The translations under genes and the position numbers were made by a program. This document shows, one piece after another, positions 1-64,000 of a DNA stretch of 64,000 bases. The stretch spans positions 111,762 to 175,761 of the forward strand of contig NZCT01000024.1 of assembly GCA_002688355.1 (NCBI GenBank), read 5' to 3'. The number at the start of each line of letters is the position of its first letter. Position 1 is the stretch's first letter. The notes below the pieces were generated by a model. That model did not search any database. It had not been told where the DNA came from and saw only the letters and a program-made list of their open reading frames with translations. Source of the stretch: an archaeon (GTDB lineage: Archaea > Nanobdellota > Nanobdellia > SCGC-AAA011-G17 > GW2011-AR20).

Positions 1-1656
1 TAAACCATGTAAACTTAATATTCTAACTTTCTCTGCTATCGCATCATCATTTGTTAATAATGCTCCACCTTCTCCAGTTGTTATATTTTTAATTGTATAA
101 AAACTAAAACAAGTTATATCTGCTATTGTTCCAACATTTCTTCCTTTATACTGTGCACCAATTGAATGAGCTGAATCAGAAATAACCTTTAGATTATGTT
201 TCTTGGCTATCTCCATAATCTCATCCATCTGACAAGGTTGTCCTGATAAATCAACAGGAATAATAGCTTTTGTTTTCTCTGTTATTTTTTCTTCTATTTT
301 AGTAACATCAATATTTAAAGTCTCTCTATTTATATCTACAAAAACTGGTTTAGCACCAACATGTATTATCATACTAGCTGTTGAAGGCCAAGTTATTGGC
401 GTAGTAATTACCTCATCTCCTTGTTTAATATCCAATGCTGCTAAAGCTAAATGTAAAGCACCTGTACAAGAATTTAAAGCTACAACATTTTTAATGCCTG
501 TATATCTTCTTATTTTTTCTTCAAATAATTTAGTTTTAGGGCCAGTAGTAATCCACCCAGATCTTAATGTATCTATAACTTCCTTTTCTTCATTCTCAGA
601 TATTGTAGGTAAAGCAAAAGGTAAGAAATCTGATCTTATTGTTTTTCCCGTTACATTTGCAGGAGTATCTAGTAAATTTTTAATTGTTTTAATACTATAA
701 TATTTTGTATCTTCTGTATCTTTAATTGTATTATCTAAAATTTTCTCCTTTATCTCGCGAGAGCCAGCCTCTATTGAATAATCTGCAGTATAGCCTAAAA
801 CATTAGTTATCTTATCAAAATTAACATTATAATCTCTAGAATCTTGATCTGCTGGAACCATTTCCACTACAGAATTTTCCACTACAGAATTAATTGCTTT
901 AGCAATATCTTTAACCTGTAAATTTAAATCATTGTTACCAACATTAAATATTTCTCCTTTGACTTTCTCTTGATTTGCTTCTAATACTGTTATGAAAGCT
1001 TTTGAAATATCTTTTGTATGAACATTAGGCCTCCATTGATCCCCACCTAGCACAAATATCTTACCCTCTTTTATTGCATTCTTAGTCATCACATTAACTA
1101 CCAAATCAAATCTCATCTTAGGAGAATAACCAAATGCAGTCCCATTTCTCAATATCGTAGGATGAAAATTTTCATCGTACATTTCTAATAGTATATCCTC
1201 ACCTTCTAGTTTTGTCTTAGCATAAAGAGAAACAGGTTGTTTAGGTGAATTCTCATCTAATTGTTTTGAAATGCCAGCTCCATAAACACTACAAGATGAA
1301 GAAAATATGAATTCTTTTACATCTTTCTCTTTACAAAACTTAGCAAGTTTTTCTGTACCATCAACATTTATCTTTGTTGTATAATACGGATCTAAATCAC
1401 AAGAAGGATCATTAGACAAACCAGCTAAATGCATAACAGAGTCTATTTCATCTAATAAATTTGGATATCTTTCTATATTTTGTAAATCTCCTTTTACTAA
1501 TTCAAAATTAGGATTGTCTTTTAATTCTTCTAAAGATTCATCTCCAAAATATAAAGAATCAAAAACTCTTACTTTATGTCCTTTATCTAAAAGATCTCTA
1601 ACTAAAACAGAACCAATATACCCTGCTCCACCTGTAACAAGTACTCTTTTTGACAT
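1..1656 (-). CDS. Partial (C-terminus beyond window edge) bifunctional protein: N-terminal extended-SDR sugar epimerase/dehydratase fused in frame to a DegT/DnrJ/EryC1/StrS PLP aminotransferase domain
   Basis: Manual translation of the minus strand from ATG at 1654-1656 gives MSKRVLVTGGAGYIGS (Rossmann motif) and YAKTK (YxxxK), then continues without a stop into LPFALPTISENEEKEVIDTLRSGWITTGPK...FSFYTIKNITTGEGGALLTNDD, which are DegT-family motifs, down to position 1. The ORF track lists no separate complete minus-strand ORF here, consistent with one open frame running off the window. Confidence 0.6.
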   Translation of the reverse strand, partial: MSKRVLVTGGAGYIGSVLVRDLLDKGHKVRVFDSLYFGDESLEELKDNPNFELVKGDLQNIERYPNLLDEIDSVMHLAGLSNDPSCDLDPYYTTKINVDGTEKLAKFCKEKDVKEFIFSSSCSVYGAGISKQLDENSPKQPVSLYAKTKLEGEDILLEMYDENFHPTILRNGTAFGYSPKMRFDLVVNVMTKNAIKEGKIFVLGGDQWRPNVHTKDISKAFITVLEANQEKVKGEIFNVGNNDLNLQVKDIAKAINSVVENSVVEMVPADQDSRDYNVNFDKITNVLGYTADYSIEAGSREIKEKILDNTIKDTEDTKYYSIKTIKNLLDTPANVTGKTIRSDFLPFALPTISENEEKEVIDTLRSGWITTGPKTKLFEEKIRRYTGIKNVVALNSCTGALHLALAALDIKQGDEVITTPITWPSTASMIIHVGAKPVFVDINRETLNIDVTKIEEKITEKTKAIIPVDLSGQPCQMDEIMEIAKKHNLKVISDSAHSIGAQYKGRNVGTIADITCFSFYTIKNITTGEGGALLTNDDAIAEKVRILSLHGL

Positions 1657-1708
1657 AATACACCCAATAGTTTTCTTTTGATTAAATTTATAAGCATTAT
1701 GATGGAAT

Positions 1709-2389
1709 TCATTCAAGAAGAGAAAAAATATCATTTAAATCTCTTATTTTATCACAATCTTTTTCTGCATAAATGTCATCTTTATCAAACAAAATTGGTT
1801 TAATTCCTAAGTTTCCAGAGCTAATTATATCTTGTTCATAATCATTACCAACATATACTGTTTTTTCAGCATCCATATCATTTTTAGAAAGAACTGTCCT
1901 AAAAAATTCAGGATCTGGTTTCTCTAGTCCAACATCTGCAGAAGCTACAATAAAATCAAAATAATGAGTAATATCCAAATTTTTACAAAGTTCATGTAAA
2001 ACACTTTCCCAATTAGATAAAATACCTAATCTAAATCCTTTTTCTTTTAATTTTTCTAAAACAGAAATAACTTCTGGAAATAATACCCAATGAGCTTTTT
2101 TAAATTCACTATTTATTTCGATAGCTAATTGTTCAATATTATTCTTAATGCCTAACATGATTAAAATCTTCTTATTTTTTCCTATTAAAAATTCCTTCTT
2201 CTCTTCTTCGTTTTTTAAAGTCAATACAGATGTTTTCATATCAATGTAAAACAAAAACGCTTTCTTCATTTCTTCTTTTTTTATTTTAATATTGTGTCTT
2301 TTAAGAACATTAAGAAATACATCCTCTTTAGAAGGGTCTAACTGAACTAAAGTATCTCCAAAATCAAATAATATATTTTCATATTTCAT
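1709..2389 (-). CDS. HAD-superfamily hydrolase
   Basis: N-terminal LFDFGDTLV (DxDxT HAD motif I) and overall HAD-like layout with a C-terminal GNDYEQD motif IV-like segment. Confidence 0.6.
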   Translation of the reverse strand: MKYENILFDFGDTLVQLDPSKEDVFLNVLKRHNIKIKKEEMKKAFLFYIDMKTSVLTLKNEEEKKEFLIGKNKKILIMLGIKNNIEQLAIEINSEFKKAHWVLFPEVISVLEKLKEKGFRLGILSNWESVLHELCKNLDITHYFDFIVASADVGLEKPDPEFFRTVLSKNDMDAEKTVYVGNDYEQDIISSGNLGIKPILFDKDDIYAEKDCDKIRDLNDIFSLLE

Positions 2390-2391
2390 TT

Positions 2392-3432
2392 CTAAAAATT
2401 ATTATCAACTTCCGATTCTGCATCTTCAATAAATTTATCTTTCTCTAATGATTCTTGATAATCTTTAAAAACATAAACTTCATTCCAGTATCTTAATATT
2501 GTGCCTTTTTTATATTTCATCTCTCCAACATCTTCATTAAAAATAATTTTTCTAATCATTGCCTCAGGAGCGTTAAAACCAAGTTTAGCCCTCATGGGAG
2601 TTGTTCCAGAAACTCTTGGATTTATCTCAAAAACAGTTGGGCCTTTCTTTGTTAATCTCAGTTGAAAATTACAAGGTCCATTAGATCCAATTGCAAGAGC
2701 AGCTTTTTTAACCACTTCATTAATCTCTTCATAATCATCAACTATTGCACTAACTGTAGTACCTTCTAACAACTCACGTTTCATAGTTATACTTCCTAAC
2801 ATTTTCCCATTCAAAACAAGAGCTTCCGAAGTATATTCCTCATCATCAGGTTCTAAATATTCTTGGACAATAGGACTATCCACTATTTTCAATAAAGAAT
2901 ATAACTCATCTTTATCTTTAACTTTATGTACTCCTACTGATCCTCTTCCAACTCTAGGTTTTATTATTAAAGGAAATCCAAGCTTGTCAATCAATTGCTT
3001 AATACCATCTTCATCAGAAGCTAAAACAGTTTCAGGATAATTTAGATTATTTTCTTTAAGAAATTTATAAGTCTCAAATTTATCATTACCTATTCTAATT
3101 ACTTCTTCAGTATTTATAACAACCTTAGCTTTAGTCTTATTTTCTATAATCTCTTTATTTTTAGAAAAAATTGGTAATTCAATTGGTGGAGAAACAAAAA
3201 TTATATCTATATTTTCAGAATTACATATCTCTATTATTTTATCTAGAAATCTATCATCATTTGCTTTTGGAACAATATAACCTTTGTCTATTGTAAAAAA
3301 ACCAGTTGAGTGAGATTTTATATCAGTACCTACAATCCTACACTTTAAATTAGACATCTTAAGGGATTTAATAACTCCTTGTCCAATATTTCCTCCAACA
3401 CCTGTAATTAAAACATTAACAATTTTATCCAT
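2392..3432 (-). CDS. ATP-grasp domain protein (carboxylate-amine ligase-like)
   Basis: Rossmann-like N-terminus (VLITGVGGNIGQG), central PLIIKPRVGRGSVGV, and QEYLEP...FEINPRVSGT, typical of ATP-grasp enzymes (PurT/CarB-like fold). Confidence 0.55.
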   Translation of the reverse strand: MDKIVNVLITGVGGNIGQGVIKSLKMSNLKCRIVGTDIKSHSTGFFTIDKGYIVPKANDDRFLDKIIEICNSENIDIIFVSPPIELPIFSKNKEIIENKTKAKVVINTEEVIRIGNDKFETYKFLKENNLNYPETVLASDEDGIKQLIDKLGFPLIIKPRVGRGSVGVHKVKDKDELYSLLKIVDSPIVQEYLEPDDEEYTSEALVLNGKMLGSITMKRELLEGTTVSAIVDDYEEINEVVKKAALAIGSNGPCNFQLRLTKKGPTVFEINPRVSGTTPMRAKLGFNAPEAMIRKIIFNEDVGEMKYKKGTILRYWNEVYVFKDYQESLEKDKFIEDAESEVDNNF

Positions 3433-4288
3433 TTTTATAATCCTCTAATCCTTTTTCTAAATTATAATTTACTTTATATCCTAATTCTTCTTTAGCTTTT
3501 TCGATGTTTAATAGCATACTCGGACTTAGATCTTTCTTATCCATATCCAAAGATACTTTTAAATTACTATCTGAAAATTTTTTAATTATTAAATTAGCTA
3601 ACTCTATCATTGACGTAGATTTTCCAGAACCGATATTATAAATTCCTGTTTTTCTAGAATTCAAAGCTAAAATATTTGTATTAACCACATCCTTAACATA
3701 GACAAAATCTTGAAATCTTTTGCCTTCTTGAAATAGTTTTAAACTCTCTCCGGCCCTAACAGTTTTTATAAAAAAAGGGAGAACAGTATTTTCATTCTGA
3801 CCTTTTCCATAAACTGAAGAATATCTTAAAGAAATACATCTTAAACCATATTTATTTTTAAATATTTCACAATATCTCTCTCCAATTAATTTAGAGACTC
3901 CATAATAACCATTAGGTTCAAGTAAATCATTTTCTTGAATAGGAAAATTAACAGAGCTACCATAAACAGAAGCAGAAGAACTATTTACTAATTTTACATC
4001 TCTCTTCCTACAAAACTCTAAAACATTTAATAATCCCTTACCATTTACATTCAAACATTTCTCAGCATTTTCTACAGTGTCATTTAAAGGAATAAAAGAT
4101 CCTAAATGAAATACTGTGCCTATATCTTTAGGTAACTTATCAAAATCATCTTTATTAGTTACATCTAATTTTATTAGCTCTTCATTGCCAATAGTTGAAG
4201 TTCCTAAAACATCTAGCCCTTTATTTTTTAAACTAGCTAAAAGATATTTTCCAATAAATCCACTAGCTCCAATTACTAGAACTACCAT
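3425..4288 (-). CDS. NAD-dependent sugar epimerase/dehydratase (extended SDR)
   Basis: MVVLVIGASGFIGKYL glycine-rich NAD motif and YGVSK (YxxxK) catalytic motif. Confidence 0.7.
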   Translation of the reverse strand: MVVLVIGASGFIGKYLLASLKNKGLDVLGTSTIGNEELIKLDVTNKDDFDKLPKDIGTVFHLGSFIPLNDTVENAEKCLNVNGKGLLNVLEFCRKRDVKLVNSSSASVYGSSVNFPIQENDLLEPNGYYGVSKLIGERYCEIFKNKYGLRCISLRYSSVYGKGQNENTVLPFFIKTVRAGESLKLFQEGKRFQDFVYVKDVVNTNILALNSRKTGIYNIGSGKSTSMIELANLIIKKFSDSNLKVSLDMDKKDLSPSMLLNIEKAKEELGYKVNYNLEKGLEDYKNG

Positions 4289-4339
4289 CCAGATATAATC
4301 AAGGGTAAACTTAAAAAGTTTTACTTTGAACTTCCATAT

Positions 4340-5512
4340 ATGAAACTCTTAGTATTGACAACCACATTTTCAAGATTCAAAGGTGATTGGGTCTTACCTA
4401 GCCTAGATGTTGGTGTTAAAGAATTAGCAAAAACAAATGAGGTGCTTGTTATATCTTCTGGAGGAACAAATACTAAAGATATTGAAATTCGTGATAATAT
4501 GAAGATAATAAGATTTAATTATTTTAAAAAATCCCTACAAACTCTAACTTACACAGGCGGAATGTTAGGTTTAACAAGAAAAAGTCTACTAGCAAAGCTA
4601 CAAATTCCTTTTTTCTTAATTTCATTTATGTTAAAAGCATTTAAACATGGTAGATCTTATGATGTTATTCACGCACATTGGTCTCCATCCGCAATTATAG
4701 CAATACCTCTAAAAATATTTTACAAAAAACCAGTTGTTTTATCTTTCCTAGGCGGAGATATAAGAGCAATACCAAAATGGTTTAATAAATTAGCAATTAA
4801 ATATAGTGATGTTGTTCTAGCTCCAGTACCAACAGTACAAGAATACACAAAAGAATTAGGTGGAGAAGATAAAATATCTACTATCAAATATTGTTACGAT
4901 TATGATAGATTTGATAAAAAAGATGATATTTCTGAATTCAAAAAAGAATTTAACCTAAAAAATGAAAAAATAGTTTCTTTTATTGGAAGAATGGATGAAT
5001 TTAAAGATCCAATTACTTTTGTTAAATCTATACCCTATGTTTTAAAGAAAAACAAAAATATTAAATTCTTTATTGTTGGTTATGGATTTTTATTAGATGA
5101 TGTTAAGAAATTAGTTAAAAAATTAAATCTAGAAAAAAACGTAATAATAACAGGACCAAGAAAAGATATAAACGTAATTTTAGAAGCTTCTGACATTTTT
5201 ATTAACCTATCTCCTGAAGAAAATTTCTTTAGTGTAGCAATACAAGAAGCAATTGCAAAACATGTTCCTTGCTTATTGACAAATGCTGGTAGAACTGAGG
5301 AAATATTCACCCATAAAAAAGATTGTTATCTAGTTAATCCAAAAAAACCAAAGGAAGCAGCAGATGCTGTCATTGAATTATTAAACGATGAAAATTTAAG
5401 AAAAAAACTAAGTGAAAATGGTTACAAATTATTAAAAAAACATGGCTTTACTAGAGATGCTGTTATTGGTGGTTTAAATTCCCTATACACTAAATTAAAA
5501 AATAAGAAGTAA
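4340..5512 (+). CDS. Glycosyltransferase family 4 (GT-B fold)
   Basis: C-terminal GT4/GT1 signature region: FIGRMDEFKDP...EASDIFINLSPEENFFSVAIQEAIAKHVPCLLTNAGRTEEI. Confidence 0.65.
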   Translation: MKLLVLTTTFSRFKGDWVLPSLDVGVKELAKTNEVLVISSGGTNTKDIEIRDNMKIIRFNYFKKSLQTLTYTGGMLGLTRKSLLAKLQIPFFLISFMLKAFKHGRSYDVIHAHWSPSAIIAIPLKIFYKKPVVLSFLGGDIRAIPKWFNKLAIKYSDVVLAPVPTVQEYTKELGGEDKISTIKYCYDYDRFDKKDDISEFKKEFNLKNEKIVSFIGRMDEFKDPITFVKSIPYVLKKNKNIKFFIVGYGFLLDDVKKLVKKLNLEKNVIITGPRKDINVILEASDIFINLSPEENFFSVAIQEAIAKHVPCLLTNAGRTEEIFTHKKDCYLVNPKKPKEAADAVIELLNDENLRKKLSENGYKLLKKHGFTRDAVIGGLNSLYTKLKNKK

Positions 5513-5514
5513 TT

Positions 5515-6087
5515 TTAATTCTTAACGATTCTTAACTCATAATAAATATCATCATAAATATTTATTAAAAATTTAGACAAGAAATCTTTTAATGGAAGAA
5601 ATCTTCTAAATCCACCATAAGTAATTAACTCTTCTTTTAGCAATTTAAATTCTGCCTTAGTTTCTTTTATATCAAAAAACTTACTTGTTTTATAATAATT
5701 AAAAGAACCTTTAACAAAAAAGGATTGATGCTGTATATGACCGAAAGAACCATTAGACCATGCAAAAGGAACAAGTATTTTAATTACACAACCAGGTTTA
5801 CCAATTCTATATAATTCATCAAATACCTCCATCCTATGATCTTCTGAAATATGATTTAGAATATGCCTACAATAAATCTCATCAAATTCATTTTCTTTAA
5901 ATGGAAAAGGAGGTTTCCTAATATCGAACACCTTATCAATTCCAGGACCTTTAAACATATCAGTATTAACATATCCTTTAAGTGTATTATTTCCACTACA
6001 AAGATTTAATTTTTTTAAATCACTAGTTTTAGTAGCACCAAATTGATCATACTCTGTTTTTACATTTCTAAATATTTTTCTTAACAT
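5515..6087 (-). CDS. Putative SAM-dependent methyltransferase (Methyltransf_11/23-like)
   Basis: LNLCSGNNTLKGYVNTD motif I-like segment; the match is weak. Confidence 0.35.
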   Translation of the reverse strand: MLRKIFRNVKTEYDQFGATKTSDLKKLNLCSGNNTLKGYVNTDMFKGPGIDKVFDIRKPPFPFKENEFDEIYCRHILNHISEDHRMEVFDELYRIGKPGCVIKILVPFAWSNGSFGHIQHQSFFVKGSFNYYKTSKFFDIKETKAEFKLLKEELITYGGFRRFLPLKDFLSKFLINIYDDIYYELRIVKN

Positions 6088-6128
6088 TTTTTATTTTAAG
6101 TACCAAAAATTTATAACTATTTCCATGA

Positions 6129-6818
6129 TTAATTTTTCTTCTTTAACACAACAATAAAACCAGGAGATAAATTATTCAATAAAGAACTAGGAATTAATTG
6201 TATAATTTCTTTAGGAATAACTTGAAACTTCTCCTCTAAATAATATTTCTTCGGGTTAATCATTATTTTTTTTGTAAAATTATTCATCCTAAAGTATTTT
6301 CTGATCTTATTCTTTAACTGATTAAAAGATAATAAATAAACATCATAATCTTTATTTTTAAAAACTTGTAAATAAAAATCTGCTATTTTCTTTGGTAACA
6401 TCCCAAGAAAGGGTAAAGAGTAATGTGGTTCAATTGGAAAATATTTATTTGGTGTAGCTAAATAACATATCCCATCTTTCTTTAATGTTCTAAAAATTTC
6501 TCGTAAATGTTTCTCTTGATCTTGAACATGTTCTATAACTTGATTTGAAACTATAACATCAAAGAAATCCTCTTTAAAAGGTATTATTTCATCTTTAACT
6601 TTTTTAAATTTGTAAGTCTTTTTCTTAACCCTATAGTCAAAAGTATCAACTCCATAAACATCTTTAGAATATTTGGATAATACATTAGAAATTACTCCAG
6701 TTCCAGAACCAATATCTAATATTTTAGAATTTTTTAACTCTTTAAACTGTTCAATTACTGAAATTATCTTCCTAGCTTTTCTAGATTTCTTAATTATCTT
6801 CTTTTGTAGTTTATTCAT
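6129..6818 (-). CDS. Class I SAM-dependent methyltransferase
   Basis: KILDIGSGTGVISNVLSKYSKDVYGVD (motif I, GxGxG) followed by an acidic motif II, DVIVSNQVIEH. Confidence 0.7.
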   Translation of the reverse strand: MNKLQKKIIKKSRKARKIISVIEQFKELKNSKILDIGSGTGVISNVLSKYSKDVYGVDTFDYRVKKKTYKFKKVKDEIIPFKEDFFDVIVSNQVIEHVQDQEKHLREIFRTLKKDGICYLATPNKYFPIEPHYSLPFLGMLPKKIADFYLQVFKNKDYDVYLLSFNQLKNKIRKYFRMNNFTKKIMINPKKYYLEEKFQVIPKEIIQLIPSSLLNNLSPGFIVVLKKKN

Positions 6819-6852
6819 AGAAATTTAGTATTAGAAAAGTTATTTAAATTAA

Positions 6853-8292
6853 TTATTCTGGTGCTCTTCCAGATCCACCTGATGCTAATGCTAAAGCACC
6901 TAAAACATATTTCTTAAAAATACCCCAATTATCGATATTCATCATCTTTCTTAAGATAATCTTTGGTCTAAAGTAAAAACTTTTTAACGCCTTTCTTTGC
7001 ATTTCTTTTAATTCCTCAGACTCTCTTCCTTTTGATACCCAAGGTAATTGATCATCAGAAAAACCACCCCATGTTTGATAATTATCCCAAGTAGCAGAAC
7101 TTGAAGTTAGCTCCCCATACTTACTAGCTTCTTGATATAATTGTGTTCCAGGATAAGGAACTGTAACTGTAAATTGAGCCCAATCAGGATCTAATTCTTT
7201 AGCAAATTTAATTGTTGCTTCATCATCTTCTCTCTTTCCTCCAGGCAAACCAATCATGAAATAACCACGAGTTTCTATGCCTGCTTTTCTAGCCCATTTA
7301 AACGCGTTTTTTATTTCATCCAAAGTTGCATCTTTTTGTATTGTATCTATTATTTTTTGTGAACCACCTTCAACACCAAAGTGAATTCCCCAACAACCTG
7401 CATTTTTCATTTTCTGTAATAATTCTAAATTTACCAAACCAGCTCTTGTAATACAATCCCATGTTACTTTCTTATGTAATCCTTCTTTTATTATTGCATC
7501 ACACAAATCTTTAGTTCTTTTTTTGTTTAAAGTAAAAGTATCATCTCTAATTAGAATTTCTTTAGCACCATATTTCTCAACTAATAATTTCATTTCTTCT
7601 ACTACGCGAGGAATAGAATGCATTCTATATCCAGTCTTAGCAGTAGCACAAAAAGTACATCTATATGGACATCCTCTTGTTGTTACCATTGTATACGCAG
7701 GTAATCTTTTATAATAAGAAACAGAAGGTCTATACAATTTCATATTAATTAGCTCTCTATTTGGAATTGGGAAGAAGTCTAAATCTTGTATTTTTTCAGC
7801 AGCTTCTGTCTGTATTAATTTCCCTTCTTCTTTGTAGACAATACCTTTTATGTCCTTTAATGAAGTTTTATTCTCAAAAGCATCTAATAATCCTTTGAAT
7901 GCCGCTTCTGCTTCTCCGATAGTTACAACATCAATTGATTTTTCTTTTGCTGTTTCTAACGGCCTCACAGATGCATGAGAGCCTCCAACAATAACTTTTA
8001 TATTTGGATTTATTTTCTTAGCTGTTTTACATACTTGTAATGATTGAGAAAACATAGATGTCAACATAGCAACACCCACCACATCATAATTTCCTTTTCT
8101 TATTCGTTTCTCTAATTGTTCATTAGAAACTCCTTGAGCTTCACAATCCAGTACTCTAACTTCATGATTATGTTTATTTAAGAAAGTAGCAATATAAAGT
8201 AAACTTAATGGTTCAGATTTGGGACCTACTTTTTTCCCTAATTTTTTCCAATACCCGTTATCTAAAGAGGGCATAACTAGTAAAGCTTTCAT
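6853..8292 (-). CDS. B12-binding domain / radical SAM protein (class B radical SAM)
   Basis: N-terminal cobalamin-binding-like domain (MKALLVMPSL...VVGVAMLTSMF...VIVGGSHAS) and radical SAM cluster motif TTRGCPYRCTFCAT (CxxxCxxC). Confidence 0.75.
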   Translation of the reverse strand: MKALLVMPSLDNGYWKKLGKKVGPKSEPLSLLYIATFLNKHNHEVRVLDCEAQGVSNEQLEKRIRKGNYDVVGVAMLTSMFSQSLQVCKTAKKINPNIKVIVGGSHASVRPLETAKEKSIDVVTIGEAEAAFKGLLDAFENKTSLKDIKGIVYKEEGKLIQTEAAEKIQDLDFFPIPNRELINMKLYRPSVSYYKRLPAYTMVTTRGCPYRCTFCATAKTGYRMHSIPRVVEEMKLLVEKYGAKEILIRDDTFTLNKKRTKDLCDAIIKEGLHKKVTWDCITRAGLVNLELLQKMKNAGCWGIHFGVEGGSQKIIDTIQKDATLDEIKNAFKWARKAGIETRGYFMIGLPGGKREDDEATIKFAKELDPDWAQFTVTVPYPGTQLYQEASKYGELTSSSATWDNYQTWGGFSDDQLPWVSKGRESEELKEMQRKALKSFYFRPKIILRKMMNIDNWGIFKKYVLGALALASGGSGRAPE

Positions 8293-8330
8293 TTTATTAT
8301 AGATTTTCTAAGAGCTTATAAATTTTATGG

Positions 8331-8660
8331 CTAGGTTTTTACAAGGTCTCTTGATTTTGCTAATCTCTCTAAAACTGACCAAGCTTCTTCAAAATCTTGT
8401 CGCAAATCTGCAACATATGGAACTTTTGTAATTTCTTCTTCGTATTTTCTAAGATTAGCAAGTATATCTTTAGGTTTTAAACTACTAGCATTTATCATAT
8501 CATAATTCATTTTTGCCATACTAATTGATCTTGGATTTTCTTCCATATCCTTAAAATGGTCTATAGCATTAAGCAAATGTTTTGCATCATATACTACTTG
8601 CCCAAATGTAAAAGATTCTCCGTATATTTCCCTATATCCATCATAAGCACTATCTTCCAT
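8331..8660 (-). CDS. Hypothetical protein
   Basis: ORF only; no recognisable motif. It lies in operon position behind the radical SAM gene. Confidence 0.3.
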   Translation of the reverse strand: MEDSAYDGYREIYGESFTFGQVVYDAKHLLNAIDHFKDMEENPRSISMAKMNYDMINASSLKPKDILANLRKYEEEITKVPYVADLRQDFEEAWSVLERLAKSRDLVKT

Positions 8661-8711
8661 TTTGATTCCTCCAATATTTAAATAATCTAATCTAACAATT
8701 TATAACTCTTT

Positions 8712-10436
8712 TTATGATTTAATTTTATATAAATAAATTCCATTATTTGTTTCATATAAAATAGAATAATCTAATTCATGTTTACTTACAATATAATCTA
8801 TATTTTCAACATTTTCTACATCATCAATAACAATATTATCATTCATCCAAAAACCTATTATCGTAGAAGTCTGAAGTTCTGCATTACCACTGTAAATTGA
8901 TTCCTGTTGATTTTTATTTATAGGTCCATTATCTCTAACATCAAATAACACATTAGAAGTTTGATCTTTATCATATTCATTAAACCATTGACCTAATTTA
9001 GTTTGTTCACTATTAGTCCAATATATGTTATTATAAGAATAATTATATGCATAATTTGAAACACTTACAACTACAAAAAAGAAAACTAAGAAAACTAAAA
9101 CTTTCTTTAAATCAATATTCTTAATTAAATATTTAGCAAAGTAAATCAATCCTAAAAACACTGCTGTTAAAATTATCAAAGAAGGCCATGAAAAAAATCT
9201 CTCTACAATTAATTTTCCGTAAAAAAAATAATTAATAGCTAAATTTGAAAAACCGACCCAAGATAATGTTAAATTATTAGTCGGCAATAAAGCAATGAAT
9301 ATTATTTGAGAAGAAAATAATATGACTAAACTTGTAATAATTAAAGGATATTTTAAATTCTTCAAATAAAATTTATACAAAAAAATAACAATAAACGCAT
9401 TCAAAAATATCAAAGGTAAAACCATATCCGCATATCTTCCTATAATTTTACCAGAGAACCAAAAAAATAATGTCGGGAATATATTTAATCTTCCTGAATT
9501 ATGGTTAGCCATTATTACTAACGAAGATAAAATAGCAGAGAATGAAATTATTAAAAAGTAATTTATATTTGATTTCTTAAAAATGTTTTTAATTAACTTT
9601 AAGTTTAAAATAAAAGGGAAAAATCCTGTGCTAATAATTAAATAAGCAATATAGAAAATAAATAACGTTGCAAAAGATTCTAAACTATAAACTTTTGTAA
9701 ATGCAGTTGCCTCATAAACTTGAGGAGAAGCTAATACTCCATCTAATTTAAATCCAAAGTTTAAACCATTCCTAAAGATCCAAGGTAAACCAGCTAATGT
9801 TAATGTTAAAAAAACAACTGATCTTTTTTTAATTTCTAATTTTTTATTTAAAATTGCATAAATTAAAGCAGATAGTAAAAATGTTGGAATTAAAATTACT
9901 CCAATTAACCTTGTTAATATTGTTAACCCAATAAACAAACCTGCTAGAACATCAAACTTGTAATCTTTACTAATATAAGATTTATACAAAAAGTATATTG
10001 AAAATAAGAATAAAGTATAAAATAAATTTTCAGACATTATATACTGAGCAAAAGATAAATTTGTAGGAATTACAGAAACTAAAATTGCAAACAATAAAGA
10101 TTTTTTATCATTTAGAAATTCCTTTGCTAATAAAAAAGCTGGGAATATAATTAATGAAGACAATATTGAATTTATTACTTTAATAAAAAAGAAAACAACA
10201 GTCATATCTTTAAACAAATATGCTAATGAAATGAAAATTGGATACAAGGGAGGATTTTGATGTGAAGGTATTCCATGAATATCAAAAGTTCCAGAAGTAA
10301 TAAAACTCCTAGCCATTTCATTATAAACATAATAATCTGAATATGGTCCTGGAACGTCAATAAATGAAGATAAAAGTATTTTAACTATTACAAAAATAAT
10401 ATACAGTAAAATCAAGTATTTAGTTACTTTCTTCAT
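8712..10436 (-). CDS. Polytopic membrane protein, putative GT-C-fold glycosyltransferase (PMT/ArnT-like)
   Basis: At least 10 predicted hydrophobic helices over the first ~450 aa, then a ~120-aa soluble C-terminal domain. The architecture resembles dolichyl/undecaprenyl-phosphate-sugar-dependent GT-C transferases. No diagnostic catalytic motif was verified. Confidence 0.4.
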   Translation of the reverse strand: MKKVTKYLILLYIIFVIVKILLSSFIDVPGPYSDYYVYNEMARSFITSGTFDIHGIPSHQNPPLYPIFISLAYLFKDMTVVFFFIKVINSILSSLIIFPAFLLAKEFLNDKKSLLFAILVSVIPTNLSFAQYIMSENLFYTLFLFSIYFLYKSYISKDYKFDVLAGLFIGLTILTRLIGVILIPTFLLSALIYAILNKKLEIKKRSVVFLTLTLAGLPWIFRNGLNFGFKLDGVLASPQVYEATAFTKVYSLESFATLFIFYIAYLIISTGFFPFILNLKLIKNIFKKSNINYFLIISFSAILSSLVIMANHNSGRLNIFPTLFFWFSGKIIGRYADMVLPLIFLNAFIVIFLYKFYLKNLKYPLIITSLVILFSSQIIFIALLPTNNLTLSWVGFSNLAINYFFYGKLIVERFFSWPSLIILTAVFLGLIYFAKYLIKNIDLKKVLVFLVFFFVVVSVSNYAYNYSYNNIYWTNSEQTKLGQWFNEYDKDQTSNVLFDVRDNGPINKNQQESIYSGNAELQTSTIIGFWMNDNIVIDDVENVENIDYIVSKHELDYSILYETNNGIYLYKIKS

Positions 10437-10523
10437 ATGATTTATATTTAAAAAAAGCTTATAAGATTATCCTGAAAAGATTTTATAAATTAGTTTTATA
10501 AATTTTTCTCTTTAGTTAAAATT

Positions 10524-11468
10524 ATGAAAAATCCAAAAGTCTTTGTAATGATTCCCTCATACAATGAGGAAAAATCTATTGGTAAAGTAATAAAAGAAAT
10601 AAAATTAGCTTCTAAAGATTATAAAATATTAGTAATAAATGATGGTAGTAGAGACAATACTGTTAAAGAAGCTAAAAAAGCAGGAGCACATTATATAATA
10701 GAAAATAAAAAAAATCTAGGTTTAGCTCCAAGTTTCAAAAAAGGCTTAGATGAATGTTTAAAATTAGGTGCAGATATTATTGTTAATACAGATGCTGATT
10801 TTCAATATAATCAAAAAGAAATTCCCAAAATAGTGAAACCAATAATAGATGAAAGAGCAGATGTTGTTCTAACTGATAGAAGAGTTTTACGGTTACGCCA
10901 TATGCCCTTCGGCAAAAAATATGGGAATACACTCTCTACGTTCGTAACAAGAATAGTTTCAGGCTATCCTGTAAGAGATGCACAAAGTGGTTTTAGGGGT
11001 TTTTCAAGGGAAGCTGCTCTAAGACTAAATGTTCTTTCGGATTATACCTATGTTCAAGAAACAATCATGCAAGCTGTTGATAAAAGATTAAAAATAATCC
11101 AAATACCTTGTGAATTTAGAAAAAGAGCTGGTAAAAGTAGACTGATAAGCAATGTATTTAATTACGCAAAAAGAGCTGGTTTAACTATTGTAAAAAATTA
11201 CGTGCATTACAAACCATTAAGAGCGTTATTAACTCTATCATCATTACCGTTAACTCTAGGGTTTCTATTAGGTCTAAGATTTTTATATTTCTTTTCTCAA
11301 GGAGATAATGGTCATGTGCAATCATTAATACTATCTGCTATATTATTAATCATAGGATTCCAAATTGTTGTTCTAGCATTTATTGCAAATTCAGTAGGAG
11401 CTAATAGAAAAATAATTGAAGAAATTCTATATTTAAAAAAGAAGAAAGAATTCTCAAAAAATGAATAA
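10524..11468 (+). CDS. Glycosyltransferase family 2, dolichol-phosphate-sugar synthase-like (DPM1/GtrB-like) with C-terminal membrane anchor
   Basis: VFVMIPSYNEEKSIGKVI...INDGSRDNT...VNTDADFQY (GT-A DXD region) and two C-terminal hydrophobic helices, as in GtrB/DPM1. Confidence 0.7.
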   Translation: MKNPKVFVMIPSYNEEKSIGKVIKEIKLASKDYKILVINDGSRDNTVKEAKKAGAHYIIENKKNLGLAPSFKKGLDECLKLGADIIVNTDADFQYNQKEIPKIVKPIIDERADVVLTDRRVLRLRHMPFGKKYGNTLSTFVTRIVSGYPVRDAQSGFRGFSREAALRLNVLSDYTYVQETIMQAVDKRLKIIQIPCEFRKRAGKSRLISNVFNYAKRAGLTIVKNYVHYKPLRALLTLSSLPLTLGFLLGLRFLYFFSQGDNGHVQSLILSAILLIIGFQIVVLAFIANSVGANRKIIEEILYLKKKKEFSKNE

Positions 11469-12129
11469 AGATTACAAAGAGATGAGGAAAAAAAGTGGAC
11501 ACGAACATCTAATCTCATTATTCTACAGACCATTAACAGAAAGAATAACAAAAGTGTTACTAAAGACTCCAGTTACACCAAATCAACTTACAACCTTAGA
11601 GATACTTATGGCACTTTTAACTGGCTTCTTTTTTGCTTTAGGCGAATGGAAGTTTCTAATCATAGGTGCAATATTAGCACAATTCTCTTTGATATTTGAT
11701 CTTCTTGATGGTCAAGTAGCTAGATACAAAAAACTAAGAACCATGTTTGGTAGTTTTTATGATAAAATAGCTAACAAGATAATGAAATACTTAATGTTCT
11801 TGGGAGCAACAATAGGAGTTTATAGAATGACAGGCAGTACTATATTTTTAGTTATTGGTGCAATTGCCATTTTTAACATTACAATGATTTCATTTATTAC
11901 TCATGTAAGGCATCTTCAAGGTTATTCAAGAAATATTTCTGAACTACCAAGATCAAAAAAATACTTTATTCCTTTTGGAATGTTAACTGTAGTCGCAATA
12001 TCAGTATTCGCATTATTTAATATTTTAGACGTTTACTTATTTTTATTTGCTACTCTAGGAACATTAGCTTGGATAAAACAACTTTTCACACAATATAAAA
12101 TAGGAAAAGATATACCTAAGACTGATTAA
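11461..12129 (+). CDS. CDP-alcohol phosphatidyltransferase-family membrane protein
   Basis: DLLDGQVARYKKLRTMFGSFYDKIAN approximates the D-G-x2-A-R...G-x3-D-x3-D signature (the last Asp is replaced by Asn). The protein has multiple TM helices. The ORF overlaps the upstream GT2 gene by 8 bp. Confidence 0.5.
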   Translation: MNKDYKEMRKKSGHEHLISLFYRPLTERITKVLLKTPVTPNQLTTLEILMALLTGFFFALGEWKFLIIGAILAQFSLIFDLLDGQVARYKKLRTMFGSFYDKIANKIMKYLMFLGATIGVYRMTGSTIFLVIGAIAIFNITMISFITHVRHLQGYSRNISELPRSKKYFIPFGMLTVVAISVFALFNILDVYLFLFATLGTLAWIKQLFTQYKIGKDIPKTD

Positions 12130-13093
12130 ACTTTGATTTAAGTTTTTCCCAGATTTTTAATTTCTTCAATATATTTAATTCAGAGTGATACTTTGAAAAT
12201 ATTAATAAATTTATAATATAAATCAAAACTAATCTCAAAATAAAAGAATTAAAGATTATTGCAGCATCTATACCTATTGTACCAAATATTACAATACCAA
12301 TTAATTCACGTGCACCTAAACCAGAGATACCTATTGGAAATACAACTAAAATTATTACAGATAGTAAAGAAAATACAAAGAAGATTTCTATTATATTTGT
12401 TTGTTGTCCAAAAGCTAAGAATAAAAAAAAGAATAATGTTGACTCAACAAAATTTTTTACTAATGTAATAAGTACATTATATCTTATATATTTCTTATAA
12501 TTTTTCGTGTAGAGTTTAAAACTATTGTAAACATCTTTTACTAATGAAGCATATTTCTTAAAAATAAACTTAATTAAAAATTCTTTAAATTTCTTTGAGT
12601 TAATGATTACTGAAGATAAGACTATTACGGAGAAAATTATCAAAGGCAAACCTATAAAGAGAAAATTAAATTGTTTTAGTATAAATATTGCACCAAATAT
12701 GCTAAATATTATTTTCATAATTAAACTAATTGTTTTATCTAAAACAACAATAGTTGTAGATTTAGATAACTCTATCTTCTCTTCTTTTAAAAAATAAATC
12801 ATCAGTAAATCAGCAATTTTTCCAGGGAGAAATACTGTAAAAAATAAAACAAAGAAGTTATATTTTATTACACGAGATAATTTAATTTTCTTAATTGGTC
12901 TTGATAAAGTCCAAATGTTTATAGAAGCTAAAATATACACCAACAAAAGAGTCAGCACTATTGGTATTAAATATAAAAAATTAAAGTTCTCTAAAGTTTC
13001 AAGTAATTTAACTGGATTAATCTTATAAATTAGGAAAATTAATATCCCGATTCCTAAAATTGTTGATAAAATCTTAGAGATTTTCATTTTCAT
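12116..13093 (-). CDS. Polytopic membrane protein (UPF0104 / lysyl-PG-synthase-TM-like, flippase-like)
   Basis: Eight or more hydrophobic segments. Topology and size resemble the flippase-like membrane domains often found in glycan clusters. No motif was confirmed. Confidence 0.3.
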   Translation of the reverse strand: MKMKISKILSTILGIGILIFLIYKINPVKLLETLENFNFLYLIPIVLTLLLVYILASINIWTLSRPIKKIKLSRVIKYNFFVLFFTVFLPGKIADLLMIYFLKEEKIELSKSTTIVVLDKTISLIMKIIFSIFGAIFILKQFNFLFIGLPLIIFSVIVLSSVIINSKKFKEFLIKFIFKKYASLVKDVYNSFKLYTKNYKKYIRYNVLITLVKNFVESTLFFFLFLAFGQQTNIIEIFFVFSLLSVIILVVFPIGISGLGARELIGIVIFGTIGIDAAIIFNSFILRLVLIYIINLLIFSKYHSELNILKKLKIWEKLKSKFNQS

Positions 13094-13138
13094 GACTAAG
13101 GGATTAGTTTTAAAAGTTTTTTCTATATTCTAATTTGT

Positions 13139-13663
13139 ATGAGAGGATTTACTATATGGATAACTGGACTATCTGGATCAGGAAAAACTACAATTGCAAA
13201 TAAATTATCAGAGTATTTTGCAAAAGAAAAAATCAAACACGAAGTTCTTGATGGTGATTACTTAAGAGATAATGTTGCTCAAGATCTAGGTCACAGTGAA
13301 AAAGAAAGAGAAATGCTTAGGAAAAGAATAGTTTTTGTAAGTAAATTACTGTTAAAACACGATATACCTTGCATACTCCCTGGAGTCTATTCAACAAAAG
13401 CTATTAGATCCTACGCAAGATCAGAATTAAAGAATTTTGTCGAAGTCTATTTAAAATGCCCATACGAAGTATGTGAACAAAGAGATCCTAAAGGACATTA
13501 TAAAAAAGTAAGAGAAGGAACTCTGAAGGATTTTGTAGGATTTGATATGCCATATGAAGAACCAGAAAATCCAGAAGTAGTTCTAGAAACAGATAAGCTA
13601 AATCCAGAAGAATGTGTTAATAAAATAATAGAAAAAGTAAAATCTTTAGAGCATCTAGATTAA
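13139..13663 (+). CDS. cysC: Adenylyl-sulfate (APS) kinase
   Basis: TIWITGLSGSGKTTIANKLSEYF...EVLDGDYLRDNV matches the APS kinase P-loop and LDGDxxR motifs. The size (174 aa) is typical. Confidence 0.7.
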   Translation: MRGFTIWITGLSGSGKTTIANKLSEYFAKEKIKHEVLDGDYLRDNVAQDLGHSEKEREMLRKRIVFVSKLLLKHDIPCILPGVYSTKAIRSYARSELKNFVEVYLKCPYEVCEQRDPKGHYKKVREGTLKDFVGFDMPYEEPENPEVVLETDKLNPEECVNKIIEKVKSLEHLD

Positions 13664-13714
13664 GTTAAAATTACCCATAAAAAAGATTATAAGTATTCTT
13701 AAAATCTCAAAACA

Positions 13715-15541
13715 ATGTCAAAGAAATTATTAATTATAAATATAGATGAAAACACAAATGAAGCAAGTTCTATAATAGATAGAACAAACCAAAAAGATCT
13801 AGAAATATTATATTTAAATAATAATATCATAAACAAATCTATAAAACATAAAATATTAGATGATTTATTCAAGCCAGAATATGCTACAAAGATAGATATT
13901 GAAGCAAGAAATATAGTAAAAAAATGGTATAAACCATTTGAAAGTAAACTAAAGTACTTTGGATTAATTCTACCCCAATTAATAGAGAATAACTTTCTAA
14001 TGATGTGGTGGATTCTCTTAAAAATAGAAATAATGAAAAAATTAATTGATAGTGAAAAACCAGCTGAAATAGAAATAATAACAGAATATAAAGAAGATAT
14101 ACACATAATAGAAGAGCTAATAAAAAACAAAGAAACAAAATTCAATCATCATTTATTAAGTAAAGGGACAAAAATCCTACCAAAAGAGATATTTAAAAAA
14201 TTTTCAATTAAAGCAATTTCACACCTACAAAATATCCTATTTAAACTTAAATCTAATAAAAATAATAAAAATAATATATTAGTTCTAAGCAATTTAAGAC
14301 AATCACTTCCTTTATTAAAAGAATTAAAAAAGAATAAGAATAATGTAATCATAAGGGCTGGAGAAAATATTGGAAGATCATTATTTAACAAATATTGCGA
14401 TTATTACATAACTTTTAATGAATATTCAACTCCAAGGATAGCCAGAAAATTAAAATCTATAGAAAAAATATTACATCAGAAATATGATAACATAAAAAAA
14501 GATAAAAAATACCAAAAAGATCTTTTTTACCACATACCCTTATTTAAAGTTCTAGAAAAATATTTAACAAAAATATTCTTAGAGGATTTTAAAAATCTAA
14601 TCAAATACATAGAAATTACAAAAAATATTAAATCAAAAATAGATATAGTTGTAACTCATAATGATATAATTGCTTTTGAAAAAACAGTTGTTCAAACTGC
14701 AAACAAATTAAATATACCAACTGTAACAATGGTTGAAGGTTTCTTATCTAAAAGTAAAATAAGTAAAAATAATACTTTCGTTCCTTTCTCTTCTCAAAAA
14801 ATGGCATTGCATTCTGAAGATTTAAAAAATTTCATAATTAAAAATTACAAAATACCTAAAGAAAGATTAGTAGTTACAGGACATCCTATGTTTGATCATT
14901 ACAAAAATGAAAAACCAGCTTCAAAAGAATCTGTACATGAATTATATAATATTCCTAAAGATAAAAAAATAATTCTATATTCTGCTGAAAAATATAATAA
15001 TGATAACAAATATCAAAGTTCAATTTGGTCTGCTTACACAAAAAAACAATATTTAAGCATATATGAAGAATTATTCAAAGCAATTAAAAATAATTCAGAT
15101 GCATTTCTAATAATTAAAAAGCACCCCTCAGAAATAATGGATGGTTCTATAATTGATAATATTGCTAAAAAAGAAAAAGTAGATAATTTTATTACAATAA
15201 AACAAGCAAACTTACATGATCTAATAAATGCATCAAGTATTGTAATTGTTAGATTATCCACAATTGGATTAGAATCAATGATACTCGACAAACCAGTAGT
15301 AATAATGGACACATATTTTGACACAAATGATAATGTTGGTTACACAGAGTTTAATGCATCATTACATGCAAAAAAACCAGGAGAATTAGGAAAAATCTTA
15401 AAAAACTTATTACATGATAAAGAATTACAAAATAAATTATCAAAAAATATAAAGAAATTCATCAATTGTAATTATCCAATAAATGATGGATCTGCATCTA
15501 AGAAAATGTCAAACTTAATTAAAAATATGATCAAAAAATAA
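13715..15541 (+). CDS. Large protein with C-terminal TagF/TagB-like CDP-alcohol (glycerophospho)transferase domain
   Basis: C-terminal VVTGHPMFDHY...KDKKIILYSAEKYNND...IIKKHPSE resembles the VTGYPRND / ILYAPTWR / HP motifs of CDP-glycerol glycerophosphotransferases. The N-terminal ~300 aa is lysine-rich and of unknown function. Confidence 0.45.
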   Translation: MSKKLLIINIDENTNEASSIIDRTNQKDLEILYLNNNIINKSIKHKILDDLFKPEYATKIDIEARNIVKKWYKPFESKLKYFGLILPQLIENNFLMMWWILLKIEIMKKLIDSEKPAEIEIITEYKEDIHIIEELIKNKETKFNHHLLSKGTKILPKEIFKKFSIKAISHLQNILFKLKSNKNNKNNILVLSNLRQSLPLLKELKKNKNNVIIRAGENIGRSLFNKYCDYYITFNEYSTPRIARKLKSIEKILHQKYDNIKKDKKYQKDLFYHIPLFKVLEKYLTKIFLEDFKNLIKYIEITKNIKSKIDIVVTHNDIIAFEKTVVQTANKLNIPTVTMVEGFLSKSKISKNNTFVPFSSQKMALHSEDLKNFIIKNYKIPKERLVVTGHPMFDHYKNEKPASKESVHELYNIPKDKKIILYSAEKYNNDNKYQSSIWSAYTKKQYLSIYEELFKAIKNNSDAFLIIKKHPSEIMDGSIIDNIAKKEKVDNFITIKQANLHDLINASSIVIVRLSTIGLESMILDKPVVIMDTYFDTNDNVGYTEFNASLHAKKPGELGKILKNLLHDKELQNKLSKNIKKFINCNYPINDGSASKKMSNLIKNMIKK

Positions 15542-15542
15542 A

Positions 15543-16730
15543 ATGTCATTTAAACTAAAAGAATTTGAAGGAAAAGAATTATTAAAAGAACATAACATTA
15601 AAATTCCAAATTCTACACTAGTAGAAGATTTAGAAGATTTAAAAAATACTTCAAAAGGTGTTGTAAAAATACAAACACTCTCAGGGAAAAGGGCAAAAAA
15701 TAAAGGAATTAAAATTTGCAATTCAAAAGAAGAAATAAAAAATTATTCTCAAAGTGTTTTAGGGAAGAAAATATTAAATGAAAAAATAAAGGAATTATTA
15801 ATTGAAGAAAAAATAGATTACGAAAAAGAATACTATTTTGCATTAATATTTAACACAATAGATAAATGTCCTCAATTATTAATAAGTAAAGAAGGGGGTT
15901 CAAATATAGAGGAAAATTCTCATACAACATTTAAAAAAAATATAAATCCTCTTCTCGGGATTCAAGATAATTTATTTAACGATTTAGAAAAATTAAACTT
16001 TGAAGATATTATAAAATTAAAAGAAACTATCTTAAACTTACACAAATGTTTTGAAAAAAATGACTTAAAATTATTAGAAATAAATCCTTTAGTTTATTCT
16101 AATGAAGAATATATTGCCTTAGATTGTGTAGCAATAATAGATTCTGAAGCATTGAAAAGACATAAATTCAATTTTCCAGAAAGAATAGGGTTCAGAAAAC
16201 CAACAGATTTAGAATTAAAAGCAAAGGAAATTGACAAAGATGATTATAGAGGTGTGGCTGGAAAAACGTTTCTAGAATTAGATGGAGATATTGCAATTCT
16301 AGCCTCAGGTGGTGGAGCTTCTGTTGTTTGTATGGACGCTTTACTAAAATATAATGGAAAACCAGCAAACTACACAGAATATTCTGGAAATCCATCTCAA
16401 GAAAAAGTAAAGAAACTAGCAACTTTAACACTTTCAAAAAAAGGATTAAACGGATTATGGATAGTTGGTGGAACAGCAAATTTTACAGATATTAAAGCAA
16501 CATTTCAAGGATTGATAGATGCATTCAAAGAAATAAATCCGCAATATCCAATTGTAATAAGAAGAGCAGGTCCAAATGACAAAGAAGCATTTCAATTAAT
16601 GGAAGAAGAATCTAAAAAAAATAATTGGAATGTACATTTGTTTAACGAAGAAACACCAATGACATTAACAGCAGAAACTATTGTTTCTCTTTCACAAGAA
16701 TACAAAAACAAAAATGGCAATACTAATTGA
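15543..16730 (+). CDS. Succinyl-CoA synthetase beta-subunit-like ATP-grasp protein (acyl-CoA or citryl-CoA synthetase large subunit-like)
   Basis: N-terminal KLKEFEGKELLKEHNIKIP (as SucC NLHEYQAK..GIPVP) and C-terminal ASGGGASVVCMDALLKYNGKPANYTEYSG (as SucC GGEPANFLDVGG). Confidence 0.65.
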   Translation: MSFKLKEFEGKELLKEHNIKIPNSTLVEDLEDLKNTSKGVVKIQTLSGKRAKNKGIKICNSKEEIKNYSQSVLGKKILNEKIKELLIEEKIDYEKEYYFALIFNTIDKCPQLLISKEGGSNIEENSHTTFKKNINPLLGIQDNLFNDLEKLNFEDIIKLKETILNLHKCFEKNDLKLLEINPLVYSNEEYIALDCVAIIDSEALKRHKFNFPERIGFRKPTDLELKAKEIDKDDYRGVAGKTFLELDGDIAILASGGGASVVCMDALLKYNGKPANYTEYSGNPSQEKVKKLATLTLSKKGLNGLWIVGGTANFTDIKATFQGLIDAFKEINPQYPIVIRRAGPNDKEAFQLMEEESKKNNWNVHLFNEETPMTLTAETIVSLSQEYKNKNGNTN

Positions 16731-17598
16731 TGAAAACACAAAAGTTCTAGTACAAGGAATAACTGGAAAAGAAGGTTCAAAATCAACCAAAGATATGTTA
16801 GACTATGGAACAAAAGTTTTATGTGGAGTCACTCCAGGGAAAGGTGGGCAAGAAGTTCATGGTATCCCAGTTTACAACACAATAAAAGAAGCACTAAAAG
16901 AACATGATGTAAATACTTCAATAATTTCCGTTCCCCCTTTAAGAGCTAAAGAAGCTGCATTTGAAGCTATTGAAAATAATATTCCATTAATAAATTTAAT
17001 ATCAGAACAAATACCAATTCATGACACTTCAAAGATTTTACAATATGCAAAAGAAAAAAATATTAGAATTGTAGGACCTTCATCTATTGGCATTATTTCT
17101 CCTGGAAAAGCTAAAATTGGTTATATTGGTGGATCTGAAAATAAATCATTCTTGCAAGGGAATGTAGGGATCATATCTAAATCTGGAGGGATGTGTTCTG
17201 AAACAGCACTAATATTAAAACAAAAAAACATTGGTCAAAGTACAGTTCTTGGAACTGGAGGAGATGAATTACTTGGAACTGATTTTGTAGATGCTTTAAA
17301 ATTGTTTAGAGATGATAAAGAAACTAAAGCAATCGTTTTATTTGGAGAAATTGGTGGCTCTTACGAAGAAGAAGCAGCAAAATATATAATAGAAACAAAA
17401 TATGAAAAACCAGTTATAGCGTTTATCTCAGGAAAATTTACTTCACAATTTCCTAACATAACATTTGGTCACGCTGGTGCAATAATAGAAGGTAACAAAG
17501 GAACAAGAGAAAACAAAATAAAAGAGCTTAAAAAAGCGGGGGTTCTAATAGCAGAAGTACATCATGAGATTGCTGATTTAGTTAAAGGAGTAATGTAA
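16714..17598 (+). CDS. Succinyl-CoA synthetase alpha-subunit-like CoA-binding protein
   Basis: MAILIDENTKVLVQGITGKEGS...KVLCGVTPGKGGQEVHGIPVYNT and phospho-His loop FGHAGAIIEGNKGT. The start is taken at ATG 16714 (MAILID) rather than the track start at 16681, giving a 17-nt overlap with the upstream gene. Confidence 0.7.
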   Translation: MAILIDENTKVLVQGITGKEGSKSTKDMLDYGTKVLCGVTPGKGGQEVHGIPVYNTIKEALKEHDVNTSIISVPPLRAKEAAFEAIENNIPLINLISEQIPIHDTSKILQYAKEKNIRIVGPSSIGIISPGKAKIGYIGGSENKSFLQGNVGIISKSGGMCSETALILKQKNIGQSTVLGTGGDELLGTDFVDALKLFRDDKETKAIVLFGEIGGSYEEEAAKYIIETKYEKPVIAFISGKFTSQFPNITFGHAGAIIEGNKGTRENKIKELKKAGVLIAEVHHEIADLVKGVM

Positions 17599-17599
17599 A

Positions 17600-18331
17600 A
17601 TGGAATGGAAAACAAAAATATCAAACTTTAATGGTAAAGATGAAACAGTGAAAGGTTTTGATTTAAATGATTTAATCGGAAAAGTTTCTTTTTCTGAAAT
17701 GATATTTATTTTACTAAAAGGAGAAAAACCTAAAGAAAATGAAATAAAATTAATGGATGCAATTTTAGTTGCTACAGCAGAACATGGAATAAATACTCCT
17801 TCAACATTAAGTGCAAGAGTATCAGCATCAGCAACACATAATCTAATCTCTTCCTTAACTGCAGGAATTTCTTCAATAGGCCAATATCATGGAGGTGCAA
17901 TAGAATCATTAGCACAAATACTACAAGAAAATAATTCAAAATCAGCAAAAGATATTGTACAAGAGTTCACAAGTAAAAATCAAAGACTTCCTGGCTTTGG
18001 TCATAAAATATACGAAACAGATCCAAGAGCAGTAAGATTATTTGCAGTAGCAAACGATCTAGGAATTAATAGCACTTACACAAAATTAACAAAAGAACTT
18101 GAACAAGAACTTGAACAAGTAAAAGGTAAAAAATTATGTATAAACATTGACGGTTGTTTAGCAGCATTAATATCTGAATTAAACTTCAATTGGAAAATTG
18201 CAAATATATTTTTTGTTTTACCAAGAATCTTAGGTCTAACAGCACATATTCAAGAAGAAATAGAAGAAGAGAAACCATATAGAAGACTAAACCAAGAGGA
18301 TATTAAGTATGAGAGTAATAGCAACAGTTGA
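17600..18331 (+). CDS. Short citrate-synthase-family protein (citryl-CoA lyase-like)
   Basis: ILVATAEHGINTPSTLSARVSASATHNLISSLTAGISSIGQYHGGAIE and GFGHKIYETDPRAVRL match the citrate synthase catalytic-domain motifs (GPLHGG and GFGHRVYK..DPR). The 243-aa size matches citryl-CoA lyase or the ACL C-terminal domain rather than a full citrate synthase. Confidence 0.6.
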   Translation: MEWKTKISNFNGKDETVKGFDLNDLIGKVSFSEMIFILLKGEKPKENEIKLMDAILVATAEHGINTPSTLSARVSASATHNLISSLTAGISSIGQYHGGAIESLAQILQENNSKSAKDIVQEFTSKNQRLPGFGHKIYETDPRAVRLFAVANDLGINSTYTKLTKELEQELEQVKGKKLCINIDGCLAALISELNFNWKIANIFFVLPRILGLTAHIQEEIEEEKPYRRLNQEDIKYESNSNS

Positions 18332-19043
18332 AGCAAGAATGGCAGCAACAAGACTTCCAGGAAAAGTCTTGGCAGATATAAAAGGTAAACCTGAATTACA
18401 AATATTTCTAGAAAGAGTAACTAAAGCAAAAAAAATTGATGATATAATCGTTGCAACAACAACAAATCCAAAAGATATAGAAATTGTTAATCTATGTAAA
18501 AAATTAAACGTTAAATATTTTAGAGGTTCTGAAGAAGATGTTCTCTCTCGAGTACTAGCAGCAGCTAAATCTTTAAATGCAGATATAATAGTTGAACTAT
18601 GTGCAGATGATCCTTTCATGGATCCAACAGTAATAGATGCAGCAATTGAACATTTCCTAAATAATGACTTTGACTATATGTCTAATTTTCATCCACTAAC
18701 TTTTCCACCAGGAATAGGTGTACAAATTTTTCCATTAAAAGTTTTAGATGAAATAGATAAGTTAACAAATAATCCGTATGATAGAGAAAATGTAACATGG
18801 TACATATATCACAATAAAGACAAATACAAATGCGGTAATTATCCAGCTCCAAAACATTTAGCAGATCCAAAAACAAAACTAGATTTAGATTATCCAGAAG
18901 ATCTTGAATTTATAAGAAAGGTATTTGATAATTTTGATGATATTCATTTCTCATTAAGAGATGTTTTAGATTTACTAGAAAAAAATCCAGAGTTAAAAGA
19001 GATTAATGCTAACAGATATGTTGGTGATGAAAGATACGAATAA
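18309..19043 (+). CDS. CMP-sugar synthetase / acylneuraminate cytidylyltransferase family (NeuA/PseF/LegF/SpsF-like)
   Basis: MRVIATVEARMAATRLPGKVLADIKGKP matches the N-terminal motif of CTP_transf_3 cytidylyltransferases. The start overlaps the upstream gene. Confidence 0.65.
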   Translation: MRVIATVEARMAATRLPGKVLADIKGKPELQIFLERVTKAKKIDDIIVATTTNPKDIEIVNLCKKLNVKYFRGSEEDVLSRVLAAAKSLNADIIVELCADDPFMDPTVIDAAIEHFLNNDFDYMSNFHPLTFPPGIGVQIFPLKVLDEIDKLTNNPYDRENVTWYIYHNKDKYKCGNYPAPKHLADPKTKLDLDYPEDLEFIRKVFDNFDDIHFSLRDVLDLLEKNPELKEINANRYVGDERYE

Positions 19044-19577
19044 TTATTTCTTTATTTTTCCATAATGAACTAAATCATAATATTTTCCATTCTTTAACAT
19101 TCCATCCTTAGATATTCCTTCCTTTTCCATACCACAATTTTCTGCTAATTTTTGCATACCAATATTTTCTATATTAGTTCCACAATATAATCGATGTAAG
19201 TTCATTTTACTAAACCCATAATCCATAATTAATTTCCAAGCTTCTTTTCCAACACCAGTTCCCCAATAATCTTTCTCCCCAATTATTATTGCAATCTCAG
19301 CATTGCTATCTTTTTTATTAATTTTCTGTAAAGAAATGTTTCCAATATGTCTATCATTATTCTTATCAATTATAGCAAATACCAAAGTATGTTCAGAATT
19401 TCTAACAGATTTAACATATTCTAATGTTTTCTCTTTTGTATTTACAACTTCACCATGTCCATTATATTTACAAACTTCCTTATCATTAAACCATTCTGGA
19501 TAATTTCCTTCAACATCAGATTCCTCAATCTGTCTAAGATAAATATTTTCTCCAATTAATTTAATATCTTCAGTCAT
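19044..19577 (-). CDS. GNAT-family N-acetyltransferase (RimL/Acetyltransf_3-like)
   Basis: HIGNISLQKIN...AEIAIIIGEKDYWGTGVGKEAWK, a GNAT acetyl-CoA-binding motif A-like region. Confidence 0.6.
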   Translation of the reverse strand: MTEDIKLIGENIYLRQIEESDVEGNYPEWFNDKEVCKYNGHGEVVNTKEKTLEYVKSVRNSEHTLVFAIIDKNNDRHIGNISLQKINKKDSNAEIAIIIGEKDYWGTGVGKEAWKLIMDYGFSKMNLHRLYCGTNIENIGMQKLAENCGMEKEGISKDGMLKNGKYYDLVHYGKIKK

Positions 19578-19628
19578 AAGATAATCACAATAGTGAAATT
19601 TATAACCTTTTCTAAGTAAATTTTAAAA

Positions 19629-20654
19629 ATGGAAAAAGAGTATAAAATTGGGATTATAGGACTTGGTAGAGTAGCTAATGAATTTGATAATGATCCAAAA
19701 AGAAAAGTAATCTGGAGTCATACAGGAGCTTATTCTAATAATCAAAAATGTAAACTAACTGCAATATGTGATTTAGATCAAGAAAAACTAAATAATTGCG
19801 CAGAAAAATATAATGTTCCTAAAACTTACACAGATTATAATGAAATGTTACAAAAAGAAGATTTAGATATTCTAAGCATTTGCACTTGGAACTCAACACA
19901 TTATCCAATTTTAAAAGCAGCAGTGGAAAATGGAGTAAAAGCAATATACTGTGAAAAACCAATAGCAAATAATCTAAAAGAAGCTGATGAAATGATAAAA
20001 CTATGCAAAGAAAATAATGTAAAACTAATGATTAACCATTGGAGACGTTTTGATGGTCTACATCCAAAAGTAAAAAAATACATTGATTCAGGTAATCTAG
20101 GAAATGTACAACAAGTTAACTTTTATTATACAGCAGGCATTGCTAACTCAGGATCGCATATGTTTGATCTACTAAGATATTTATTTGGAGATGTTTCCTG
20201 GATTGAAGCTCATTATAAAACTCAAGATGAAGATCCAAATATTGATGGACTCATAAAATTCAAGAATAATCTTCTCTGCACAATCCAATCCCTGGACGTA
20301 GATAGTTACACAAGATTTAACTTAATAATTTTTGGTACAAAAGGAAAAATAGAAATCACAAGAAATGGTTTTGACCTTGATATGTATGAAGCAAAACAAA
20401 GTGATAAATTTTCAGAATACAAAGAACTATACAAAATACCTTCAACAATAAATTTCAAAGAAGAAAGTCATATGGAACATGGAATTGCTCATTTAATAGA
20501 TTGTCTAGAAAATAATAAAACACCAATATCTAGTGGAAAAGATGGTCGTGAATCTTTATCATTAATCTGTGCTTTTCATGAATCTGCAAAAGAAGATGGT
20601 AAAAGAATACAAATACCTTTAAAAGAAAGCAACATAGAAATAAAATCGAAATAA
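19629..20654 (+). CDS. Gfo/Idh/MocA-family NAD(P)-dependent sugar oxidoreductase (WbpB-like)
   Basis: MEKEYKIGIIGLGRVANEF N-terminal Rossmann motif, ...CEKPIANNLKEADEM, and typical length. Confidence 0.7.
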   Translation: MEKEYKIGIIGLGRVANEFDNDPKRKVIWSHTGAYSNNQKCKLTAICDLDQEKLNNCAEKYNVPKTYTDYNEMLQKEDLDILSICTWNSTHYPILKAAVENGVKAIYCEKPIANNLKEADEMIKLCKENNVKLMINHWRRFDGLHPKVKKYIDSGNLGNVQQVNFYYTAGIANSGSHMFDLLRYLFGDVSWIEAHYKTQDEDPNIDGLIKFKNNLLCTIQSLDVDSYTRFNLIIFGTKGKIEITRNGFDLDMYEAKQSDKFSEYKELYKIPSTINFKEESHMEHGIAHLIDCLENNKTPISSGKDGRESLSLICAFHESAKEDGKRIQIPLKESNIEIKSK

Positions 20655-20655
20655 A

Positions 20656-21909
20656 ATGGCAAACCTAGCAATAAATGGAGGAGAAAAATTTAGAAAAGAA
20701 CCTTTTCCAAAACATCCAATAATTGGAGATGAAGAAAAAAAAGCAGCCCTAGACGTTCTAGAAAGAGGGGAATTATCAACATTTTTAGCTTCTCCAGGAC
20801 AATACTTTCTTGGTGGTAAAAAAATAAAAGAATTTGAAGATTATTGTAAAAATTATTTTAATGTAAAACACGCAATATTAATGAATTCTGCAACAGCTTG
20901 TTTACATGCTTCTCTTCCCGCTATCGGGGTAAAAGAAGGAGAAGAAGTCTTAGTTACTCCTTATTCTATGTCATGTAGTGCAACTTGTGCTTTAATGAAC
21001 AACACAGTTCCAATATTTGTTGACGTTAATGAAGAAAATTTCTCTATAGACCCAAAAAAAATAGAAGAGAAAATTACAGAAAAAACAAAAGCAATTATTG
21101 TTGTGCATTTATTTGGAGGTCCAGCAAACATGGATGAAATTATGGAAATTGCAAAAAAACACAACTTAAAAGTTATTGAAGACTGTGCTCAATCTCCTGG
21201 TGGAACATACAAAGATAAATTATTAGGAACAATTGGTGATTGCGGATTATTCTCATTTACAGAAACAAAAAACATTACAGCAGGTGAAGGTGGATTATTA
21301 ATAACAAATGATGATTCTATAGCAGATGTAGCTCAATTAATAAGAAATCATGGTGAAGCTGTTATAGTAGATCAGCCAAGAACTTATAGTTCCACAATTT
21401 TAGGCTACAATTATAGAATGACTGAGATAGATGCAGCAATTGGTTTAGAACAATTTAAAAAATTAGATTCTCTTAATAATCAAAGAATAAAATTAGCTGA
21501 GTATCTATCTGAAAAAATAAAACAAGAAGTTCCAGGAATTACTCCTTATTTAAATAATGAAAATGGTAAAAACGTTTATTTTATTTTACCTTTCAAATAT
21601 TCTGAATCTAAAGTAGGAATACCAAGAGATAAATTCATAGAAGCTTTAAACGCAGAAGGAATTCCATTTGGTTCAGGTTACGTAAAACCTCTTTACCTAA
21701 GTCCAATATTTCATGAAAACAAACATTTTGCATTAAAACATTTTGCTTCTCATATAAGTTACGACAAAGGTATTTGTCCAACTGTAGAAAAATTACATGA
21801 AAAAGAAATTATCTTAACATTAATAGCAAGACCTCCAGCAACTCTAAAAGATATGGATGATATTGTTGAAGCAATGAAAAAAATCATTGAAAATAAAGAA
21901 GAATTATAA
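20656..21909 (+). CDS. DegT/DnrJ/EryC1/StrS-family PLP-dependent sugar aminotransferase (WbpE-like)
   Basis: AINGGEKFRKEPFPKHPIIGDEEKKAALDVLERGELS...CAQSPGG...FSFTETKNITAGEGG (PLP-lysine region). Confidence 0.75.
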   Translation: MANLAINGGEKFRKEPFPKHPIIGDEEKKAALDVLERGELSTFLASPGQYFLGGKKIKEFEDYCKNYFNVKHAILMNSATACLHASLPAIGVKEGEEVLVTPYSMSCSATCALMNNTVPIFVDVNEENFSIDPKKIEEKITEKTKAIIVVHLFGGPANMDEIMEIAKKHNLKVIEDCAQSPGGTYKDKLLGTIGDCGLFSFTETKNITAGEGGLLITNDDSIADVAQLIRNHGEAVIVDQPRTYSSTILGYNYRMTEIDAAIGLEQFKKLDSLNNQRIKLAEYLSEKIKQEVPGITPYLNNENGKNVYFILPFKYSESKVGIPRDKFIEALNAEGIPFGSGYVKPLYLSPIFHENKHFALKHFASHISYDKGICPTVEKLHEKEIILTLIARPPATLKDMDDIVEAMKKIIENKEEL

Positions 21910-22230
21910 CTAACCGATACATATTGATTCCAATTCACCTGTAAAAACAGATTCTTTTTTCAATTTTTGAAACCTTTTATATTTTTCTGTAAAAGGAATC
22001 TTAGGTTTATTCAATGATAATAAAGCAAAATCCATTCCCCTAAGATGTAAAGTTTCAGTCCACATACGTTCTATCTCATGATGAGTTTTCTCTCCATCAA
22101 AATCTTTTCCAGTTTCTTTAAGGTAATTAACTAAATTTCTAAAAGAAGAAACTCCTTCAGGACTAAAAGGATAGCTAGAAGAGAATTCTGTTAATAATTT
22201 AGAATATCTATCTTGATTATATTTTTCCAT
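21910..22230 (-). CDS. Hypothetical protein
   Basis: ORF only; no motif recognised. Confidence 0.3.
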   Translation of the reverse strand: MEKYNQDRYSKLLTEFSSSYPFSPEGVSSFRNLVNYLKETGKDFDGEKTHHEIERMWTETLHLRGMDFALLSLNKPKIPFTEKYKRFQKLKKESVFTGELESICIG

Positions 22231-22279
22231 ACTAAAATAATGATGGGAAATCTTATAAGTTTAACGTAACTGATTAATT

Positions 22280-22684
22280 CTACTTAGAAAAAAGATAATC
22301 GGCATGTTTACAATCATTACAATTCTTATTTATACAATTACCAGAAGTTAATCCATATTTTATTCCCCATGATTTAGCTTTATTGAAAACATCTGTTAAA
22401 TCTTTACCTTTCTTAGTTAAAGCATAAACAACAGAAAGTGGATTTTTTTGAATAATTTTCCTTTCAACAAGAGAATGTTTTCCAAGTTCTTTCAATCTTC
22501 GAGAAAGAATCCTATTTGTTGGGTTCTTCAATCTAATTTTAAGATTGTTAAAACTAGTCATGTCATTATGATACAATTCTTGTAAAATAAGAATAGTCCA
22601 TTTCTTTCCAACCAATTTATGGATATCTAACACAGCACATTCCATAGGTATACAAAGAGATACTTCCCTTTTAAATATTATCAT
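22280..22684 (-). CDS. HxlR-type winged-helix transcriptional regulator with C-terminal Cys-rich tail
   Basis: KKWTILILQELYHNDMTSFNNLKIRLKNPTNRILSRRLKELGKHSLVERK matches the HxlR/DUF24 wHTH pattern. The C-terminus has CINKNCNDCKH. Confidence 0.5.
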   Translation of the reverse strand: MIIFKREVSLCIPMECAVLDIHKLVGKKWTILILQELYHNDMTSFNNLKIRLKNPTNRILSRRLKELGKHSLVERKIIQKNPLSVVYALTKKGKDLTDVFNKAKSWGIKYGLTSGNCINKNCNDCKHADYLFSK

Positions 22685-22699
22685 GAAGTAAATTTTCCC

Positions 22700-24217
22700 A
22701 TGGCTCTCGAAACTTTAACCACAACAAATGAACAAGATAGAATAGTTAAATCTAAAGTACCAATAACACCAACTCTAGAAAAATTACTTAACCCAAATCT
22801 TCACAAAAAAGAGCCTATTTTTACAAGTCCTTTAAAAAAACCAAAAGAAGGGGAAAAAGTTTACGATCTTTCACCAGAACAAATTAAAGCAATTCAAGAA
22901 CTAAGAGGAGCAGTAGTTGATCTACATCCAGGAATGGGTGGCGTTGTTCCCAGTAAACTAATACAAATGATTGAAGATGGAATTCCAGTTACTTCATTAG
23001 ATTTTATGATGACAAAAGGATGTAACTTTGAATGTACATGGTGTTATGCTGGTTCAAGTCCATTTGCTACAGAATTTCTTCCTTTTAATAAACTAGAATC
23101 TATAACTCAAGAAGCTGCAGATATTGGAGTCAGTTTATTTATTCTTACTGGTGGTGAGCCTCTTACATATAAAGATCCTGCTTTAGGAAAAGTAAACCAT
23201 AGAGGAGAACATTTTTTCAAAGTTGTTGAGATGATCAAAAATACATACGAACGACAAGGAAAAGAAGCTAAAATTTTAACATTTGATGATGTAGCTTTAA
23301 TCAATGAAAGGATTGCAGAACAATTTGCACATTACAAAATAGGATTATGTACAAAAGGCGACACGTTACATCCTGAATTACAAGATTATAAAGTAAACCA
23401 AGTCGGAGCCTTTAAAAAAATGGAAAAAGGTAATGAAAATTTAATAAAAGTGGGTTATGGGAAAAACCCTGATCTAAGAAATGTAGTTAATTCTGTTTTT
23501 GACCATACAACTTTTGATGGAATGCCAGATCTACATATGTTAGTCAAAGAAAGAGGATTTGATCATTCAATAGTTCCCATTCATTTTTGTGGAAATGCTG
23601 GGGATGAAGATCAAGAAGCAGGGATTCACTCACCCCACGTCAAAGTTCTATATGATCTTCTTTCTAAAGTTGATGAAAAATATTTTGATGAACACTGGGA
23701 ACCTTGGTCAGCATTTACATATAATAAAACCTGTAATAGAAATTTATCAGGCCTTCATATAAGAGCAAATGGTGATGTAACTTCATGTTCAGAATCTCCT
23801 GGAAGAGATGAAACAGACAGGTATACATTTGGCAATATATTTACAGATGAAAATTTCTCCTTAGAAGAATTAGCTTTTAGTAATCGTCTTGCAAACTATA
23901 GAACAGAATTCGCAGAAGGATCTGGAACATATGTATGTGCACCAGATATTTGTGATTTAAATGCTAACGATCTATGCCGAGGTGGATGTGCAGTAAGATC
24001 AGCATATTCAGGTATTAATTATGAAACAGGTTTAATTGAAGAAGGAACAGATGTTCACAATTACAGCACACATAGAGAAGATCCTTTATGCCCAGCATGG
24101 ACAAAACTTGCATTAACACAAGGCATTCTAAAAGAAGGTTTACTTTCAGCTATTCATGAAAGATTGCTTGAAAAAAGTGAAAAATTAGATATTAAAGATT
24201 TTCCTAATCCTTACTGA
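22700..24217 (+). CDS. Radical SAM protein with C-terminal SPASM/twitch-like Cys-rich domain
   Basis: MMTKGCNFECTWCYAG (CxxxCxxC), then GGEPL. The C-terminal region has seven Cys (TSCSESPG...VCAPDICDLNANDLCRGGCAVRS). Confidence 0.7.
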   Translation: MALETLTTTNEQDRIVKSKVPITPTLEKLLNPNLHKKEPIFTSPLKKPKEGEKVYDLSPEQIKAIQELRGAVVDLHPGMGGVVPSKLIQMIEDGIPVTSLDFMMTKGCNFECTWCYAGSSPFATEFLPFNKLESITQEAADIGVSLFILTGGEPLTYKDPALGKVNHRGEHFFKVVEMIKNTYERQGKEAKILTFDDVALINERIAEQFAHYKIGLCTKGDTLHPELQDYKVNQVGAFKKMEKGNENLIKVGYGKNPDLRNVVNSVFDHTTFDGMPDLHMLVKERGFDHSIVPIHFCGNAGDEDQEAGIHSPHVKVLYDLLSKVDEKYFDEHWEPWSAFTYNKTCNRNLSGLHIRANGDVTSCSESPGRDETDRYTFGNIFTDENFSLEELAFSNRLANYRTEFAEGSGTYVCAPDICDLNANDLCRGGCAVRSAYSGINYETGLIEEGTDVHNYSTHREDPLCPAWTKLALTQGILKEGLLSAIHERLLEKSEKLDIKDFPNPY

Positions 24218-26340
24218 GCAAAAGTAGATGTATGAAAAACATGATCTTCCATTTTAGTTTCATATTTCTCTTCAGAAGATTCAACTTGATAAAATAAATC
24301 GCTTATTCTCATATATTCACTCATTTTCCTTAAAGTAAAATTCAAATTAACATTCTTAAATTGATTAATATTACTGTTCAAAGCTTCAACTTGATCATTA
24401 GGTAAATAAAATTTATAATTAATCTTTCCAGCATATTCGTGTAAATTTTTATGATAAGAATCTCGTTTCCATTTTAGCACATCAAAATCAAATTCATTAT
24501 GCTTTTCTATTTCAATTTTAAATTCCTTTTCAATATCTAAACCACTAAAATTAACTCTTAACATGCTTTCAAATTTAATAATATTATCCACAGCAGTTTC
24601 ATAATCTAAAGAAGGACTTTTCTTAGAAATTAATTCTTTAGCTATCTTTCCTAAGTAAATATCAAATTCATTTGGACAATCAGTTATAGTCTTAAAAGTA
24701 TATTGGAAATTTAACTTGCCAAATCCGCCATTCTTTAACTTTTCAAATTCTTCCTCTTTACTATAATGTTCTATTAATTCTTCTTTTGTATCAAACCATT
24801 CTCCCCTAGAGTCGTTATCAAACTCTTTTAATAATTTTTGAACTTCCTTAGGAGCGTTTTCAATATTTTCCATTACAGCAATTAAAAAATCCATAGGATT
24901 AATATCATAAGATTGAATATATTTTAACAAACCCCTATAGTATTTATAATTCCAAGTAAATTGAACTAACCATTGTAATTTCCTAAAGAAAAACAATTCT
25001 TCTTCTGACATATGTTTAGTCGACTTAACCATTTCTTCATATTCAAAAGATTTATACCCACCGTAAGTACCAAAACAAGTATCTATTAATCTAAACTTAG
25101 TCTTAATACCATTTCTTTCCCTATACTCAGGAAGAGACATCTCAGCTCCATTTAACAACCTACAATGATAAACAATTATCTGTCCAGCATCCATATCCAT
25201 TAACTCTCTTAACGCGTTTAAATGACTCTCCTTAGTCTCAAAAGGCATTCCTAGCACCATTTCAGCATCTGAATCAATACCATTATCATGAAAAAAAGTT
25301 AGTAATTCCTTATATGCATCTTGACTAATATTATCTCTTCTAATTTCCTTTAAGGTTTCTAAATTCATAGATTGTAATGACGCATCAACACTTGCTAGCT
25401 CCCCCAACATAGTTGCAATTTTCTTTATCCCATCACTTTTATTCTTAGCCCAAAATGTTGTAACTTTCCTCGGGTAACTGTGTTTATCACTTAATTCCCT
25501 CATTATCTTAGAAAATTCATAATCCCTCTCACTAAAGATTCCAAAATTAGAATCAGAAATACACAATATGTTAGTATTCTTTGTTTCTTCTACTTTTTTA
25601 GCAATATAATAAAACTCTTCTTTTATTCTATCAAATGGAAACATAGCCATCTTCTGATAATCTAAATCTCCCCATACGCAAAAAGTACAAGGATATGGAC
25701 ATCCTCTATTTGTTTCTAAATTAGGAATTAAATTATCCTCAAAAAATTCATCCATTACTCCAGTTAAATACGGAGAAGGTATAACACTAAGATCTTTAAT
25801 TACAGGAGTTTCTTCTCCTCTAATAACTTCATCTTTTTCTTTATCATAATATGCAGTATCTTTTATTACACTTTTTTTCATAAGATTAATGTCTTTATTA
25901 CACTCAAAATATTTCTCTAAAAGATTAACAAATCCAGGTTCTCCTTTATGAATTACATAAAAATCTAAATTATTTTGTTTTTGTAAATAATCTTTTATTA
26001 AATCTGGTCTTATGTGTATATTCGGTCCACCCATTACAGTCATTATTTCAGGATGTTTACTTTTTACATATTTTAACAAATTAATATTTAAATTCTCATT
26101 CCAAGCATAATTACTCAATCCAAGAATATCAGGAGGATTTTTCTCAATCTCTTCTAATAATTTATCTGGGTATTTAAATAATTTAACTGTTAGTTTATCG
26201 CCATAAATTTTATTCAGATATGCTTTAATATATCCAATATTAATTGGAAACATAAAAGGACCTTTACCAACATAATTATGTACAAGATCAGCAAAATAAA
26301 TTACAGTATTTTCTTTTTTAGATTGATTATTCATATTCAA
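24211..26340 (-). CDS. B12-binding domain / radical SAM protein (class B), 709 aa with a long C-terminal extension
   Basis: N-terminal B12-binding-like region (ILGLSNYAWN...TVMGGPNIHI), radical SAM motif TNRGCPYPCTFCVWG, and ~250 aa of additional C-terminal sequence. Confidence 0.7.
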   Translation of the reverse strand: MNMNNQSKKENTVIYFADLVHNYVGKGPFMFPINIGYIKAYLNKIYGDKLTVKLFKYPDKLLEEIEKNPPDILGLSNYAWNENLNINLLKYVKSKHPEIMTVMGGPNIHIRPDLIKDYLQKQNNLDFYVIHKGEPGFVNLLEKYFECNKDINLMKKSVIKDTAYYDKEKDEVIRGEETPVIKDLSVIPSPYLTGVMDEFFEDNLIPNLETNRGCPYPCTFCVWGDLDYQKMAMFPFDRIKEEFYYIAKKVEETKNTNILCISDSNFGIFSERDYEFSKIMRELSDKHSYPRKVTTFWAKNKSDGIKKIATMLGELASVDASLQSMNLETLKEIRRDNISQDAYKELLTFFHDNGIDSDAEMVLGMPFETKESHLNALRELMDMDAGQIIVYHCRLLNGAEMSLPEYRERNGIKTKFRLIDTCFGTYGGYKSFEYEEMVKSTKHMSEEELFFFRKLQWLVQFTWNYKYYRGLLKYIQSYDINPMDFLIAVMENIENAPKEVQKLLKEFDNDSRGEWFDTKEELIEHYSKEEEFEKLKNGGFGKLNFQYTFKTITDCPNEFDIYLGKIAKELISKKSPSLDYETAVDNIIKFESMLRVNFSGLDIEKEFKIEIEKHNEFDFDVLKWKRDSYHKNLHEYAGKINYKFYLPNDQVEALNSNINQFKNVNLNFTLRKMSEYMRISDLFYQVESSEEKYETKMEDHVFHTSTFAQ

Positions 26341-26358
26341 AAGAAATTAAAACAGTAT

Positions 26359-27405
26359 TTAAACCTTATCCCAAGTTATTCCTTCATCTTCTTTTATATC
26401 TCTCTTAGCTTCTCTTCCTACTATAACATCTAAATATCTAGGATGTAATCCTTCTAAAGATCTTTTCCTCCCAACCATATAATCTTCTATTTTAGTTCCC
26501 ATGGGAATATCAATATTTGCTACAATTCTCCTTCTTCCAGATTGCATAGCATAAATCTCTTCTCCAGTTATTTTCCTAACCTCTGATCCAAGAGATAATC
26601 TAACTTCCTTAATACCATCTGTCATTTCCTTTAACTCAATAGGATCTACAGAAATAGGATGATCAGGTGCACCTTTAATATTCTTATCAATTGTAAAATG
26701 TTTTTCAATTAACTTAGCACCCAAAACAGAAGCTGCAATCGGAATATGAATTCCTAAAGTATGATCAGAAAGTCCAACAGGTTGTTCAGGAAAAACTTTT
26801 TGTAAAGTTTGCATAAATTTAACATTAGCCTGATCTGCTGGAGTAGGATATATAACCATACAATGCAATATAATAACATCGTTATTTCCTTCATTCTTAA
26901 TAGCATTAACAGCTTCTTCAACTTCTCCAATATTACCCATTCCAACAGAAAGTATAATTGGTTTATTTTTCTTAGCAATATATCTCAAAAAAGGAATATT
27001 TGTTAAATCAGTGGAAGCAATTTTATACGCAGGAACCTCTAACTCTTCTAAAAAATCTACACTTTCTTCATCAAAAGGAGTAGATAAAAAAACAATATTT
27101 TTTTCTTTACAATAACTTACTAATTCTTTCCACTCATCTTTGCTTAAATCGTCCTGAGTTTCATATAAACTACTTTGCGTAGTTCCTTCAGCATTCTTTT
27201 CCCAAAATCTAGGAACTGTTTTAGTAACTAATTTACTTGAAGTAAATGTTTGAAATTTAATTGCGTCAGCACCACCTTCAGCAGCTTTTTCTATTAATTG
27301 CTTACCTCTCTCAAGAATACAATCATGATTGCATCCTGCTTCGGCAATTACATAAGTAGGATTATCTCCTCCAATAGATTTTTCCCCTATTTTTATTTCC
27401 CTCAT
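26359..27405 (-). CDS. N-acetylneuraminate/pseudaminate/legionaminate synthase family (NeuB-like) with C-terminal SAF domain
   Basis: MREIKIGEKSIGGDNPTYVIAEAGCNHD (NeuB N-terminal signature), TIM-barrel core, and C-terminal antifreeze-like SAF segment ANIDIPMGTKIEDYM. Confidence 0.8.
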   Translation of the reverse strand: MREIKIGEKSIGGDNPTYVIAEAGCNHDCILERGKQLIEKAAEGGADAIKFQTFTSSKLVTKTVPRFWEKNAEGTTQSSLYETQDDLSKDEWKELVSYCKEKNIVFLSTPFDEESVDFLEELEVPAYKIASTDLTNIPFLRYIAKKNKPIILSVGMGNIGEVEEAVNAIKNEGNNDVIILHCMVIYPTPADQANVKFMQTLQKVFPEQPVGLSDHTLGIHIPIAASVLGAKLIEKHFTIDKNIKGAPDHPISVDPIELKEMTDGIKEVRLSLGSEVRKITGEEIYAMQSGRRRIVANIDIPMGTKIEDYMVGRKRSLEGLHPRYLDVIVGREAKRDIKEDEGITWDKV

Positions 27406-27437
27406 AGAAAAAATATCAAAGAAATAAATATTTAAAG

Positions 27438-28421
27438 CTATTCATTAAAATTACGCTTAACTATATCTACAACTCTATCTAGTCCTTTACCATCAACTAA
27501 TTCTTGTCCCTTTTTATTCATTTTTTCTCGTAAATTATAATCACTATTTAATTTATTTACTTCATTTCTCAACTCTTCTTCTAAGATTTTAGTTCCCAAT
27601 CCTAAATAAACACTTGTTCCAAATTCAACAAATAATTTGTTTCTATTATCCTCTAATTCATTCTGCGCTAAAACTAATATAGGTAATCCAGTTGCAGCAC
27701 ATTCAAAACTTGTATATCCCCCCGAAACAATACCCACGTCTGCGTTTAACATTAATTTAGATAAATCACTTAACCCTTCATGTAGATTAACATTCTCATA
27801 ATCAGAGTTTATCTTTTCTAGTTCATTTTTATATTTAAAATTAGGAACCATAACAATATCTAATTCTAAATTAGAATCCTTCAAAGCATTAACAGTCTTT
27901 AATGTTAAGCTATTCAAATCTGAACCTCCAAAACAAACAAAAATTCTTTTATTCTCTTTATTCAAAATTCTTTTAGGTAGATTTTTATAAGAATCACTCA
28001 ATAAAGCATATTTAGGCCCATAGTAATATTCTTTTCTAGAGCCAGGATATAAAGAATTAATAACAACATTAGCAATGTTTCTAGTGTCAGTTTCTTGAGA
28101 ATGCTCCATATTTATAATAAAAATATTATTCTCTTTTAACAATTCCATATACGCCTTATTAGCATATAATAAATCATTAAAAACAACATTAGGGTTATAT
28201 TCCTTAATCAATTCAATTTGGCTTTTAATATCATCAAAATCAACTTCTTTAACATTATATCCTCTATCTTTAACAACATTCATACCTAACTTTGATTCTG
28301 AAGACATAACAAATAAAACTTCAATTTCGTCTTTGATTTTGTCAGCAATTCTCAAAGGGGTAAAAGTATGGCCCATTCCAACTTTATTATTCCCTTCTAC
28401 TCTAAAAACTATTCTTTTCAT
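27438..28421 (-). CDS. PseG-like UDP-sugar hydrolase (GT-B-like, pseudaminic acid pathway)
   Basis: MKRIVFRVEGNNKVGMGHTFTPLRIADKI matches the PseG N-terminal GxGHxxR motif. The size is 327 aa. Confidence 0.55.
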   Translation of the reverse strand: MKRIVFRVEGNNKVGMGHTFTPLRIADKIKDEIEVLFVMSSESKLGMNVVKDRGYNVKEVDFDDIKSQIELIKEYNPNVVFNDLLYANKAYMELLKENNIFIINMEHSQETDTRNIANVVINSLYPGSRKEYYYGPKYALLSDSYKNLPKRILNKENKRIFVCFGGSDLNSLTLKTVNALKDSNLELDIVMVPNFKYKNELEKINSDYENVNLHEGLSDLSKLMLNADVGIVSGGYTSFECAATGLPILVLAQNELEDNRNKLFVEFGTSVYLGLGTKILEEELRNEVNKLNSDYNLREKMNKKGQELVDGKGLDRVVDIVKRNFNE

Positions 28422-28455
28422 AATAACACTAGAATAAATATTTTTATAAAACTAA

Positions 28456-29403
28456 TCAAACTGTTATTTCTTTAGTTTTTTTAACCCATTCAACAGTTTC
28501 TTTTAATCCAAAATTTAAGTCATATAATTGTGTATATCCTAATTCATCATTAGCTTTACTTATATCTAAATAATTATGTTTTAAATCTCCAGTAAAAGGC
28601 CCAGAATATTCTGGTTTAACATCTTTATCTAAGAAGTTATTTATAATAAAAACTAATTCATTTAAACTTGTAGGAATACCACTTCCAATATTAATTATTT
28701 CTCCGTCAAAAGCGTCATTATTCAAAGCTTGAACATTAGCATCAACCACATTTTTTACATAAACAAAATCTCTTGTCTTAATTCCCTCACCCCAAATAAC
28801 AGGATTTTCATTATTCAAAATTTTATCAATAAATTTAGGAACAGCTGCAGCATAATGCGTCTTTAAATCTTGTCTAGGTCCAAAAACATTACTTAATCTT
28901 AATATCACAGTTCTCAAACCGTAAGTTTCATGAAATAATTTACAATAATATTCTCCAAGTAATTTTGTAACAGCATAAGTGGATTTTGGCATAGGAACAA
29001 AATTCTCTTTTAAAGGTAAAACCGGATTTTCTCCATAAACAACAGAAGAACCTGCAAATAAAAATCCCTTAATATTATTTCTTCTAGCTGCTTCTAAAGC
29101 ATTATACGTTCCGTTAATATTAACATTATGATATTCAATAGGATTCTTTATAGATTCTAAAATGTACTTCAACGCCGCGTAGTGTAAAACATAATCAAAA
29201 TCCTTAAATTCCTTTTCTAAAAATTCTAAATCTGTAATATCACCTTCAACAAATTCAAATTTATCTTTAACATTCTCTAAATTATTTAAATCTCCATTAC
29301 TCAAATTATCTATAACTTTAACTTCATGACCATTAGTTATCAATTCTTCAACTACATGACTTCCAATAAATCCTGCTCCCCCTGTAACTATTACTTTTGC
29401 CAT
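28456..29403 (-). CDS. NAD-dependent sugar epimerase/dehydratase (UDP-glucose 4-epimerase-like)
   Basis: MAKVIVTGGAGFIGSHVVEEL and YAVTK (YxxxK). Confidence 0.75.
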   Translation of the reverse strand: MAKVIVTGGAGFIGSHVVEELITNGHEVKVIDNLSNGDLNNLENVKDKFEFVEGDITDLEFLEKEFKDFDYVLHYAALKYILESIKNPIEYHNVNINGTYNALEAARRNNIKGFLFAGSSVVYGENPVLPLKENFVPMPKSTYAVTKLLGEYYCKLFHETYGLRTVILRLSNVFGPRQDLKTHYAAAVPKFIDKILNNENPVIWGEGIKTRDFVYVKNVVDANVQALNNDAFDGEIINIGSGIPTSLNELVFIINNFLDKDVKPEYSGPFTGDLKHNYLDISKANDELGYTQLYDLNFGLKETVEWVKKTKEITV

Positions 29404-30663
29404 TTATTTGTAAGTTAACCCTCCAACTTTTACTTCATCTTTAAATTTTTTCAATAATTCTCTTAACTGATCTTCATTAAGGTTACTATGATCAATATTA
29501 ACATAATACTCCCCGCCTTTACCAACTTGAAAATATTTACTCCAATCAGAGTTTTCTGGTTTCATAATTTGTATACCATATTTTTCAGGATCTTCCCACA
29601 AAGGAGTACTTGGATAAGGTGTTAAAATATAAGCATCAGCATATTCCAAATTTAAACTTCTAGCAAAATTAATTGTATCTATAGCCGTCTCCCAAGTTTC
29701 TCCAGGCAAACCAATAATAAAAAATCCTTTAACTTTAATACCTGCTTTATGACACATTTCAACACCTTTTCTTTGTATATCCACTGTCATATACTTCTCC
29801 ATTTTTTTTAATACTTCATCATTTCCACTTTCCAATCCTAAACTTACAATATCGCAACCAGCATTTCTTATACTATAACATAGTTCTTGTGTCAATAAAT
29901 TAGCTCTCGTAGTACATCTCCAAGTGATATCTTTTTTAGGGAAATTTTCTGTAATCAGATTACATAGTTTTAAAACCCTATCAAATTTAAATGTGAAAAT
30001 ATCATCTCCAAAATAAAATCCCCTTATATCAAATTTATCATATAACAATCTCATCTCTTTAATAATATTCTCTGGGCTTCTTGCTCTCCATTTTTTAATT
30101 TTAGCAGATCCACAATAAACACAACTAAAGACACATCCTCTTGAGGTAACCATAACAACAGCCTTCTTACCATTTAAATCCATATCATATTTTCCCATGT
30201 TAAGATTATCATAATCTGGGAAGGGCAGTGCATCTAAATCTTCAATAGGTTTAGAAATAATAAGTTTAGTTTCATCACCTCCCAAAATTTTTTTAATAGC
30301 TTCTTCTCCATCGCCAACAACTAAATGATCAAAAGTTTCGTTACTAGTTTTTTCAGTAGGCATATCTGTAATATGATTACCTCCTGCAATTAATTTTATA
30401 TTTGGATACAATTCTCTTATTTTTTTAGCTAGTTTTATACAATCAAAATAATTTGGTGTTGAAACACTAAAACAAACATAATCATAATTATTCTTTAAAT
30501 TTTCAAATAAATATTCTTCATTATCATGATTTAAATCAATTAACTTAGAATTATAACCTAATTTTTTACAATAAGAATCCAATAAAGCTAATCCTAATGG
30601 CAATCTATCTCCTTTTTTATCTAAAAACTTATCTTCAGGATTAACAAATAAAATTGATTTCAT
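29404..30663 (-). CDS. B12-binding domain / radical SAM protein (class B), immediately downstream of pepM
   Basis: N-terminal B12-like domain ([11 protein letters not shown]) and [14 protein letters not shown] (CxxxCxxC). Its stop abuts the next ORF and its start overlaps the pepM fusion gene by 4 bp. Confidence 0.75.
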
Positions 30664-31979
30664 TTTTCTTTTATCATCCCATTCCCATCAGGGATTAAAT
30701 TAATTACTTGTTTTATTGGCATACACAAATCTTCAACTTCATGTGCCCTTTCATTTCTTAAAATAGATTCTGAAACTTTAACCATTGCTGGATACGCTGA
30801 CCTAAGTAAATGATTTGCATAGATTACCATATTAATTCCGTTATCAGCGAGTTCTTTTTCTGTTATATGTGAATATGTTGAAGGCACAACAACCAATGGA
30901 ACTTTATTTTCAAATTCTTTATACTTTTGACAAAATTCTTTAATTTCATCAAAGCTCTTTTCCTTACTATGTATCATTATAGCATCAGCTCCAGCTTCAA
31001 TATATGCCTTAGCTCTCCTTAACGCATCATCCATACCTTTCTTTAGAATCAGACTTTCAATTCTTGCTATAATCATAAAATCTTCTGTTACTTGTGCTTG
31101 TTTACCAAATTTTATTTTATTTGAAAAATCTTCTATTGTATCTTGAGTCTGCTCTACATCAGTTCCATATAAAGAATTTTTCTTTGAGCCAATTTTATCT
31201 TCTATTATAACAGCAGAAATTCCTAATCTCTCCAAAGATTTAACTGTAAAAATAAAATGTTCTGCTAATCCTCCACTATCACCATCTACAACTATTGGTT
31301 TTGTAGTAACTTCCAAAATCTGTTCAATAGTATTTATCCTTGATGTAACGTCAACAGTTGCAGTGTCTGGTTTTCCTTTTGATGTTGAATCAGTTAAACT
31401 GCTTTCCCATATTCCATCAAATTCTCTTAGCTCTCCATTATCTAAAGTAATATTAGTTTTTTCAGCTATTAAACCAGTTAAACCATTATGAGCTTCTAAA
31501 ATTCTTACAATTGGTTTTGCAGCCAATAATCTTCTTAATTTGTTTTTTCTAAGTTCAGGAGTAGTTCCCATTTCCATCATATTTTGTATTAAATCTGTTG
31601 TAGAAACATCTCTTGTGTATTCAGGTTCGATTAATTTTCCACCCCATTCTTTCATTGCTTCAACAATATCATCTCTTTTACCTTTTTGAATTCCAGTCCT
31701 CCAATCCGTACCGTGAACCATGAAATCTGCTTTTAATTTTCTAACATTAGGAACATAATCCCATGTTTCTTGAGGAATAACTTCCTTAACACCTTTTAAA
31801 TTTTCTACAACAACTTTTCTTTGTTCAAAAGTTAAAAAAGGAAGCCTCTTATAATTCGCAATAGCTTTATCTGTAAGTAAACCGACAGTTACATCTCCTA
31901 ATTTTCTCGCTTCTTTAATTATATTAAGATGACCATGATGAACTGAATCACCACTCATTGGAACATATACAATTGTCAT
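30660..31979 (-). CDS. Cytidylyltransferase-phosphoenolpyruvate phosphomutase fusion (Fom1-like CyTase-PepM)
   Basis: N-terminal [21 protein letters not shown] (HxGH nucleotidyltransferase motif, GCT/TagD-like). From ~residue 135: [27 protein letters not shown] and [16 protein letters not shown], which are PEP mutase/isocitrate-lyase superfamily signatures including the EDK motif. Confidence 0.75.
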
Positions 31980-31993
31980 TTTATTCCTCCTTG

Positions 31994-33352
31994 TTAATCA
32001 AACCACTTTTTTGTTTCATTTGCAACTCTCTCTCCACTAGGAAGATATGATAATTCTTTTTGTGTAGAAAGATTTATTGCTCCAGATATACCTAAAGTTG
32101 CAATTCTTCCATTTTCTTCTCCATTATTTGAAAAAGCATGTCTAATAAATGGTTGAATATACATTGAATCTCCTTTACGTAAAATATCATTAAAAGTTTC
32201 TCCATTATGAATCCAACTAAAATCTAAATCAGAATCTCCATAATTATAAACATAAGTATGTAATGAATTATAAAATCCATTTTCAAGATTTTTTTCTTTA
32301 GAAAGAACTTCTATCTCAAAACCTTTCATAAAAGGCATTTTAGAACTTCTAGCTAAAGGATGTAATCTATAATTTTTATTCTCTGCATTAGGATAAAAAT
32401 ATCCTTCTTCTTCATCTTTACGTTTTACTACAACAACTTCTTCATTTGGTTTATAGTCAGGAATCATTAAATCACTAATTTCAATATTTAACACATTAGC
32501 AATTTTCTGTAAATCCTCAAAAGACTTATCTTGATTTTCATCTAAAATTCTATCATCTATTGTTCCATCTAAATCTCTTAAACTTTCTAAAGAAATTCTT
32601 TCATTATCCATATGTTGTTTGATTAATTGACTAACTGCTTTGTTATGATTTCTATAATCTAATGTAAATCCTTCAATAGCTCTTTCACCTAACGCATAAA
32701 ATTCTTTTTGTGCTCTACTTATATCCCCTCCAAATGTAACAGCAATAATAAGAGCTTCGTCTTCTTTACTTCTATTAGTAAAACTATGTGGCCAAAAAGG
32801 TGTTATATAATTAGAATCACCAGTATTCATCTCTTCACAATATCTTTTCCCATTCACTTCATAATAAAAATTAACAGGGCCAATAAAAAAAGTCATTTGA
32901 TGCATAAAATGTCCATTATTATAAGCTACATCAAGATTATTTGGATCACTATTCTCAACATATCTTAATTCTTTAATCCATTCTGGTTTAAAACCACTTA
33001 GCTTTGACATTGCTGTATCTCTATAATCATAATAATCTGTTCTTTCTCCAGTTTTATCTTTTCTATCAAATATTCTACTTGTTTCTTTAGATTCTTCTTC
33101 TCTCATTATTCTTACACCATTTTTACAATCATCTTCTATAAGGTGCAAATCAGAAACATCAATAGGATAACTTAAGCCAATCTTATTTATCAATTCATAT
33201 GTTTCCTCCTTTTTACAATCCCCAGATAATATTGAATTTAGTTTTCCAGCATCCATTCCAACCTCTGTAGCACAAGCTTCTGGAGTTCTCTTTAAATCAT
33301 TTAATTCACTTAATATTCTTGAACCAACTAATTTTAAAAAATCGTCTGTCAT
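31994..33352 (-). CDS. HEPD/MPnS/HppE-family non-heme-iron bicupin oxygenase; candidate methylphosphonate synthase-like enzyme
   Basis: 452 aa with an N-terminal HTH-like segment and cupin core [22 protein letters not shown]...ITPFWPHSF. By direct count the motif residues are H148, Q152, F162, I183 and H189, a 2-His-1-Gln pattern. The gene lies inside the pepM-ppd-adh operon. Confidence 0.6.
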
Positions 33353-34128
33353 TTTCCCCTCCCGTTTGCCTTATCAAAATCTTGAACAGTATCAAACTCT
33401 TTCCAATTTCCCTGAATTATTGTACAGTGTATTTCTTCATTCTCATCTATTAATTCTTGGAAAATATCAGTTATGTAAGCTTTTTGCCATTCCTTTGTAT
33501 TTTGGAATGAATCTAGTTTCTGTAACTTTAAATTTAGTCTATCAAAATGTTTTAAAAAGATTTCTATGCCTTTATAGGTAAATTTCCAAAGTCCAATAAA
33601 CTCTCCTTGTCTATTTTTAGGTGTTTCATGAGTAAAAATATGTTTTCCAATCTTCATAATTTTTTGATTATCATCAAAAATAACATTTTCAGCTTCATCA
33701 ACTGGATGATCTGTTCTTCCTTCATAATAATCTTGCCAATCAATATCAACAACAGCGCTAATATGTTCTTTAGATATTTTTAATTTATTAACAACACTTG
33801 AACCATACCAAATATCAGAATAGCTTATTATAACATCTTCTTTTTCATTTTTAGCTTCTTCTAATTTTTCCCTTGCACAAATTAAAGAATGTAAAATGTT
33901 AGTGTTCCCAAAATCTATATTTTCAAAATATGTTAATTCTGGAAAAATAATCTTTTCTTTTTTATATCCTCTTATTACAGATATATCATTTACCCCATTT
34001 TCTCGTAAAACATCTAAAATATTCTGAAGAATTGGTTTACCTCTAATTTTTAACATGCATTTAGGCGTATCCTCCGTTAAAGGTCTTAACCTTGTAGAAG
34101 GTCCTGCTGCAATAATTATTGCCTTCAT
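33349..34128 (-). CDS. LicC-like nucleotidyltransferase (CTP:phospho-alcohol/phosphonate cytidylyltransferase family)
   Basis: MKAIIIAAGPSTRLRPLTEDTPKCMLKIRGKPIL closely follows the LicC/sugar-NTase N-terminal motif (GxGTRL). Confidence 0.65.
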   Translation of the reverse strand: MKAIIIAAGPSTRLRPLTEDTPKCMLKIRGKPILQNILDVLRENGVNDISVIRGYKKEKIIFPELTYFENIDFGNTNILHSLICAREKLEEAKNEKEDVIISYSDIWYGSSVVNKLKISKEHISAVVDIDWQDYYEGRTDHPVDEAENVIFDDNQKIMKIGKHIFTHETPKNRQGEFIGLWKFTYKGIEIFLKHFDRLNLKLQKLDSFQNTKEWQKAYITDIFQELIDENEEIHCTIIQGNWKEFDTVQDFDKANGRGK

Positions 34129-34171
34129 TCAAAAACAAAAATAAGCAAAATTTATAAGTCTGACTAAAGAA

Positions 34172-35317
34172 TTACATTTCTATCGTACTTAGAATTACAT
34201 TAACATCTTCTTCTGTTGGAACTTCAATACTATTAAACATTCTTTCTGGCGTGAAACCTTCTTTTGTTATTATAGATTTATCGTCAATTTTTGCATCTTT
34301 TAAAGTTAAAGGAGCACCTATTTGGGATTTTAAAGATTGGATACTATCATATAAAATTTCGAAATGATTTTTATTAATCGAAGGGAATATATATTCAACA
34401 AGACCATTTAATTTTTTTCTCACTAAATCAGATCTATCATAGTTAAATTTCAAAATTTCTGGTAAAGTCAAAGCGCAAGCAAACCCATGTTCTAAATCAA
34501 AATGAGCTGTCATTGGATAAGAAAGTGAATGTGCAGGACCTGTAGTTGTCCTACTTATAGCTATACCAGACCATAAACTCGCATACATCATTCTTTCTCT
34601 AAATTTAACTTCGTTAGGGTATTTATAGGTTTTTTCTAAATAACCAAATACTTCAGCTATATTAGTTGGAATAAAATTATCAGTTAAAGAGTTAGAATTT
34701 TTATTAAAATAAGCTTCAAATAATTGAGTCAACGCATCTAATCCAGTTGCTGCAGTGATTTTCCCAGGTAAAGATAAAGTTAATTCAGAATCTAAAATAG
34801 CATAATCAGGACTAACTATATATTTTTCAGGGCCTCCAAAAGATTGTTTCCTTTTATCTTTATAAAAAACAGAAAAAGGTGTAACTTCTGAGCCAGTACC
34901 AGCAGTAGTAGGGATAGCTACAAAAGGGACTTGTTTCTCTTTTATTTTACCTTGAGTAAAGTCTCCATTAAAACCCAAAATTGAAGTATCATTTCTATAA
35001 ACACAAGAAATAATTTTTCCAATATCCATCACAGCACCACCACCTGCACCTATGACCATATCAGAATCATATTCTATCAATTTTTCTAAAGCGTCTTGAA
35101 CTCCTTCAAGTGTTGGAGAACCTTCAACATTATTATAAACAAAAACATCTCTACCATCTAACAAATTTTTCGTTACATCTAAAAATCCTGATTTTTCAAA
35201 AGAATTCTTTCCAGTAACAAGAAATATTCTTTTTGCATCATGTTCTTGAATTATTTCTTTTAATTGATAAAGTCCATTTTCATTGCATATTTTTGTTGGA
35301 ATATTAAAATATTTCAC
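34172..35317 (-). CDS. Iron-containing (group III) alcohol dehydrogenase; candidate phosphonoacetaldehyde reductase
   Basis: GAGGGAVMDIGK glycine-rich Fe-ADH motif, with His-containing metal-site region HSLSYPMTAHFDLEHG. Its position between ppd and pepM matches the FomC/PhpC arrangement. Confidence 0.7.
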   Translation of the reverse strand: MKYFNIPTKICNENGLYQLKEIIQEHDAKRIFLVTGKNSFEKSGFLDVTKNLLDGRDVFVYNNVEGSPTLEGVQDALEKLIEYDSDMVIGAGGGAVMDIGKIISCVYRNDTSILGFNGDFTQGKIKEKQVPFVAIPTTAGTGSEVTPFSVFYKDKRKQSFGGPEKYIVSPDYAILDSELTLSLPGKITAATGLDALTQLFEAYFNKNSNSLTDNFIPTNIAEVFGYLEKTYKYPNEVKFRERMMYASLWSGIAISRTTTGPAHSLSYPMTAHFDLEHGFACALTLPEILKFNYDRSDLVRKKLNGLVEYIFPSINKNHFEILYDSIQSLKSQIGAPLTLKDAKIDDKSIITKEGFTPERMFNSIEVPTEEDVNVILSTIEM

Positions 35318-36378
35318 TTTATTGCTTCCATAAATCTCTTAGTTATTTCTTCAGGTAATAATTCAATTCTCTCAATATCTTCTAGATTGCCTTTCTTAAC
35401 ATTAACTAATAAAAAATTAGGGCCATCCAATTCCAATAATTCTTTAATAACCTTTTCTAAATTCTCCTTATCATTAACTTTTCTAGAGTTTGTATATCCA
35501 CAAGCTAAAGCAATATCTTTAATCTCAGTTGTATTTGATGTAGTTCTTTGTCCTCCTGTAGAAGACCAAGATTCATTATCTAAACAAATATGTAAAAAAT
35601 TCTTAGGTTTAATATTTCCAATTGTAGATAAAACTCCAAGATGCATTAAAGCAGCACCATCACCATCTAAAACAATTATTTTCTCTTTAACTTCTTTAGC
35701 AATACCCAATCCAATAGATGAAGCATGACCCATTGAACCAATAACATAAAAATTTTTAGGAGCATCATCCGCTTTATTTAACTCTCTTGAGATCATTCCA
35801 GTAGTAGAAATTCTAATCATATCTTTTGTATTATTTGCTATTAATTCTACAGCGTCATATCTAGACATTTCGTAATTTGTTTTATGTTGAGATTCATATT
35901 TTTCTATAAATTCAGGATTAACAATTAAAGCTACTGTACTTGTATTTTCCAATTCATCATTAGCCCATTTAATATCATCAAAAGATTCTAAAACTTTAGA
36001 TTTAATATTAGCTAATTCTAAAAACTCTTTAGTATTCTCCCCCATATACCAATGTTCAGGAGCATCTTTTTTATTAGCAGGATTACCTCTCCATCCAACT
36101 AATAATAAACTTTTAGTGTTGTACAAATTATTCAAAGAAGTTTGAGGGTTAATTAAATTCCCAATACCAGCATTTTGCATCATTACAACAGGTTTTTTCC
36201 CAGTTAAATAAGAACCAGCACCTCTTGAAAAAGCTAAACCTTCATTAACATCAGGAATATATTCATTTTTCAAAGTATCTAAATAATTAAAAAATCCACC
36301 AAATGAAGAATCAGCAACACCCATAAAAGGACCAAAATTATATTTTTTCAATTCTTGATACAATTCTTCAGGTTTCAT
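35314..36378 (-). CDS. Phosphonopyruvate decarboxylase-like thiamine-diphosphate enzyme
   Basis: TPP-binding motif GSMGHASSIGLGIAKEVKEKIIVLDGDGAALMHLG (GDG...N). The 354-aa size and gene context with pepM support the call. Confidence 0.7.
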   Translation of the reverse strand: MKPEELYQELKKYNFGPFMGVADSSFGGFFNYLDTLKNEYIPDVNEGLAFSRGAGSYLTGKKPVVMMQNAGIGNLINPQTSLNNLYNTKSLLLVGWRGNPANKKDAPEHWYMGENTKEFLELANIKSKVLESFDDIKWANDELENTSTVALIVNPEFIEKYESQHKTNYEMSRYDAVELIANNTKDMIRISTTGMISRELNKADDAPKNFYVIGSMGHASSIGLGIAKEVKEKIIVLDGDGAALMHLGVLSTIGNIKPKNFLHICLDNESWSSTGGQRTTSNTTEIKDIALACGYTNSRKVNDKENLEKVIKELLELDGPNFLLVNVKKGNLEDIERIELLPEEITKRFMEAIK

Positions 36379-36390
36379 ATAGTTTTTTAG

Positions 36391-37149
36391 ATGGAAATGT
36401 TTAAAAGTTTATTCCATAAATGTCTACAAATGGTAGAGTCAATTAAAAAACTAAGAGAAATTTGCCAAAAACCTGTAACTTTTAATTCATTTTATCAAAG
36501 AATAATGGCAAGAAGATTTTCCATTTACTTAGTATGGTTATTAATTCCTTTCAAAGTTTCTGGCAATCTAGCATCTTTCTTAATGTTATTAACTGGAATA
36601 ACTGCATCAATATTTTTTACAGTCGGAAGTTACTGGTTTTACGTTATCGGAACTTTACTTTTACAGTTATGGTTTGTCCTAGATCACGCAGATGGTGAAT
36701 TAGCACGTTACTGGAAAAAAGCATCTACAAAAGGTATTTTCATCGATAAACTAACTCACCATATTGTCCATCCATTAATTTTCTTAGGATTAAGTATTGG
36801 ATTATACAAACAATTTAACAATCCTATAATGTTAATCTTAGGTGCCTTTACAGCATATTTTCTATTACTTCAAGATCTAATAAACATAGATAAAGTTGAA
36901 GCCATTAGAATAGCTTCTAAAATTAAAACTAAAAATAACAAAGAAGAAAAATTAACTCTAAAAAATTCTTTATTTACAAAAGTTACTTCTGTAGTTTACA
37001 AAATACCAGGTTTAATGAACATAGTAACAATTTCAGCTATTTTAAACATATTACACTTTACATTTTTCTTTTATGCAGTAACATTTCCAATAATGATATT
37101 ACTAAAATTAATTTACAATTTAAAAATTCCAGAGGAACAATTTAAATGA
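36391..37149 (+). CDS. CDP-alcohol phosphatidyltransferase-family membrane protein
   Basis: FVLDHADGELARYWKKASTKGIFIDKLTHH approximates D-G-x2-A-R...G-x3-D. It has several TM helices and is divergently oriented from ppd with a 12-bp gap. Confidence 0.5.
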   Translation: MEMFKSLFHKCLQMVESIKKLREICQKPVTFNSFYQRIMARRFSIYLVWLLIPFKVSGNLASFLMLLTGITASIFFTVGSYWFYVIGTLLLQLWFVLDHADGELARYWKKASTKGIFIDKLTHHIVHPLIFLGLSIGLYKQFNNPIMLILGAFTAYFLLLQDLINIDKVEAIRIASKIKTKNNKEEKLTLKNSLFTKVTSVVYKIPGLMNIVTISAILNILHFTFFFYAVTFPIMILLKLIYNLKIPEEQFK

Positions 37150-37658
37150 AAACCTTAGATTTAGGTTGTGGACATCATAAAGTAAAAGGAGCATTTGGTG
37201 TAGATTTTATTAAATTACCAGGAGTTGATTTTGTCTGGGATTTGAACAAAACATTACCAAAAGAATTTCATAATGAATACGATGTAGTTTACTCAAATGG
37301 TGTAATTGATCATCTTGGAAATCCTCTAAATTTTTTAGAAGGATGTAAAAAATACCTAAAGAAAGATGGGAAACTAATAACTATTGTCGATAACGGAGAT
37401 TATTGGAGATATCACTTACATCTAGGAAATTATCACGCGGACTTGTGGGAAAAAGATTTTCCAGATCATCCTGAAACACATCATAAAATGTTATTTCAAA
37501 TGAAACACATAGAAAAAATATTAAAATTATTAGATTTTAAAGTAACAAATAAAAAATACATAAGACTAACAGGAACTTGGAAAGATTATCATATAGATTA
37601 TTTATTGCCAAAATTTATTGGCTGTAATTTCATGAAAATAGAAGCTATAAAAAATTAA
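37146..37658 (+). CDS. Putative SAM-dependent methyltransferase
   Basis: MKTLDLGCGHHKVKGAFGVD (motif I, LDLGCG). Confidence 0.45.
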   Translation: MKTLDLGCGHHKVKGAFGVDFIKLPGVDFVWDLNKTLPKEFHNEYDVVYSNGVIDHLGNPLNFLEGCKKYLKKDGKLITIVDNGDYWRYHLHLGNYHADLWEKDFPDHPETHHKMLFQMKHIEKILKLLDFKVTNKKYIRLTGTWKDYHIDYLLPKFIGCNFMKIEAIKN

Positions 37659-38626
37659 AATTTTTGCTTGCCTGAAAAAAATCCTTTCCAAAAACCAAAT
37701 ATTGTTATTATATCCTTAAAAAATTTAAAAAAAGGAACTAAAATTATTCTAACATCCTTAACATGTTTGTAAACACTAAAAGTATATTTTCCAATTAAAA
37801 TTAAAATAAGAATTATAGCTATAATATCAAAAACAGGAACAAACAGTGCTAAATATAAAAAAGTTGAAGTTATAGGATTCCAATATTTACTAGAAAAACT
37901 TTTCTCCCCATATCTTGCAAAATTAACACCAGAAGCCTCCGCTAATGGTAATGCTTTATCAAATAACTGTTTCTTCAAGGATAAATTATAAAACCCGTGT
38001 AAATGTAATAAACTAACTTTTGCAGTTTTTATTTTGTATTTTCTTTCCTTAATCTTCCACATTAAATCAGTATCCTCTCCAGCAATTCTAAAAGTTTTAT
38101 AATCATATAATCCTACTTTAAGCAATAATTTTTTATTAAATAAAGTTGGTCTTCCTTCTTTCTGTTCATCTTTTAGACTAACTTCATAATCTTTTACCAA
38201 AACAACTTTACTCCAAAAATCAAACTTATTCCAGTAATTTTTAGGTATAACTAATTTTGAAGCTACAACCCCAATTTTCTTCGAAGAATTATATGTTTTA
38301 ACTATTTCATTAAGCCAATTATTATCAGCAAGAACACAATCACACCATATTATACATAATAACTTATATTTAGAAATTTTAATAGCTTTATTCAAAGATC
38401 TAGCTAAACCAATATTTTTCTTATTTTTAATTAATTTAATATTTTTATATTTAGAGATTGTTCTAACACTATTATCCTTAGATTTATCATCTACAACAAT
38501 TATCTCAACTTCTCCATTATATTTTTGATTTTGAATAGATTCTATGGCTTTGCCTATAGTATTCTTTGCATTATAATTTGGAATTATAAAAGATACATTT
38601 TCCATAGAATTCCACTTAAAGAACAA
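37655..38626 (-). CDS. Glycosyltransferase family 2 with C-terminal TM helices
   Basis: VSFIIPNYNAKNTIGKAIESIQNQKY...EIIVVDDKSKDNS (GT-A), with a hydrophobic C-terminal region. Confidence 0.7.
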   Translation of the reverse strand: MFFKWNSMENVSFIIPNYNAKNTIGKAIESIQNQKYNGEVEIIVVDDKSKDNSVRTISKYKNIKLIKNKKNIGLARSLNKAIKISKYKLLCIIWCDCVLADNNWLNEIVKTYNSSKKIGVVASKLVIPKNYWNKFDFWSKVVLVKDYEVSLKDEQKEGRPTLFNKKLLLKVGLYDYKTFRIAGEDTDLMWKIKERKYKIKTAKVSLLHLHGFYNLSLKKQLFDKALPLAEASGVNFARYGEKSFSSKYWNPITSTFLYLALFVPVFDIIAIILILILIGKYTFSVYKHVKDVRIILVPFFKFFKDIITIFGFWKGFFSGKQKF

Positions 38627-38655
38627 TTCTTAAGTTTTTCTAAATAGAATTTTAT

Positions 38656-40218
38656 ATGGTAAAAATAGGGTTAATAAAGAACGAATATGGATGGAAAAGA
38701 ATATTAGAACAGGAAAAAACACCTTGGGAAATCGCTAATTTAGCTAAAATTAATGAATACCCATTCTTAATATTAAATTCCACAAAAACATCAAATACAG
38801 AAAAAAAACAAATTAAAAACTATATAAAAGATGGAGGAATTATTTTAACAGATTTATCCTCTTTAAATACAATATACAAAAGTAAAAAAATATCAAAAGT
38901 TTACATAAAATCAATTAAAGAAAACAATAATTTATTTAAGAATATTCAAAAAATAAACATAGAAAATTATGGCTATAAATTAAAGAATAAAGAAGTAAAA
39001 ATACATAAATTCAAAATTGGCAAAGGGTTAATCATAGCTCTTCCATTCAATTTAAATTCCTTAATGAAAGATAGTAGATCAAAAAGACAATATCTTCCAT
39101 CTCCACATTCTGCATTAAAAGAAAACATTTCAATAGTTTCAAAAGGAGATTTAAGAAGATTAATCATAAATTGTTTCCACTACATATATTCAATTAAAAA
39201 AACTCCATATGTTCATTTATGGTATTATCCAAATAATTATAATTCAGTATTTACGTACAGAATAGATTTAGATATATTTAACAAAAATGAAATTAATAAT
39301 ATAATAAATGTAATAAAAAACAACAATAAAATAAAGTTAAATTGGTTTATTTCTGTTATAAATTCTAAAAATCATGAAAAAGGAATATTAAAACTACATA
39401 ATTTAAATCAAGATATACAATCTCATTCTTATAAACATTTAGTCTTTAATTCTCTAAAAGAAAATTACAAAAATATCCTAGAATCAAACAGATTCATTTC
39501 AAAATTTAAAGAAAAACCAATTGGATTTGCAGCACCCTTTGGACATTGGAATGAACCTCTAAATGAAGCATTAAAAAAATTAAATTACAAATATAGTTCA
39601 GAATTTTCTTTAAGTTATGATGACTTACCTTTTTATCCCTCTTCAAAAAATAACAAATCAAAAATATTACAACTCCCAATATATCCAACTTGCGTTGGTT
39701 TACTAGAAATGCAACTATACACAAAAAATAAGATGAAATCCTATTTTGATTATTTAATAGATATGCAGTATAGAAAACAAATGCCTTTATTTTTATATGA
39801 TCATCCAAACAATGGAATAGGTAAACATCCTAAAATTTTAGAACATATCTTAAAAAAAATAAAATCTTTAAATAACGTATTAATTACTGATTATCTCCAA
39901 TTTTACAATTGGTGGGAAAAAAGAGAAAAGATAAAGTATAGCATTTCATTATCAAAAAACAATTTAAAAATAATTACGAATAATAAAGATAAAGATATTT
40001 ACATAAGAATAATTCTCCCTAATAACAAAGAAGCTAGAATAATTCTAGAAAATAAAACTATAAAACTAAAAGAAATTAAAATAAAAGAAATTCCAATATT
40101 CAAAGATAATAAAATAACGAATATTAATATTCTAAAATCAAAATTATTATTTTCAGTCTATTACTTAAAAATACTAATAAAAGCACTAAAGAGAAAATTT
40201 TTATCTAAAATTTTATAA
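38656..40218 (+). CDS. Hypothetical lysine-rich protein, possible polysaccharide-deacetylase-like (CE4) domain
   Basis: Weak NodB-like features (TYRIDLD..., SHSYKHL HSxxH-like motif, FAAPFGHWN). Assignment is uncertain. Confidence 0.25.
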   Translation: MVKIGLIKNEYGWKRILEQEKTPWEIANLAKINEYPFLILNSTKTSNTEKKQIKNYIKDGGIILTDLSSLNTIYKSKKISKVYIKSIKENNNLFKNIQKINIENYGYKLKNKEVKIHKFKIGKGLIIALPFNLNSLMKDSRSKRQYLPSPHSALKENISIVSKGDLRRLIINCFHYIYSIKKTPYVHLWYYPNNYNSVFTYRIDLDIFNKNEINNIINVIKNNNKIKLNWFISVINSKNHEKGILKLHNLNQDIQSHSYKHLVFNSLKENYKNILESNRFISKFKEKPIGFAAPFGHWNEPLNEALKKLNYKYSSEFSLSYDDLPFYPSSKNNKSKILQLPIYPTCVGLLEMQLYTKNKMKSYFDYLIDMQYRKQMPLFLYDHPNNGIGKHPKILEHILKKIKSLNNVLITDYLQFYNWWEKREKIKYSISLSKNNLKIITNNKDKDIYIRIILPNNKEARIILENKTIKLKEIKIKEIPIFKDNKITNINILKSKLLFSVYYLKILIKALKRKFLSKIL

Positions 40219-40240
40219 ACCCTTCCAATTTGTAAATCAT

Positions 40241-41254
40241 ATGATCCTAGAGCAAAATTTTAAAGATTTTTACAAAGGTAAAGATGTAATAGTAACAGGT
40301 GGTTGTGGTTCAATAGGTAGAGAACTAGTAAAGCATCTTCTTAAATGTGACATTAAAAAAGTAAGAATTTTTGATCAAAACGAATTTAGCATACACAAAC
40401 TAAAAACTGAACTAGGGGAAAGCGAAAAAATAGATTATATAATAGGCAATATCAGAGATTATGACAGTATAAGATCATCTATGAAAGGTGCAAATATAGC
40501 ATTTCACACAGCAGCATTAAAACATGTTCCATTTTGTGAAACAGACCCTATAGAAGCTGTGAAAACAAACATAATTGGAACACATAATTTGATTGAAGTT
40601 GCAAAAGAAGAAAATCTAGAAAAAGTAATATTCATAAGTACAGACAAAACAGTATACCCCATCTCAGTAATGCCTGCAACTAAACTTTTATGTGAAAAAT
40701 TAGTGTTAAACACAAGAACATTTGATCTACCAACAAAATTTACTTGCGTCAGATTTGGGAATGTCCTAAAATCAGATGGTTCTGTTATTCCTTTATTTGT
40801 TGATCAAATAAAAAAAGGTTATATAAATATAACAGATGATAGGATGAGTAGATTTTTTATGTCATTAGATGATTCTGCAGATCTTGTTTTAAAATCAGCT
40901 GTAGAAGCACAAGGTGGAGAAATATTTGTATTAAAAATGAAATCACTAATGATAAAAGATTTAGCAGAATCACTAATAGAAGAATTTACACCCAAAATAA
41001 ATAAAAGTCCTGAAGATATAAAAATAAATTATATTGGTGCTCGATCTTCTGAAAAATTATATGAACAACTTATGAGCGATGAGGAAGTTCCTTATGCTGA
41101 AGATTTAGGAGATAGATTTGTAATTAGGAAAAATGGCCAATATAATAAAGATAGTAAAATAGACAAAAGTCTTTTCATATCTGAATATAGTGAAAAACTT
41201 TCTAAAGATGAAATAAAAAAGATGTTTTCAGAAATTAATTTATTAGAAAATTAA
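40241..41254 (+). CDS. Polysaccharide biosynthesis CapD/PglF/PseB-like UDP-sugar 4,6-dehydratase (Polysacc_synt_2)
   Basis: KDVIVTGGCGSIGRELVKHLL and MPATKLLCEKL. The Met-for-Tyr replacement in the SDR YxxxK position matches what is described for PglF-type dehydratases. Confidence 0.6.
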   Translation: MILEQNFKDFYKGKDVIVTGGCGSIGRELVKHLLKCDIKKVRIFDQNEFSIHKLKTELGESEKIDYIIGNIRDYDSIRSSMKGANIAFHTAALKHVPFCETDPIEAVKTNIIGTHNLIEVAKEENLEKVIFISTDKTVYPISVMPATKLLCEKLVLNTRTFDLPTKFTCVRFGNVLKSDGSVIPLFVDQIKKGYINITDDRMSRFFMSLDDSADLVLKSAVEAQGGEIFVLKMKSLMIKDLAESLIEEFTPKINKSPEDIKINYIGARSSEKLYEQLMSDEEVPYAEDLGDRFVIRKNGQYNKDSKIDKSLFISEYSEKLSKDEIKKMFSEINLLEN

Positions 41255-42303
41255 TTTAAAAGATCTTTATAACATTTAATCATTCTATCTGTAGCAACTT
41301 CCCATGTAAAATTATTCAAGATGTGTTCTCTCAATTTATTATCTTTATCTTTCTCATATGCTAGTACAAGTTTCTTTTCAATATCTTTATCATCAAAAGG
41401 ATCAACATAATGAGCATAATTTTCAAAGTATTCTTTTGGGCTACCTCTTGAAGTAATTAATATATTAGCTCCAGCCAAACCACCTTCTAAAACAGATAAT
41501 CCTGGATTCTCTAACCAAGAAGGTAAAGCAACCATTTTAGCTGCCGCGTACGCAGAACCAAGCATAGTGCTATCATGATCAAACCTATCCAAGAAAATTA
41601 TATCTTTATTATCTCCTGCTTCTTTAACACATAATTTATAATATTCATCTCCCTCTTGATAATTTTTACCTCCAACAATAACTAATGGGTACTTTAACTT
41701 ATTAACAATTTTAATTAATTTATGAACATTTTTTCTTGGTTCTATCCTTCCAGTATACAAAATAAAATCTTTTAATCCATATTTCTCTACAAATTCTTTT
41801 GAATCAGAATCATAAAATCTTCTATCTATAGCATAAGGAATTACCCTATATTTATCTTTATTTAATTTATAAGAATTATCTATAACATCTCTTTCAGCCT
41901 TTGAATCTGTAATTATTCTATCAGCCATATTTAACATTTTAGAAGCATATGTAAATCTATTAAAAAAAGGAGTATTATGCGTTAAAGCGTAACCACCCAA
42001 TTTTACTTTGTCTTTAAAGTTAGTTCCACTCTTAAAAGCAAATTTCAAAGATGGCCAAGAATATATTGGTGTAATTGCTATAGGAACTTTTTTATTATGT
42101 GCAACATTTATCACATCATAACAATTATTTGATAATCCAAAATTATGTAATATATCAAAATCTTCTAATTTATCATTCCACTGATCAAATAATTTTACAT
42201 CAATTCCTTTCTTTAACAAAAATTCCTTAGTTTTACTTAACAAAATCTCCCCCCCACCAGGAGCTTGAAATCCACTATTATTAGAATTAAGTAAAATTTT
42301 CAT
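41251..42303 (-). CDS. Glycosyltransferase family 4
   Basis: C-terminal GT-B motifs TGRIEPRKNVHKLIKIVNKL and ALPSWLENPGLSVLEG. Confidence 0.65.
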   Translation of the reverse strand: MKILLNSNNSGFQAPGGGEILLSKTKEFLLKKGIDVKLFDQWNDKLEDFDILHNFGLSNNCYDVINVAHNKKVPIAITPIYSWPSLKFAFKSGTNFKDKVKLGGYALTHNTPFFNRFTYASKMLNMADRIITDSKAERDVIDNSYKLNKDKYRVIPYAIDRRFYDSDSKEFVEKYGLKDFILYTGRIEPRKNVHKLIKIVNKLKYPLVIVGGKNYQEGDEYYKLCVKEAGDNKDIIFLDRFDHDSTMLGSAYAAAKMVALPSWLENPGLSVLEGGLAGANILITSRGSPKEYFENYAHYVDPFDDKDIEKKLVLAYEKDKDNKLREHILNNFTWEVATDRMIKCYKDLLN

Positions 42304-42304
42304 C

Positions 42305-43384
42305 TTAATATATATTTTTCAATGTGTCTAAAATCTTTACAGCCGATTTACCATCTCCAAAAGGATTTTCCCAATTAGTATCTCTACCCATCATAGTTTC
42401 AACAGATTCTAAAATTTTATCAGGATTTAAACCAGCTACAATATTGCTTCCCACATTTACTGTTTCAGGTCTTTCAGTAGTTAATCTCATAGTAACACAA
42501 GGAATTTTTAATATACAAGCCTCTTCTTGTATTCCACCAGAATCTGTAATCATAAGTCTAGCATTAGTTTCTAATTGTAAGAATTCTAAAAATCCGACAG
42601 GCTCTATAATTTTAATACATTCAGGGATTTTCAAATTAAAAGTATTAATCATTTTCTTAGTTCTAGGATGTAACGGCCATACAATCGGAAGCTTATATTT
42701 TTGATAAACCATATCCATTGCTTTCAAAATATTACTTAAAGTTTCTTTATCATCTACATTTTCTCCCCTATGTGCTGTTACTAAAAAATATTTTTTCGCT
42801 TCTAAATTTAATTTTTCTAAAAGACTTTTATCTTTATTAGCAATTTCCATGTTTTGATAAACAGAATCAACAATTGTATTTCCAACAACATGAATTCTTT
42901 CTTCATTAGTTCCTTCATCAAGTAAGTTTTGCTTAGCCCCCACAGTAGGAGCAAAATGATAATCGGCTAGCTGTCCTATCGCAATTCTATTTGTTTCTTC
43001 TAACATTCTTAAATCATCACTTCTTAAACCTGCTTCAATATGACTTATATCTATACTAGCTTTTGCAGCAGCCAATGCACCAGCAAATGCACTAGTTGGG
43101 TCTGCAAAAACTATCATGTTATCTGGTTTTTCTTTTTGTAAAACATCAAAAGCTCTTTTACTCATAAAACTAATCTGTTTCTTAAAAGAATCATACCCAC
43201 ATTCAAGATTATACTTAGGAGGATTCAAATTTAGCTCCTCAAAAAACAATTTATCCATATCATATGAATAATGCTGATTAGTATGTATAACAAAATGATC
43301 AATATTTCTATTTACCAACTCTCTAAATACAGGCGCAAGCTTAATAATTTCAGGCCTTACTCCAAGAATGACACCAATCTTCAT
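42305..43384 (-). CDS. wecB: UDP-N-acetylglucosamine 2-epimerase (non-hydrolysing, WecB/WbpI-like)
   Basis: MKIGVILGVRPEIIKLAPVFREL, HIEAGLRS, HVVGNTIVDSV and ITDSGGIQEEA are classic WecB-family motifs. Confidence 0.8.
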   Translation of the reverse strand: MKIGVILGVRPEIIKLAPVFRELVNRNIDHFVIHTNQHYSYDMDKLFFEELNLNPPKYNLECGYDSFKKQISFMSKRAFDVLQKEKPDNMIVFADPTSAFAGALAAAKASIDISHIEAGLRSDDLRMLEETNRIAIGQLADYHFAPTVGAKQNLLDEGTNEERIHVVGNTIVDSVYQNMEIANKDKSLLEKLNLEAKKYFLVTAHRGENVDDKETLSNILKAMDMVYQKYKLPIVWPLHPRTKKMINTFNLKIPECIKIIEPVGFLEFLQLETNARLMITDSGGIQEEACILKIPCVTMRLTTERPETVNVGSNIVAGLNPDKILESVETMMGRDTNWENPFGDGKSAVKILDTLKNIY

Positions 43385-43414
43385 AAGATTTAGGTTTCAA
43401 AAAATTATATAAAT

Positions 43415-44389
43415 CTATTGCTGGCTTTTATAGTATTCAACAGTTCTTCTTAACCCTTCTTCTAAAGAAATTTTTGGTTCCCATCCTAACAAATTTTTAG
43501 ATTTAGAAATATCTAATCTTTGTTTAACAATACTATCTCCTGGCCTTAATTCTGAAAAAATCAAATTAGATTGACTATTTGTAAGATTTTTAATAGTCTC
43601 CGCTAATTCCTTGATACTTGAGCTAGTACCGGAACCAAAATTAAAGCTTTCTCCAAAAACATTTTCAGATTTACCAAGTGCCAACAATCCTCCAATAATA
43701 TCATCAATATAAATAAAATCTTTCCCTTGTAATCCTCCACCATCTAATTTTAAATCTTCATTTTTTAAAGCACGTTCAGTAAAAATATGAACAACATTGT
43801 TCCCTTGTCTTGGCCCATATACATTAAAGAGTCTAACTACCACCACAGGTACTTCATAATTAAGAGAATATGATCTACAAAAGATTTCAGAGGATACTTT
43901 ACTATCAGCGTAAGGATTTCTTGGGTCAGGAAAGTCACTTTCTTTCGCTACTTCTTTTTTACCATAAACTTCCGAGGTAGAAGGAAATACTAATATCTCA
44001 AAATCAGAGTCTTCCTTATCTTTAATCAGTCTAATAGACTCTAAAACATTGATAGTTCCCATAAAATTAATATTAAGAACTTCTAAAGGGTTTTTAATAG
44101 AATATCCAACATTATTATTAGCAGCTAAATGATATATTATTTGGGGTTTATTTTTAACAATCAAATCTATTGTCTCTTTATCAGAAACATCACCAACAAT
44201 AACTTCTTTTAATTTATTTTCAATATGGCCAATATTTTCTAATTTTTCTTTATGAACATAAACAGAAACAGAAGCCCCTAAATCTACTAATTTTTCAGTT
44301 AGATGACTTCCTATAAAACCGTCTGCCCCAGTTATTAATACTCTCTTTCCGCTGTAAAATCCATCATCCATATATGCATAGTAAATCAA
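43415..44389 (-). CDS. NAD-dependent sugar epimerase/dehydratase (extended SDR)
   Basis: KRVLITGADGFIGSHLTEKL and YADSK. Confidence 0.75.
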   Translation of the reverse strand: MIYYAYMDDGFYSGKRVLITGADGFIGSHLTEKLVDLGASVSVYVHKEKLENIGHIENKLKEVIVGDVSDKETIDLIVKNKPQIIYHLAANNNVGYSIKNPLEVLNINFMGTINVLESIRLIKDKEDSDFEILVFPSTSEVYGKKEVAKESDFPDPRNPYADSKVSSEIFCRSYSLNYEVPVVVVRLFNVYGPRQGNNVVHIFTERALKNEDLKLDGGGLQGKDFIYIDDIIGGLLALGKSENVFGESFNFGSGTSSSIKELAETIKNLTNSQSNLIFSELRPGDSIVKQRLDISKSKNLLGWEPKISLEEGLRRTVEYYKSQQ

Positions 44390-44422
44390 ATATTTTAAAA
44401 ATGCTATGATTAGCTATTAATT

Positions 44423-45295
44423 ATGAACTTTGCCTATTCCATCTTAAAAATACCTTACCAAGGTTTTAAGAGGATTTACAGAAAATTAAGACTACTAAAG
44501 AATAAAAATTTGTCCAAAGTAAATAAAAATCTTTTAGTAAAAAAATTTAAAGAAATAGGTTTAAAATCAAATATGAATTTATATGTTCATTCTTCATTAA
44601 GTTCTTTTGGTTATATAGAAAATGGTCCAAATACAGTTATTGAAGCTTTAAAAGAAGTTGTAAATAATGGAACAATCATGATGCCAACATTTACACATCC
44701 AAAAGAAATCTTTACGTTAGCTGATTTTTGTTGGACTGGATCCATACCAGAAACATTTAGAAAACAAGAAAATACATCAAGAAGTATTCATCCATTACAT
44801 TCAATTTCCGTACAAGGAAATAATACAAAGTATTTAACGAAAGATCATGAGAACAGCAAAGCATCTTTCGATGAAAATTCTCCTTTCAAAAAATTCATAG
44901 AGTTAGAAAATTCATATATTCTAATGTTGGGAACAGAAAATAATAGCATGATCCATTATATTCAAAATAAGCTCAATTTTCCAAATTTATTCTTATCAGA
45001 AACAAAAAAAACTAATTTTAATAATAGAACAATAGAATCAAAACAACATCATCCAGAATTATCTATAACATACATTTACAAAAACAAAAAATGTTCTGAT
45101 GTAGATTTTCTAGTTAATATGTACAGAGATTTAAAATTTGAAGAAAGAGAAATAATGAAAACAGTAAAAATAGGGAATGCTACTTGTCGTTTAATTGACA
45201 CAAAAGATTTTATAAAATTTGGTACACCCTATTTAGAAAAAAATATGGAAGAATACAAACAAAAATATTCAGAATTAAAAAATGGAACCAACTAA
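44423..45295 (+). CDS. AAC(3)-family (Antibiotic_NAT fold) N-acetyltransferase-like protein
   Basis: LYVHSSLSSFGYIENGPNTVIEALKEVVNNGTIMMPTF resembles the N-terminal signature of aminoglycoside 3-N-acetyltransferase-fold enzymes. In this context it is probably an amino-sugar N-acyltransferase. Confidence 0.45.
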   Translation: MNFAYSILKIPYQGFKRIYRKLRLLKNKNLSKVNKNLLVKKFKEIGLKSNMNLYVHSSLSSFGYIENGPNTVIEALKEVVNNGTIMMPTFTHPKEIFTLADFCWTGSIPETFRKQENTSRSIHPLHSISVQGNNTKYLTKDHENSKASFDENSPFKKFIELENSYILMLGTENNSMIHYIQNKLNFPNLFLSETKKTNFNNRTIESKQHHPELSITYIYKNKKCSDVDFLVNMYRDLKFEEREIMKTVKIGNATCRLIDTKDFIKFGTPYLEKNMEEYKQKYSELKNGTN

Positions 45296-46172
45296 ATCCT
45301 ACCACATTATAGCAGATGGTTACAAAACAATAAGAATTAAATCTTATAATCCAAATACACCGAAGATTTCATCTACAGAAAAAGAATTTCTAAAAAAATT
45401 TATCAAAGAGCAAAGTGAAAAATCAAAGTCTGTAGGAGGTTCTTTCTATGATGGTTCTTTGGTAGGTGCTCTAATTGATTCAATTAAATTGAAGGATAAA
45501 GAAATTAGTTTTGATACACAACAAATAAAATACTCTCAGCATACAGGGTTATACAGAAATTCTCATAGCTCAAAAATTCAAGCAGTATATGTAAACAGTC
45601 TAGTTATAACAGATGATAATATGCTTGTTTTTGGTAAAACTCAAGCTACAGAACATGATTGGATGAATCGTTTAGGAATTCCTGCTGGAGGATTACAAGA
45701 AAGCCCAGATGGTTCACCATCCTTAGGCTCAACAATATACGCAGAACTAGCTGAAGAAATAGGGATTGCACCAGAGCATCACATAAAAAAAGGAGGAATC
45801 ATTCCAGGGTGGATCAGTGGAGCAAGTAAAAGAGAAAAAAATTATCATTTAACAGTATCCTTTATAACATCTTTAAAATTAAGCCAAAAAGAGATGACAT
45901 CTTGGTTTAAACAATGGAAAAACTCAGTAGAAAATAACATAAAATCAATTAAGGTAGAATTTAAAGATTTGGAGTTTATCCCTAATGATTATAATCATTT
46001 AAAAAAATTTATTGTTGAACAAAATAAAATGGGAAACAAATCAGTTATACTCCCAAAAACTTTAGATGTTTTAGAAGAATGGGTAACAACATATAAATGT
46101 GATATAAAAAATTTAGGGAAAAATAAGGGATTATATTTACCACAACCAAAGTTAAAAAATGGAACCAGTTAA
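45282..46172 (+). CDS. Hypothetical protein with Nudix-like box
   Basis: GGLQESPDGSPSLGSTIYAELAEEIGI approximates the Nudix box Gx5Ex7REUxEExGU. Assignment is weak. Confidence 0.3.
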   Translation: MEPTKSYHIIADGYKTIRIKSYNPNTPKISSTEKEFLKKFIKEQSEKSKSVGGSFYDGSLVGALIDSIKLKDKEISFDTQQIKYSQHTGLYRNSHSSKIQAVYVNSLVITDDNMLVFGKTQATEHDWMNRLGIPAGGLQESPDGSPSLGSTIYAELAEEIGIAPEHHIKKGGIIPGWISGASKREKNYHLTVSFITSLKLSQKEMTSWFKQWKNSVENNIKSIKVEFKDLEFIPNDYNHLKKFIVEQNKMGNKSVILPKTLDVLEEWVTTYKCDIKNLGKNKGLYLPQPKLKNGTS

Positions 46173-46575
46173 ATTCTCAGAATTAAAAGAAGGAATGAAA
46201 GGAACTTATTCTAAAAAAATAACTCAAGAAGATGTAGACGCTTTCATAAAAATATGTGATGATGTAAATCCAATACACGTAAGTGAAGAATTCGCAGCTA
46301 AAACACCATTAAAAACAAAAATAGTTCATGGTATTCTAACTTCAAGTTTAATATCAAATGTTGTAGGAACAAAAATTCCAGGCCCGGGTTCAATATGGTT
46401 AGATCAAAATTTAAAATTCTTAAAACCAGTATACATTAACGACGAGATAACAGCAACATCAGAAATACTAGCAAAACTAGATAGACAACAAGTCATGGTA
46501 AGAACAACATGTACAAATCAAGATGGAGAAATAGTCATAGAAGGAACTGGTTTACATAAAATGTTAAATCCTTAA
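46159..46575 (+). CDS. MaoC-like hot-dog fold dehydratase
   Basis: DDVNPIHVSEEFAAKTPLKTKIVHGILTSSLISNVVGTKIPGPGSIWLDQNLKFLKPV shows the MaoC/(R)-hydratase signature. Confidence 0.65.
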   Translation: MEPVKFSELKEGMKGTYSKKITQEDVDAFIKICDDVNPIHVSEEFAAKTPLKTKIVHGILTSSLISNVVGTKIPGPGSIWLDQNLKFLKPVYINDEITATSEILAKLDRQQVMVRTTCTNQDGEIVIEGTGLHKMLNP

Positions 46576-47294
46576 ATAGACAATCCACCATTAACATTTA
46601 TTACTTGTCCTGTAACATAATCATTTGTCAATAAAAATATTACAGAATGTGCAATTTCTTCAGCTTTTCCCACTCTCTTCAAAGGTATATTCTCTAAAAA
46701 TTTACTTAAAACATCTTCAGGAATAGCACTTCCTAATCCTGTATCTATAACACCAGGAGCTACCGCATTAACAGTAATTCCTTTACCAGAAACTTCTCTA
46801 GCTAATGCCTTCGTAAAGCCAATAACACCTGCTTTAGCTGCAGAATAATTTGTTTGTCCAAAGAAACCTATTTGTCCAGAAACACTCGATATATTAATAA
46901 TTTTACCATAATTATTCTTAAGCATTTCCTCTACAACAGGTTTAGTAACATTAAACATACTATTCAAATTAGTATCAATAACTTTATCCCATTCTTCCTT
47001 TCCCATGTTCTTAAAAGTCTTATCTTGTGAAATTCCAGCATTATTAATTAAAAAATCAATTTTCCCATATTTAGAAATTATACTACCAATCATTTCTTTA
47101 CATTCTTCAACATTACAAACATCTGCCTTAAAAGTCATTCCATTAGTTAATTTAGAAACTTCTTCTGCATTGTCCTTATCCTTAGAATAATTTACTATAA
47201 CTTTACAACCTTTTTTAGCTAATTCCATAGCTATTACTTTTCCAATACCTCTAGAAGATCCTGTTATTAATGCAATTTTATCTTTTAATTTCAT
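46572..47294 (-). CDS. Short-chain dehydrogenase/reductase (FabG-like 3-oxoacyl reductase)
   Basis: KIALITGSSRGIGKVIAMELAKKG, NNAG, and S...YSAAK catalytic triad region. Confidence 0.75.
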   Translation of the reverse strand: MKLKDKIALITGSSRGIGKVIAMELAKKGCKVIVNYSKDKDNAEEVSKLTNGMTFKADVCNVEECKEMIGSIISKYGKIDFLINNAGISQDKTFKNMGKEEWDKVIDTNLNSMFNVTKPVVEEMLKNNYGKIINISSVSGQIGFFGQTNYSAAKAGVIGFTKALAREVSGKGITVNAVAPGVIDTGLGSAIPEDVLSKFLENIPLKRVGKAEEIAHSVIFLLTNDYVTGQVINVNGGLSI

Positions 47295-47307
47295 TTTATT
47301 TCCATTG

Positions 47308-47565
47308 TTAGTCAGATCTACAACTTAATTTTCTTAAAGATTCTATTGATGGTTTAGTTTCACAACTAAGTTTATTTATAGAATCAATTAATAGATTAAG
47401 CTGATCATTTAAAATTTCATACATTACATCTTGTTTAGATTCTGGTAGTAAAGAAATTTCATCCATAGGCAATAATAACAAGTCATGTATTTCGCATATT
47501 TCTCTTTCATTATACTTTCCATCATATTTATTTGTTAAATAAGATAATATATTTTGATCTGCCAT
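47308..47565 (-). CDS. Small acidic hypothetical protein, possible acyl-carrier-protein-like
   Basis: 85 aa; LLPMDEISLLPESKQDVMYEILNDQ loosely resembles the ACP DSL...VELVM region. It lies between the FabG-like and FkbH-like genes. Very tentative. Confidence 0.25.
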   Translation of the reverse strand: MADQNILSYLTNKYDGKYNEREICEIHDLLLLPMDEISLLPESKQDVMYEILNDQLNLLIDSINKLSCETKPSIESLRKLSCRSD

Positions 47566-47603
47566 AACTATAATTTATATGAGAAATATTTATAAGTTTA
47601 TTC

Positions 47604-48638
47604 TTATTTTCTTTCAATATCCAACCAATTATGATATTCAGGTAATTCATCTTGAAGTGAATAACCATAAGTTATCTCATTTTCCTTCTTATTAATAACT
47701 TTAAATCCTCTTTTTAAATACAAAGGTTTCATCCTCCAATTACTCTCAATCTCTTTTAAGATACCTTTAATATTTTTAGCACCTTTTTCTTTAGCATAAT
47801 TCATTATAGCAATTAGCAAAGCACTTCCAATACCTCTTCCCATTGTTCTGCATGAAACAGTTAAATCTTTTATCTCCCATTCACTTGTTCTCGTATCAAC
47901 CATAACTTCAGCAATCAAACCATAATCGCCAAATTTATCATTTAATTCAGCAACGAAAATTTCTATTTCTTTATCATCATAAGATTTCTTCAATTTATCA
48001 AATTCATATCTATTTCCCGTAACGTTTAATTCATTAGTTCTATTAAATAATTGAACAACTCTTTCCCAATCTTTCTCCTCAACAGTTCTTATAGTCATTT
48101 TTATTCCACAATTCTTCAAAAAATCCTTATAATTACCATCTCTATTCTCTTCAGCTTGCTCTCTATCTCTCTGTTCTTTCAATAAACTAACTCTATTCTT
48201 GTCAGCATCAGTCTCACTATCCAATTTCATAAAATCTAAATCTAAGATATCTAAAGGATCTTTTACTTCAATAATATTTAACCCAGGAATTTGAGATGAA
48301 ACTTCAGCTCTTTGAAATGCATCATCATCCACAAAACAAATCTCCTTAGCGGTTAAATTATATTTCTGCATTAATTTTTTAATATTATCAGATTTCAATC
48401 CCCAATTTATTTCAGCACTATCAAAATATTTCTTAATTCCAAATCTCTCAAGCATCTTATCAGCATCTTCATAATAGTTCTTACTACAAATACTATTTTT
48501 TATATCTCTTTTAGTAATTTCTTTTAAAGTTGCCTCAGTCCCAGGTTTTAATTTAACATTATCTCTATCTTTATAGAAAACAGTTCCATCCCATAATGTA
48601 TTGTCCAAATCCCATACAACTAGTTTTACTTTTAACAT
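47604..48638 (-). CDS. FkbH-like HAD-IIIC phosphatase domain fused to GNAT-like domain
   Basis: MLKVKLVVWDLDNTLWDG (HAD motif I, typical of FkbH/IIIC). The C-terminal GNAT-like segment reads TMGRGIGSALLIAIMNYAKEKGAKNIKG. Confidence 0.55.
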   Translation of the reverse strand: MLKVKLVVWDLDNTLWDGTVFYKDRDNVKLKPGTEATLKEITKRDIKNSICSKNYYEDADKMLERFGIKKYFDSAEINWGLKSDNIKKLMQKYNLTAKEICFVDDDAFQRAEVSSQIPGLNIIEVKDPLDILDLDFMKLDSETDADKNRVSLLKEQRDREQAEENRDGNYKDFLKNCGIKMTIRTVEEKDWERVVQLFNRTNELNVTGNRYEFDKLKKSYDDKEIEIFVAELNDKFGDYGLIAEVMVDTRTSEWEIKDLTVSCRTMGRGIGSALLIAIMNYAKEKGAKNIKGILKEIESNWRMKPLYLKRGFKVINKKENEITYGYSLQDELPEYHNWLDIERK

Positions 48639-49756
48639 TTTAATGCTTCTATTGGTGCTAATTTATTACCAGATAAAAATTCAATAGCTGCTCCACCTCC
48701 TGTGGATACATAAGTAAATTTACTCTTCAATTTATTTAAAACTGTTTCGGTGTCTCCTCCACAGATTATTATAGTCTTATCACTATTAGCTAAATATTTT
48801 CCTAACTCTAAAGTTCCTTTAGCAAATTCCTCTTCTTGATAATAACCTAAAGGACCACTAAAAATAACTGTATTTGCCTTATCTAAATATTCCTTAAACA
48901 ATTCAATACTTTTAACTCCAAGGTCCAAACCTTCACAATTAATATCAATATTCTCAATATCTAAATTAATATTTTTATCTTCATTCTTACAATTAATATC
49001 AATTGGTAATATTATTTTCTTACTTTTCATTAACTCTCTTGCATCATCTAAGAAATTATCATCACTAAAACTTTTCCCAATTTCATATCCTTTTGCTTTC
49101 AAAAAAACATAAGCTAACGCACCACCAACCAATAAATAATCAACTTTCCTTAACAACTTAAAAATTAAAGGAAATTTGGTTGATATTTTAGATCCTCCAA
49201 TAATTCCTACAATAGGTTTCTCCTTATTTTCTAAAGATAAATTAGAAATTTCTTTTTCAACTAACAATCCCATACAGTTAGGAATATATTTTTGTACAGA
49301 AACAGTTGAAGCATGTTCCCTATAACTACCAAATGCATCATAAACATAAATCTCTCCATGTCTTGAAAGTTTCTTAGCAAATTCTTGATCATTCAATTCT
49401 TCCTCTTTATGAAATCTTAAATTTTCAAGTAAAACAATTTTCTTATCACTAGGAATCTCAATATCAATACAATCATCCATTTTTACAAGATCTATTTCAA
49501 GAATCTCTTTTAGTCTTTCAGAAATCTTATTCATTTTCAATTTCTCATCAAAACCATTAGGTCTTCCCAAATGACTCATTAAAACAATTTGTTTACAATT
49601 ATTATCAAGAATATATTTGATTGTAGAGATAGATTCTCTAATCTTATTATCAGAAATTATTTCTGCTCCTTCATCTAATGGAACATTAAAATCAACTCTA
49701 ATCAAAACTCTTTTTCCTTCAAAATTAAAATCTTTAACAGTCTTTATATCATTCAT
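48632..49756 (-). CDS. pgk: Phosphoglycerate kinase
   Basis: KRVLIRVDFNVPLDEGAEIISDNKIRESISTIKYILDNNCKQIVLMSHLGRP matches the PGK N-terminal signature. C-terminal GGGAAIEFL matches the PGK GGGA motif. Its stop overlaps the FkbH-like start by 7 bp. Confidence 0.75.
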   Translation of the reverse strand: MNDIKTVKDFNFEGKRVLIRVDFNVPLDEGAEIISDNKIRESISTIKYILDNNCKQIVLMSHLGRPNGFDEKLKMNKISERLKEILEIDLVKMDDCIDIEIPSDKKIVLLENLRFHKEEELNDQEFAKKLSRHGEIYVYDAFGSYREHASTVSVQKYIPNCMGLLVEKEISNLSLENKEKPIVGIIGGSKISTKFPLIFKLLRKVDYLLVGGALAYVFLKAKGYEIGKSFSDDNFLDDARELMKSKKIILPIDINCKNEDKNINLDIENIDINCEGLDLGVKSIELFKEYLDKANTVIFSGPLGYYQEEEFAKGTLELGKYLANSDKTIIICGGDTETVLNKLKSKFTYVSTGGGAAIEFLSGNKLAPIEALKC

Positions 49757-49807
49757 TAAAATACAGTCAATACCAAGACTTAAAAATATTTTTAATTCAT
49801 TTATCCT

Positions 49808-50935
49808 ATGAAAATAGGTTTTTTAATAGAAAATTTCTACCCAACAACAGGTGGAGCTGAAAATAATTGTTTTTACTTAGCTAAAGAACTGTCAAAAAAT
49901 CATGAAATTCATATTTATACATCTAAACCAGAAAACACAAAAAGTTACGAAATTATTAACAATCTACATATTCACAGATATAAAACATTATTCAAATACA
50001 AATATTATCTAAGCTTTACACCAGGATTAATAAAAGTAATAAATACTGATTTAGATATACTACACATCCATAGTCTAGGTTTTCCTTATCATGATTTAAT
50101 AATTCTACTACTTAAATTATTCAATAAAAATGTGAAATTAGTAAACACACCACATGGCCCGTTCATGGCTCTTACCATTTATCCTTTACATTTAAAATTA
50201 ATAAAAAATATAACAGAACGCCTAGAAAAACCAATAAATAATCTTTACGATAAAGTAATTCAAGTTAATCCTTACCAATATCAATGGATGACAACTCTCG
50301 GAATTAAAAAAAATAAAATAGAATTTATTCCAAATGGCATTGAAGAAGATTCCTTTAATAAAATAAATGAAAAATTAGATTTAGAAAAACAATTAAAAAA
50401 TAAAACTGTAATATCTTACATAGGCAGAATTGACAAATACAAAGGCTTAGATCAAATAATAAAACTACTACCAAAATTTAAAGATTTAATATTTATTGCA
50501 ATAGGCCAAGACGTTGGAGATAAAAAAAGACTAGAAAATCTATCAACAAATCTAAAAGTCCAAAACCAAATTATCTTTACAGGAAAAGTTTCAGAAGAGG
50601 AAAAACTAAGAATACTACAAATATCAAATTTATTTATCTTACCAAGTGATTGGGAAGCATTTGGAATTGTAATGTTAGAAGCAATGGCTCAAGAGAATAT
50701 AATAATCTCAACAACCACAGAAGGTGGAAAATTCTTAATAAAAGAAAATGAAAACGGTTTTTTATATGATTTTAACAATTTAACCCAATTAGAATCCATC
50801 TTAAACAAAATACTAAAAAACAAAAAACAACAAGAAATCATAATTAAAAACAATCTAAAAAAATCAAAAGAATTCTTATGGAAAAATATATCCAAAGATC
50901 TAGAAAAATTATATCAATCATTAGCCCATAAATAG
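49808..50935 (+). CDS. Glycosyltransferase family 4
   Basis: MKIGFLIENFYPTTGGAENNCFYLAKELSK, with C-terminal GT-B motifs (EAFGIVMLEAMA). Confidence 0.65.
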   Translation: MKIGFLIENFYPTTGGAENNCFYLAKELSKNHEIHIYTSKPENTKSYEIINNLHIHRYKTLFKYKYYLSFTPGLIKVINTDLDILHIHSLGFPYHDLIILLLKLFNKNVKLVNTPHGPFMALTIYPLHLKLIKNITERLEKPINNLYDKVIQVNPYQYQWMTTLGIKKNKIEFIPNGIEEDSFNKINEKLDLEKQLKNKTVISYIGRIDKYKGLDQIIKLLPKFKDLIFIAIGQDVGDKKRLENLSTNLKVQNQIIFTGKVSEEEKLRILQISNLFILPSDWEAFGIVMLEAMAQENIIISTTTEGGKFLIKENENGFLYDFNNLTQLESILNKILKNKKQQEIIIKNNLKKSKEFLWKNISKDLEKLYQSLAHK

Positions 50936-50965
50936 CTATATAAAATTATTTCTTGACCAAATACT

Positions 50966-52093
50966 ATGAAAATTGCCCATATATGTCCATTCTACAAACC
51001 ATCTATAGGTGGAGTAGAACAAGTTGTAGAAGAATTAGGTAAAAGACAAATCTCAAAAGGAAACGAAGTTCATGTCTTTACTTCAGATTGGGATAAAAAC
51101 ACTAGGATTAAAAAAAAATACGAGCTTATAGATGGAATACACGTACATAGATCTTATCATTTTTTTAAAGTTGCTAATTTCGCAAGTTTTTGGCCATCTG
51201 TTTTTCTAAAACTATACAAACAAAAATTTGACATCATTCATACACATGTATTTGGTCATCTTCATGTTTTCCTTGCGTCGTTAGTTGGAAAATTAACAAA
51301 TACAAAATTAGTACACACAACACATTGTCCATGGACTAATATAAATAGATCTTTCTTAGGAGAATTATTAATTAAATTAACATACAGCACTTTCAGTAGT
51401 TTAGCTTTAAACTGGAATAATAAAATTATAGCAATAACGCCTTGGGAATTAAAATTCATTAAAAAATATACTAAAACACCAATAGAAGTAATCCCAAATG
51501 GTGTGGATCAATTATTATACAAACAAATTAAAGATAATAATTTCAAAAAAGAACATAACGTAAAAGATAAACTAGTTTTATTCTTTGGAAGATTTAACAT
51601 TACAAAAGGTCCTGATAAACTAGTTATAGTAGCAAAAGAAATTCTAAAAGAAAGAAAAGATATTGATTTTATTTTTGTAGGTCCAGATGAAGGGATTAAA
51701 GATAAAGTTATCTCTCTAGCCAAAGGTGTAAAAAAAATACAAATCTTAGCTCCAATAAGAGATAGAAAAAAAGTAGCAGAAATGTATCAAGCAGCAGATG
51801 TTTTCGCTATGCCATCATTTAGAGAAGGTCTTCCACTAACTTTATTTGAAGCCATGGCATCTCAAGTACCAGTAATAGCTTCTCCAGTAAATGGAATACC
51901 TTATGAAATGAAAGATGATTACAATGGTTTCTTAGTAAAATATAATGATCTAAAAACTTTAAAAGAAAAAATCATAGCAGTTCTAGATAATAAAACTCTA
52001 TCAAATAAATTTAGAAAAAATAATAAAATCACAGCAGAAAAATATAATTGGGATATTATCGAGGATAAAACAAATAAAATTTATCAAAACTAA
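50966..52093 (+). CDS. Glycosyltransferase family 4
   Basis: MKIAHICPFYKPSIGGVEQVV... and C-terminal PSFREGLPLTLFEAMASQVPVIAS. Confidence 0.7.
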   Translation: MKIAHICPFYKPSIGGVEQVVEELGKRQISKGNEVHVFTSDWDKNTRIKKKYELIDGIHVHRSYHFFKVANFASFWPSVFLKLYKQKFDIIHTHVFGHLHVFLASLVGKLTNTKLVHTTHCPWTNINRSFLGELLIKLTYSTFSSLALNWNNKIIAITPWELKFIKKYTKTPIEVIPNGVDQLLYKQIKDNNFKKEHNVKDKLVLFFGRFNITKGPDKLVIVAKEILKERKDIDFIFVGPDEGIKDKVISLAKGVKKIQILAPIRDRKKVAEMYQAADVFAMPSFREGLPLTLFEAMASQVPVIASPVNGIPYEMKDDYNGFLVKYNDLKTLKEKIIAVLDNKTLSNKFRKNNKITAEKYNWDIIEDKTNKIYQN

Positions 52094-52815
52094 ACTAATC
52101 CTTTCTTTTTAATTTCCCAATAATCAAAAGGTCTTTTCAAATATAAATGTTTACATTTAACATTAGTATCTAAATAAAATTTAACCCCTTCTTTAGCTAA
52201 ATCAAAACCTAACCATCTATCATCCCATGAATCTATCTTCTCATCATATCTAAATTTTATTTTCTCCATTACTTTCTTACTTAAAAAAACACAACCCATA
52301 CCAGAAAATGCTATCTCAATTAATTTATCATTCCAAGTTTCCTCATCATTCAAATACCTAACATCTCCCCAATGTCCTTGATTTTTATTCATAAAGGCCC
52401 ATGCAAAAGGCATTACTTTATTTTCTCCATTAGGCAATTGATGATGTCCAAAGTACAAACCAGAAATTGCATCTTTCCCTCTAAAAAGTAATTTTTCTAA
52501 AACATCTTTAGGAACTATAATATCTTGATCTAAAACTAACAAATAATCAAAATTATTACTTAGCATATATTCTCTTAATTTATTATGAGCTTCAATAACT
52601 CTTGCTCTCATCTTCTCTAAATATGGTATTCTTCTAACATTTACATCTAAAGACTTTATTTTATTAAAGAAATTTTCTTCTTTTGAATTATCTACAAGTA
52701 AAATTTCATAGTTCTTGTAACTTAAATTTCTTATCCTCTCTAAGAACTCGTCAAAACAATATTCATATAAATTACATACTGGAACTCCAATTAAAACTTT
52801 AGGTGTACTTTCCAT
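52090..52815 (-). CDS. Glycosyltransferase family 2-like (GT-A) protein
   Basis: LIGVPVCNLYEYCFDEFLERIRNLSYKNYEILLVDNS...LVLDQD. A GT-A N-terminal pattern with DxD. Confidence 0.45.
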   Translation of the reverse strand: MESTPKVLIGVPVCNLYEYCFDEFLERIRNLSYKNYEILLVDNSKEENFFNKIKSLDVNVRRIPYLEKMRARVIEAHNKLREYMLSNNFDYLLVLDQDIIVPKDVLEKLLFRGKDAISGLYFGHHQLPNGENKVMPFAWAFMNKNQGHWGDVRYLNDEETWNDKLIEIAFSGMGCVFLSKKVMEKIKFRYDEKIDSWDDRWLGFDLAKEGVKFYLDTNVKCKHLYLKRPFDYWEIKKKGLV

Positions 52816-52857
52816 AAAATAAATTAAACAATAAAATTAATAAAACTTTATAATAAA

Positions 52858-52941
52858 CGCCGACGCTCGGATTTGAACCAAGATATCCTTTCGGAAACCA
52901 GCTCTCAAGGCTGGCGCAATACCGGATTATGCGACGTCGGC
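52858..52941 (-). tRNA. tRNA-Ser: tRNA-Ser (anticodon UGA) with long variable arm, no intron, CCA not encoded
   Basis: The reverse complement reads GCCGACG-UCGCAUAAUCCGGUAUUGCG-CCAGC-CUUGAGA-GCUGG-UUUCCGAAAGGAUAUC-UUGG-UUCAAAU-CCGAG-CGUCGGC-G. The 7-bp acceptor stem pairs, the anticodon loop has UGA centred, there is a 16-17 nt variable arm, and the T-loop is UUCAAAU. Confidence 0.8.
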
Positions 52942-52984
52942 ATAGTATAAAATAGAAAATAGAACCTTATAAATTTTTAGGTAA

Positions 52985-53641
52985 CTAGTTACTTGGTAAA
53001 ACATTTAAAAGAGTGTAAGCAAGTTTATCAGCTGCTTTAATTAATTCATCAGAGTCCTTACCCTCAACTATAATACATTCATCTTCAGATGTAACTGAAG
53101 TTGTTTCTCCAATTCTAAACAATATAACACCTATCCTTGAACTAGTACTCTTACAAGTCTTAACAGGTCTAGAAGTACCAGTCTCAACAGTCGTAGCAAC
53201 TTCTGTAGGAATTTTAAATATACCCCACTCAGCATTACCCACTACTCTTCCAACTTCAACTGTAGCTAAAACAGCCTTAGCGTCTAGTTCTGGATTTATA
53301 GTTATAAACAACTTTTCCTTACTAATTATTTTTTTTCTTACATCATCCTCTATAAATAAATCCTCTAATTCTTTAGGTCCATTCCTAAAAGAAGTATCAT
53401 AAATATGCCCAATTCCTTGAAAAACAGTATATGTAGTCAATTTATGCATAGTTAGCTCATCATTAATTTCTCTTGTTGTAAAAGGGAATTTCTCTCCTGT
53501 TTCTTTATTTTTATAAGAATACTCATTATCAAAGAAAACACCACCAATAAGATAAATGCTCCCTAATAAAACTATAAAAAACACTATAACATACATGAAA
53601 TTATTTATTCTTCTATTCTTCAAACTAGTTTCTTCATTCAT
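52985..53641 (-). CDS. Hypothetical membrane-anchored protein (single N-terminal TM helix)
   Basis: N-terminal hydrophobic segment FMYVIVFFIVLLGSIYLIGGVFF followed by a ~180-aa soluble domain. The gene is downstream of and co-oriented with the S-layer-like gene. Confidence 0.3.
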   Translation of the reverse strand: MNEETSLKNRRINNFMYVIVFFIVLLGSIYLIGGVFFDNEYSYKNKETGEKFPFTTREINDELTMHKLTTYTVFQGIGHIYDTSFRNGPKELEDLFIEDDVRKKIISKEKLFITINPELDAKAVLATVEVGRVVGNAEWGIFKIPTEVATTVETGTSRPVKTCKSTSSRIGVILFRIGETTSVTSEDECIIVEGKDSDELIKAADKLAYTLLNVLPSN

Positions 53642-54189
53642 TCTATCCCTAGGAATCTATAGTTTAATTTATCAATGTATCTATCAAGTTCAATATCATC
53701 ACCTTGTAAAACTAGGCACTTATTATCAATATAACTCTCACTTTGATTATCTTTTTTTAAGTATATAGCATCACTATTACAATCTCTAACAGGAATATCT
53801 AAATCACAATTCTCTTCCCCACTACACGCAAATACAGGCCGTATGCTTAAAGATGTTAGCCCAACTGCAGTTTTCTGCATCAAGAAATTAAAGCTCTCAT
53901 CATTATCTTCTGGGTCAAATATAATATACATTTTATCTGTAAAAAAACTAAATTCAGGAACTATAATATCCACTAATGTATCAGGAAGATAACTAAAAAC
54001 AACTTGCACTCCATTTCTATCAACAAACCAAAGACCATTATTAGCTTGTTGTATCTCTACTCCATTTACATTAACAGAATTACCATTATTACCACTAGAA
54101 TCATTTCCATAAGGTAAAATAAAACCTAACACACTACTTACCATTAAAAATATAATAATTGAACCAAAAATAATTTTTTTCTTGTCCAT
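53638..54189 (-). CDS. Hypothetical secreted/anchored protein (N-terminal signal/TM)
   Basis: MDKKKIIFGSIIIFLMVSSVLGFIL signal/anchor segment, then an Asn/Gly-rich linker, with Cys pairs in the C-terminal half. Confidence 0.3.
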   Translation of the reverse strand: MDKKKIIFGSIIIFLMVSSVLGFILPYGNDSSGNNGNSVNVNGVEIQQANNGLWFVDRNGVQVVFSYLPDTLVDIIVPEFSFFTDKMYIIFDPEDNDESFNFLMQKTAVGLTSLSIRPVFACSGEENCDLDIPVRDCNSDAIYLKKDNQSESYIDNKCLVLQGDDIELDRYIDKLNYRFLGIE

Positions 54190-54240
54190 AGTAAATTAGA
54201 AAATCTAAACATTAAAAAAACTTTCTCTTAAAATTTAAAA

Positions 54241-54268
54241 AATATAATAAAAAAAGAAAAAAGGGTGG
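54241..54268 (-). terminator. Oligo-T tract terminator candidate downstream of the S-layer-like gene
   Basis: Immediately after the TAA stop (54272-54274) the minus strand reads AGCCACCCTTTTTTCTTTTTTTATTATATT. Consecutive T tracts are typical of archaeal intrinsic termination. Confidence 0.4.
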
Positions 54269-54271
54269 CTA

Positions 54272-56521
54272 TTAAGCCGATGTTACAATTGTTGGACTTG
54301 ATGCTGTTCCAGCAACTTTAACTGAAGTTCCACTCAATTGTGAACTAAATGCGTTGTAGCTTTGTAAGACTTTTGCTGCTCTTCTTGTATCGTCTCCAGT
54401 CCATCCAGAAACAACCAATGCAACATTATCTCCATTGTCCTTTATTTCAAGGACAGCTTCACCTTCTTGTAGTCCAGAGTCTGCTCCGTATGCCGGATAA
54501 GTCTTTCCTAAGAACTGTGCACTTAGTCTATTTACAGCAGGTCCACCAATCAAAATTAAGTTATGGTTTGCTGGCGTAGTAACTTCTGTGTCTAACATTG
54601 CGTCAGGCGCTGTAGCATATGTAGAAATCGCTGCTCCACCACTACTTCCACCACTAACAACAGTTGCTCCAGTTCCTGGTTTAACAACTACATTTACTTG
54701 TACTTGATCTCCAGGTATGCTTAATTCAACTCTATCACTTGCACCATTACTCTTTGGGTCTTTGATGATAGTACCATATCTCGTTCTATGGTTCTCATCT
54801 TTAGTACCAACATTAGTACCTTCCCAATTAACTTCTCCAGCTTCTTCACTAGATTTAGTTGCTCCTAATTGAGTTACTCCACCTGACGAATTAGTCCAAG
54901 ACGTATAGAGTGTATCTCTTTGTGCAGTTAAGTCATCAGTTGAATCTCCAACAGCATCCAGTTGCAATACCCAACCTGTAATATTTGCAGTTCCAGGTGG
55001 TTGACCAGTAGGCGTATTTGTTCTATTCAACACTAAGTTTGTAGATTTTGTATCGTCAAACTGAATCTGAGCAAATCCAACACCACTAGTTGCATTACCT
55101 GCAAATGTCTTCTTCTTCAAGTCTTTATCGTGATAATATACACCATTATCAGTCAACCATAATTCTTTTGTTTCTTTATCAGCTGAGATATTACCCAAAC
55201 CAGATCCAGATTGAATTAATTTTATCTGATCATCTTTTTGTGCCTTAACATGTAACACATTTGCATTTGAAAGACCAGGTACTTTAGTATCTGAAGTCAA
55301 GTCTATACCTTCCACTAATTCCAGTGTAAGATCAAAGTAGTTATCATCTGCAACAGTTAAACTGTCAAGACAAATACTTACATAGCTGTTTGGTAAGTCA
55401 ATACAAGAACCTTGTTCAATAGCATCAGAATCTGAGCCATCTCTATAGTTCCAATCATTTTCTATACCAATAAATGATCCCGAATTAGATGCATTTATTT
55501 GAGCTGTGTATGAATTACTAACAGTTGTTGTTCCTTTAGTATTCAAATTTCCAAGGTCCCAAATCCATTTTGGATCATCCTCATCTTCACCGATGTATTC
55601 ATCTCCATCAGAATAACTTTCAGTAGCGTCTTTACCAACTACTAAAAATGCTGATCTCTCAGCTTTATCATCTGTGTAGAATGTATCATCGTTTTTAATC
55701 TCTAGTCCATTAACGGTTTTAGTTGTATCTGCAGAAACTGATTCTTGTGTTCCGTCAACATCAACAAGAACATTACCACCAGAACCTACTTCTTTCAAAG
55801 TGATAGTTTTACCCTCAACGTCAATAGTATCATCTATTTTTACAAAGTATTCAGATCCTACATTTGCTGTAAATTTAGTTGCTGAATCAATAGATGTTAT
55901 CTTTAGAGATTTTCCTAAAAATTTAATATCTAAAGCATCACTTGATGATGTTGTATTAATTTGGATTGTTTCATCAAACGCATAATAATATTTTATAGCA
56001 TCTGATACAACTTCCATAACTACATTGTCTTCATAGTCATCATCTGTAGCTGTTAAACTTGTTTCAGCACTCACATTATTTAAATTGTTTACACCTAATT
56101 CAAGTCTTTCACTTACATCATAGTCACTTCCTTGGAAACTAATTGTAGTATCCAAAAGTGTAGAAATATCACTATCTGTCAAACTTCTTTCAACTTGATT
56201 TCTTGCAGCAACATTACTTCCAAGAGGAATATCTTCTGTTACTCCACCTGCAACTGTTACTGTTCCACCACCACTTGTTCCTGGAACAGGTACTGCACTT
56301 AAACTTGTTGCAATGTCTGTTAAAGCTAAATTATCAATACTTTTAGCATCGTCACCAACAACACCTAGATAATCAAATTTTTTGTCTGCTGTATTAACAA
56401 ACGGTGCGGGATAGTTACCCAAATCAGCTTGAGCTAAAGCCCCTGTAAGAGACATTCCTAGCATTGCTGCACCAGTAGAAATAGCACTAATTTTTTTAAT
56501 CATACTCTTTATATTTTGCAT
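54272..56521 (-). CDS. Secreted surface (S-layer-like) protein, about 750 aa
   Basis: Probable start is MQNIKSMIKKISAISTGAAMLGMSLTGALAQA, a signal peptide with AQA cleavage-site-like motif (the track ORF extends to 56548). The protein is Thr/Ser/Asp/Gly-rich with almost no Cys. The C-terminal segment NHNLILIGGPAVNRLSAQFLGK...VALVVSGWTGDDTRRAAKVLQ resembles surface-layer C-terminal domains. It has a strong upstream repeat element and a downstream T-tract terminator. Confidence 0.5.
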   Translation of the reverse strand: MQNIKSMIKKISAISTGAAMLGMSLTGALAQADLGNYPAPFVNTADKKFDYLGVVGDDAKSIDNLALTDIATSLSAVPVPGTSGGGTVTVAGGVTEDIPLGSNVAARNQVERSLTDSDISTLLDTTISFQGSDYDVSERLELGVNNLNNVSAETSLTATDDDYEDNVVMEVVSDAIKYYYAFDETIQINTTSSSDALDIKFLGKSLKITSIDSATKFTANVGSEYFVKIDDTIDVEGKTITLKEVGSGGNVLVDVDGTQESVSADTTKTVNGLEIKNDDTFYTDDKAERSAFLVVGKDATESYSDGDEYIGEDEDDPKWIWDLGNLNTKGTTTVSNSYTAQINASNSGSFIGIENDWNYRDGSDSDAIEQGSCIDLPNSYVSICLDSLTVADDNYFDLTLELVEGIDLTSDTKVPGLSNANVLHVKAQKDDQIKLIQSGSGLGNISADKETKELWLTDNGVYYHDKDLKKKTFAGNATSGVGFAQIQFDDTKSTNLVLNRTNTPTGQPPGTANITGWVLQLDAVGDSTDDLTAQRDTLYTSWTNSSGGVTQLGATKSSEEAGEVNWEGTNVGTKDENHRTRYGTIIKDPKSNGASDRVELSIPGDQVQVNVVVKPGTGATVVSGGSSGGAAISTYATAPDAMLDTEVTTPANHNLILIGGPAVNRLSAQFLGKTYPAYGADSGLQEGEAVLEIKDNGDNVALVVSGWTGDDTRRAAKVLQSYNAFSSQLSGTSVKVAGTASSPTIVTSA

Positions 56522-56668
56522 TGAACACACCTCCATGTGTTTTCCCACGTAGGGATTCGATTTTTATTATTTATTAACATTAGCCAGATAGTATTAACCT
56601 AACTCCTATGTTATCAAGTTAAAATAAAATCTGATTTATAAACATTTCTCTACTAAAACATATATGAA

Positions 56669-56720
56669 TGCCTTAATTCCCTTAAATTTTAACGAATTAA
56701 GCCTTAATACCCTTAAATTT
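56669..56720. repeat. Two copies of a 21-bp direct repeat (GCCTTAATTCCCTTAAATTTT / GCCTTAATACCCTTAAATTTA), 31 bp apart, in the promoter region of the S-layer-like gene
   Basis: Read directly at 56669-56689 and 56700-56720. The region is AT-rich with TTTAAAT-like cores, suggesting TATA/BRE-like elements or a regulator binding site. Confidence 0.45.
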
Positions 56721-56774
56721 ACATCAGGAAAGAGCATAATCACCACTTGAAAATATTGAATATTTTTTATCATT

Positions 56775-57209
56775 TTATCGTCTTTGATAACACAAATTTA
56801 AGTCTACTTCTATGTTAGTAGATAAAGGTTGTGTTGAGGCAGCAATTCTCTCTCTACACGTTCCTCTTTTCAAACTATATGGTTCGAATTCATAGTTTAT
56901 ATTATCTTCAAGGCTATTATCAAGTATTTTAGTTATTTTTTCCTTTAATTCCTCACAAGAACCACAATTTCCATTACCAATCTCATCACAATTAAGAATT
57001 TCATCTTTTATACTAACTCTATTACACAACGTTGTTTTTAAAACAGAATTTCTCAAATTATTTGCCTTTACTTCTAAAATTCTATCAGCGTCGCTGTTAT
57101 CACTAGAATTTATTTTCAAATATAAAAATAATACAAATATTAACACTAATAAAACAACTATAATAACTAACCCAAAAGATTCTATCTGTCCTTTTTTTAG
57201 TTGAACCAT
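56775..57209 (-). CDS. Archaeal type IV pilin-like protein (class III signal peptide)
   Basis: MVQLKKGQIESFGLVIIVVLLVLIFVLFLYL: a KG|Q prepilin-peptidase-type site followed by a hydrophobic helix. The C-terminal region has Cys pairs. Confidence 0.6.
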   Translation of the reverse strand: MVQLKKGQIESFGLVIIVVLLVLIFVLFLYLKINSSDNSDADRILEVKANNLRNSVLKTTLCNRVSIKDEILNCDEIGNGNCGSCEELKEKITKILDNSLEDNINYEFEPYSLKRGTCRERIAASTQPLSTNIEVDLNLCYQRR

Positions 57210-57673
57210 TTAATCTCCAATACACCAGATTTATATTCTTTTAACCCTGGGTAATACAATGAAATAGGTGTTGTTAAAATATTAACATTTTCTTTATTAC
57301 CATTATCATCATACAAAACAAATTCATTACAATCGGGATAGTTACTTGCATCACACACACCCTCGCTGTTAAGTGGATAAATTTCCCTAATTCTTATCTC
57401 CATAAAACCTAATTTTTCTAATTTTAGATTAACTAATTTACTAGTATCAATACTATTTTCTTCTTGTCCTAAGTTACTATAAACTACATTAGGATCATTT
57501 GGTAAAGTGCTTAACAAATTTAAAACTCTATTTCTCTCGAATTCATTTCCCAAATCCTCGACGCTAGCTATGTTATATCTATAAAAAATAGTTATACTTA
57601 ATATCAAAATAATACTAAATACAATTAAGACAATAATAGTTTCATTAATCTGCATTATTCCTTTTTTATTCAT
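57197..57673 (-). CDS. Archaeal type IV pilin-like protein (class III signal peptide)
   Basis: MNKKGIMQINETIIVLIVFSIILILSITIFY. Confidence 0.5.
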   Translation of the reverse strand: MNKKGIMQINETIIVLIVFSIILILSITIFYRYNIASVEDLGNEFERNRVLNLLSTLPNDPNVVYSNLGQEENSIDTSKLVNLKLEKLGFMEIRIREIYPLNSEGVCDASNYPDCNEFVLYDDNGNKENVNILTTPISLYYPGLKEYKSGVLEIKWFN

Positions 57674-57679
57674 TTTTTC

Positions 57680-58543
57680 TTAAAAAACGCCAACACAACC
57701 TTGTCCAATTAATCTTGTATTTTCCTCGTCTAAATCTTTAGCTATTTCATAATCTAAATTACTTTGTAAATTATTAATATAATCAATTACCAAATTATAA
57801 TTGCAACTAACTCTATTAATAACATTAATTTTACTTTTATAGACGTTACCAACATTATTTGTTTCTTCTTTTATTTTATCTAACAAACAAGAATAATCAT
57901 CTCCAAAGATAGCACCATATAATAATTCTCTACCAACATAAATTTTCTCTTCACCATTAACGATTACAGTTCCTTGATTAATATCTCCATTAACCTTCAC
58001 ACCTTTATTATCAAAACCACTTGCATCTAAAAATATTAATTTTCCATCATTTTTTAAATTACTAGATCTTATAACTGAAAACTTCTTCCTTATATCTTCG
58101 GGCATATTTTCTAATAGTTCTGAACTTAATGTACCAAAATCTTCAACAAAATAATACTTAGCATCATCTGGGATTATATAATAAAAACTTGAAATCTTAA
58201 AAGGTAATTTATATGGTTCATACCAAATTAATATTTTTTTATCTAGTTGCCTAGGTGAAAATATAATATTCTTCGTCTTAACTTCCCTTTCTTCTGCATT
58301 TAATTTTCCACATCTACTTGTAATTTTTACAGGCAAATTTAACGTATCAAAAGTCTTAAACGAACTTGCTTGTAAAGCTGTTAATGTATTATCTAAATTA
58401 TTAATTATTTCAGTATTAGTTTTACTCTCTTGAAAATCTTTATATTTAATTGCAAAACTAACAAAGAAAAATAAAAATAATGCTCCAACCACGACGATAA
58501 AAATCCAATTAAACTGAAATTGCCCTTTTTTCATTTTATTCAA
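57680..58543 (-). CDS. Archaeal type IV pilin-like protein (class III signal peptide)
   Basis: MNKMKKGQFQFNWIFIVVVGALFLFFFVSFAI. Confidence 0.6.
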   Translation of the reverse strand: MNKMKKGQFQFNWIFIVVVGALFLFFFVSFAIKYKDFQESKTNTEIINNLDNTLTALQASSFKTFDTLNLPVKITSRCGKLNAEEREVKTKNIIFSPRQLDKKILIWYEPYKLPFKISSFYYIIPDDAKYYFVEDFGTLSSELLENMPEDIRKKFSVIRSSNLKNDGKLIFLDASGFDNKGVKVNGDINQGTVIVNGEEKIYVGRELLYGAIFGDDYSCLLDKIKEETNNVGNVYKSKINVINRVSCNYNLVIDYINNLQSNLDYEIAKDLDEENTRLIGQGCVGVF

Positions 58544-59048
58544 CTTTACTTATCTCAACAAAATTCTCTCCATCAAGAAACTTACTTTCTAAAACAAAAC
58601 TAAATGCACCATTTATTATCCTAAAACATAATGGATTTTCACTAACTTTTAAACCATTAACATCAAAAGAATATTTATCTTTAAACGGAAGCAAGACAAC
58701 ATTATCATTTATATTTTCCAATACAATTTTTTCATCATCATTTAAATTAGTTAAATCTAAACTTTCATCTTTATTTATCACACAAATTTTACTAACGTCT
58801 TCTGGTAAAGCCAAGGGTTTCCTACTTGATCCTTTAGAATATTCTATCAAACTTCCAGGACTTTTATAAAAAATATCATTGACTTCTTTATCTAATTTAT
58901 TCTTAAAGTCAATTAACTTAGCTTCTTCACCCACATCTAAAAATTTTGAAATCATGTTAAATCCAAATATAAAAACAAACCCAACTACAACAATAATAAG
59001 AATATAAACAAAAACTTGTTGGATCATTCCTCTTTTACTTTTAAACAT
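58536..59048 (-). CDS. Archaeal type IV pilin-like protein (class III signal peptide)
   Basis: MFKSKRGMIQQVFVYILIIVVVGFVFIFGF. Confidence 0.5.
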   Translation of the reverse strand: MFKSKRGMIQQVFVYILIIVVVGFVFIFGFNMISKFLDVGEEAKLIDFKNKLDKEVNDIFYKSPGSLIEYSKGSSRKPLALPEDVSKICVINKDESLDLTNLNDDEKIVLENINDNVVLLPFKDKYSFDVNGLKVSENPLCFRIINGAFSFVLESKFLDGENFVEISKVE

Positions 59049-59123
59049 AATTTAAGAATATTAATTTTATTTATATAATTATTGAATTTCCTACATTATA
59101 CTATAACACACAATTACATTACA

Positions 59124-59735
59124 CTATAACGTATCAGAAGATACATCAAAAACATTGTATTTTATTTTTAATTTCTTTAAATCTTTAATTAAATCATTAC
59201 TTCTCTCAATTGGGATTATAAAAACACCTCTAGATATCTTTTTACCATTACTCTTTTCTATAATACCTTTACTTATGTAAGTTTTATTTTTCCTTTTTTG
59301 TTTACTACCATATAATTTCCTCCAAAGTCTAACTTTATCTTTAAATTCTCCTTTAAATTCAACTGTAAATAAAGAATAATTATTTCCTCTAATTTTTTCT
59401 TTAAATGAAGAATATAAAACTAAACCATTGCCAACTATAGATCTTTTTAAATCAGGAAAATCATCTAATTTCCCACTAATAACTCTTATTTGGTTCTTTA
59501 CATTTAAAGGTTTCCAATATTTTAAATATTTAGCTGACTGATAAAATTCATCAGTTATTTTATTAATTTTATCTTCAATATTTACCCCACTTTCGATAAA
59601 AATATCAACATCACTTTCTTTTGTTGCTTCTCCCCTAACAACACTACCAAATAAAAATATTCTATCAATTTCCTTATTATCTAAATTATACAACAAATAA
59701 GATACAAAATCATAAGCAAAACTAACTAATTTCAA
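59124..59735 (-). CDS. Minimal nucleotidyltransferase (Pol-beta superfamily, MNT-like)
   Basis: RIFLFGSVVRGEATKESDVDIFIE matches the GS-x9-11-DxD NTase signature. Confidence 0.6.
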   Translation of the reverse strand: MKLVSFAYDFVSYLLYNLDNKEIDRIFLFGSVVRGEATKESDVDIFIESGVNIEDKINKITDEFYQSAKYLKYWKPLNVKNQIRVISGKLDDFPDLKRSIVGNGLVLYSSFKEKIRGNNYSLFTVEFKGEFKDKVRLWRKLYGSKQKRKNKTYISKGIIEKSNGKKISRGVFIIPIERSNDLIKDLKKLKIKYNVFDVSSDTL

Positions 59736-60126
59736 TTTTAACTCCTAAACTTTCAATCAAATCTTTAAATTCATAAAGATAGTTTAATGTATTATCAATT
59801 AACTCCAATGGTTGTTTCTTTCCATAGCATAATATATTTCTTTTTTCTTCTATTCTAAACAACAAATCAAGAATTTTCTCTTTTCCTTCAAAATCAAAAT
59901 CTAATTTTTCTTTAACTTTGTTCTTAGATTTAAACCATTCATGTTTTAATAAATAGTCCACCTTTAAAATTCCTTTTTCATGTAAATACAACTCAAGAAT
60001 ATTTACTGCAACTAATGAAACATTAAATCCTACTGTTGTCTGCTTTTCTTCAATACCTTTATCAATAGCCCATTGAATAGCAGAAAAGCCTTCCTTAATT
60101 ATTCTTATGTGATTTTCACTTAACAT
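59722..60126 (-). CDS. Small helical protein, putative HEPN-like partner of the adjacent NTase
   Basis: 134 aa, immediately upstream of the MNT-like gene with a 14-bp overlap, which is the canonical HEPN/MNT gene order. A Rx4-6H motif was not confidently identified. Confidence 0.35.
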   Translation of the reverse strand: MLSENHIRIIKEGFSAIQWAIDKGIEEKQTTVGFNVSLVAVNILELYLHEKGILKVDYLLKHEWFKSKNKVKEKLDFDFEGKEKILDLLFRIEEKRNILCYGKKQPLELIDNTLNYLYEFKDLIESLGVKIEIS

Positions 60127-60202
60127 TTTACGTTATAATATAACATATATTTACATTATAGTATAATGTAACAATTTATAAAGATTTGGTTTTTAAAAAA
60201 AT

Positions 60203-63200
60203 TTAAAGCTTAGGATAAACACTTAAAACATTAGAAGTTTGTCCAGTAAATTCATGTTTACATAACACATGGAACACTTCATTATCATCTATTACTTGAC
60301 CATGTGTTATCATATCATTAGAAGTTAACTCTACACCATCATCAAAACTAAATTCTTTATTATCGTTACTAAATCTACAAGTTGCTTTCTCATCTGTTCT
60401 AATATTTAATATACCTCCAGATGAAGTATAAATAGCATTTACTGTAGGTATTAAACCAGTATTAACTTCTACTTCTAATAATTTTTCATCAAAATTACCA
60501 GCTAAATCTCTACACCACGTATATATATCATAACTTCCAGATTGCAACGGTAAAGATTGTGTATGTTTAACATCATCTGTAACTTCAAATTTAAACCTAT
60601 TTGGGTCTAAAAATTTAGTAAAACTATATTCACAGCTTGCCTTTCCATTCTCAGCACCTTCACTAGTCTCTAACTCTAAAATAACATCTTCAGCATAAAC
60701 TAATCCATTAGGTTTCGCAGAGTCTATCTTTAGTCCCTTAGTTCCTCTTAAATTTAAACTAGTACTCTCACTATTAATATTTCCCGCTAAATCCTTACAT
60801 CTAAAGAAGAATGTATTATCTTTATTATCTTCTAAATCTTCCAACTTTGCAGAACATGCAAATTGATTATTTCCTGTTCTTCCCTGTAAGCACGTTGTAT
60901 TAAAACCCATTAAATCATAATTCTTATCACTTGCAGAGAATCTACAACCACCTTGAGCTAATACTGGTTCATTTGTAAATACCAAAATATCTGTTTTATT
61001 CAATCCTTTAGGGATAAATGAATTATCATTAATACTAAAACCTTCTATTACTGGAGGTTGTGGATCAGGACCAGTGTCAACTTCGAATTTAATAAAAAAT
61101 GGCGCTTCTTTTTTATTTCCATTGTCATCTTTACATTTAACATAATAAATATTTTCTCTTCCGGCATATGCCAATATTTGATTATCATCAATTTGAATTT
61201 CTGTCCCTTCACTTCCTGGTGGAGATGCAGGTATATTTGCAGCATTAATAGTCATGATATGTTCTTTCTTAAGTCTAGTATCCTCAAATACTTTCATCTG
61301 ATCATATTCTAAACTTGGTGAATTATCGATTACGCATGTTGCAAATTCATTTGTTTCAACCCCAATTTTAATATTTGCAAATGGATCTAACTTTTCTTTA
61401 AACTCATAACCTTCAAAAGCACCTAATCTTGAAGGGAAAATAAAATCATTCTCCGTTTTTGGATCTACTGGTAAAAGCTTGATTGTCGGAAAAATTATAT
61501 CATTTTCATCTACCCATATACATGTTTCATTACCAACAAAAAATTCATTCTTTAATTCACATGCACGTCCTAAACTCTCACATTTATATTTTGTACATTC
61601 ATTAAAATCATTGCATCTTTCACAATTTTTTCCACCATCAGGCGGAACCCAAGCATTACATGTATATTCATAAGTTATTGTAGCATCATCAGTTCCAAAG
61701 TAATTCAAAATTAATATTAATGCCGCAACACCTATAACAGCAACTGTCGCTATAGCTGCTATTGAAGCAGGAGTACTTAATGTTGCTACTGAAGTACCTT
61801 TAACTGCCGCTGCAGTACCACCAGTAGCAAATATATCAACAGTTCCAAAACTCAAAACAGCGCCTAGAGTTCCAAATGACAAGGATCCTCCAAGGAAAAT
61901 AGCTGAAAAAGCTATTGCTCCTCCTGCAGTACCAAGTAAAATATTTGCCGCTGTTCTACCACTATCTGGTTTATCAGAATCTACAAAACTAGCAAAAGCT
62001 AAATCTAAATTATATAATTGAAAATACAAACTACCATTTAAAGGTTCTTCAACTTTATTATTAAATGGATATATTGGTAAATTAACTCCTCTAATAGATA
62101 TAATATTTCCATTTGTTTCTATAACACTAGGTTCACCATCCAATCGATCATCAGGTCCAAAAGCAGTAAATCCATTTCCCTTATCACCTAAAACATTGTA
62201 GTTAAATCCACAATCACCTAAACTTCTACAAAAATTTTGCAATCCTTCAATATACTCAGGATTTGTACAATCAGAATTTGATTGTTTTTCATAGCTAATA
62301 CTAAAAGGACCATTATACCAATATTCCTTACATGTCCAAACTCCATTCTCTCCAAAGTTCCTCTCACAACTATTTCCACTTAAATCTCCTTCAGGAACAG
62401 CTGGGCTACAAACTTTTATTGCATCATTCCAAAAACATTTTCCGAAAGCAGCTTCACCACAAGCATTTTTTCTACATAACTGTTTTTTACCACATTCAAA
62501 TCTTTCATCGTCTTTCAAATCTGAACATTCTCCAATTGCAGTTCTTGCTTCTTCTAATTCCTCGCCACTCAAACTGCAAGTTCCATCATCTTGAACATTA
62601 AGGCTCAAACACTCATCTGCATTATTAGGTTGACACTTAGCAGAACTATAATCAAAACTCAATCCACTTACACTTTTAGGGATAACTCCCTGTGCACATA
62701 TTTCATTTCTATTTTCTTGACAAGTTTCAACCTTAACTTTACCATTGAAACAACTTCTTTTATAATGCTCAGAACCAACTAAATCATTTCCTTTTCCAGT
62801 TACACCTTCATATTCACACCATTCTTCCCCATTAGCTCTAAAATCTCTTCCACTTAAATCATCTTCCCAAAATAAATTAGTATCACTAGTTTCAAGATCT
62901 TTACAACTTAAATCTCCACACCAAAATTTTAATTTATCATCTGAAACAGGAACACCATCTGGAATTCCTGTACAAATACTTCCTTTGCTAAAGTCACAAT
63001 TTCCACAAGTCAAACTTTCAACATTATTTGAATTAGCATTACAACTATCACTTGGAGAAACTCTCTTACCATCTGTCCTATAATTTGTACCATAAATATT
63101 TTCAGGATTGTTATCTGAATCGAACCAATAAACTTTTTCTTTAAAACAACCAGTATGGTGTTTTTCAGTTACTTGACACCCATATTCAGAAAAACTACAT

Positions 63201-63871
63201 AAACCATTAGGTTTAAACTCACCATTTTTACTAGAGCATTCTGCTGCTGTAGCAAAAGAACATTCATTTGGTAAAACACAACATCCTGTATTTAAACTTC
63301 TTGATTCAGATAAACAAGCATTTTCAGTAGGTACAGAAGCATCAAAAACAGTACTTAGCCTTAAGCTTCCATAATCTTTTATAGCACTTGCACATTTTGC
63401 TTGTGTTATAAAAGCGCTTCCTGTTGGTAAAGCACAACACCCTTTTTGGCAAACTTGAATAGTTTCTTTTGTACCTACATTAAACTGTCCACCTTGATCT
63501 AAACATACGCCTTTTAATGTATTTGAATTACATACTCCATCAACAATACAAACACCAGGTTTACAATCTTCAGTTTGTTCACAAGTTGTTCCACTTGGTT
63601 GTCCAGCTGTTAAATCACAATTATTAGAACTAGTATAAACACAACTTTCTCCTTTATATTCACTTTCTTGTTTAGTTCTTTGACAACAAACATTTAAACC
63701 AGTATTTTCACTAGTCCCTTGATATCCTACAAAATCTTCACTATATTCATATTCTTGAAGTTCATTAGAAGCACTTACAGGGCTTAACAAATGAATACTA
63801 AACACACTAGAAATAACTACACTAATTAAAAAAATTGCAATTACCTTTAAAATATTTTCACTTCTTTTCAT
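60203..63871 (-). CDS. Giant (1222 aa) cysteine-rich secreted/membrane protein with mid-protein TM cluster and C-terminal tandem repeat domains
   Basis: N-terminal signal/anchor MKRSENILKVIAIFLISVVISSVFSIHLLSPVSA. It is followed by ~600 aa containing ~70 Cys. A Gly/Ala-rich hydrophobic block of ~85 aa follows (ILLGTAGGAIAFSAIFLGGSLSFGTLGAV...VAVIGVAALILILNYF). The ~500-aa C-terminal region carries repeated motifs: CKDDNGN, CRFS...FRCKDLAGN, WCRDLAGN and CRFS...CKHEF. Confidence 0.5.
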   Translation of the reverse strand: MKRSENILKVIAIFLISVVISSVFSIHLLSPVSASNELQEYEYSEDFVGYQGTSENTGLNVCCQRTKQESEYKGESCVYTSSNNCDLTAGQPSGTTCEQTEDCKPGVCIVDGVCNSNTLKGVCLDQGGQFNVGTKETIQVCQKGCCALPTGSAFITQAKCASAIKDYGSLRLSTVFDASVPTENACLSESRSLNTGCCVLPNECSFATAAECSSKNGEFKPNGLCSFSEYGCQVTEKHHTGCFKEKVYWFDSDNNPENIYGTNYRTDGKRVSPSDSCNANSNNVESLTCGNCDFSKGSICTGIPDGVPVSDDKLKFWCGDLSCKDLETSDTNLFWEDDLSGRDFRANGEEWCEYEGVTGKGNDLVGSEHYKRSCFNGKVKVETCQENRNEICAQGVIPKSVSGLSFDYSSAKCQPNNADECLSLNVQDDGTCSLSGEELEEARTAIGECSDLKDDERFECGKKQLCRKNACGEAAFGKCFWNDAIKVCSPAVPEGDLSGNSCERNFGENGVWTCKEYWYNGPFSISYEKQSNSDCTNPEYIEGLQNFCRSLGDCGFNYNVLGDKGNGFTAFGPDDRLDGEPSVIETNGNIISIRGVNLPIYPFNNKVEEPLNGSLYFQLYNLDLAFASFVDSDKPDSGRTAANILLGTAGGAIAFSAIFLGGSLSFGTLGAVLSFGTVDIFATGGTAAAVKGTSVATLSTPASIAAIATVAVIGVAALILILNYFGTDDATITYEYTCNAWVPPDGGKNCERCNDFNECTKYKCESLGRACELKNEFFVGNETCIWVDENDIIFPTIKLLPVDPKTENDFIFPSRLGAFEGYEFKEKLDPFANIKIGVETNEFATCVIDNSPSLEYDQMKVFEDTRLKKEHIMTINAANIPASPPGSEGTEIQIDDNQILAYAGRENIYYVKCKDDNGNKKEAPFFIKFEVDTGPDPQPPVIEGFSINDNSFIPKGLNKTDILVFTNEPVLAQGGCRFSASDKNYDLMGFNTTCLQGRTGNNQFACSAKLEDLEDNKDNTFFFRCKDLAGNINSESTSLNLRGTKGLKIDSAKPNGLVYAEDVILELETSEGAENGKASCEYSFTKFLDPNRFKFEVTDDVKHTQSLPLQSGSYDIYTWCRDLAGNFDEKLLEVEVNTGLIPTVNAIYTSSGGILNIRTDEKATCRFSNDNKEFSFDDGVELTSNDMITHGQVIDDNEVFHVLCKHEFTGQTSNVLSVYPKL

Positions 63872-64000
63872 TCTTCAACAAAACTCCTTGTAGCATATTG
63901 GAATGAATAAGGATTATCTCTTAAATTTAAGATATACACTTTACTACCCCTCACAGCTTGTCTTTCTATCTCTACCTCACCTCTATTTCTTAACATGTAA

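Follow-up and report, generated by a model that had tools for sequence, protein, structure and literature searches.

The gene that runs off the start of the window, the 64,000-nucleotide stretch of archaeal DNA analysed here, encodes a single polypeptide in which an extended SDR is joined in frame to a DegT-type aminotransferase. The fusion is real and widely conserved, and it has already been named in databases. We propose that it acts as a C4-oxidase/C4-transaminase that forms an NDP-4-amino-4-deoxy sugar for surface glycans, a reading to which we assign a probability of about 0.6. All of this chemistry is what we infer from the continuity of the gene, its conservation, its catalytic residues, its relatives and its gene context, which were observed directly (Table 1).

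Table 1. Coordinates, within the window, of the fusion gene, its parts and its neighbours
Feature	Position	Strand	Evidence
Fusion gene, first 552 of 724 codons	1..1656	-	Open frame; complete ORF on overlapping scaffold
Extended-SDR half, aa 1-303, Cj1427-like (predicted NDP-sugar C4 dehydrogenase); TGGAGYIGS aa 8-16, Asp33	748..1656	-	Pfam PF01370, phmmer, BLASTP, Foldseek
Ser121-Cys122-Ser123 codons (catalytic Ser, then Cys)	1288..1296	-	Alignments, motif comparison
Tyr145-Ala-Lys-Thr-Lys149 codons (YxxxK catalytic pair)	1210..1224	-	Alignments
Inter-domain connector, aa 304-345, with conserved YY-I-K-T helix	622..747	-	AF2, comparison with a split version (L014)
ArnB-like DegT aminotransferase half, aa 346-552 of 346-724	1..621	-	Pfam, PDB search, Foldseek
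Lys523 codon, PLP Schiff-base lysine, motif SFY-x-x-K-N	88..90	-	Read from sequence; invariant in aligned fusions
HAD-family hydrolase, directly upstream of the fusion	1709..2389	-	Pfam HAD_2, E 5e-28
ATP-grasp ligase (NF009402, 'carbamoyl phosphate synthase-like'), fusion operon	2392..3432	-	NCBIfam, 352.9 bits (cutoff 218)
Separate second SDR of the extended type, 287 aa, heading the same-strand string	3425..4288	-	Pfam PF01370, E 7e-49
PMT_2 (ArnT-type GT-C) glycosyltransferase	8712..10436	-	Pfam PMT_2; 386 bits with HMM of fusion-adjacent PMT
GT2 polyprenyl-phosphate glycosyltransferase-like (AglJ / Dol-P-hexose synthase / ArnC-like)	10524..11468	+	PDB, NCBIfam, HMM

Continuity and distribution of the fusion gene

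The first-pass annotation of the window had proposed an in-frame fusion of two activities that are normally carried by separate proteins, and had suggested following the gene into the adjoining contig. Translation of the minus strand from position 1656 to position 1 gave 552 stop-free codons in a frame that reaches the window edge, and the motifs quoted in that annotation were all found in it: TGGAGYIGS (aa 8-16), YAKTK (aa 145-149), TISENEEKEV (aa 351-360) and FYTIKNITTGEGG (aa 519-531). The remainder of the gene was recovered from the source contig, a Tara Oceans scaffold (L170) that overlaps the window by 11,734 bp of identical sequence. The 519 nt with the stop that lie beyond the window edge (172 codons plus stop; 11735-12253 of the scaffold) complete a single ORF of 724 aa (10079-12253), with neither a frameshift nor a stop at the junction. 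Both domains were detected by Pfam in this one frame, Epimerase (PF01370) at aa 5-240 (E 6e-46; the GDP_Man_Dehyd model reaches aa 301) and DegT_DnrJ_EryC1 (PF01041) at aa 351-551 (E 4e-90), and, together with the homologs described below, they bear out the fusion.

Upstream of the ATG at 1654-1656, the frame stays open for 26 further codons. The extra stretch begins at an ATG (1732-1734) overlapping the HAD gene at its 3' end, and a public gene call (P0269, 750 aa) starts there. We favour the ATG at 1654-1656, the start assigned in the first-pass annotation, because, of 118 homologs, 97 have a Rossmann motif that starts 5-8 residues after the N-terminus. Public annotations of the gene are wrong or inconsistent: the GenBank product (MAG47640.1) is truncated to 459 aa and carries the name PseC, and the Tara, ENA and Logan versions have 750 aa. 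The conflict is one of start-codon choice only. Such disagreement could be taken to indicate an artefact of assembly or annotation, in the form of two mis-joined genes or a concealed frameshift where the halves meet, but the source contig carries an unbroken ORF, the same junction recurs in 119 independent homologs, and the connector between the halves is conserved and modelled with confidence. This explanation is effectively refuted already, and we give it practically no weight.

The SDR-DegT architecture recurred in all but one of the 120 best database matches, which come from independent assemblies; these 119 proteins measure 641-755 aa and cover 87-100% of the query (99-100% in all but one). 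Their hosts are DPANN archaea, CPR bacteria, Omnitrophota, Planctomycetota and others. Some members bear the NCBI name 'bifunctional SDR family oxidoreductase/aminotransferase class I/II-fold PLP-dependent enzyme', an architecture that is also that of the present protein, whose single 724-aa chain starts with the extended SDR and ends with the DegT domain; full-length identity to named members (P0100, for example) was 49-77%, and the best match in a metagenome scan was at 75%. The family is cohesive, as a junction-spanning search of 50%-identity representatives collapsed to about nine. The two activities usually reside on separate proteins, and natural split versions are also known: at two loci (L014 and L134) the SDR and aminotransferase genes are adjacent and 3-4 nt apart. 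Several tblastn matches listed as spanning residues 1-724 were likewise separate neighbouring genes, not fusions, and a pattern scan of genome contigs, which used patterns of the aminotransferase half only, returned mostly stand-alone aminotransferases among the matches listed. A literature search found no paper on the fusion enzyme, nor on L-2-hydroxyglutarate oxidase (LhgO) in sugar operons.

The two halves and their relatives

The catalytic residues of the SDR half are intact (Ser121/Tyr145/Lys149), and both active sites of the protein are conserved over 64 fusion sequences. Tyr145 is invariant in all family alignments, Lys149 is invariant in 39 sequences and present in at least 90% of 64, and Cys122 was found in 64 of 64 aligned fusion proteins. 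When compared with Cj1427, the split SDR of L014 and the window's own SDRs, the Ser-Cys-Ser of the fusion, in which no acidic residue comes after the catalytic Ser, was seen to occupy the position at which RmlB-type dehydratases carry Thr-Asp-Glu; Cj1427 has Thr-Asn-Ser, and a dehydratase-like SDR of the window (43415-44389) has Thr-Ser-Glu at the same position. The invariant Cys122, absent from Cj1427, could signal a different or additional chemistry.

The nearest characterised relative of the SDR half is Cj1427. A phmmer search of the PDB gave 6VO6, identified as Cj1427 from the fold-search description, with an E-value of 5e-43 (next match, 1e-27), and BLASTP aligned the SDR half with Cj1427 at 34% identity over about 300 aa (E 3e-49). 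Cj1427 was also the top match in Foldseek (E 1e-30, TMt 0.91-0.94), where it led the next structural neighbours, C4 epimerases, by about four orders of magnitude in E-value. All of the fused SDR halves and the SDRs of the split versions scored 108-160 bits against Cj1427, and every other SDR of 85 loci and the window scored 78 bits or less. The half combines an extended SDR fold, the GxxGxxG motif and a Ser/Thr-Tyr-Lys triad with Cj1427 as its closest match, as a Cj1427-like C4 dehydrogenase should, and it shares with Cj1427 the motif FG-x-SP-x-MR-x-DL-x-x-N and many family-invariant residues. The half has the look of a dehydrogenase, not of a dehydratase. Cj1427 oxidises C4 without dehydration, and its tightly held NADH is recycled by alpha-ketoglutarate, which is converted to L-2-hydroxyglutarate (PMC10680097, PMC7949155). 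Unlike the fusion, however, Cj1427 stands alone and feeds epimerases and reductases rather than an aminotransferase, and its substrate, GDP-heptose, is not one that can be assumed for the fusion.

The aminotransferase half resembles ArnB, the UDP-4-amino-4-deoxy-L-arabinose:oxoglutarate aminotransferase. A PDB search gave ArnB (8sng) with an E-value of 5e-86, and Foldseek superposed the half on ArnB with a TMt of 0.96, an rmsd of 1.6 A and 39% identity; over the ArnB structures 1MDO, 4OCA and 8SNG identity is 39-41%, and the PLP lysine and its surrounding motif are kept. Lys523, Asp494 and His497 (the last two being the Asp and His of the D-x-A-H motif) are invariant, as expected of a DegT/DnrJ/EryC1 enzyme of fold type I. 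ArnB itself is a stand-alone protein. The ArnB equivalog (NF008658) was the best-scoring model, with 373 bits for the complete homolog P0001 against a cutoff of 631, and the PseC equivalog (TIGR03588) gave 364 bits against 423.5; by the NCBI criterion the half is no ArnB orthologue.

In the split versions, the connector corresponds to the C-terminus of the SDR, and the split SDR of L014 retains the KYY segment. AF2 models were obtained for the window's own SDR half and for a full-length homolog (P0001, 77% identical) as a monomer. A helix was predicted at aa 321-330, and the means of pLDDT over 10-residue blocks were 86-94 across aa 301-350. Because the model of the homolog is compact (pTM 0.83), without a disordered linker, hand-over of the keto-sugar between the halves, as suggested when channeling was first put forward, appears plausible.

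Gene neighbourhoods of the fusion

The operon partners of the fusion in the window are the ATP-grasp ligase, the HAD hydrolase, the second SDR, which is only 27% identical to the fusion SDR half, and a GT4. With an ad hoc HMM, neither the window nor the 10 kb past its edge gave a WecD-like GNAT, and no formyltransferase was found in the window; the ATP-grasp ligase is a candidate for the N-acylating enzyme that would take the place of the usual GNAT in this genome. GT4 and Wzx-like genes flank the fusion, a Glc-1-P cytidylyltransferase-like gene lies 2.6 kb downstream, and the PMT_2 and GT2 genes are 7-10 kb away. The GT2 matched Dol-P-Man synthase (E 2.8e-14) and ArnC (E 2.7e-11) in the PDB and AglJ in NCBIfam (111 bits), and scored 283 bits with an HMM of fusion-associated GT2 proteins. 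Elsewhere, the window also contains an unfused set of GFO/IDH/MocA, DegT and GNAT genes (19044-21909) and an unfused PseB-like gene of its own (40241-41254).

Across loci, and with partner HMMs built ad hoc, a GNAT gene was found within 6 kb at 14 of 22 fused loci and at 8 of 110 loci with a stand-alone aminotransferase (p 2e-8), and a GT-C gene at 9 of 22 and 5 of 110, respectively (p 2e-5), the loci compared being phylogenetically non-independent (L139 and L146 are near-duplicates). The GT-C genes were found with iterated HMMs, as single-seed phmmer was too insensitive. The best match of the GNAT was WecD, that of a neighbour of the fusion at L087 was the formyltransferase domain of ArnA, and that of the L003 GT2 was ArnC (198 bits).

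Across loci that are likewise not phylogenetically independent, a gene for LhgO was present at 6 of 32 with the SDR clade of the fusion and at 1 of 132 without it (p 2e-4); the remaining 26 of the 32 have no LhgO nearby, and neither the window nor the adjoining 10 kb gave one. Scores with the LhgO model (NF008726) were 300-535 bits in four loci, at least the cutoff of 299, and at one locus (L010) the order on a single strand is LhgO, GT2, GNAT and fusion. When loci were sorted by fusion status instead, there was no significant enrichment (2 of 22 fused versus 4 of 110 classed as stand-alone, p 0.26), because several of the 'stand-alone' loci hold an unfused SDR of the same clade. The association of LhgO with this clade fits a dehydrogenase that uses alpha-ketoglutarate, not an epimerase.

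Alternative readings and the proposed pathway

The first-pass annotation had taken the SDR half for a 4,6-dehydratase, by analogy with PseB, PglF or WbpB, and the product for a UDP-4-amino-4,6-dideoxy sugar. The PseB/PseC and PglF/PglE pairs share with our model a DegT aminotransferase whose substrate is a 4-keto nucleotide-sugar; the generic Epimerase and GDP_Man_Dehyd models do match the SDR half, weak matches were seen with dTDP-glucose 4,6-dehydratase (RmlB, TIGR01181; 107-112 bits) and LegB (102-108 bits), the aminotransferase half has its PseC score, and the truncated GenBank product carries the PseC name. These values fall far below the cutoffs of 365 for RmlB and 475 for LegB, however, as does the score with PseB (TIGR03589; 50-52 bits, cutoff 407.75), and the PseC score is also under its cutoff. 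The dehydratases PseB and PglF, which give 6-deoxy products, belong to the Polysacc_synt_2 family, and the SDR half is outside that family (PF02719, aa 5-121 only, 49 bits); a true PseB/PglF-type Polysacc_synt_2-DegT fusion (P0144) forms a separate family. Where the dehydratase-like SDR of the window still has the Thr-Asp/Ser-Glu acid/base pair, the SDR half has Ser-Cys-Ser, and its closest relative does not dehydrate. A dehydratase is therefore improbable. Since the SDR half is not dehydratase-like and its nearest characterised relative is the non-dehydrating Cj1427, a 6-deoxy amino sugar is an unlikely product, and a 4-amino-4-deoxy sugar with O6 kept (or a pentose) is more likely. A different role for the SDR half, as a C4 epimerase or reductase for a different step in the pathway, with the keto substrate coming from elsewhere and fusion serving only co-expression, would suit the structural kinship with C4 epimerases and the fact that, of the NCBIfam SDR models, GalE scores highest (143-149 bits). 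DegT domains are, besides, fused elsewhere to GNAT, formyltransferase, cytidylyltransferase and Bac_transf, so that fusion alone is no proof of consecutive steps. But the GalE score is under its cutoff of 262, several fusion clusters (L001, L004 and L005) have no other keto-sugar-forming enzyme within 8 kb, the split genes are directly adjacent, and the LhgO association does not suit an epimerase; we regard non-consecutive halves as quite improbable too.

The halves could also be an analogue of the ArnA dehydrogenase and ArnB, whereby UDP-glucuronic acid would be oxidised at C4 and decarboxylated to yield UDP-4-amino-4-deoxy-L-arabinose or a related aminopentose. 4-Keto-uronic acids, being beta-keto acids, lose CO2 easily. 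The aminotransferase half has ArnB as its closest relative, partners that resemble the formyltransferase domain of ArnA (ArnA-TF), ArnC and ArnT co-localise with the fusion, and a UDP-sugar 6-dehydrogenase gene lies near the L003 fusion. The logic of the Arn pathway also matches that of our model, from C4 oxidation, transamination and N-acylation to loading onto polyprenyl phosphate by a GT2 and transfer outside by a PMT_2-type GT-C. Against this, the fusion dehydrogenase belongs to another SDR clade than ArnA and is without the decarboxylase signature: ArnA and UXS have Ser-Glu after the catalytic Thr, and the SDR half lacks Ser-Glu after its catalytic residue. Models of the ArnA/UXS type (NF005998, 45-53 bits, Rossmann part only; NF008872, 53-64 bits, cutoff 294) fit it poorly, and the score with the ArnB model is below its cutoff. 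Most of the fusion clusters examined have no UDP-sugar 6-dehydrogenase gene, no ArnD-like deformylase was found next to the fusions, and the acyl group would, unlike that of Arn, usually be acetyl, as the GNAT genes suggest. The domains are also joined differently, TF to DH in ArnA and DH to AT in the fusion, and no further stable DH-X or TF-X fusions were reported in a survey of fusions of the ArnA type (PMC12650200). An Arn-like aminopentose route is unlikely.

We favour C4 oxidation without dehydration, followed by C4 transamination. In the N-terminal SDR half, a nucleotide-sugar would be oxidised at its C4 hydroxyl, with no 4,6-dehydration, and the ArnB-like half, packed on the SDR, would use L-glutamate to convert the resulting 4-keto sugar into an NDP-4-amino-4-deoxy sugar, releasing alpha-ketoglutarate. 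By analogy with Cj1427 and WbpB, this alpha-ketoglutarate may re-oxidise the NADH held by the SDR, being released as L-2-hydroxyglutarate; the pair would then be redox-neutral. The precedent for such an oxidase/transaminase pair is WbpB/WbpE of Pseudomonas aeruginosa, a UDP-GlcNAcA 3-dehydrogenase and 3-aminotransferase; alongside WbpE, the tightly bound NADH of WbpB is re-oxidised by 2-ketoglutarate, giving 2-hydroxyglutarate (PMC8651671). WbpB differs from the fusion SDR in being an unfused member of the GFO/IDH/MocA family that works on C3 and gives D-2-HG. In most lineages the amine would then be N-acetylated by the WecD-like GNAT, or N-formylated, and the acylated sugar would pass to a GT4, or through a GT2 to polyprenyl phosphate and an ArnT-type GT-C, and so to cell-surface glycans. 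Hints as to the nucleotide conflict, with UDP suggested by the Arn-like partners, CDP by the cytidylyltransferase-like gene and GDP by Cj1427.

It also seems possible, though we advance this only tentatively, that amination is self-contained and redox-neutral: the 4-keto sugar and alpha-ketoglutarate would shuttle between two fixed active sites, for a net conversion of NDP-sugar and glutamate to NDP-4-amino-4-deoxy sugar and L-2-hydroxyglutarate, with an operon-encoded LhgO closing the loop in some lineages. The product would be a so far undescribed 4-acylamido-4-deoxy sugar for GT-C surface modification in DPANN, CPR, Omnitrophota, Planctomycetota and others. If so, the fusion would be a compact means of installing a C4 amino group on a nucleotide-sugar with no prior 6-deoxy step, in which glutamate is both the nitrogen donor and, via alpha-ketoglutarate, the oxidant. 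It would extend the unusual ping-pong mechanism of Cj1427 past Campylobacter capsule synthesis and would explain the presence of L-2-hydroxyglutarate oxidase genes within polysaccharide operons. Because the family is common in the least-studied and mostly uncultured DPANN, CPR and Omnitrophota, lineages whose surface glycans are essentially unknown, it would then point to a specific, testable modification of sugars there.

Continuity and start of the fused gene

The first-pass annotation had described a minus-strand frame open from ATG 1654-1656 to window base 1, and this frame indeed runs for 552 codons without a stop, with every motif quoted for it found in the translation. Within this single frame Pfam finds an extended-SDR domain (PF01370, aa 5-240; related models extend to aa 301) and then a DegT/DnrJ/EryC1 aminotransferase domain (aa 351-551). 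The adjoining sequence, which the annotation had asked for, was recovered from L170, a Tara Oceans scaffold of ~224 kb reached via a protein that clusters with the GenBank product and identical to the window over an 11,734-bp overlap. There the gene is single and unbroken, with 724 codons and a stop 519 nt past the window edge. Both domains were present in 119 of the 120 best matches from a search of 5.8 billion public proteins (641-755 aa each; query coverage 87-100%, and 99-100% in all except one), and these originate from many independent assemblies. The unbroken L170 frame, together with the two-domain matches from many assemblies, indicates that the junction is not an assembly artefact. 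We conclude that the proposed in-frame fusion is genuine.

Public calls of the gene differ only in the start codon. GenBank MAG47640.1, named PseC, starts at internal Met266 (459 aa) and lacks the whole SDR half; the Tara/ENA/Logan call (P0269, 750 aa) starts 26 codons upstream and overlaps the HAD gene. Of 118 homologs, 97 have a Rossmann motif that begins 5-8 residues after the N-terminus, and homolog N-termini support ATG 1654-1656 (724 aa) as the probable start.

Predicted chemistry of the two halves

The SDR half had been taken for a 4,6-dehydratase, with PseB/PseC, PglF/PglE and WbpB/WbpE as analogues of the fusion. Its TGGxGYxG motif, Asp33 and Tyr145 do not vary among the 64 aligned sequences; Ser121 and Lys149 do not vary in an alignment of 39, and ≥90% of the 64 retain them. 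Matches to the PseB, RmlB, LegB, ArnA and UXS models were weak and far under the cutoffs. The best PDB sequence match was 6VO6, the non-dehydrating C4 dehydrogenase Cj1427 of Campylobacter (E 5e-43; second match, 1e-27). The SDR half encoded in the window gave an AF2 model of high confidence (pLDDT 94.9), which also matched 6VO6/6VO8 best by fold (E 1e-30, TMt 0.91-0.94), with a group of C4 epimerases following about four orders of magnitude behind. Scores against Cj1427 were 108-160 bits for every fused SDR half and every split-version SDR, and at most 78 bits for all remaining SDRs of 85 loci and the window. RmlB-type dehydratases carry Thr-Asp-Glu after strand 5. The fusion has Ser121-Cys122-Ser123 there, so that it lacks an acid/base pair for 5,6-elimination; the motif is Thr-Asn-Ser in Cj1427 and Thr-Ser-Glu in the window's own LegB/RmlB-like SDR. 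Given the weak model scores, the proximity to Cj1427 and the missing pair, the dehydratase assignment is not borne out, and the proposed analogues were ill chosen for a Cj1427-like SDR half. Cys122 (window 1291-1293, minus strand) adjoins the catalytic Ser and is invariant in 64 of 64 fusions and in the split SDR of L014; Cj1427 has Asn.

The DegT-type assignment of the other half was correct: Asp494, His497 and the PLP lysine, Lys523, are kept across family alignments, and ArnB is closest both by sequence (E 5e-86) and by fold (TMt 0.96, rmsd 1.6 Å, 39-41% identity). With 373 bits on the ArnB model and 364 bits on the PseC model, the half stayed under the curated cutoffs (631 and 423.5 bits, respectively). 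We read the fusion, with a probability of about 0.6, as an NDP-sugar C4 dehydrogenase/C4 aminotransferase making an NDP-4-amino-4-deoxy sugar for surface glycans.

A disordered linker is absent from the full-length AF2 model of P0001, a complete homolog 77% identical to the fusion (pLDDT 92.3, pTM 0.83); a conserved helix lies within the connector (aa 304-345) and is, in split versions, part of the SDR C-terminus. In the split loci L014 and L134 the two genes are separated by 3-4 nt, which argues for functional coupling of the halves. Of the earlier proposal of keto-sugar channeling, a hand-over between the halves would be plausible, but the first-step chemistry was wrong.

Gene partners and possible α-ketoglutarate recycling

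Gene context was surveyed by contig look-ups with precomputed Pfam labels and iterated HMMs (169 loci), and partners within 6 kb of the gene were counted at 22 non-redundant fused loci and 110 stand-alone ArnB-like aminotransferase loci. A GNAT with WecD/RffC as best match accompanied 14/22 fused vs 8/110 stand-alone loci (p 2e-8), often immediately upstream of the fusion with gene ends overlapping or nearly abutting; WecD/RffC is an N-acetyltransferase acting on a nucleotide-sugar 4-amino group. GT-C genes (PMT/PMT_2 or YfhO) were likewise enriched (9/22 vs 5/110, p 2e-5), and GT2 genes were not (8/22 vs 27/110). In the Woesearchaeota contig L087 a formyltransferase (ArnA N-terminal domain match) occupies the GNAT position, and the GT2 of locus L003 has ArnC as best match (198 bits). 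No second candidate keto-sugar-making enzyme was found within 8 kb in fusion clusters L001, L004 and L005. The steps predicted from these loci follow those of the Arn pathway (C4 oxidation, transamination, N-acylation, polyprenyl phosphate loading and GT-C transfer), with another dehydrogenase clade and another fusion pairing. The source genome departs from the recurrent pattern, with no WecD-like GNAT within the window or 10 kb beyond; its fusion belongs to a same-strand string (Table). Off-window, a LAGLIDADG_2 homing-endonuclease-like ORF lies directly upstream of a second PMT_2 gene, with slight overlap.

In Cj1427, tightly held NADH is re-oxidised by α-ketoglutarate, which is released as L-2-hydroxyglutarate (PMC10680097, PMC7949155). 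Since the aminotransferase makes α-ketoglutarate and the SDR's closest relative uses it, a redox-neutral cycle is possible in the fusion, whereby α-ketoglutarate from transamination would re-oxidise SDR-bound NADH; WbpB and WbpE, which are not fused, have been shown to run such a cycle (PMC8651671). Genes for L-2-hydroxyglutarate oxidase (LhgO) within sugar-modification operons adjoin a Cj1427-clade SDR and an ArnB-like aminotransferase, fused or unfused. These DAO-family neighbours match the NCBI equivalog NF008726; they reach its 299-bit cutoff in L010 (535), L164 (310), L142 (301) and L139 (300 bits) and stay under it in L131 (295) and L088 (254 bits). The order is LhgO, GT2, GNAT, fusion on a single strand in L010, and unfused Cj1427-clade SDR (259 bits), LhgO, aminotransferase, formyltransferase in L142. 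LhgO was present at 6/32 loci with a Cj1427-clade SDR vs 1/132 without (p 2e-4), the loci being phylogenetically non-independent and L139 and L146 near-duplicates; in the one LhgO locus without such an SDR, the contig is cut off at the oxidase gene. LhgO was missing nearby at 26 of the 32 loci, and from the window and 10 kb beyond, and no paper tying it to sugar operons was found in the literature searched. An α-ketoglutarate/L-2-hydroxyglutarate cycle in the fusion is an attractive sub-hypothesis, although the odds seem to us somewhat against it.

Surrounding genes and spread of the family

Features of the window, its flank and the LhgO loci (window coordinates unless a locus is named)
Feature	Position	Remarks
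HAD	1709-2389	Fusion strand, directly before fusion
ATP-grasp	2392-3432	Fusion strand; NF009402, 353 bits (cutoff 218)
SDR	3425-4288	Fusion strand, first in string
GT4	Off-window, downstream	Fusion strand; overlaps fusion stop by 4 nt
Wzx-like flippase, then Glc-1-P cytidylyltransferase-like gene	Off-window, after GT4	
LAGLIDADG_2 ORF and second PMT_2 gene	L170 19720-22166	Off-window, downstream
Radical-SAM genes	6853-8292; 22700-24217; 24211-26340; 29404-30663	
PMT_2	8712-10436	Fusion-associated family
GT2	10524-11468	Fusion-associated family
ATP-citrate-lyase-like trio	15543-18331	
CMP-sugar-type cytidylyltransferase	18309-19043	Adjoins ATP-citrate-lyase-like trio
GNAT (minus), GFO/IDH/MocA, DegT trio	19044-21909	Unfused
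NeuB	26359-27405	Unfused
PEP mutase fused to cytidylyltransferase-like domain	30660-31979	
Nucleotidyltransferase	33349-34128	
Fe-alcohol dehydrogenase	34172-35317	
TPP-dependent decarboxylase-like protein	35314-36378	
PseB/FnlA-like Polysacc_synt_2 dehydratase	40241-41254	Unfused; 253 bits
UDP-GlcNAc 2-epimerase	42305-43384	Unfused
LegB/RmlB-like dehydratase	43415-44389	Unfused; Thr-Ser-Glu
HAD phosphatase-GNAT ORF	47604-48638	344 aa
ORFs without Pfam match (E ≤ 1e-5)	27438-28421; 45282-46172; 60203-63871	327, 296 and 1222 aa
LhgO operon loci	L010 6582-12175; L142 6700-12186; L139 9779-15255; L088 4057-5187; L131; L164	

The trio of GNAT, GFO/IDH/MocA oxidoreductase and DegT aminotransferase is a second oxidase/transaminase system in the window, apart from the fusion; it resembles WbpD/WbpB/WbpE, and its oxidoreductase matches an archaeal UDP-GlcNAc 3-dehydrogenase model (115 bits). 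The PseB/FnlA-like and LegB/RmlB-like dehydratases, the 2-epimerase and NeuB are parts of a nonulosonic-acid-type pathway. The phosphonate-type gene set, from PEP mutase to the decarboxylase-like protein, suggests that glycans or lipids are decorated with phosphonates; in a close relative (L086) the same PEP mutase adjoins the fusion cluster. Three of the four radical-SAM genes across the glycan island carry B12-binding domains, and a B12-radical-SAM gene near the fusion also occurs in the Patescibacteria contig L005. The ATP-citrate-lyase-like trio (ATP-grasp_2 + Citrate_bind; CoA_binding + Ligase_CoA; citrate synthase C-terminal domain) is unusually located inside the glycan cluster. HAD phosphatase and GNAT acetyltransferase domains share one further ORF.

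By the source labels of the protein search, fusion members come from Woesearchaeota, Pacearchaeota, Omnitrophota, Planctomycetota and Patescibacteria, and a genome scan with ORF analysis found, among the matches listed, further single-ORF fusions in Thermodesulfobacteriota, Myxococcales, Hydrogenedentota, Nitrospiraceae, FCPU426 and Planctomycetia. Identity across phyla is ~50% or higher, and through this cohesion only ~9 representatives that span the junction are left once a library is clustered at 50% identity. One 908-aa member (P0123) has ~390 extra N-terminal residues without a Pfam match before the same domain order and may be a three-part fusion. A PseB/PglF-type (Polysacc_synt_2)-DegT fusion (P0144) and formyltransferase-DegT, DegT-GNAT, DegT-cytidylyltransferase and Bac_transf-DegT fusions also exist in public data; they belong to distinct families. 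PDB sequence and fold searches returned no solved structure spanning both halves, no paper on the SDR-DegT fusion was found in the literature searched, and a recent survey of ArnA-type fusions did not report other stable DH-X or TF-X fusions (PMC12650200). NCBI names some members 'bifunctional SDR family oxidoreductase/aminotransferase class I/II-fold PLP-dependent enzyme' and JGI uses 'dTDP-4-amino-4,6-dideoxygalactose transaminase/nucleoside-diphosphate-sugar epimerase'. As both catalogues list the architecture, it is not new in kind; the fusion is an uncharacterised version of known oxidase/transaminase pairs, widespread across poorly studied lineages.

Follow-up and report, generated by a model that had tools for sequence, protein, structure and literature searches.

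Which organism does this dense block of sugar-modifying genes belong to, what would it build, and is it core or accessory to its host? The window is the whole stretch of DNA analysed (64,000 nucleotides), and negative positions lie to its left. The explanation we favour, and consider probable, is that a marine DPANN archaeon makes its envelope glycans with this block, a lineage-specific expansion of ~56 kb beside its conserved S-layer/pilin cluster.

Host, extent and layout of the island

The initial annotation described a surface-glycan island of the Thaumarchaeota or SAR11 kind. The glycan island stands, but the host is a different one. All 10 loci matched in a search with an S-layer profile belong to Woesearchaeota/Nanoarchaeota genomes, and the gene order of the right flank is syntenic with that in Woesearchaeota AR20 (L010/L091), L011 and L012; on these matches the host is a Woesearchaeota/Nanoarchaeota-like marine DPANN archaeon. 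Thaumarchaeota and SAR11 are ruled out, as the S-layer/pilin-like flank has no matches outside Woesearchaeota/Nanoarchaeota genomes.

The island is ~56 kb long, from about -4000 to 52093 of the window. Compared with the interval first proposed (1-52815), it extends ~4 kb further left, and 52090-52815 is conserved flank outside it. Its right end and flank comprise:

49808-52093, plus: two GT4 glycosyltransferases, end of the island proper
52090-52815, minus: GT2a, an Anp1-like GT2, conserved flank
52857-52942, minus: tRNA-Ser(UGA), between the flank and GT2a
52985-63871, minus: conserved cell-surface flank, made up of the next five entries
52985-54189, minus: two small membrane proteins
54272-56548, minus: S-layer protein with S_layer_C domain
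56775-59048, minus: small type-IV-pilin-like proteins
59124-60126, minus: nucleotidyltransferase and 134-aa pair
60203-63871, minus: 1222-aa protein

The second of the two GT4 proteins is 70% identical to the product of the gene after GT2a in relative L007. A paralogue of GT2a (GT2 LF237) lies in the far left flank, and the tRNA-Ser(UGA) is missing at the same site in relatives. The adjacent S-layer protein shows no excess of N-glycosylation sequons (8, where 8.9 ± 2.6 would be expected), which counts against the favoured reading.

Positions 1-52815 hold 53 ORFs at a coding density of ~98%, at least 40 of them glycan or tailoring genes (Pfam, NCBIfam), and overlaps occur at 17 of 52 gene junctions, much as the earlier picture of ~50 packed, frequently overlapping genes had it. 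Eight overlaps are of 4 bp (ATGA/TCAT, or TTAA/CTAA where stops converge), two of 8 bp, three of 14 bp and two of 7 bp. Overlaps are not island-specific, since the right flank has them too (4 of 9 junctions). Strand switching is island-specific within the window: there are 18 switches, fewer than the 25.4 ± 3.5 expected for random gene order, and 0 across 10 genes of the flank. The alternation of strands described earlier is therefore real, but it gives 19 same-strand runs rather than ~15 operons.

Gene content and predicted glycan

Gene classes were assigned with Pfam and NCBIfam profiles, applying NCBIfam cutoffs. To the left of the phosphonate module the island encodes:

1-5512: Module A, nucleotide-sugar tailoring (Pfam, NCBIfam; PRK12767.1-1 match 353 bits, cutoff 218)
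1-1656, minus: SDR+DegT fusion (750 aa in full), leftmost gene, cut by the window edge
1709-2389: HAD phosphatase (Pfam)
2392-3432: ATP-grasp ligase
3425-4288: SDR
4340-5512: GT4
5515-13093: Module B, lipid-linked/outside-membrane glycosylation core, including two class-I methyltransferases
6853-8292: B12 radical SAM enzyme
8712-10436: PMT_2 GT-C transferase
10524-11468: AglJ-like polyprenyl-phosphate hexose synthase (GT2)
11461-12129: CDP-alcohol phosphatidyltransferase
12116-13093: flippase-like LPG_synthase_TM protein
13139-19043, plus: single operon, the next six entries
13139-13663, plus: APS kinase (TIGR00455, 185 bits, cutoff 138.7)
13715-15541, plus: BFO_1060/TIGR04396-type surface-carbohydrate transferase, 608 aa
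15543-16730, plus: citryl-CoA synthetase part (ATP-grasp_2+Citrate_bind)
16681-17598, plus: citryl-CoA synthetase part (CoA_binding+Ligase_CoA)
17600-18331, plus: citryl-CoA lyase (NF004869, 245.7 bits, cutoff 212)
18309-19043, plus: CMP-sugar synthetase, CTP_transf_3 family
19044-21909: amino-sugar set (Pfam, NCBIfam), the next three entries
19044-19577: PseH-like GNAT
19629-20654: GFO/IDH/MocA sugar 3-dehydrogenase-like protein
20656-21909: DegT aminotransferase
22280-29403: regulator-to-SDR group, the next six entries
22280-22684: HxlR regulator
22700-24217: SPASM radical SAM enzyme
24211-26340: KedN5-like B12 radical SAM C-methyltransferase, 709 aa
26359-27405: NeuB-family nonulosonic acid synthase
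27438-28421: PseG-like hydrolase
28456-29403: GalE/TviC-like SDR

To its right follow:

37655-44389: glycosyltransferase/epimerase/dehydratase group, the next six entries
37655-38626: GT2
38656-40218: polysaccharide-deacetylase-like protein, 520 aa
40241-41254: PseB-like UDP-GlcNAc 4,6-dehydratase
41251-42303: GT4
42305-43384: WecB non-hydrolysing 2-epimerase (TIGR00236, 375 bits, cutoff 210)
43415-44389: SDR 4,6-dehydratase-like protein
44423-49756: N-acyl (glyceroyl/hydroxyacyl) module, the remaining entries
44423-45295: AAC(3)-like N-acyltransferase
45282-46172: weakly Nudix-like protein, 296 aa
46159-46575: MaoC dehydratase
46572-47294: FabG-like reductase
47308-47565: 85-aa ORF, may be a carrier protein
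47604-48638: FkbH-domain protein (TIGR01686, 217 bits, cutoff 147)
48632-49756: bacterial-type phosphoglycerate kinase, 7-bp overlap with the FkbH gene

Module A extends leftward (L004) with a GT4, a Wzx-type flippase and an NTP_transferase. Homologues of Module B adjoin the S-layer block in relatives: near it lie the AglJ-like gene in AR20 (76% identity) and PMT_2, methyltransferase, GT2 and flippase-like genes in L026.

Nine glycosyltransferases (four GT4, three GT2, one PMT_2 GT-C and one BFO_1060/Glyphos_transf-like) and a PseG-like hydrolase take the place of the ~10 glycosyltransferases first counted. Six SDR enzymes (five extended, one FabG-like classical) and four radical SAM enzymes (CxxxCxxC in each; a B12-binding domain in three, SPASM in one) agree with the initial annotation, whereas its three aminotransferases reduce to two DegT domains. 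There are also three class-I SAM methyltransferases, one GNAT, one AAC(3)-like acyltransferase, one FkbH, two CDP-alcohol phosphatidyltransferases, a complete phosphonate gene set and an APS kinase. The APS kinase is the sole basis for the sulfation once suggested, and domain and PAPS-binding-motif searches found no sulfotransferase in the window. For the diamino-uronic acid, the window encodes a sugar 3-dehydrogenase and an aminotransferase, but a search of its genes turned up no UDP-sugar 6-dehydrogenase, so the 'uronic' part is unsupported. The nonulosonic acid, glyceroyl, methyl and phosphonate chemistry foreseen for the glycan each have specific enzyme families.

The enzyme families suggest a sequence of steps. 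PseB-, PseC-, PseH-, PseG- and NeuB-like enzymes would convert UDP-GlcNAc to a pseudaminic-acid-type nonulosonic acid, to be CMP-activated by a cytidylyltransferase. The pathway is most likely pseudaminic-acid-like; all its matches fall below NCBIfam equivalog cutoffs, which leaves the precise identity of the sugar uncertain. Amino groups would then receive acetyl and a glycerate-derived acyl group, the latter loaded by FkbH from 1,3-bisphosphoglycerate, the product of the island's phosphoglycerate kinase. Phosphonate would be made and activated as set out below, and methyl groups would come from SAM and B12-radical-SAM methyltransferases. The glycan may be built on a lipid carrier by GT4 and GT2 enzymes, exported by the Wzx-type flippase and attached to S-layer, pilins or lipid, either by the GT-C enzyme or by an oligosaccharyltransferase from another locus, none being seen across the 82 kb examined.

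Phosphonate module

The module (29404-37658) has six genes on the minus strand followed by two on the plus:

29404-30663, minus: B12 radical SAM enzyme
30660-31979, minus: Fom1-like cytidylyltransferase-PEP mutase fusion (TIGR02320, 408 bits, cutoff 320)
31994-33352, minus: MpnS-type cupin
33349-34128, minus: NTP_transferase
34172-35317, minus: Fe-alcohol dehydrogenase, predicted phosphonoacetaldehyde reductase
35314-36378, minus: phosphonopyruvate decarboxylase (TIGR03297, 331.5 bits, cutoff 312.5)
36391-37149, plus: divergent CDP-alcohol phosphatidyltransferase
37146-37658, plus: methyltransferase

The PEP mutase carries the EDKx5NS motif, and the N-terminal domain of the fusion matches the Fom1 cytidylyltransferase domain (5x3d, E 4e-49). 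The best solved relative of the cupin is Nitrosopumilus maritimus MpnS (E 6e-93), ahead of HEPD (3e-65) and HppE (0.003); it has all the MpnS residues (H148, Q152, F162, I184 and H190), which are conserved in 117 to 120 of 120 homologues. The SPASM enzyme (22700-24217) is 64% identical to one within a phosphonate cluster on Pacearchaeota contig L100.

A complete methylphosphonate pathway is thus predicted in the island. PEP would pass through phosphonopyruvate and phosphonoacetaldehyde to 2-hydroxyethylphosphonate, which the MpnS-type oxygenase would convert to methylphosphonate. The phosphonate may be activated by the Fom1-like cytidylyltransferase domain and the adjacent NTP_transferase, and the neighbouring CDP-alcohol phosphotransferase would esterify it onto glycan or lipid.

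Accessory status and alternative explanations

Genes bracketing the block adjoin each other within ~3.5 kb in four relatives, AR20 and three groundwater contigs. GT2a, GT2b, LF176 and LF654 form an unbroken run in L020, L022 and L023, and in AR20 the last three come straight after the S-layer block, with no comparable glycan cluster in the 10 kb downstream; in the present scaffold these flank genes are ~56 kb apart. The block is accordingly accessory, as first proposed, at family or order level, the empty-site relatives being distant (35-70% protein identity) and from groundwater. The region contains an inversion relative to AR20, and some of the 56 kb may consist of ancestral glycan genes that were rearranged, not inserted.

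A population-level hypervariable replacement island, as the initial annotation had it, in which strains swap cassettes under phage or host-recognition pressure, is possible, if on the unlikely side. It would account for the wholly different content between conserved flanks among relatives, for an island starting at the same place in L007 and for the break in an independent Logan assembly (run ERR594346) 512 bp into the island, at position 51581. A ~20-kb phosphonate and nonulosonic-acid module shared, in the same order, with low-GC contig L102 (43-81% identity) is likewise interrupted there by an IS200 transposase, a flippase and further genes. However, three to four samples yielded the identical 224-kb scaffold with the island in it, and no relative above ~70% protein identity was found in JGI metagenome contigs or species-representative genomes. 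GC content and tetranucleotide usage match those of the flanks and are uniform over 82 kb, and the island has no integrase, att repeats or mobility genes. Scaffold recurrence, even composition and lack of mobility genes point, if anything, to a stable island version rather than flux.

The same observations would suit a stable, vertically inherited envelope locus, core to a marine Woesearchaeota clade, with the groundwater empty site due to ancient divergence or loss; so would the synteny of the L102 module, whose divergence is similar to that of flank genes (37-63%). We regard this as doubtful. The block is missing at the locus in four independent relatives, and the island MpnS clusters with sequences of Pacearchaeota and of a bacterium, which indicates transfer. 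The phosphoglycerate kinase is of bacterial type (best PDB matches 265 bits to bacterial proteins versus 160 to Pyrococcus), and the citryl-CoA synthetase/lyase trio is a portable cassette shared with CPR bacteria.

It is very improbable that the phosphonate genes, instead of decorating a glycan, make a free small molecule such as a fosfomycin-like antibiotic or secreted methylphosphonate. The Fom1-like cytidylyltransferase-PEP mutase, the decarboxylase, the Fe-alcohol dehydrogenase, the adjacent B12 radical SAM enzyme and the cupin do mirror Fom1, Fom2, FomC, Fom3 and Fom4, but the cupin has the MpnS signature and barely matches HppE, and the B12 enzyme is not specifically assigned to Fom3. 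Furthermore, the set lies amid glycosyltransferase and nonulosonic-acid genes, with a CDP-alcohol phosphotransferase and nucleotidyltransferases alongside, and in some relatives MpnS is fused to a nucleotidyltransferase. A chimera of assembly or binning, in which glycan genes of bacteria or Thaumarchaeota became attached to a DPANN flank, is scarcely credible despite the bacterial-type best matches of several genes (such as PGK, FkbH and AAC(3)-like), given Woesearchaeota-like flanks on both sides, a right junction crossed by the independent assembly and repeated in L007, uniform composition and the related module on L102.

The envelope-glycan expansion we favour would separate two tandem GT2 paralogues, which in relatives are neighbours. 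It looks to have grown as modules were gained and rearranged around a small conserved core made up of the polyprenyl-phosphate hexose synthase, the flippase-like protein and the GT-C transferase. Methylphosphonate has been connected with the methane that forms in oxygenated water, and its predicted synthesis in DPANN archaea is what stands out.

Organization of the block and its conserved flanks

The window is gene-packed, with a GC content of about 28%. Positions 1-52815 had been described in the initial annotation as a strand-switching mosaic of some 50 genes in about 15 operons with pervasive start/stop overlaps, and this observation is confirmed with small corrections. The block contains 53 ORFs, is about 98% coding and is divided by 18 strand switches into 19 same-strand runs. 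Frequent strand switching is peculiar to the block because none occurs among ten genes of the right flank. Starts and stops overlap at 17 of the 52 junctions (eight by 4 bp, two by 8 bp, three by 14 bp and two by 7 bp), as they do at four of nine junctions in the right flank; gene overlap is a trait of the whole compact genome and not of the block. A 31-nt sequence recurs with 84% identity at two successive junctions (45270-45300 and 46147-46177). Both junctions are 14-bp start/stop overlaps (ATGGAACCAACTAA and ATGGAACCAGTTAA), and therefore both downstream proteins start Met-Glu-Pro.

At least 40 of the 53 genes are involved in envelope-glycan biosynthesis, as judged from Pfam and NCBIfam. 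The same databases assign nine glycosyltransferases and a PseG-like hydrolase, close to the ten or so glycosyltransferases proposed, and the six SDRs proved to be five extended SDRs and one FabG-like SDR. Only two DegT aminotransferase domains were assigned in place of the three aminotransferases expected, together with three class-I methyltransferases. All four of the radical SAM enzymes are present, each with a CxxxCxxC motif, three with a B12 domain and one with a SPASM domain. The block also encodes acyl-, phospho- and phosphono-group enzymes and an APS kinase. In a compact space it offers unassigned tailoring enzymes, namely the three B12 radical SAM enzymes, the SPASM enzyme and a 608-aa transferase with no solved relative. 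Sequence searches of the PDB with the 608-aa, SPASM and a 520-aa protein gave no informative relatives.

A 36-nt motif (69 to 86% identity) is common to the three B12 radical SAM genes, at 7649-7684, 25679-25714 and 30113-30148. It lies approximately 600 to 650 nt past each start (about codons 190-215), around or just N-terminal to CxxxCxxC, and is consistent with these genes being paralogues that diversified within the island. A promoter and terminator scan, not built for archaea, gave fewer matches than shuffled expectation. Rfam detected only tRNA, and no rRNA, on the stretch examined.

The window corresponds to positions 111,664-175,663 of Tara Oceans scaffold TARA_SAMEA2620106_METAG-scaffold_9 (224,405 bp). 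On its right flank are genes for an S-layer protein that has an archaeal S_layer_C domain and for small proteins with type-IV-pilin-like N-termini. When an S-layer profile was run against one genome per GTDB species, ten loci were found, all ten in Woesearchaeota/Nanoarchaeota (DPANN), the best match being the complete 829-kb genome of archaeon GW2011_AR20 (AR20; 63% identity). The gene order of this flank (a 1222-aa protein, pilin-like genes, the S-layer gene and two small membrane proteins) is kept in AR20 and two other Woesearchaeota/Nanoarchaeota genomes. A set of 5.8 billion proteins contains only three homologues of the boundary protein (52985-53641), which fits a sparsely sampled lineage and not Nitrosopumilus or Pelagibacter. 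A comparison with islands of Thaumarchaeota and SAR11 had been drawn at first; as an attribution it fails, since the flanks match only Woesearchaeota/Nanoarchaeota genomes. An exact look-up of the S-layer protein as the longest ORF gave no match; public gene calls begin at a later ATG (749 aa).

Several features of the flanks were noted in passing. The small proteins of 56775-59048 and 52985-54189 have pilin-signal-like N-termini (for example, MVQLKKGQ-IES... and MNKKG-IMQ...) and belong to no Pfam family, and their order with the S-layer gene is kept across Woesearchaeota. No enrichment of N-glycosylation sequons was seen in the S-layer and flank proteins, and in the 1222-aa protein (60203-63871) N-X-S/T sequons are strongly depleted (4 observed, 13.5 ± 3.3 expected). 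This protein has no Pfam domain and adjoins the cluster in relatives too, at approximately 34 to 44% identity. Inverted repeats of 49 nt (59085-59133 and 60129-60177; 73% complementary) flank a nucleotidyltransferase (NTP_transf_2/Polbeta) and a 134-aa protein. The repeat-bracketed pair (59085-60177) looks like a mobile cassette of the toxin-antitoxin type, and AR20 (with a HEPN partner) and a second relative, L008, also have similar pairs near the S-layer block, but at other positions. Just past the left flank, about 12 kb from the left edge of the window (20375-20681 of L004, the same scaffold including the stretch to the left), is a gene for a LAGLIDADG_2 homing endonuclease.

Four more glycan genes lie left of the window: the rest of a 750-aa SDR-DegT fusion, a GT4, a Wzx-type flippase and an NTP_transferase. 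Beyond them are the left-flank genes LF654 and LF176 and a GT2 gene, LF237 (GT2b), a paralogue of the GT2 gene at 52090-52815 (GT2a). The closest relatives recovered are three contigs from Hainich groundwater (L020, L022 and L023), in which GT2a is 67 to 70% identical to the window gene, and GT2a, GT2b, LF176 and LF654 are contiguous, in that order, within about 3.5 kb. In AR20, GT2b, LF176 and LF654 directly follow the S-layer block, and the next 10 kb encode a VanZ protein, a toxin-antitoxin pair, a carbamoyltransferase, a PTAC protein and one AglJ-like GT2. On this scaffold GT2a and the GT2b-LF176-LF654 block are approximately 56 kb apart, and the latter is inverted relative to AR20. Since genes adjacent in relatives are thus separated, the island proper extends from about -4000 to 52093 of the window. 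The block first delimited as 1-52815 does lie in an island, which continues further to the left, and its last gene, GT2a, belongs to the conserved flank. The glycan-dominated content between flanks that are contiguous in relatives bears out its description as a surface-glycosylation island. In another relative (L007; 57 to 70% identical) GT2a is followed by a GT4 that is 70% identical to the product of 50966-52093; therefore at least one other lineage starts its island at the same place.

A simple insertion of 56 kb in a single step is a reading softened by the inversion of the left-flank block relative to AR20 and by a conserved AglJ-like/GT-C core inside the block. Block homologues found near the S-layer cluster in relatives are an AglJ-like GT2 (76% identical in AR20), a PMT_2 GT-C, a methyltransferase and a flippase-like protein, all from 6-13 kb of the window. 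The inverted block and the conserved core therefore argue for a history of inversion and repeated gain of modules around a small conserved core. Composition is uniform across 82 kb (GC 0.25-0.30, flat tetranucleotide distance, block equal to flanks), giving no support for a recent foreign origin. A tRNA-targeted integrative island was rejected: a tRNA-Ser gene adjoins GT2a but relatives lack it here, Pfam detected no integrase domain in the block, and neither att-type or boundary repeats nor a tRNA fragment at the far boundary were found.

No relatives above about 70% protein identity were present in JGI metagenome contigs or species-representative genomes. The same scaffold, island included, was assembled in three to four samples, a sign that at least one version is stable and abundant. 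The Logan assembly of run ERR594346, an independent one, stops 512 bp into the island and hints weakly at heterogeneity.

SAR11 HVR2 is reportedly a flexible glycosylation island of an aquatic prokaryote. Like it, and like the islands of Prochlorococcus and Haloquadratum, the locus is a large surface-glycan block between conserved flanks, its content varies among relatives, it includes a phosphonate cassette and it adjoins genes for cell-surface proteins. Unlike them, it belongs to an ultra-small, presumably symbiotic archaeon and has its own precursor-supply genes (phosphoglycerate kinase, citryl-CoA cassette and APS kinase); for strain-level replacement and metagenomic under-recruitment it is a candidate and no more. 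Comparable flexible islands have been described in Prochlorococcus, with phosphonate cassettes (PMC8931226), in Haloquadratum, as a cell-wall island (PMC4535781), and as replacement islands generally (PMC4033161).

The phosphonate module and its distribution

The most specific part of the island's chemistry is a module of six overlapping or near-abutting genes:

29404-36378, minus strand: phosphonate module, encoding a B12 radical SAM enzyme, a PEP mutase fusion, a 452-aa cupin, an NTP_transferase, an Fe-alcohol dehydrogenase and a phosphonopyruvate decarboxylase

The PEP mutase scores 408 bits against TIGR02320 (NCBIfam; cutoff 319.55) and carries at residue 260 the EDKx5NS catalytic motif used as a criterion for PEP mutase in PMC8931226. 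Its N-terminal fusion domain matches the cytidylyltransferase domain of Fom1 (5x3d, E = 4e-49). The phosphonopyruvate decarboxylase (331.5 bits) is also above its cutoff (312.5). Genes for the mutase, the decarboxylase and the Fe-alcohol dehydrogenase, which together would make 2-hydroxyethylphosphonate, the substrate of methylphosphonate synthase, lie within 4.4 kb on the same strand as the cupin gene.

Among solved structures, the cupin matches methylphosphonate synthase (MpnS) of N. maritimus with E = 6e-93, hydroxyethylphosphonate dioxygenase (HEPD) with 3e-65 and the fosfomycin-pathway epoxidase HppE with 0.003; it is 41% identical to N. maritimus MpnS and 31% to HEPD. According to Born et al. 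2017, MpnS is said to have a 2-His-1-Gln iron site (H148, H190 and Q152) whose Gln is held by F162 and I184, where HEPD has Tyr and Gly. The cupin has all five (H148, Q152, H190 and second-shell F162 and I184), whereas at the two second-shell positions the solved HEPD carries Y and G. From its similarity, these residues and the co-located substrate genes, the product of 31994-33352 is predicted to be MpnS.

Given the cupin match, the MpnS residues and the pathway genes, a route can be predicted in which PEP would be converted to phosphonopyruvate, phosphonoacetaldehyde, 2-hydroxyethylphosphonate and finally methylphosphonate. Nucleotide activation, then transfer of the phosphonate onto glycan or lipid, would follow; we infer this step because a cytidylyltransferase domain, an NTP_transferase and a divergent CDP-alcohol phosphatidyltransferase suggest it. 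In two homologous proteins of relatives (P0025 and P0028, about 710 aa) the NTP_transferase and MpnS are fused, and the corresponding window genes (31994-34128) overlap by 4 bp. The fusion suggests that nucleotide activation is functionally coupled to the synthesis of methylphosphonate. The B12 radical SAM enzyme beside the mutase has HpnJ, PhpK and AprD4 as best matches, all sub-threshold.

Two characterized systems invite comparison. The methylphosphonate cluster of N. maritimus and its MpnS were reportedly the subjects of Metcalf et al. 2012 and Born et al. 2017 (structures 6b9s/6b9t). The window shares with that cluster a PEP mutase, decarboxylase, Fe-alcohol dehydrogenase and MpnS cupin amid nucleotidyltransferase and glycosyltransferase genes, as well as identical iron-ligand and second-shell residues, and the product is presumed to be likewise a methylphosphonate ester on a surface polymer. 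It differs in its DPANN host, in the Fom1-like cytidylyltransferase domain of the mutase and in the linked B12 and SPASM radical SAM enzymes. With Streptomyces fom1, fom2, fomC, fom3 and fom4 it has in common a bifunctional cytidylyltransferase-PEP mutase, a decarboxylase, an Fe-alcohol dehydrogenase, a B12 radical SAM by the mutase and a cupin oxygenase. However, a fosfomycin-type cluster was rejected, as the cupin is MpnS-type and not HppE, the B12 radical SAM has no Fom3 assignment and the genes lie amid glycan genes.

Related modules occur elsewhere. An unclassified, low-GC contig of 117 kb (L102), from a JGI metagenome series that gave many Woesearchaeota-like loci, is collinear over about 20 kb with 24-44 kb of the window (43 to 81% identity), with an IS200 transposase and a flippase as inserts. 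The IS200-type Y1 transposase (5806-6240 of L102) lies within the otherwise syntenic phosphonate/nonulosonic-acid module and shows directly that rearrangement of this module is ongoing. The same Tara run yielded a 'Candidatus Pacearchaeota' contig (L100), which encodes MpnS, the mutase, a SPASM radical SAM, decarboxylase, dehydrogenase, sulfatase-family proteins and glycosyltransferases. Unlike this version, which has two sulfatase-family proteins, the window set is not adjoined by a sulfatase-family transferase. The SPASM protein of L100 (12723-14243) is 64% identical to that of the window (22700-24217), and its placement between PEP mutase and decarboxylase points to an uncharacterized role in phosphonate tailoring. 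A protein of a Nanoarchaeota MAG is 56% identical to the window MpnS. The window MpnS groups with these DPANN sequences and with a sequence from a bacterial contig of 1.1 Mb, and therefore the gene has moved between domains.

In the marine phosphonate surveys consulted (PMC9381506, PMC8931226), the MpnS carriers named are Thaumarchaeota, a 'Crenarchaeota archaeon', SAR11 and further bacteria, and DPANN are not among them; methylphosphonate producers, known or predicted, are there Thaumarchaeota, SAR11 and a few other bacteria. A search of the literature, with incomplete coverage, found no report of DPANN with methylphosphonate, PEP mutase or phosphonate, which is absence of evidence only. Breakdown of methylphosphonate is a leading explanation for methane supersaturation in oxygenated water. 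The chance seems a little short of even that Woesearchaeota- and Pacearchaeota-like DPANN are unrecognized methylphosphonate producers in ocean and groundwater, presenting it on the cell surface with nonulosonic acids. The pathway is seen on this scaffold, the Pacearchaeota contig, the Nanoarchaeota MAG and L102. A full MpnS pathway in DPANN would be a new source lineage for methylphosphonate, and the question of its sources could reach past the ocean, possibly to aquifers.

Sugar and acyl-group chemistry

Genes for a nonulosonic acid are scattered over about 22 kb (18-41 kb of the window) on both strands and, in addition to PseC/LegC-like aminotransferases, encode the following:

18309-19043: CTP_transf_3 cytidylyltransferase (CMP-sugar synthetase)
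19044-19577: PseH-like GNAT
26359-27405: NeuB-family synthase
27438-28421: PseG-like hydrolase
40241-41254: PseB-like 4,6-dehydratase

All candidates fall below the NCBIfam equivalog cutoffs (in brackets): PseB 253 (408), PseC 230 (423), PseH 47 (93), PseG 122 (154) and PseI 285 (340). The synthase scores higher as NeuB (358 bits) than as PseI (285 bits), and the cytidylyltransferase has only weak, KdsB-like matches. As far as this evidence goes, the predicted product is a pseudaminic-acid-like nonulosonic acid, no finer. The set resembles the pseudaminic and legionaminic pathways of bacterial flagellin and archaeal S-layer or archaellin in its PseB-, PseC-, PseH-, PseG- and NeuB/PseI-like enzymes and CMP-sugar synthetase, and in the option of a glycerate-derived N-acyl group, here via FkbH. 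It differs in that every candidate is sub-equivalog, the synthase is nearer NeuB and the genes are scattered.

A GFO/IDH/MocA protein resembling a 3-dehydrogenase, a DegT aminotransferase and a true WecB 2-epimerase could together make a 2,3-diamino sugar. The diamino part of the diamino-uronic acid first proposed is upheld by these enzymes; no UDP-sugar 6-dehydrogenase was found in the block for the uronic part. Sulfate groups had also been suggested. The APS kinase stands alone, and no sulfotransferase was found in the block by Pfam (E up to 1) or by the PAPS-binding-loop motif; one may still lie in an unassigned domain. A single-sequence AlphaFold model of the 608-aa transferase had too low a mean pLDDT (36) to be used in the search for a hidden sulfotransferase domain. 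The claims of uronic acid and sulfate are weak.

A putative N-acyl module occupies 44.4-49.8 kb of the window, where an FkbH domain scores 217 bits (cutoff 147). FkbH enzymes load a glyceryl unit from 1,3-bisphosphoglycerate, the product of phosphoglycerate kinase, and a phosphoglycerate kinase gene (48632-49756) overlaps that of FkbH by 7 bp. This kinase is bacterial-type, its best PDB matches being Bacillus and Thermotoga (265 bits vs 160 bits for Pyrococcus), and it is placed as if recruited to supply 1,3-bisphosphoglycerate to FkbH. FabG-like, MaoC and AAC(3)-like proteins would complete a plausible N-acylation module. An 85-aa ORF beside FkbH, a candidate carrier protein, has no carrier-protein match in Pfam or NCBIfam.

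A plus-strand glycan operon at 13.1-19.0 kb includes a further cassette:

15543-18331, plus strand: citryl-CoA synthetase/lyase trio, with ATP-grasp_2 and Citrate_bind, CoA_binding and Ligase_CoA, and citryl-CoA lyase domains (Pfam)

The lyase scores 245.7 bits against NF004869 (cutoff 212), and the synthetase subunits are just under the succinyl-CoA ligase cutoffs. The domain set of the trio, spread over three proteins and including the citrate-synthase C-terminal domain, is that of the two-step citrate cleavage of Hydrogenobacter and of ATP-citrate lyase. It differs from these systems in being a compact and portable cassette of three genes that here lies in a glycan operon. Groundwater Nanoarchaeota (L105 and L106) and CPR Harrisonbacteria (L107 and L108) have this cassette with its gene order unchanged, away from glycan genes and outside any reverse-TCA context, and named homologues come from Aenigmarchaeota, Nanoarchaeota and several CPR phyla. 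Activation of acyl groups specifically for the glycan, as its position in the operon might imply, was rejected as the main reading because the identical cassette is found away from glycan genes in Nanoarchaeota and CPR. The trio is read instead as a putative portable module of ultra-small symbionts for conversion of citrate to acetyl-CoA, probably wired into the operon by chance. That this module feeds N-acetyltransferases may be so, as a speculation. In the CPR loci a GNAT acetyltransferase gene follows the cassette. No paper among the matches listed links the citryl-CoA cassette to DPANN or CPR.

Implications for DPANN archaea

The general reading of the locus as a surface-glycosylation island is right, and systems of this kind were already known. 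The new element is the host, a DPANN archaeon whose reduced genome has about 56 kb of surface-glycan genes, a complete predicted methylphosphonate pathway and its own precursor-supply genes. The island would bring its precursors with it, bacterial-type phosphoglycerate kinase feeding FkbH and the citryl-CoA cassette making acetyl-CoA from scavenged citrate.

DPANN genomes are minimal, and the cells are believed to live attached to hosts. The island makes up approximately one quarter of the 224-kb scaffold, showing where a reduced genome spends its coding capacity. If true, such heavy investment would fit a host-dependent cell spending on its host interface, the cell surface being a likely determinant of interaction with host or virus.

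Follow-up and report, generated by a model that had tools for sequence, protein, structure and literature searches.

Known citrate-cleaving enzymes and the locus under study

The closest described system is the citryl-CoA synthetase and citryl-CoA lyase (CcsAB and Ccl; PDB 6HXQ and 6HXP) of Hydrogenobacter thermophilus, in which the reaction is divided among three polypeptides that agree, domain for domain, with the products of the genes described below, the lyase being a separate protein of about 250 aa. In the prokaryotic ATP-citrate lyases (ACL), represented by AclAB of Chlorobium limicola (6HXJ) and ACLY-A/B of Methanosaeta (6HXI), the overall reaction and the beta-alpha-lyase domain order are the same, but the alpha and lyase domains form one polypeptide, whereas they are separate ORFs here. 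The eukaryotic enzyme (ACLY) is an anabolic source of acetyl-CoA outside the TCA cycle and feeds acetylation. It is a functional analogue whose citrate-contact residues (G309, N346, T348 and R379) are conserved in our locus, although it is a single chain of 1100 aa whose overall similarity is low (83 bits with beta and 33 bits with the lyase). Finally, succinyl-CoA synthetase (SucCD) belongs to the same superfamily, with a very similar alpha subunit and a shared ATP-grasp and phosphohistidine mechanism, but the acid-binding domain of our beta subunit is of the ACL/CCS type and the scores stay below the curated cut-offs for SucC and SucD.

The genes compared here lie in a 64-kb window (the whole stretch of DNA analysed) that represents a glycan island of about 50 kb. 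From curated HMM cut-offs and the ranking of PDB scores, we assign the trio as a predicted split ATP-citrate lyase, made of a two-subunit citryl-CoA synthetase and a separate citryl-CoA lyase. Unlike H. thermophilus, an autotrophic bacterium of the Aquificae, the organism is a marine archaeon of low GC content from the TARA Oceans data, probably of the DPANN group; no reductive-TCA genes are found nearby in the 64-kb window, the small (alpha) subunit is 294 aa long instead of 353 aa and more similar to archaeal SCS alpha, and the trio is joined with glycan genes in one operon.

Gene structure and the coupled run

The initial annotation had described three consecutive genes, translationally coupled between a TagF-like gene and a CMP-sugar synthetase; all three ORFs are present on the plus strand, and each junction agrees with that description (Table 1). 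One nucleotide lies between the stop of the TagF-like gene (15541) and the ATG of beta (15543), beta and alpha overlap by 17 nt, the alpha TAA (17596-17598) and the lyase ATG (17600) are again 1 nt apart and delimit two separate ORFs, and the lyase overlaps the cytidylyltransferase (start 18309) by 23 nt. The alpha start was placed at the ATG at 16714, following the ENA gene call, rather than at the TTG at 16681; the resulting N-terminus, MAILIDENTKVLVQGITG, aligns with archaeal SucD-type alpha chains from residue 1 onward.

Table 1. Features of the coupled run and of the neighbouring glycan genes (positions in the 64-kb window)
Feature	Coordinates	Strand	Remarks
TagF-like GT-B glycosyltransferase, possible nonulosonic-acid transferase	13715..15541	+	Opens the coupled run
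Citryl-CoA synthetase large (beta) subunit, predicted	15543..16730	+	395 aa; ATP-grasp and ACL-type citrate-binding domain
Citryl-CoA synthetase small (alpha) subunit, predicted	16714..17598	+	294 aa; CoA-binding domain and phosphohistidine loop
Citryl-CoA lyase, predicted	17600..18331	+	243 aa; truncated citrate-synthase fold
Cytidylyltransferase, CMP-ulosonic-acid-synthetase-like	18309..19043	+	PF02348 CTP_transf_3, 2.6e-30
GNAT N-acetyltransferase, PseH-like	19044..19577	-	PF13302, 7e-27; TIGR03585 PseH, 47 bits, below cut-off
GFO/IDH/MocA sugar oxidoreductase, UDP-GlcNAc 3-dehydrogenase-like	19629..20654	+	PF01408, 4e-26
DegT/PseC/LegC-type sugar aminotransferase	20656..21909	+	PF01041, 1.4e-93; TIGR03588 PseC, 229 bits, below cut-off
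NeuB-type nonulosonic acid synthase, PEP-using	26359..27405	-	PF03102 NeuB, as listed in the gene table precomputed for L001 (the window DNA)

The TagF-like protein matches the Pfam families Glyphos_transf (1.3e-15) and Capsule_synth (1.8e-6), and among NCBIfam models the BFO_1060 family (112 bits, below the cut-off of 200) and TIGR04396 (63 bits). BFO_1060 is a member of the Tannerella transferase family for Pse/Leg derivatives (PMC5420450). In the cytidylyltransferase, KdsB-type subfamilies match the N-terminal half only and the PseF match is weak, while the GFO/IDH/MocA protein scores 115 bits, below the cut-off, with the archaeal UDP-GlcNAc 3-dehydrogenase model NF040723. From the presence of a NeuB-type synthase, the genes around it are recognised as a nonulosonate cluster. 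The GC content of the trio (0.30, against 0.22-0.28 in its neighbours) was considered as a sign of horizontal transfer and rejected as too weak, since conserved enzymes of AT-rich genomes usually show the same GC shift.

Assignment of the three subunits

The beta subunit matches ATP-grasp_2 (PF08442; 2e-32, 112.8 bits) and Citrate_bind (PF16114; 7e-28, 97.8 bits), both above cut-off, its C-terminal half corresponding to PF16114 and not to Ligase_CoA (PF00549). Its top match in the PDB is the citryl-CoA synthetase chain 6HXQ_B (181.6 bits), followed by ACL beta (145 bits) and SCS beta (122 bits), and thus for beta, as for the lyase, the best solved structures are those of H. thermophilus. When the C-terminal domain is taken alone, ACL, CCS and human ACLY score 79, 73 and 67 bits, respectively, compared with at most 43 bits for any SCS, and the highest-scoring structure is 6HXJ_A. 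The citrate-site motifs NYTEYSGNP, ANFT and IRRAGP are nearly identical to those of prokaryotic ACL, and resemble ACL rather than Hydrogenobacter CcsA, which has NFTDIGGNP, ANNT and VRRNGP. Residues G282, N313, T315 and R341 align with the four human ACLY positions given above, which are reported to be the citrate contacts in the 3MWD structure. In an alignment of 30 sequences (A1), three of them (G282, T315 and R341) do not vary, and the conservation of N313 is 90% or more.

The alpha subunit contains CoA_binding (PF02629, 1e-26) and Ligase_CoA (PF00549, 2.5e-19) domains and the phosphohistidine loop GHAGA(II) with H253. It narrowly misses the SucD models TIGR01019 (323.4 bits against 353.2) and NF004230 (318.5 against 336). 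In the PDB, archaeal SCS alpha scores 301 bits and the CCS small subunit 6HXQ_A 232 bits. That alpha stands nearer to archaeal SCS alpha than to its Hydrogenobacter counterpart counts against the explanation that we favour.

The third protein matches Pfam Citrate_synt (6e-46) and passes the citryl-CoA lyase model NF004869 (245.7 bits, cut-off 212). With the H. thermophilus lyase 6HXP_A it gives 197.5 bits (40% identity over 236 aligned residues), as compared with 96 bits for its best citrate synthase match in the PDB. A full-length citrate synthase, of about 370 aa or more, was considered and rejected: the protein is 243 aa long and lacks the N-terminal part, and it scores 119 bits with TIGR01800 (cut-off 421) and at most 105 bits with other citrate synthase models (cut-offs of at least 330). 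The triad H97, H135 and D184, in the motifs YHGGA, GFGHKIY and NIDG, is intact by alignment, H135 lying within GFGHKIYETDPR; the numbering of these catalytic residues comes from our alignments and from general background.

The domain matches of all three proteins lie far outside what chance would give. Pfam, NCBIfam and PDB matches agree with the initial annotation that, taken together, the genes have the domains of an ATP-citrate lyase, or of a citryl-CoA synthetase and a citryl-CoA lyase; the motifs it had quoted, GHAGAII in alpha and the H135 motif in the lyase, are both found, and the catalytic His and Asp that it expected in the citrate-synthase-fold protein are retained. A housekeeping SucCD, an objection already raised there, accompanied by a degenerate citrate-synthase fragment is highly improbable. 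It would fit the alpha score with archaeal SCS, and homologs are named succinate-CoA ligase in some databases, but beta stays below the cut-offs of both SucC models (196 bits against 375.55 for TIGR01016; 189.5 against 370 for NF001913) and carries the ACL citrate-binding domain where Ligase_CoA would be expected, its C-terminal scores favour ACL, CCS and ACLY over any SCS, and a curated model for citryl-CoA lyase recognises the 243-aa protein above its cut-off. No second sucCD-like pair was seen in the 64-kb window.

Distribution and gene neighbourhood in DPANN and CPR genomes

Relatives are encoded by 476 species genomes, the best 80 of which are all DPANN or CPR, and the beta-alpha-lyase operon occurs in hundreds of genomes of these two groups. 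By sequence similarity, the trio is assigned to a large clade of DPANN/CPR beta-alpha-lyase operons, one member of which (L030) carries an alpha-lyase fusion of 564 aa. The enzyme belongs, as an ordinary member, to the CCS/CCL (split ACL) family, and its occurrence in DPANN and CPR was known before: some databases already annotate homologs as citryl-CoA synthetase, and a preprint notes CCS/CCL homologs in both groups. In the full-text literature that we searched, no paper connected these enzymes with amino-sugar acetylation. What is new is a census of 84 loci from two domains of life. In it, the operon repeatedly has UDP-GlcNAc and nonulosonate genes as its neighbours, and sugar acetyltransferases most of all.

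All three genes are found in the order beta-alpha-lyase on one strand in 72 of the 84 loci, and in 6 the lyase is missing within 8 kb or more. We compared genes near the trio (at most 3 positions away; 488 genes) with those further off (4-10 positions; 821 genes). Hexapeptide acetyltransferases of the GlmU C-terminal type occur 20 times near and 4 times far (p=4e-6), and a 142-aa GNAT 11 times near and never far (p=2e-5), although both p-values overstate the evidence because related genomes were treated as independent. The other near and far counts are 10 and 4 for YvcK (a UDP-GlcNAc-binding protein), 9 and 1 for UDP-sugar dehydrogenase, 8 and 2 for sugar-1-P nucleotidyltransferase, 4 and 0 for S-layer protein, and 4 and 1 for GT4. 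One of the two acetyltransferases lies within 5 genes of the trio in 33 of the 84 loci, any envelope-sugar gene in 49, and GlmS lies within 10 kb in 16. The near-trio pattern spans at least five distinct synteny types and two domains. The placement among glycan genes, which the initial annotation had taken as meaningful, recurs in many DPANN and CPR genomes and is not the coincidence of one operon. GlmS-YvcK and GlmM are also among the recurrent neighbours.

Individual loci illustrate the association. In a CPR bacterium (Giovannonibacteria, L066), whose beta is 42% identical to ours, the trio is inside a nonulosonate operon with PseB-like, DegT, GFO and NeuB genes, two GNATs and a hexapeptide acetyltransferase; a CTP_transf_3 gene homologous to the window cytidylyltransferase (38% identity, 5e-58) is directly upstream of beta, with a 4-nt overlap. 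At another locus (L007), GlmS, GlmM and beta are overlapping genes. The C-terminal HAD domain of the homologs P0023 and P0048 was rejected as a further sign of association, as it gave no match at E<1e-3 to the HAD neighbours of other loci or to the window HAD at 1709-2389.

A general central-carbon role (citrate catabolism, a partial or reductive TCA cycle, or anaplerosis), in which the operon position would only reflect tight packing in a small genome, must be weighed against this pattern. CCS/CCL is classically an enzyme pair of the reductive TCA cycle, and the literature reads the DPANN/CPR homologs in that way. The contexts also vary, with one trio among nucleotide-metabolism genes (L004) and another beside fumarase and glutamate dehydrogenase (L003), and 35 of the 84 loci have no envelope-sugar cluster within 5 genes of the trio. 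However, no TCA enzyme is among the annotated recurrent neighbour clusters, and the 64-kb window shows no other TCA gene. The enrichment of acetyltransferases and UDP-GlcNAc-pathway genes near the trio, compared with 4-10 positions away, and its translational coupling to glycan genes in our locus, in L066 and in L007 also argue against it, and we regard this role as rather unlikely. In genomes as small as these, much of the gene content is devoted to the envelope in any case, which counts against the explanation that we favour.

A possible role in amino-sugar acetylation

Gene structure, family, residues and neighbourhood were computed here, and the role is read from gene context. In the mechanism that we propose, the trio would be transcribed and translated together with the nonulosonate-transferase-like gene and the cytidylyltransferase. 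Beta would bind ATP and citrate, and alpha would bind CoA and carry the phosphohistidine, so that citrate, ATP and CoA would yield citryl-CoA, ADP and Pi; the lyase would then split citryl-CoA into acetyl-CoA and oxaloacetate. The acetyl-CoA could serve the N-acetyltransferases that act in the cell-surface glycan pathway encoded around the trio, and this would be ordinary ACL chemistry in anabolic use, much as eukaryotic ACLY feeds cytosolic acetylation. The DegT/PseC/LegC-type enzyme presumably makes an amine that would then need N-acetylation, and N-acetyltransferases are predicted at no fewer than three places in the window (19044-19577, 44423-45295 and 47604-48638). The first of these is the nearest predicted acetyl-CoA consumer, but is on the opposite strand and outside the coupled run. 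No other recognisable acetyl-CoA source and no citrate transporter were seen in the 64-kb window. We infer the substrate, the flux direction and the glycan link, and consider, with moderate confidence, that this split ATP-citrate lyase most likely supplies acetyl-CoA for glycan N-acetylation.

The initial annotation had proposed instead that the ACL architecture was recruited to make an acyl-CoA or acyl-phosphate (succinyl, malyl, citryl) for glycan acylation, or for a C-C lyase or synthase step on a nonulosonate; the acid activated would then be succinate, malate or an analogue of citrate. The trio is indeed embedded in nonulosonate operons of two domains, nonulosonates carry varied N-acyl groups, and substrate specificity cannot be proven from sequence. 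Nevertheless this reading is improbable. The ACLY citrate contacts are conserved both here and in the 30-sequence alignment, the third protein closely matches a true citryl-CoA lyase with an intact triad, the malate-CoA ligase (MtkA) model NF010647 gives beta only 134.6 bits against a cut-off of 604, and the trio also sits beside plain GlmS, GlmM and GlmU-type acetyltransferase genes in genomes that have no nonulosonate cluster. An unusual succinyl, malyl or citryl donor is therefore disfavoured, given the conserved citrate contacts and a citryl-CoA-destroying lyase that is kept in nearly every genome. Neither is a C-C step in nonulosonate tailoring supported. The recurrent neighbours are sugar acetyltransferases that use acetyl-CoA, and the standard cleavage of citrate to acetyl-CoA and oxaloacetate therefore accounts for the placement. 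The trio is, moreover, not confined to this operon: it is a widespread DPANN/CPR module, already annotated and noted.

The enzymes could also run in reverse, the lyase condensing acetyl-CoA with oxaloacetate and the synthetase working backwards to give citrate and ATP, as an ATP-conserving citrate synthase in a fermenter. The overall ACL reaction is near equilibrium, other organisms are known in which citrate synthase/ACL chemistry is reversible, and work on reversible TCA cycles is cited in the literature. Yet this would leave the recurrent pairing with acetyl-CoA-consuming sugar acetyltransferases unexplained, and neither aconitase nor isocitrate dehydrogenase, which would consume the citrate, was found in the window; we hold such a direction to be improbable.

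Going beyond the single locus, supply of acetyl-CoA for glycan acetylation could be generalized. We put forward tentatively, as a possibility somewhat short of even, that the DPANN/CPR CCS/CCL operon is a dedicated part of envelope amino-sugar synthesis and not a TCA relic, and that these ultra-small, probably host-dependent cells take up and cleave citrate as the source of the acetyl groups in GlcNAc, nonulosonic acids and similar sugars. The oxaloacetate might then be converted to PEP and give the C3 unit for NeuB and for the PEP mutase of the island. If so, citrate would serve host and symbiont as a key currency, and the persistence of a citrate-cleaving enzyme in genomes without a TCA cycle would be explained. 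Should the neighbour pattern reflect function, it would offer a concrete and testable answer to why TCA-less organisms retain citrate cleavage, with citrate taken from hosts or the environment, and would correct reconstructions that score the trio as carbon fixation or as succinyl-CoA synthetase. As a minor observation on the island itself, an RNA gathering scan of the window returned a single tRNA-Ser gene, at 52857-52942.

Identity of the trio

The initial annotation had described three consecutive genes with the domain content of ATP-citrate lyase (ACL), and all three ORFs are present at the positions it gave, with its quoted motifs, GHAGAII and GFGHKIYETDPR, both found in the encoded proteins. 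We call them beta and alpha, the large and small subunits of a citryl-CoA synthetase (CCS), and lyase, the citryl-CoA lyase (CCL). For alpha, the TTG at 16681 in a mechanical ORF list was rejected in favour of the downstream ATG: the ENA gene call starts there, and the alignment to SucD-type chains then begins at residue 1. One nucleotide separates the TagF-like gene from beta, the end of beta shares 17 nt with the start of alpha, a 1-nt spacer follows alpha, and lyase overlaps the downstream cytidylyltransferase gene by 23 nt, so the five genes at 13715-19043 form one tightly coupled run.

Features of the window, with their positions and strands
Feature	Position	Strand	Remarks
B12-binding radical SAM enzymes (three)	6853-8292, 24211-26340, 29404-30663	all -	
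Adenylyl-sulfate (APS) kinase	13139-13663	+	TIGR00455 185 bits, cut-off 138.7; bona fide
Beta	15543-16730	+	395 aa
Alpha	16714-17598	+	294 aa, ATG start at 16714
Lyase	17600-18331	+	243 aa
Radical SAM/SPASM protein	22700-24217	+	
PEP mutase fused to cytidylyltransferase-like domain	30660-31979	-	
Fe-alcohol dehydrogenase	34172-35317	-	
TPP-dependent decarboxylase	35314-36378	-	
Aminoglycoside-3-N-acetyltransferase-family protein	44423-45295	+	predicted N-acetyltransferase
HAD-GNAT fusion protein	47604-48638	-	predicted N-acetyltransferase
Archaeal S-layer-like protein	54272-56548	-	PF05124
1222-aa ORF	60203-63871	-	no Pfam match

In beta, an ATP-grasp domain is followed by the Pfam 'ATP citrate lyase citrate-binding' domain, with no SucC-type Ligase_CoA domain there, and the protein scores far short of the cut-offs of the two curated SucC models and also fails the malate-CoA ligase model. 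Against solved structures it scores higher with the Hydrogenobacter CCS large subunit (181.6 bits) than with Chlorobium ACL beta (145) or the beta subunit of succinyl-CoA synthetase (SCS, 122), and the C-terminal domain alone gives 79 bits with ACL, 73 with CCS and 67 with human ACLY, every SCS remaining at or below 43. When these C-terminal domains are aligned, G282, N313, T315 and R341 of beta match G309, N346, T348 and R379 of human ACLY, taken here as the residues that contact citrate in structure 3MWD; in a 30-member family alignment N313 reaches at least 90% conservation and the other three do not vary.

The alpha subunit has CoA-binding and CoA-ligase domains and a phosphohistidine loop with H253; its match to archaeal SCS alpha (301 bits) exceeds that to the small subunit of Hydrogenobacter (232 bits), and it narrowly misses the SucD model cut-offs. 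This likeness to SCS is no argument against citrate, since selecting the acid substrate is not a function of alpha. The lyase passes the NCBI citryl-CoA lyase model (245.7 bits, cut-off 212) and is 40% identical to the solved Hydrogenobacter lyase (197.5 bits, against 96 for the best citrate synthase); the N-terminal part of citrate synthase is missing, and the catalytic His/His/Asp triad is kept in the motifs YHGGA, GFGHKIY and NIDG. That the trio is simply SucCD beside a fragment of citrate synthase is contradicted by these membership tests and is extremely improbable. The ACL-like character proposed initially, distinct from housekeeping SucCD, thus holds, given the failed SucC models, the structure ranking, the citrate-binding domain on beta and the accepted lyase model. 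Neither ground for refutation named in that annotation applies: the genes fall outside housekeeping SucCD, and the lyase has its catalytic residues.

Family and distribution

The window has a GC content of about 28%, and the nearest named relatives are Woesearchaeota and other DPANN archaea. In a pattern scan of a single genome for each species, 476 genomes encoded a relative, and the 80 best were without exception DPANN or CPR/Patescibacteria. Some members are already named 'citryl-CoA synthetase large subunit' by JGI, according to a 2022 preprint, DPANN and CPR have CCS/CCL homologs that were wrongly annotated as SCS or citrate synthase, and a DPANN vent study places such homologs under the reductive TCA cycle; the trio therefore belongs to a known, already noticed family. 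Many of the metagenome-assembled records (L009, L013-L017, L019, L021, L030-L032 and others; L-numbers denote loci of relatives) bear what are likely placeholder titles, 'uncultured Methanosarcinales archaeon' or 'uncultured Gammaproteobacteria bacterium', which are not trustworthy as taxonomy, the loci looking DPANN or CPR.

All three genes lie on one strand in the order beta-alpha-lyase in 72 of the 84 loci compared; among the remainder, a contig end truncates five, and one carries an alpha-lyase fusion. The latter (L030:10191-11885, 564 aa, alpha at 1-300 and lyase at 322-561) has the AclA architecture of true ACL, and arose within the DPANN/CPR group. An archaeal subgroup (L003:8001-11384, L008 and L010) has an extra gene between beta and alpha, in L003 a threonine-dehydratase-like PLP enzyme, with no lyase found within 8 kb or more; L003 also carries fumarase and glutamate dehydrogenase genes close by, and the subgroup may be functionally distinct from the rest of the clade. 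Some betas (proteins P0023 and P0048; L088:7001-8686) reach about 560 aa through a C-terminal HAD-phosphatase domain, in which no similarity to the HAD neighbours of other loci was seen. In L088 this beta is followed by alpha, CutA1, lyase, an inositol-monophosphatase-family gene and a GNAT gene.

Gene neighbours of the trio

From about 1.7 to 52.8 kb the window is one large surface-glycan island, with genes for NeuB, a PseB-like dehydratase, UDP-GlcNAc 2-epimerase, DegT aminotransferase and GFO oxidoreductase, many glycosyltransferases and at least three predicted N-acetyltransferases; the HAD-GNAT and aminoglycoside-acetyltransferase-family products are likely further consumers of acetyl-CoA. 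Upstream of beta, the TagF-like gene matches the BFO_1060 family, the Tannerella transferases of pseudaminic/legionaminic-acid derivatives (PMC5420450), at a score below threshold (112 bits, cut-off 200).

A bacterial counterpart was found in the CPR bacterium Ca. Giovannonibacteria (JACOXN010000003.1, L066:2391-21146), where GNAT, PseB-like dehydratase, DegT, GFO, class-III aminotransferase, CTP_transf_3, beta, alpha, lyase, DUF218, NeuB, GNAT, DegT, GFO, methyltransferase, hexapeptide acetyltransferase and 2-epimerase genes follow one another on one strand. As in the window, a cytidylyltransferase of the same family adjoins the trio in a nonulosonate operon, its gene here overlapping beta by 4 nt. 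The two betas are 42% identical, no closer than other CPR sequences are, and the trio therefore came into nonulosonate operons in the archaeon and in the bacterium; L066 is an independent twin of the window arrangement.

Genes were called in all 84 loci and clustered by similarity, and representatives of the clusters were assigned to families using Pfam and NCBIfam.

Gene families near the trio (within three positions, 488 genes) and further away (far, 821 genes); the p-values ignore the relatedness of the genomes and hence overstate the evidence
Family	Near	Far	p
Hexapeptide acetyltransferase (matches C-terminal half of archaeal-type GlmU)	20	4	4e-6
142-aa GNAT	11	0	2e-5
YvcK, UDP-GlcNAc-binding protein	10	4	0.0097
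UDP-sugar dehydrogenase	9	1	0.00089
Sugar-1-phosphate nucleotidyltransferase	8	2	0.0073
S-layer protein	4	0	0.019
MraY/WecA-family GT4	4	1	0.067

The 142-aa GNAT may represent a GNA1-like glucosamine-phosphate acetyltransferase. In 33/84 loci at least one of these two acetyltransferases lies within five genes of the trio, and in 16 loci GlmS is encoded no more than 10 kb away; L007 has a run of GlmS, a bona fide GlmM (578 bits) and beta, the GlmM stop overlapping the beta start by 4 nt. Distinct layouts were seen repeatedly: Magasanikbacteria-like genomes have GlmS-(HAD)-YvcK-GNAT-trio; Davies-, Woyke- and Curtissbacteria, together with one Nanoarchaeia genome, have (Nramp)-hexapeptide acetyltransferase-trio; Woesearchaeota-like genomes have nucleotidyltransferase-trio-UDP-sugar dehydrogenase-epimerase-GT2; and marine DPANN have S-layer-trio-GT4. 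Several unrelated layouts from two domains thus point the same way, to a glycan association, despite the overstated p-values.

On the evidence of the 64-kb window and the 84 loci, we consider a general role in central carbon metabolism, the operon position being coincidental, unlikely. Many loci are without sugar neighbours (some envelope-sugar gene lies within five genes in 49/84); no TCA enzymes occur among the recurrent neighbour clusters annotated in the 84 loci.

A conserved CPR block, GlmS-(HAD)-YvcK-(GNAT or hexapeptide acetyltransferase)-trio, is found in L041, L051, L054, L059, L060, L062, L063, L065, L070, L077, L078, L082 and L087, and its YvcK passes the NCBIfam UDP-GlcNAc-binding protein model (209 vs 196 bits). 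In four marine DPANN loci (L016, L018, L026 and L073) an S-layer-like gene lies directly upstream of the trio and a GT4 gene downstream.

Proposed reaction and role

The reaction steps of the SCS/ACL superfamily are established and, with the conserved residues, form the basis of the steps proposed here. Beta would bind ATP and citrate, H253 of alpha would be phosphorylated and hand its phosphate to citrate, CoA would displace the phosphate to give citryl-CoA, and the lyase would cleave this to acetyl-CoA and oxaloacetate. Judging from gene context, the acetyl-CoA would then be consumed by the sugar N-acetyltransferases encoded nearby; more speculatively, the oxaloacetate might be used as well, one conceivable route leading through PEP to NeuB and PEP mutase. 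Running the trio in reverse, as an ATP-yielding citrate synthesis, would leave the acetyltransferase neighbours unexplained and is hardly likely.

The initial annotation had also suggested recruitment to glycan synthesis, possibly as the source of an unusual acyl donor. The link to glycan genes is real, as the census and L066 show, and new acyl-donor chemistry is unneeded: the citrate site is conserved, the lyase is retained and the trio is elsewhere paired with plain UDP-GlcNAc genes, which makes such a donor quite improbable. In the literature searched we found no mention of a cross-domain association of the trio with amino-sugar acetylation, and this link is a testable hypothesis.

Other features of the glycan island

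The adenylyl-sulfate kinase gene immediately precedes the TagF-like gene and could be a sign of a sulfated glycan; the window showed no sulfate adenylyltransferase. A phosphonate biosynthesis set (30660-36378, minus strand), which also holds a cupin protein and an NTP transferase, suggests that the surface glycan of this probable DPANN archaeon is decorated with phosphonate. The density of radical SAM enzymes, three B12-binding and one SPASM, is unusual, and these enzymes may methylate sugars or phosphonates.
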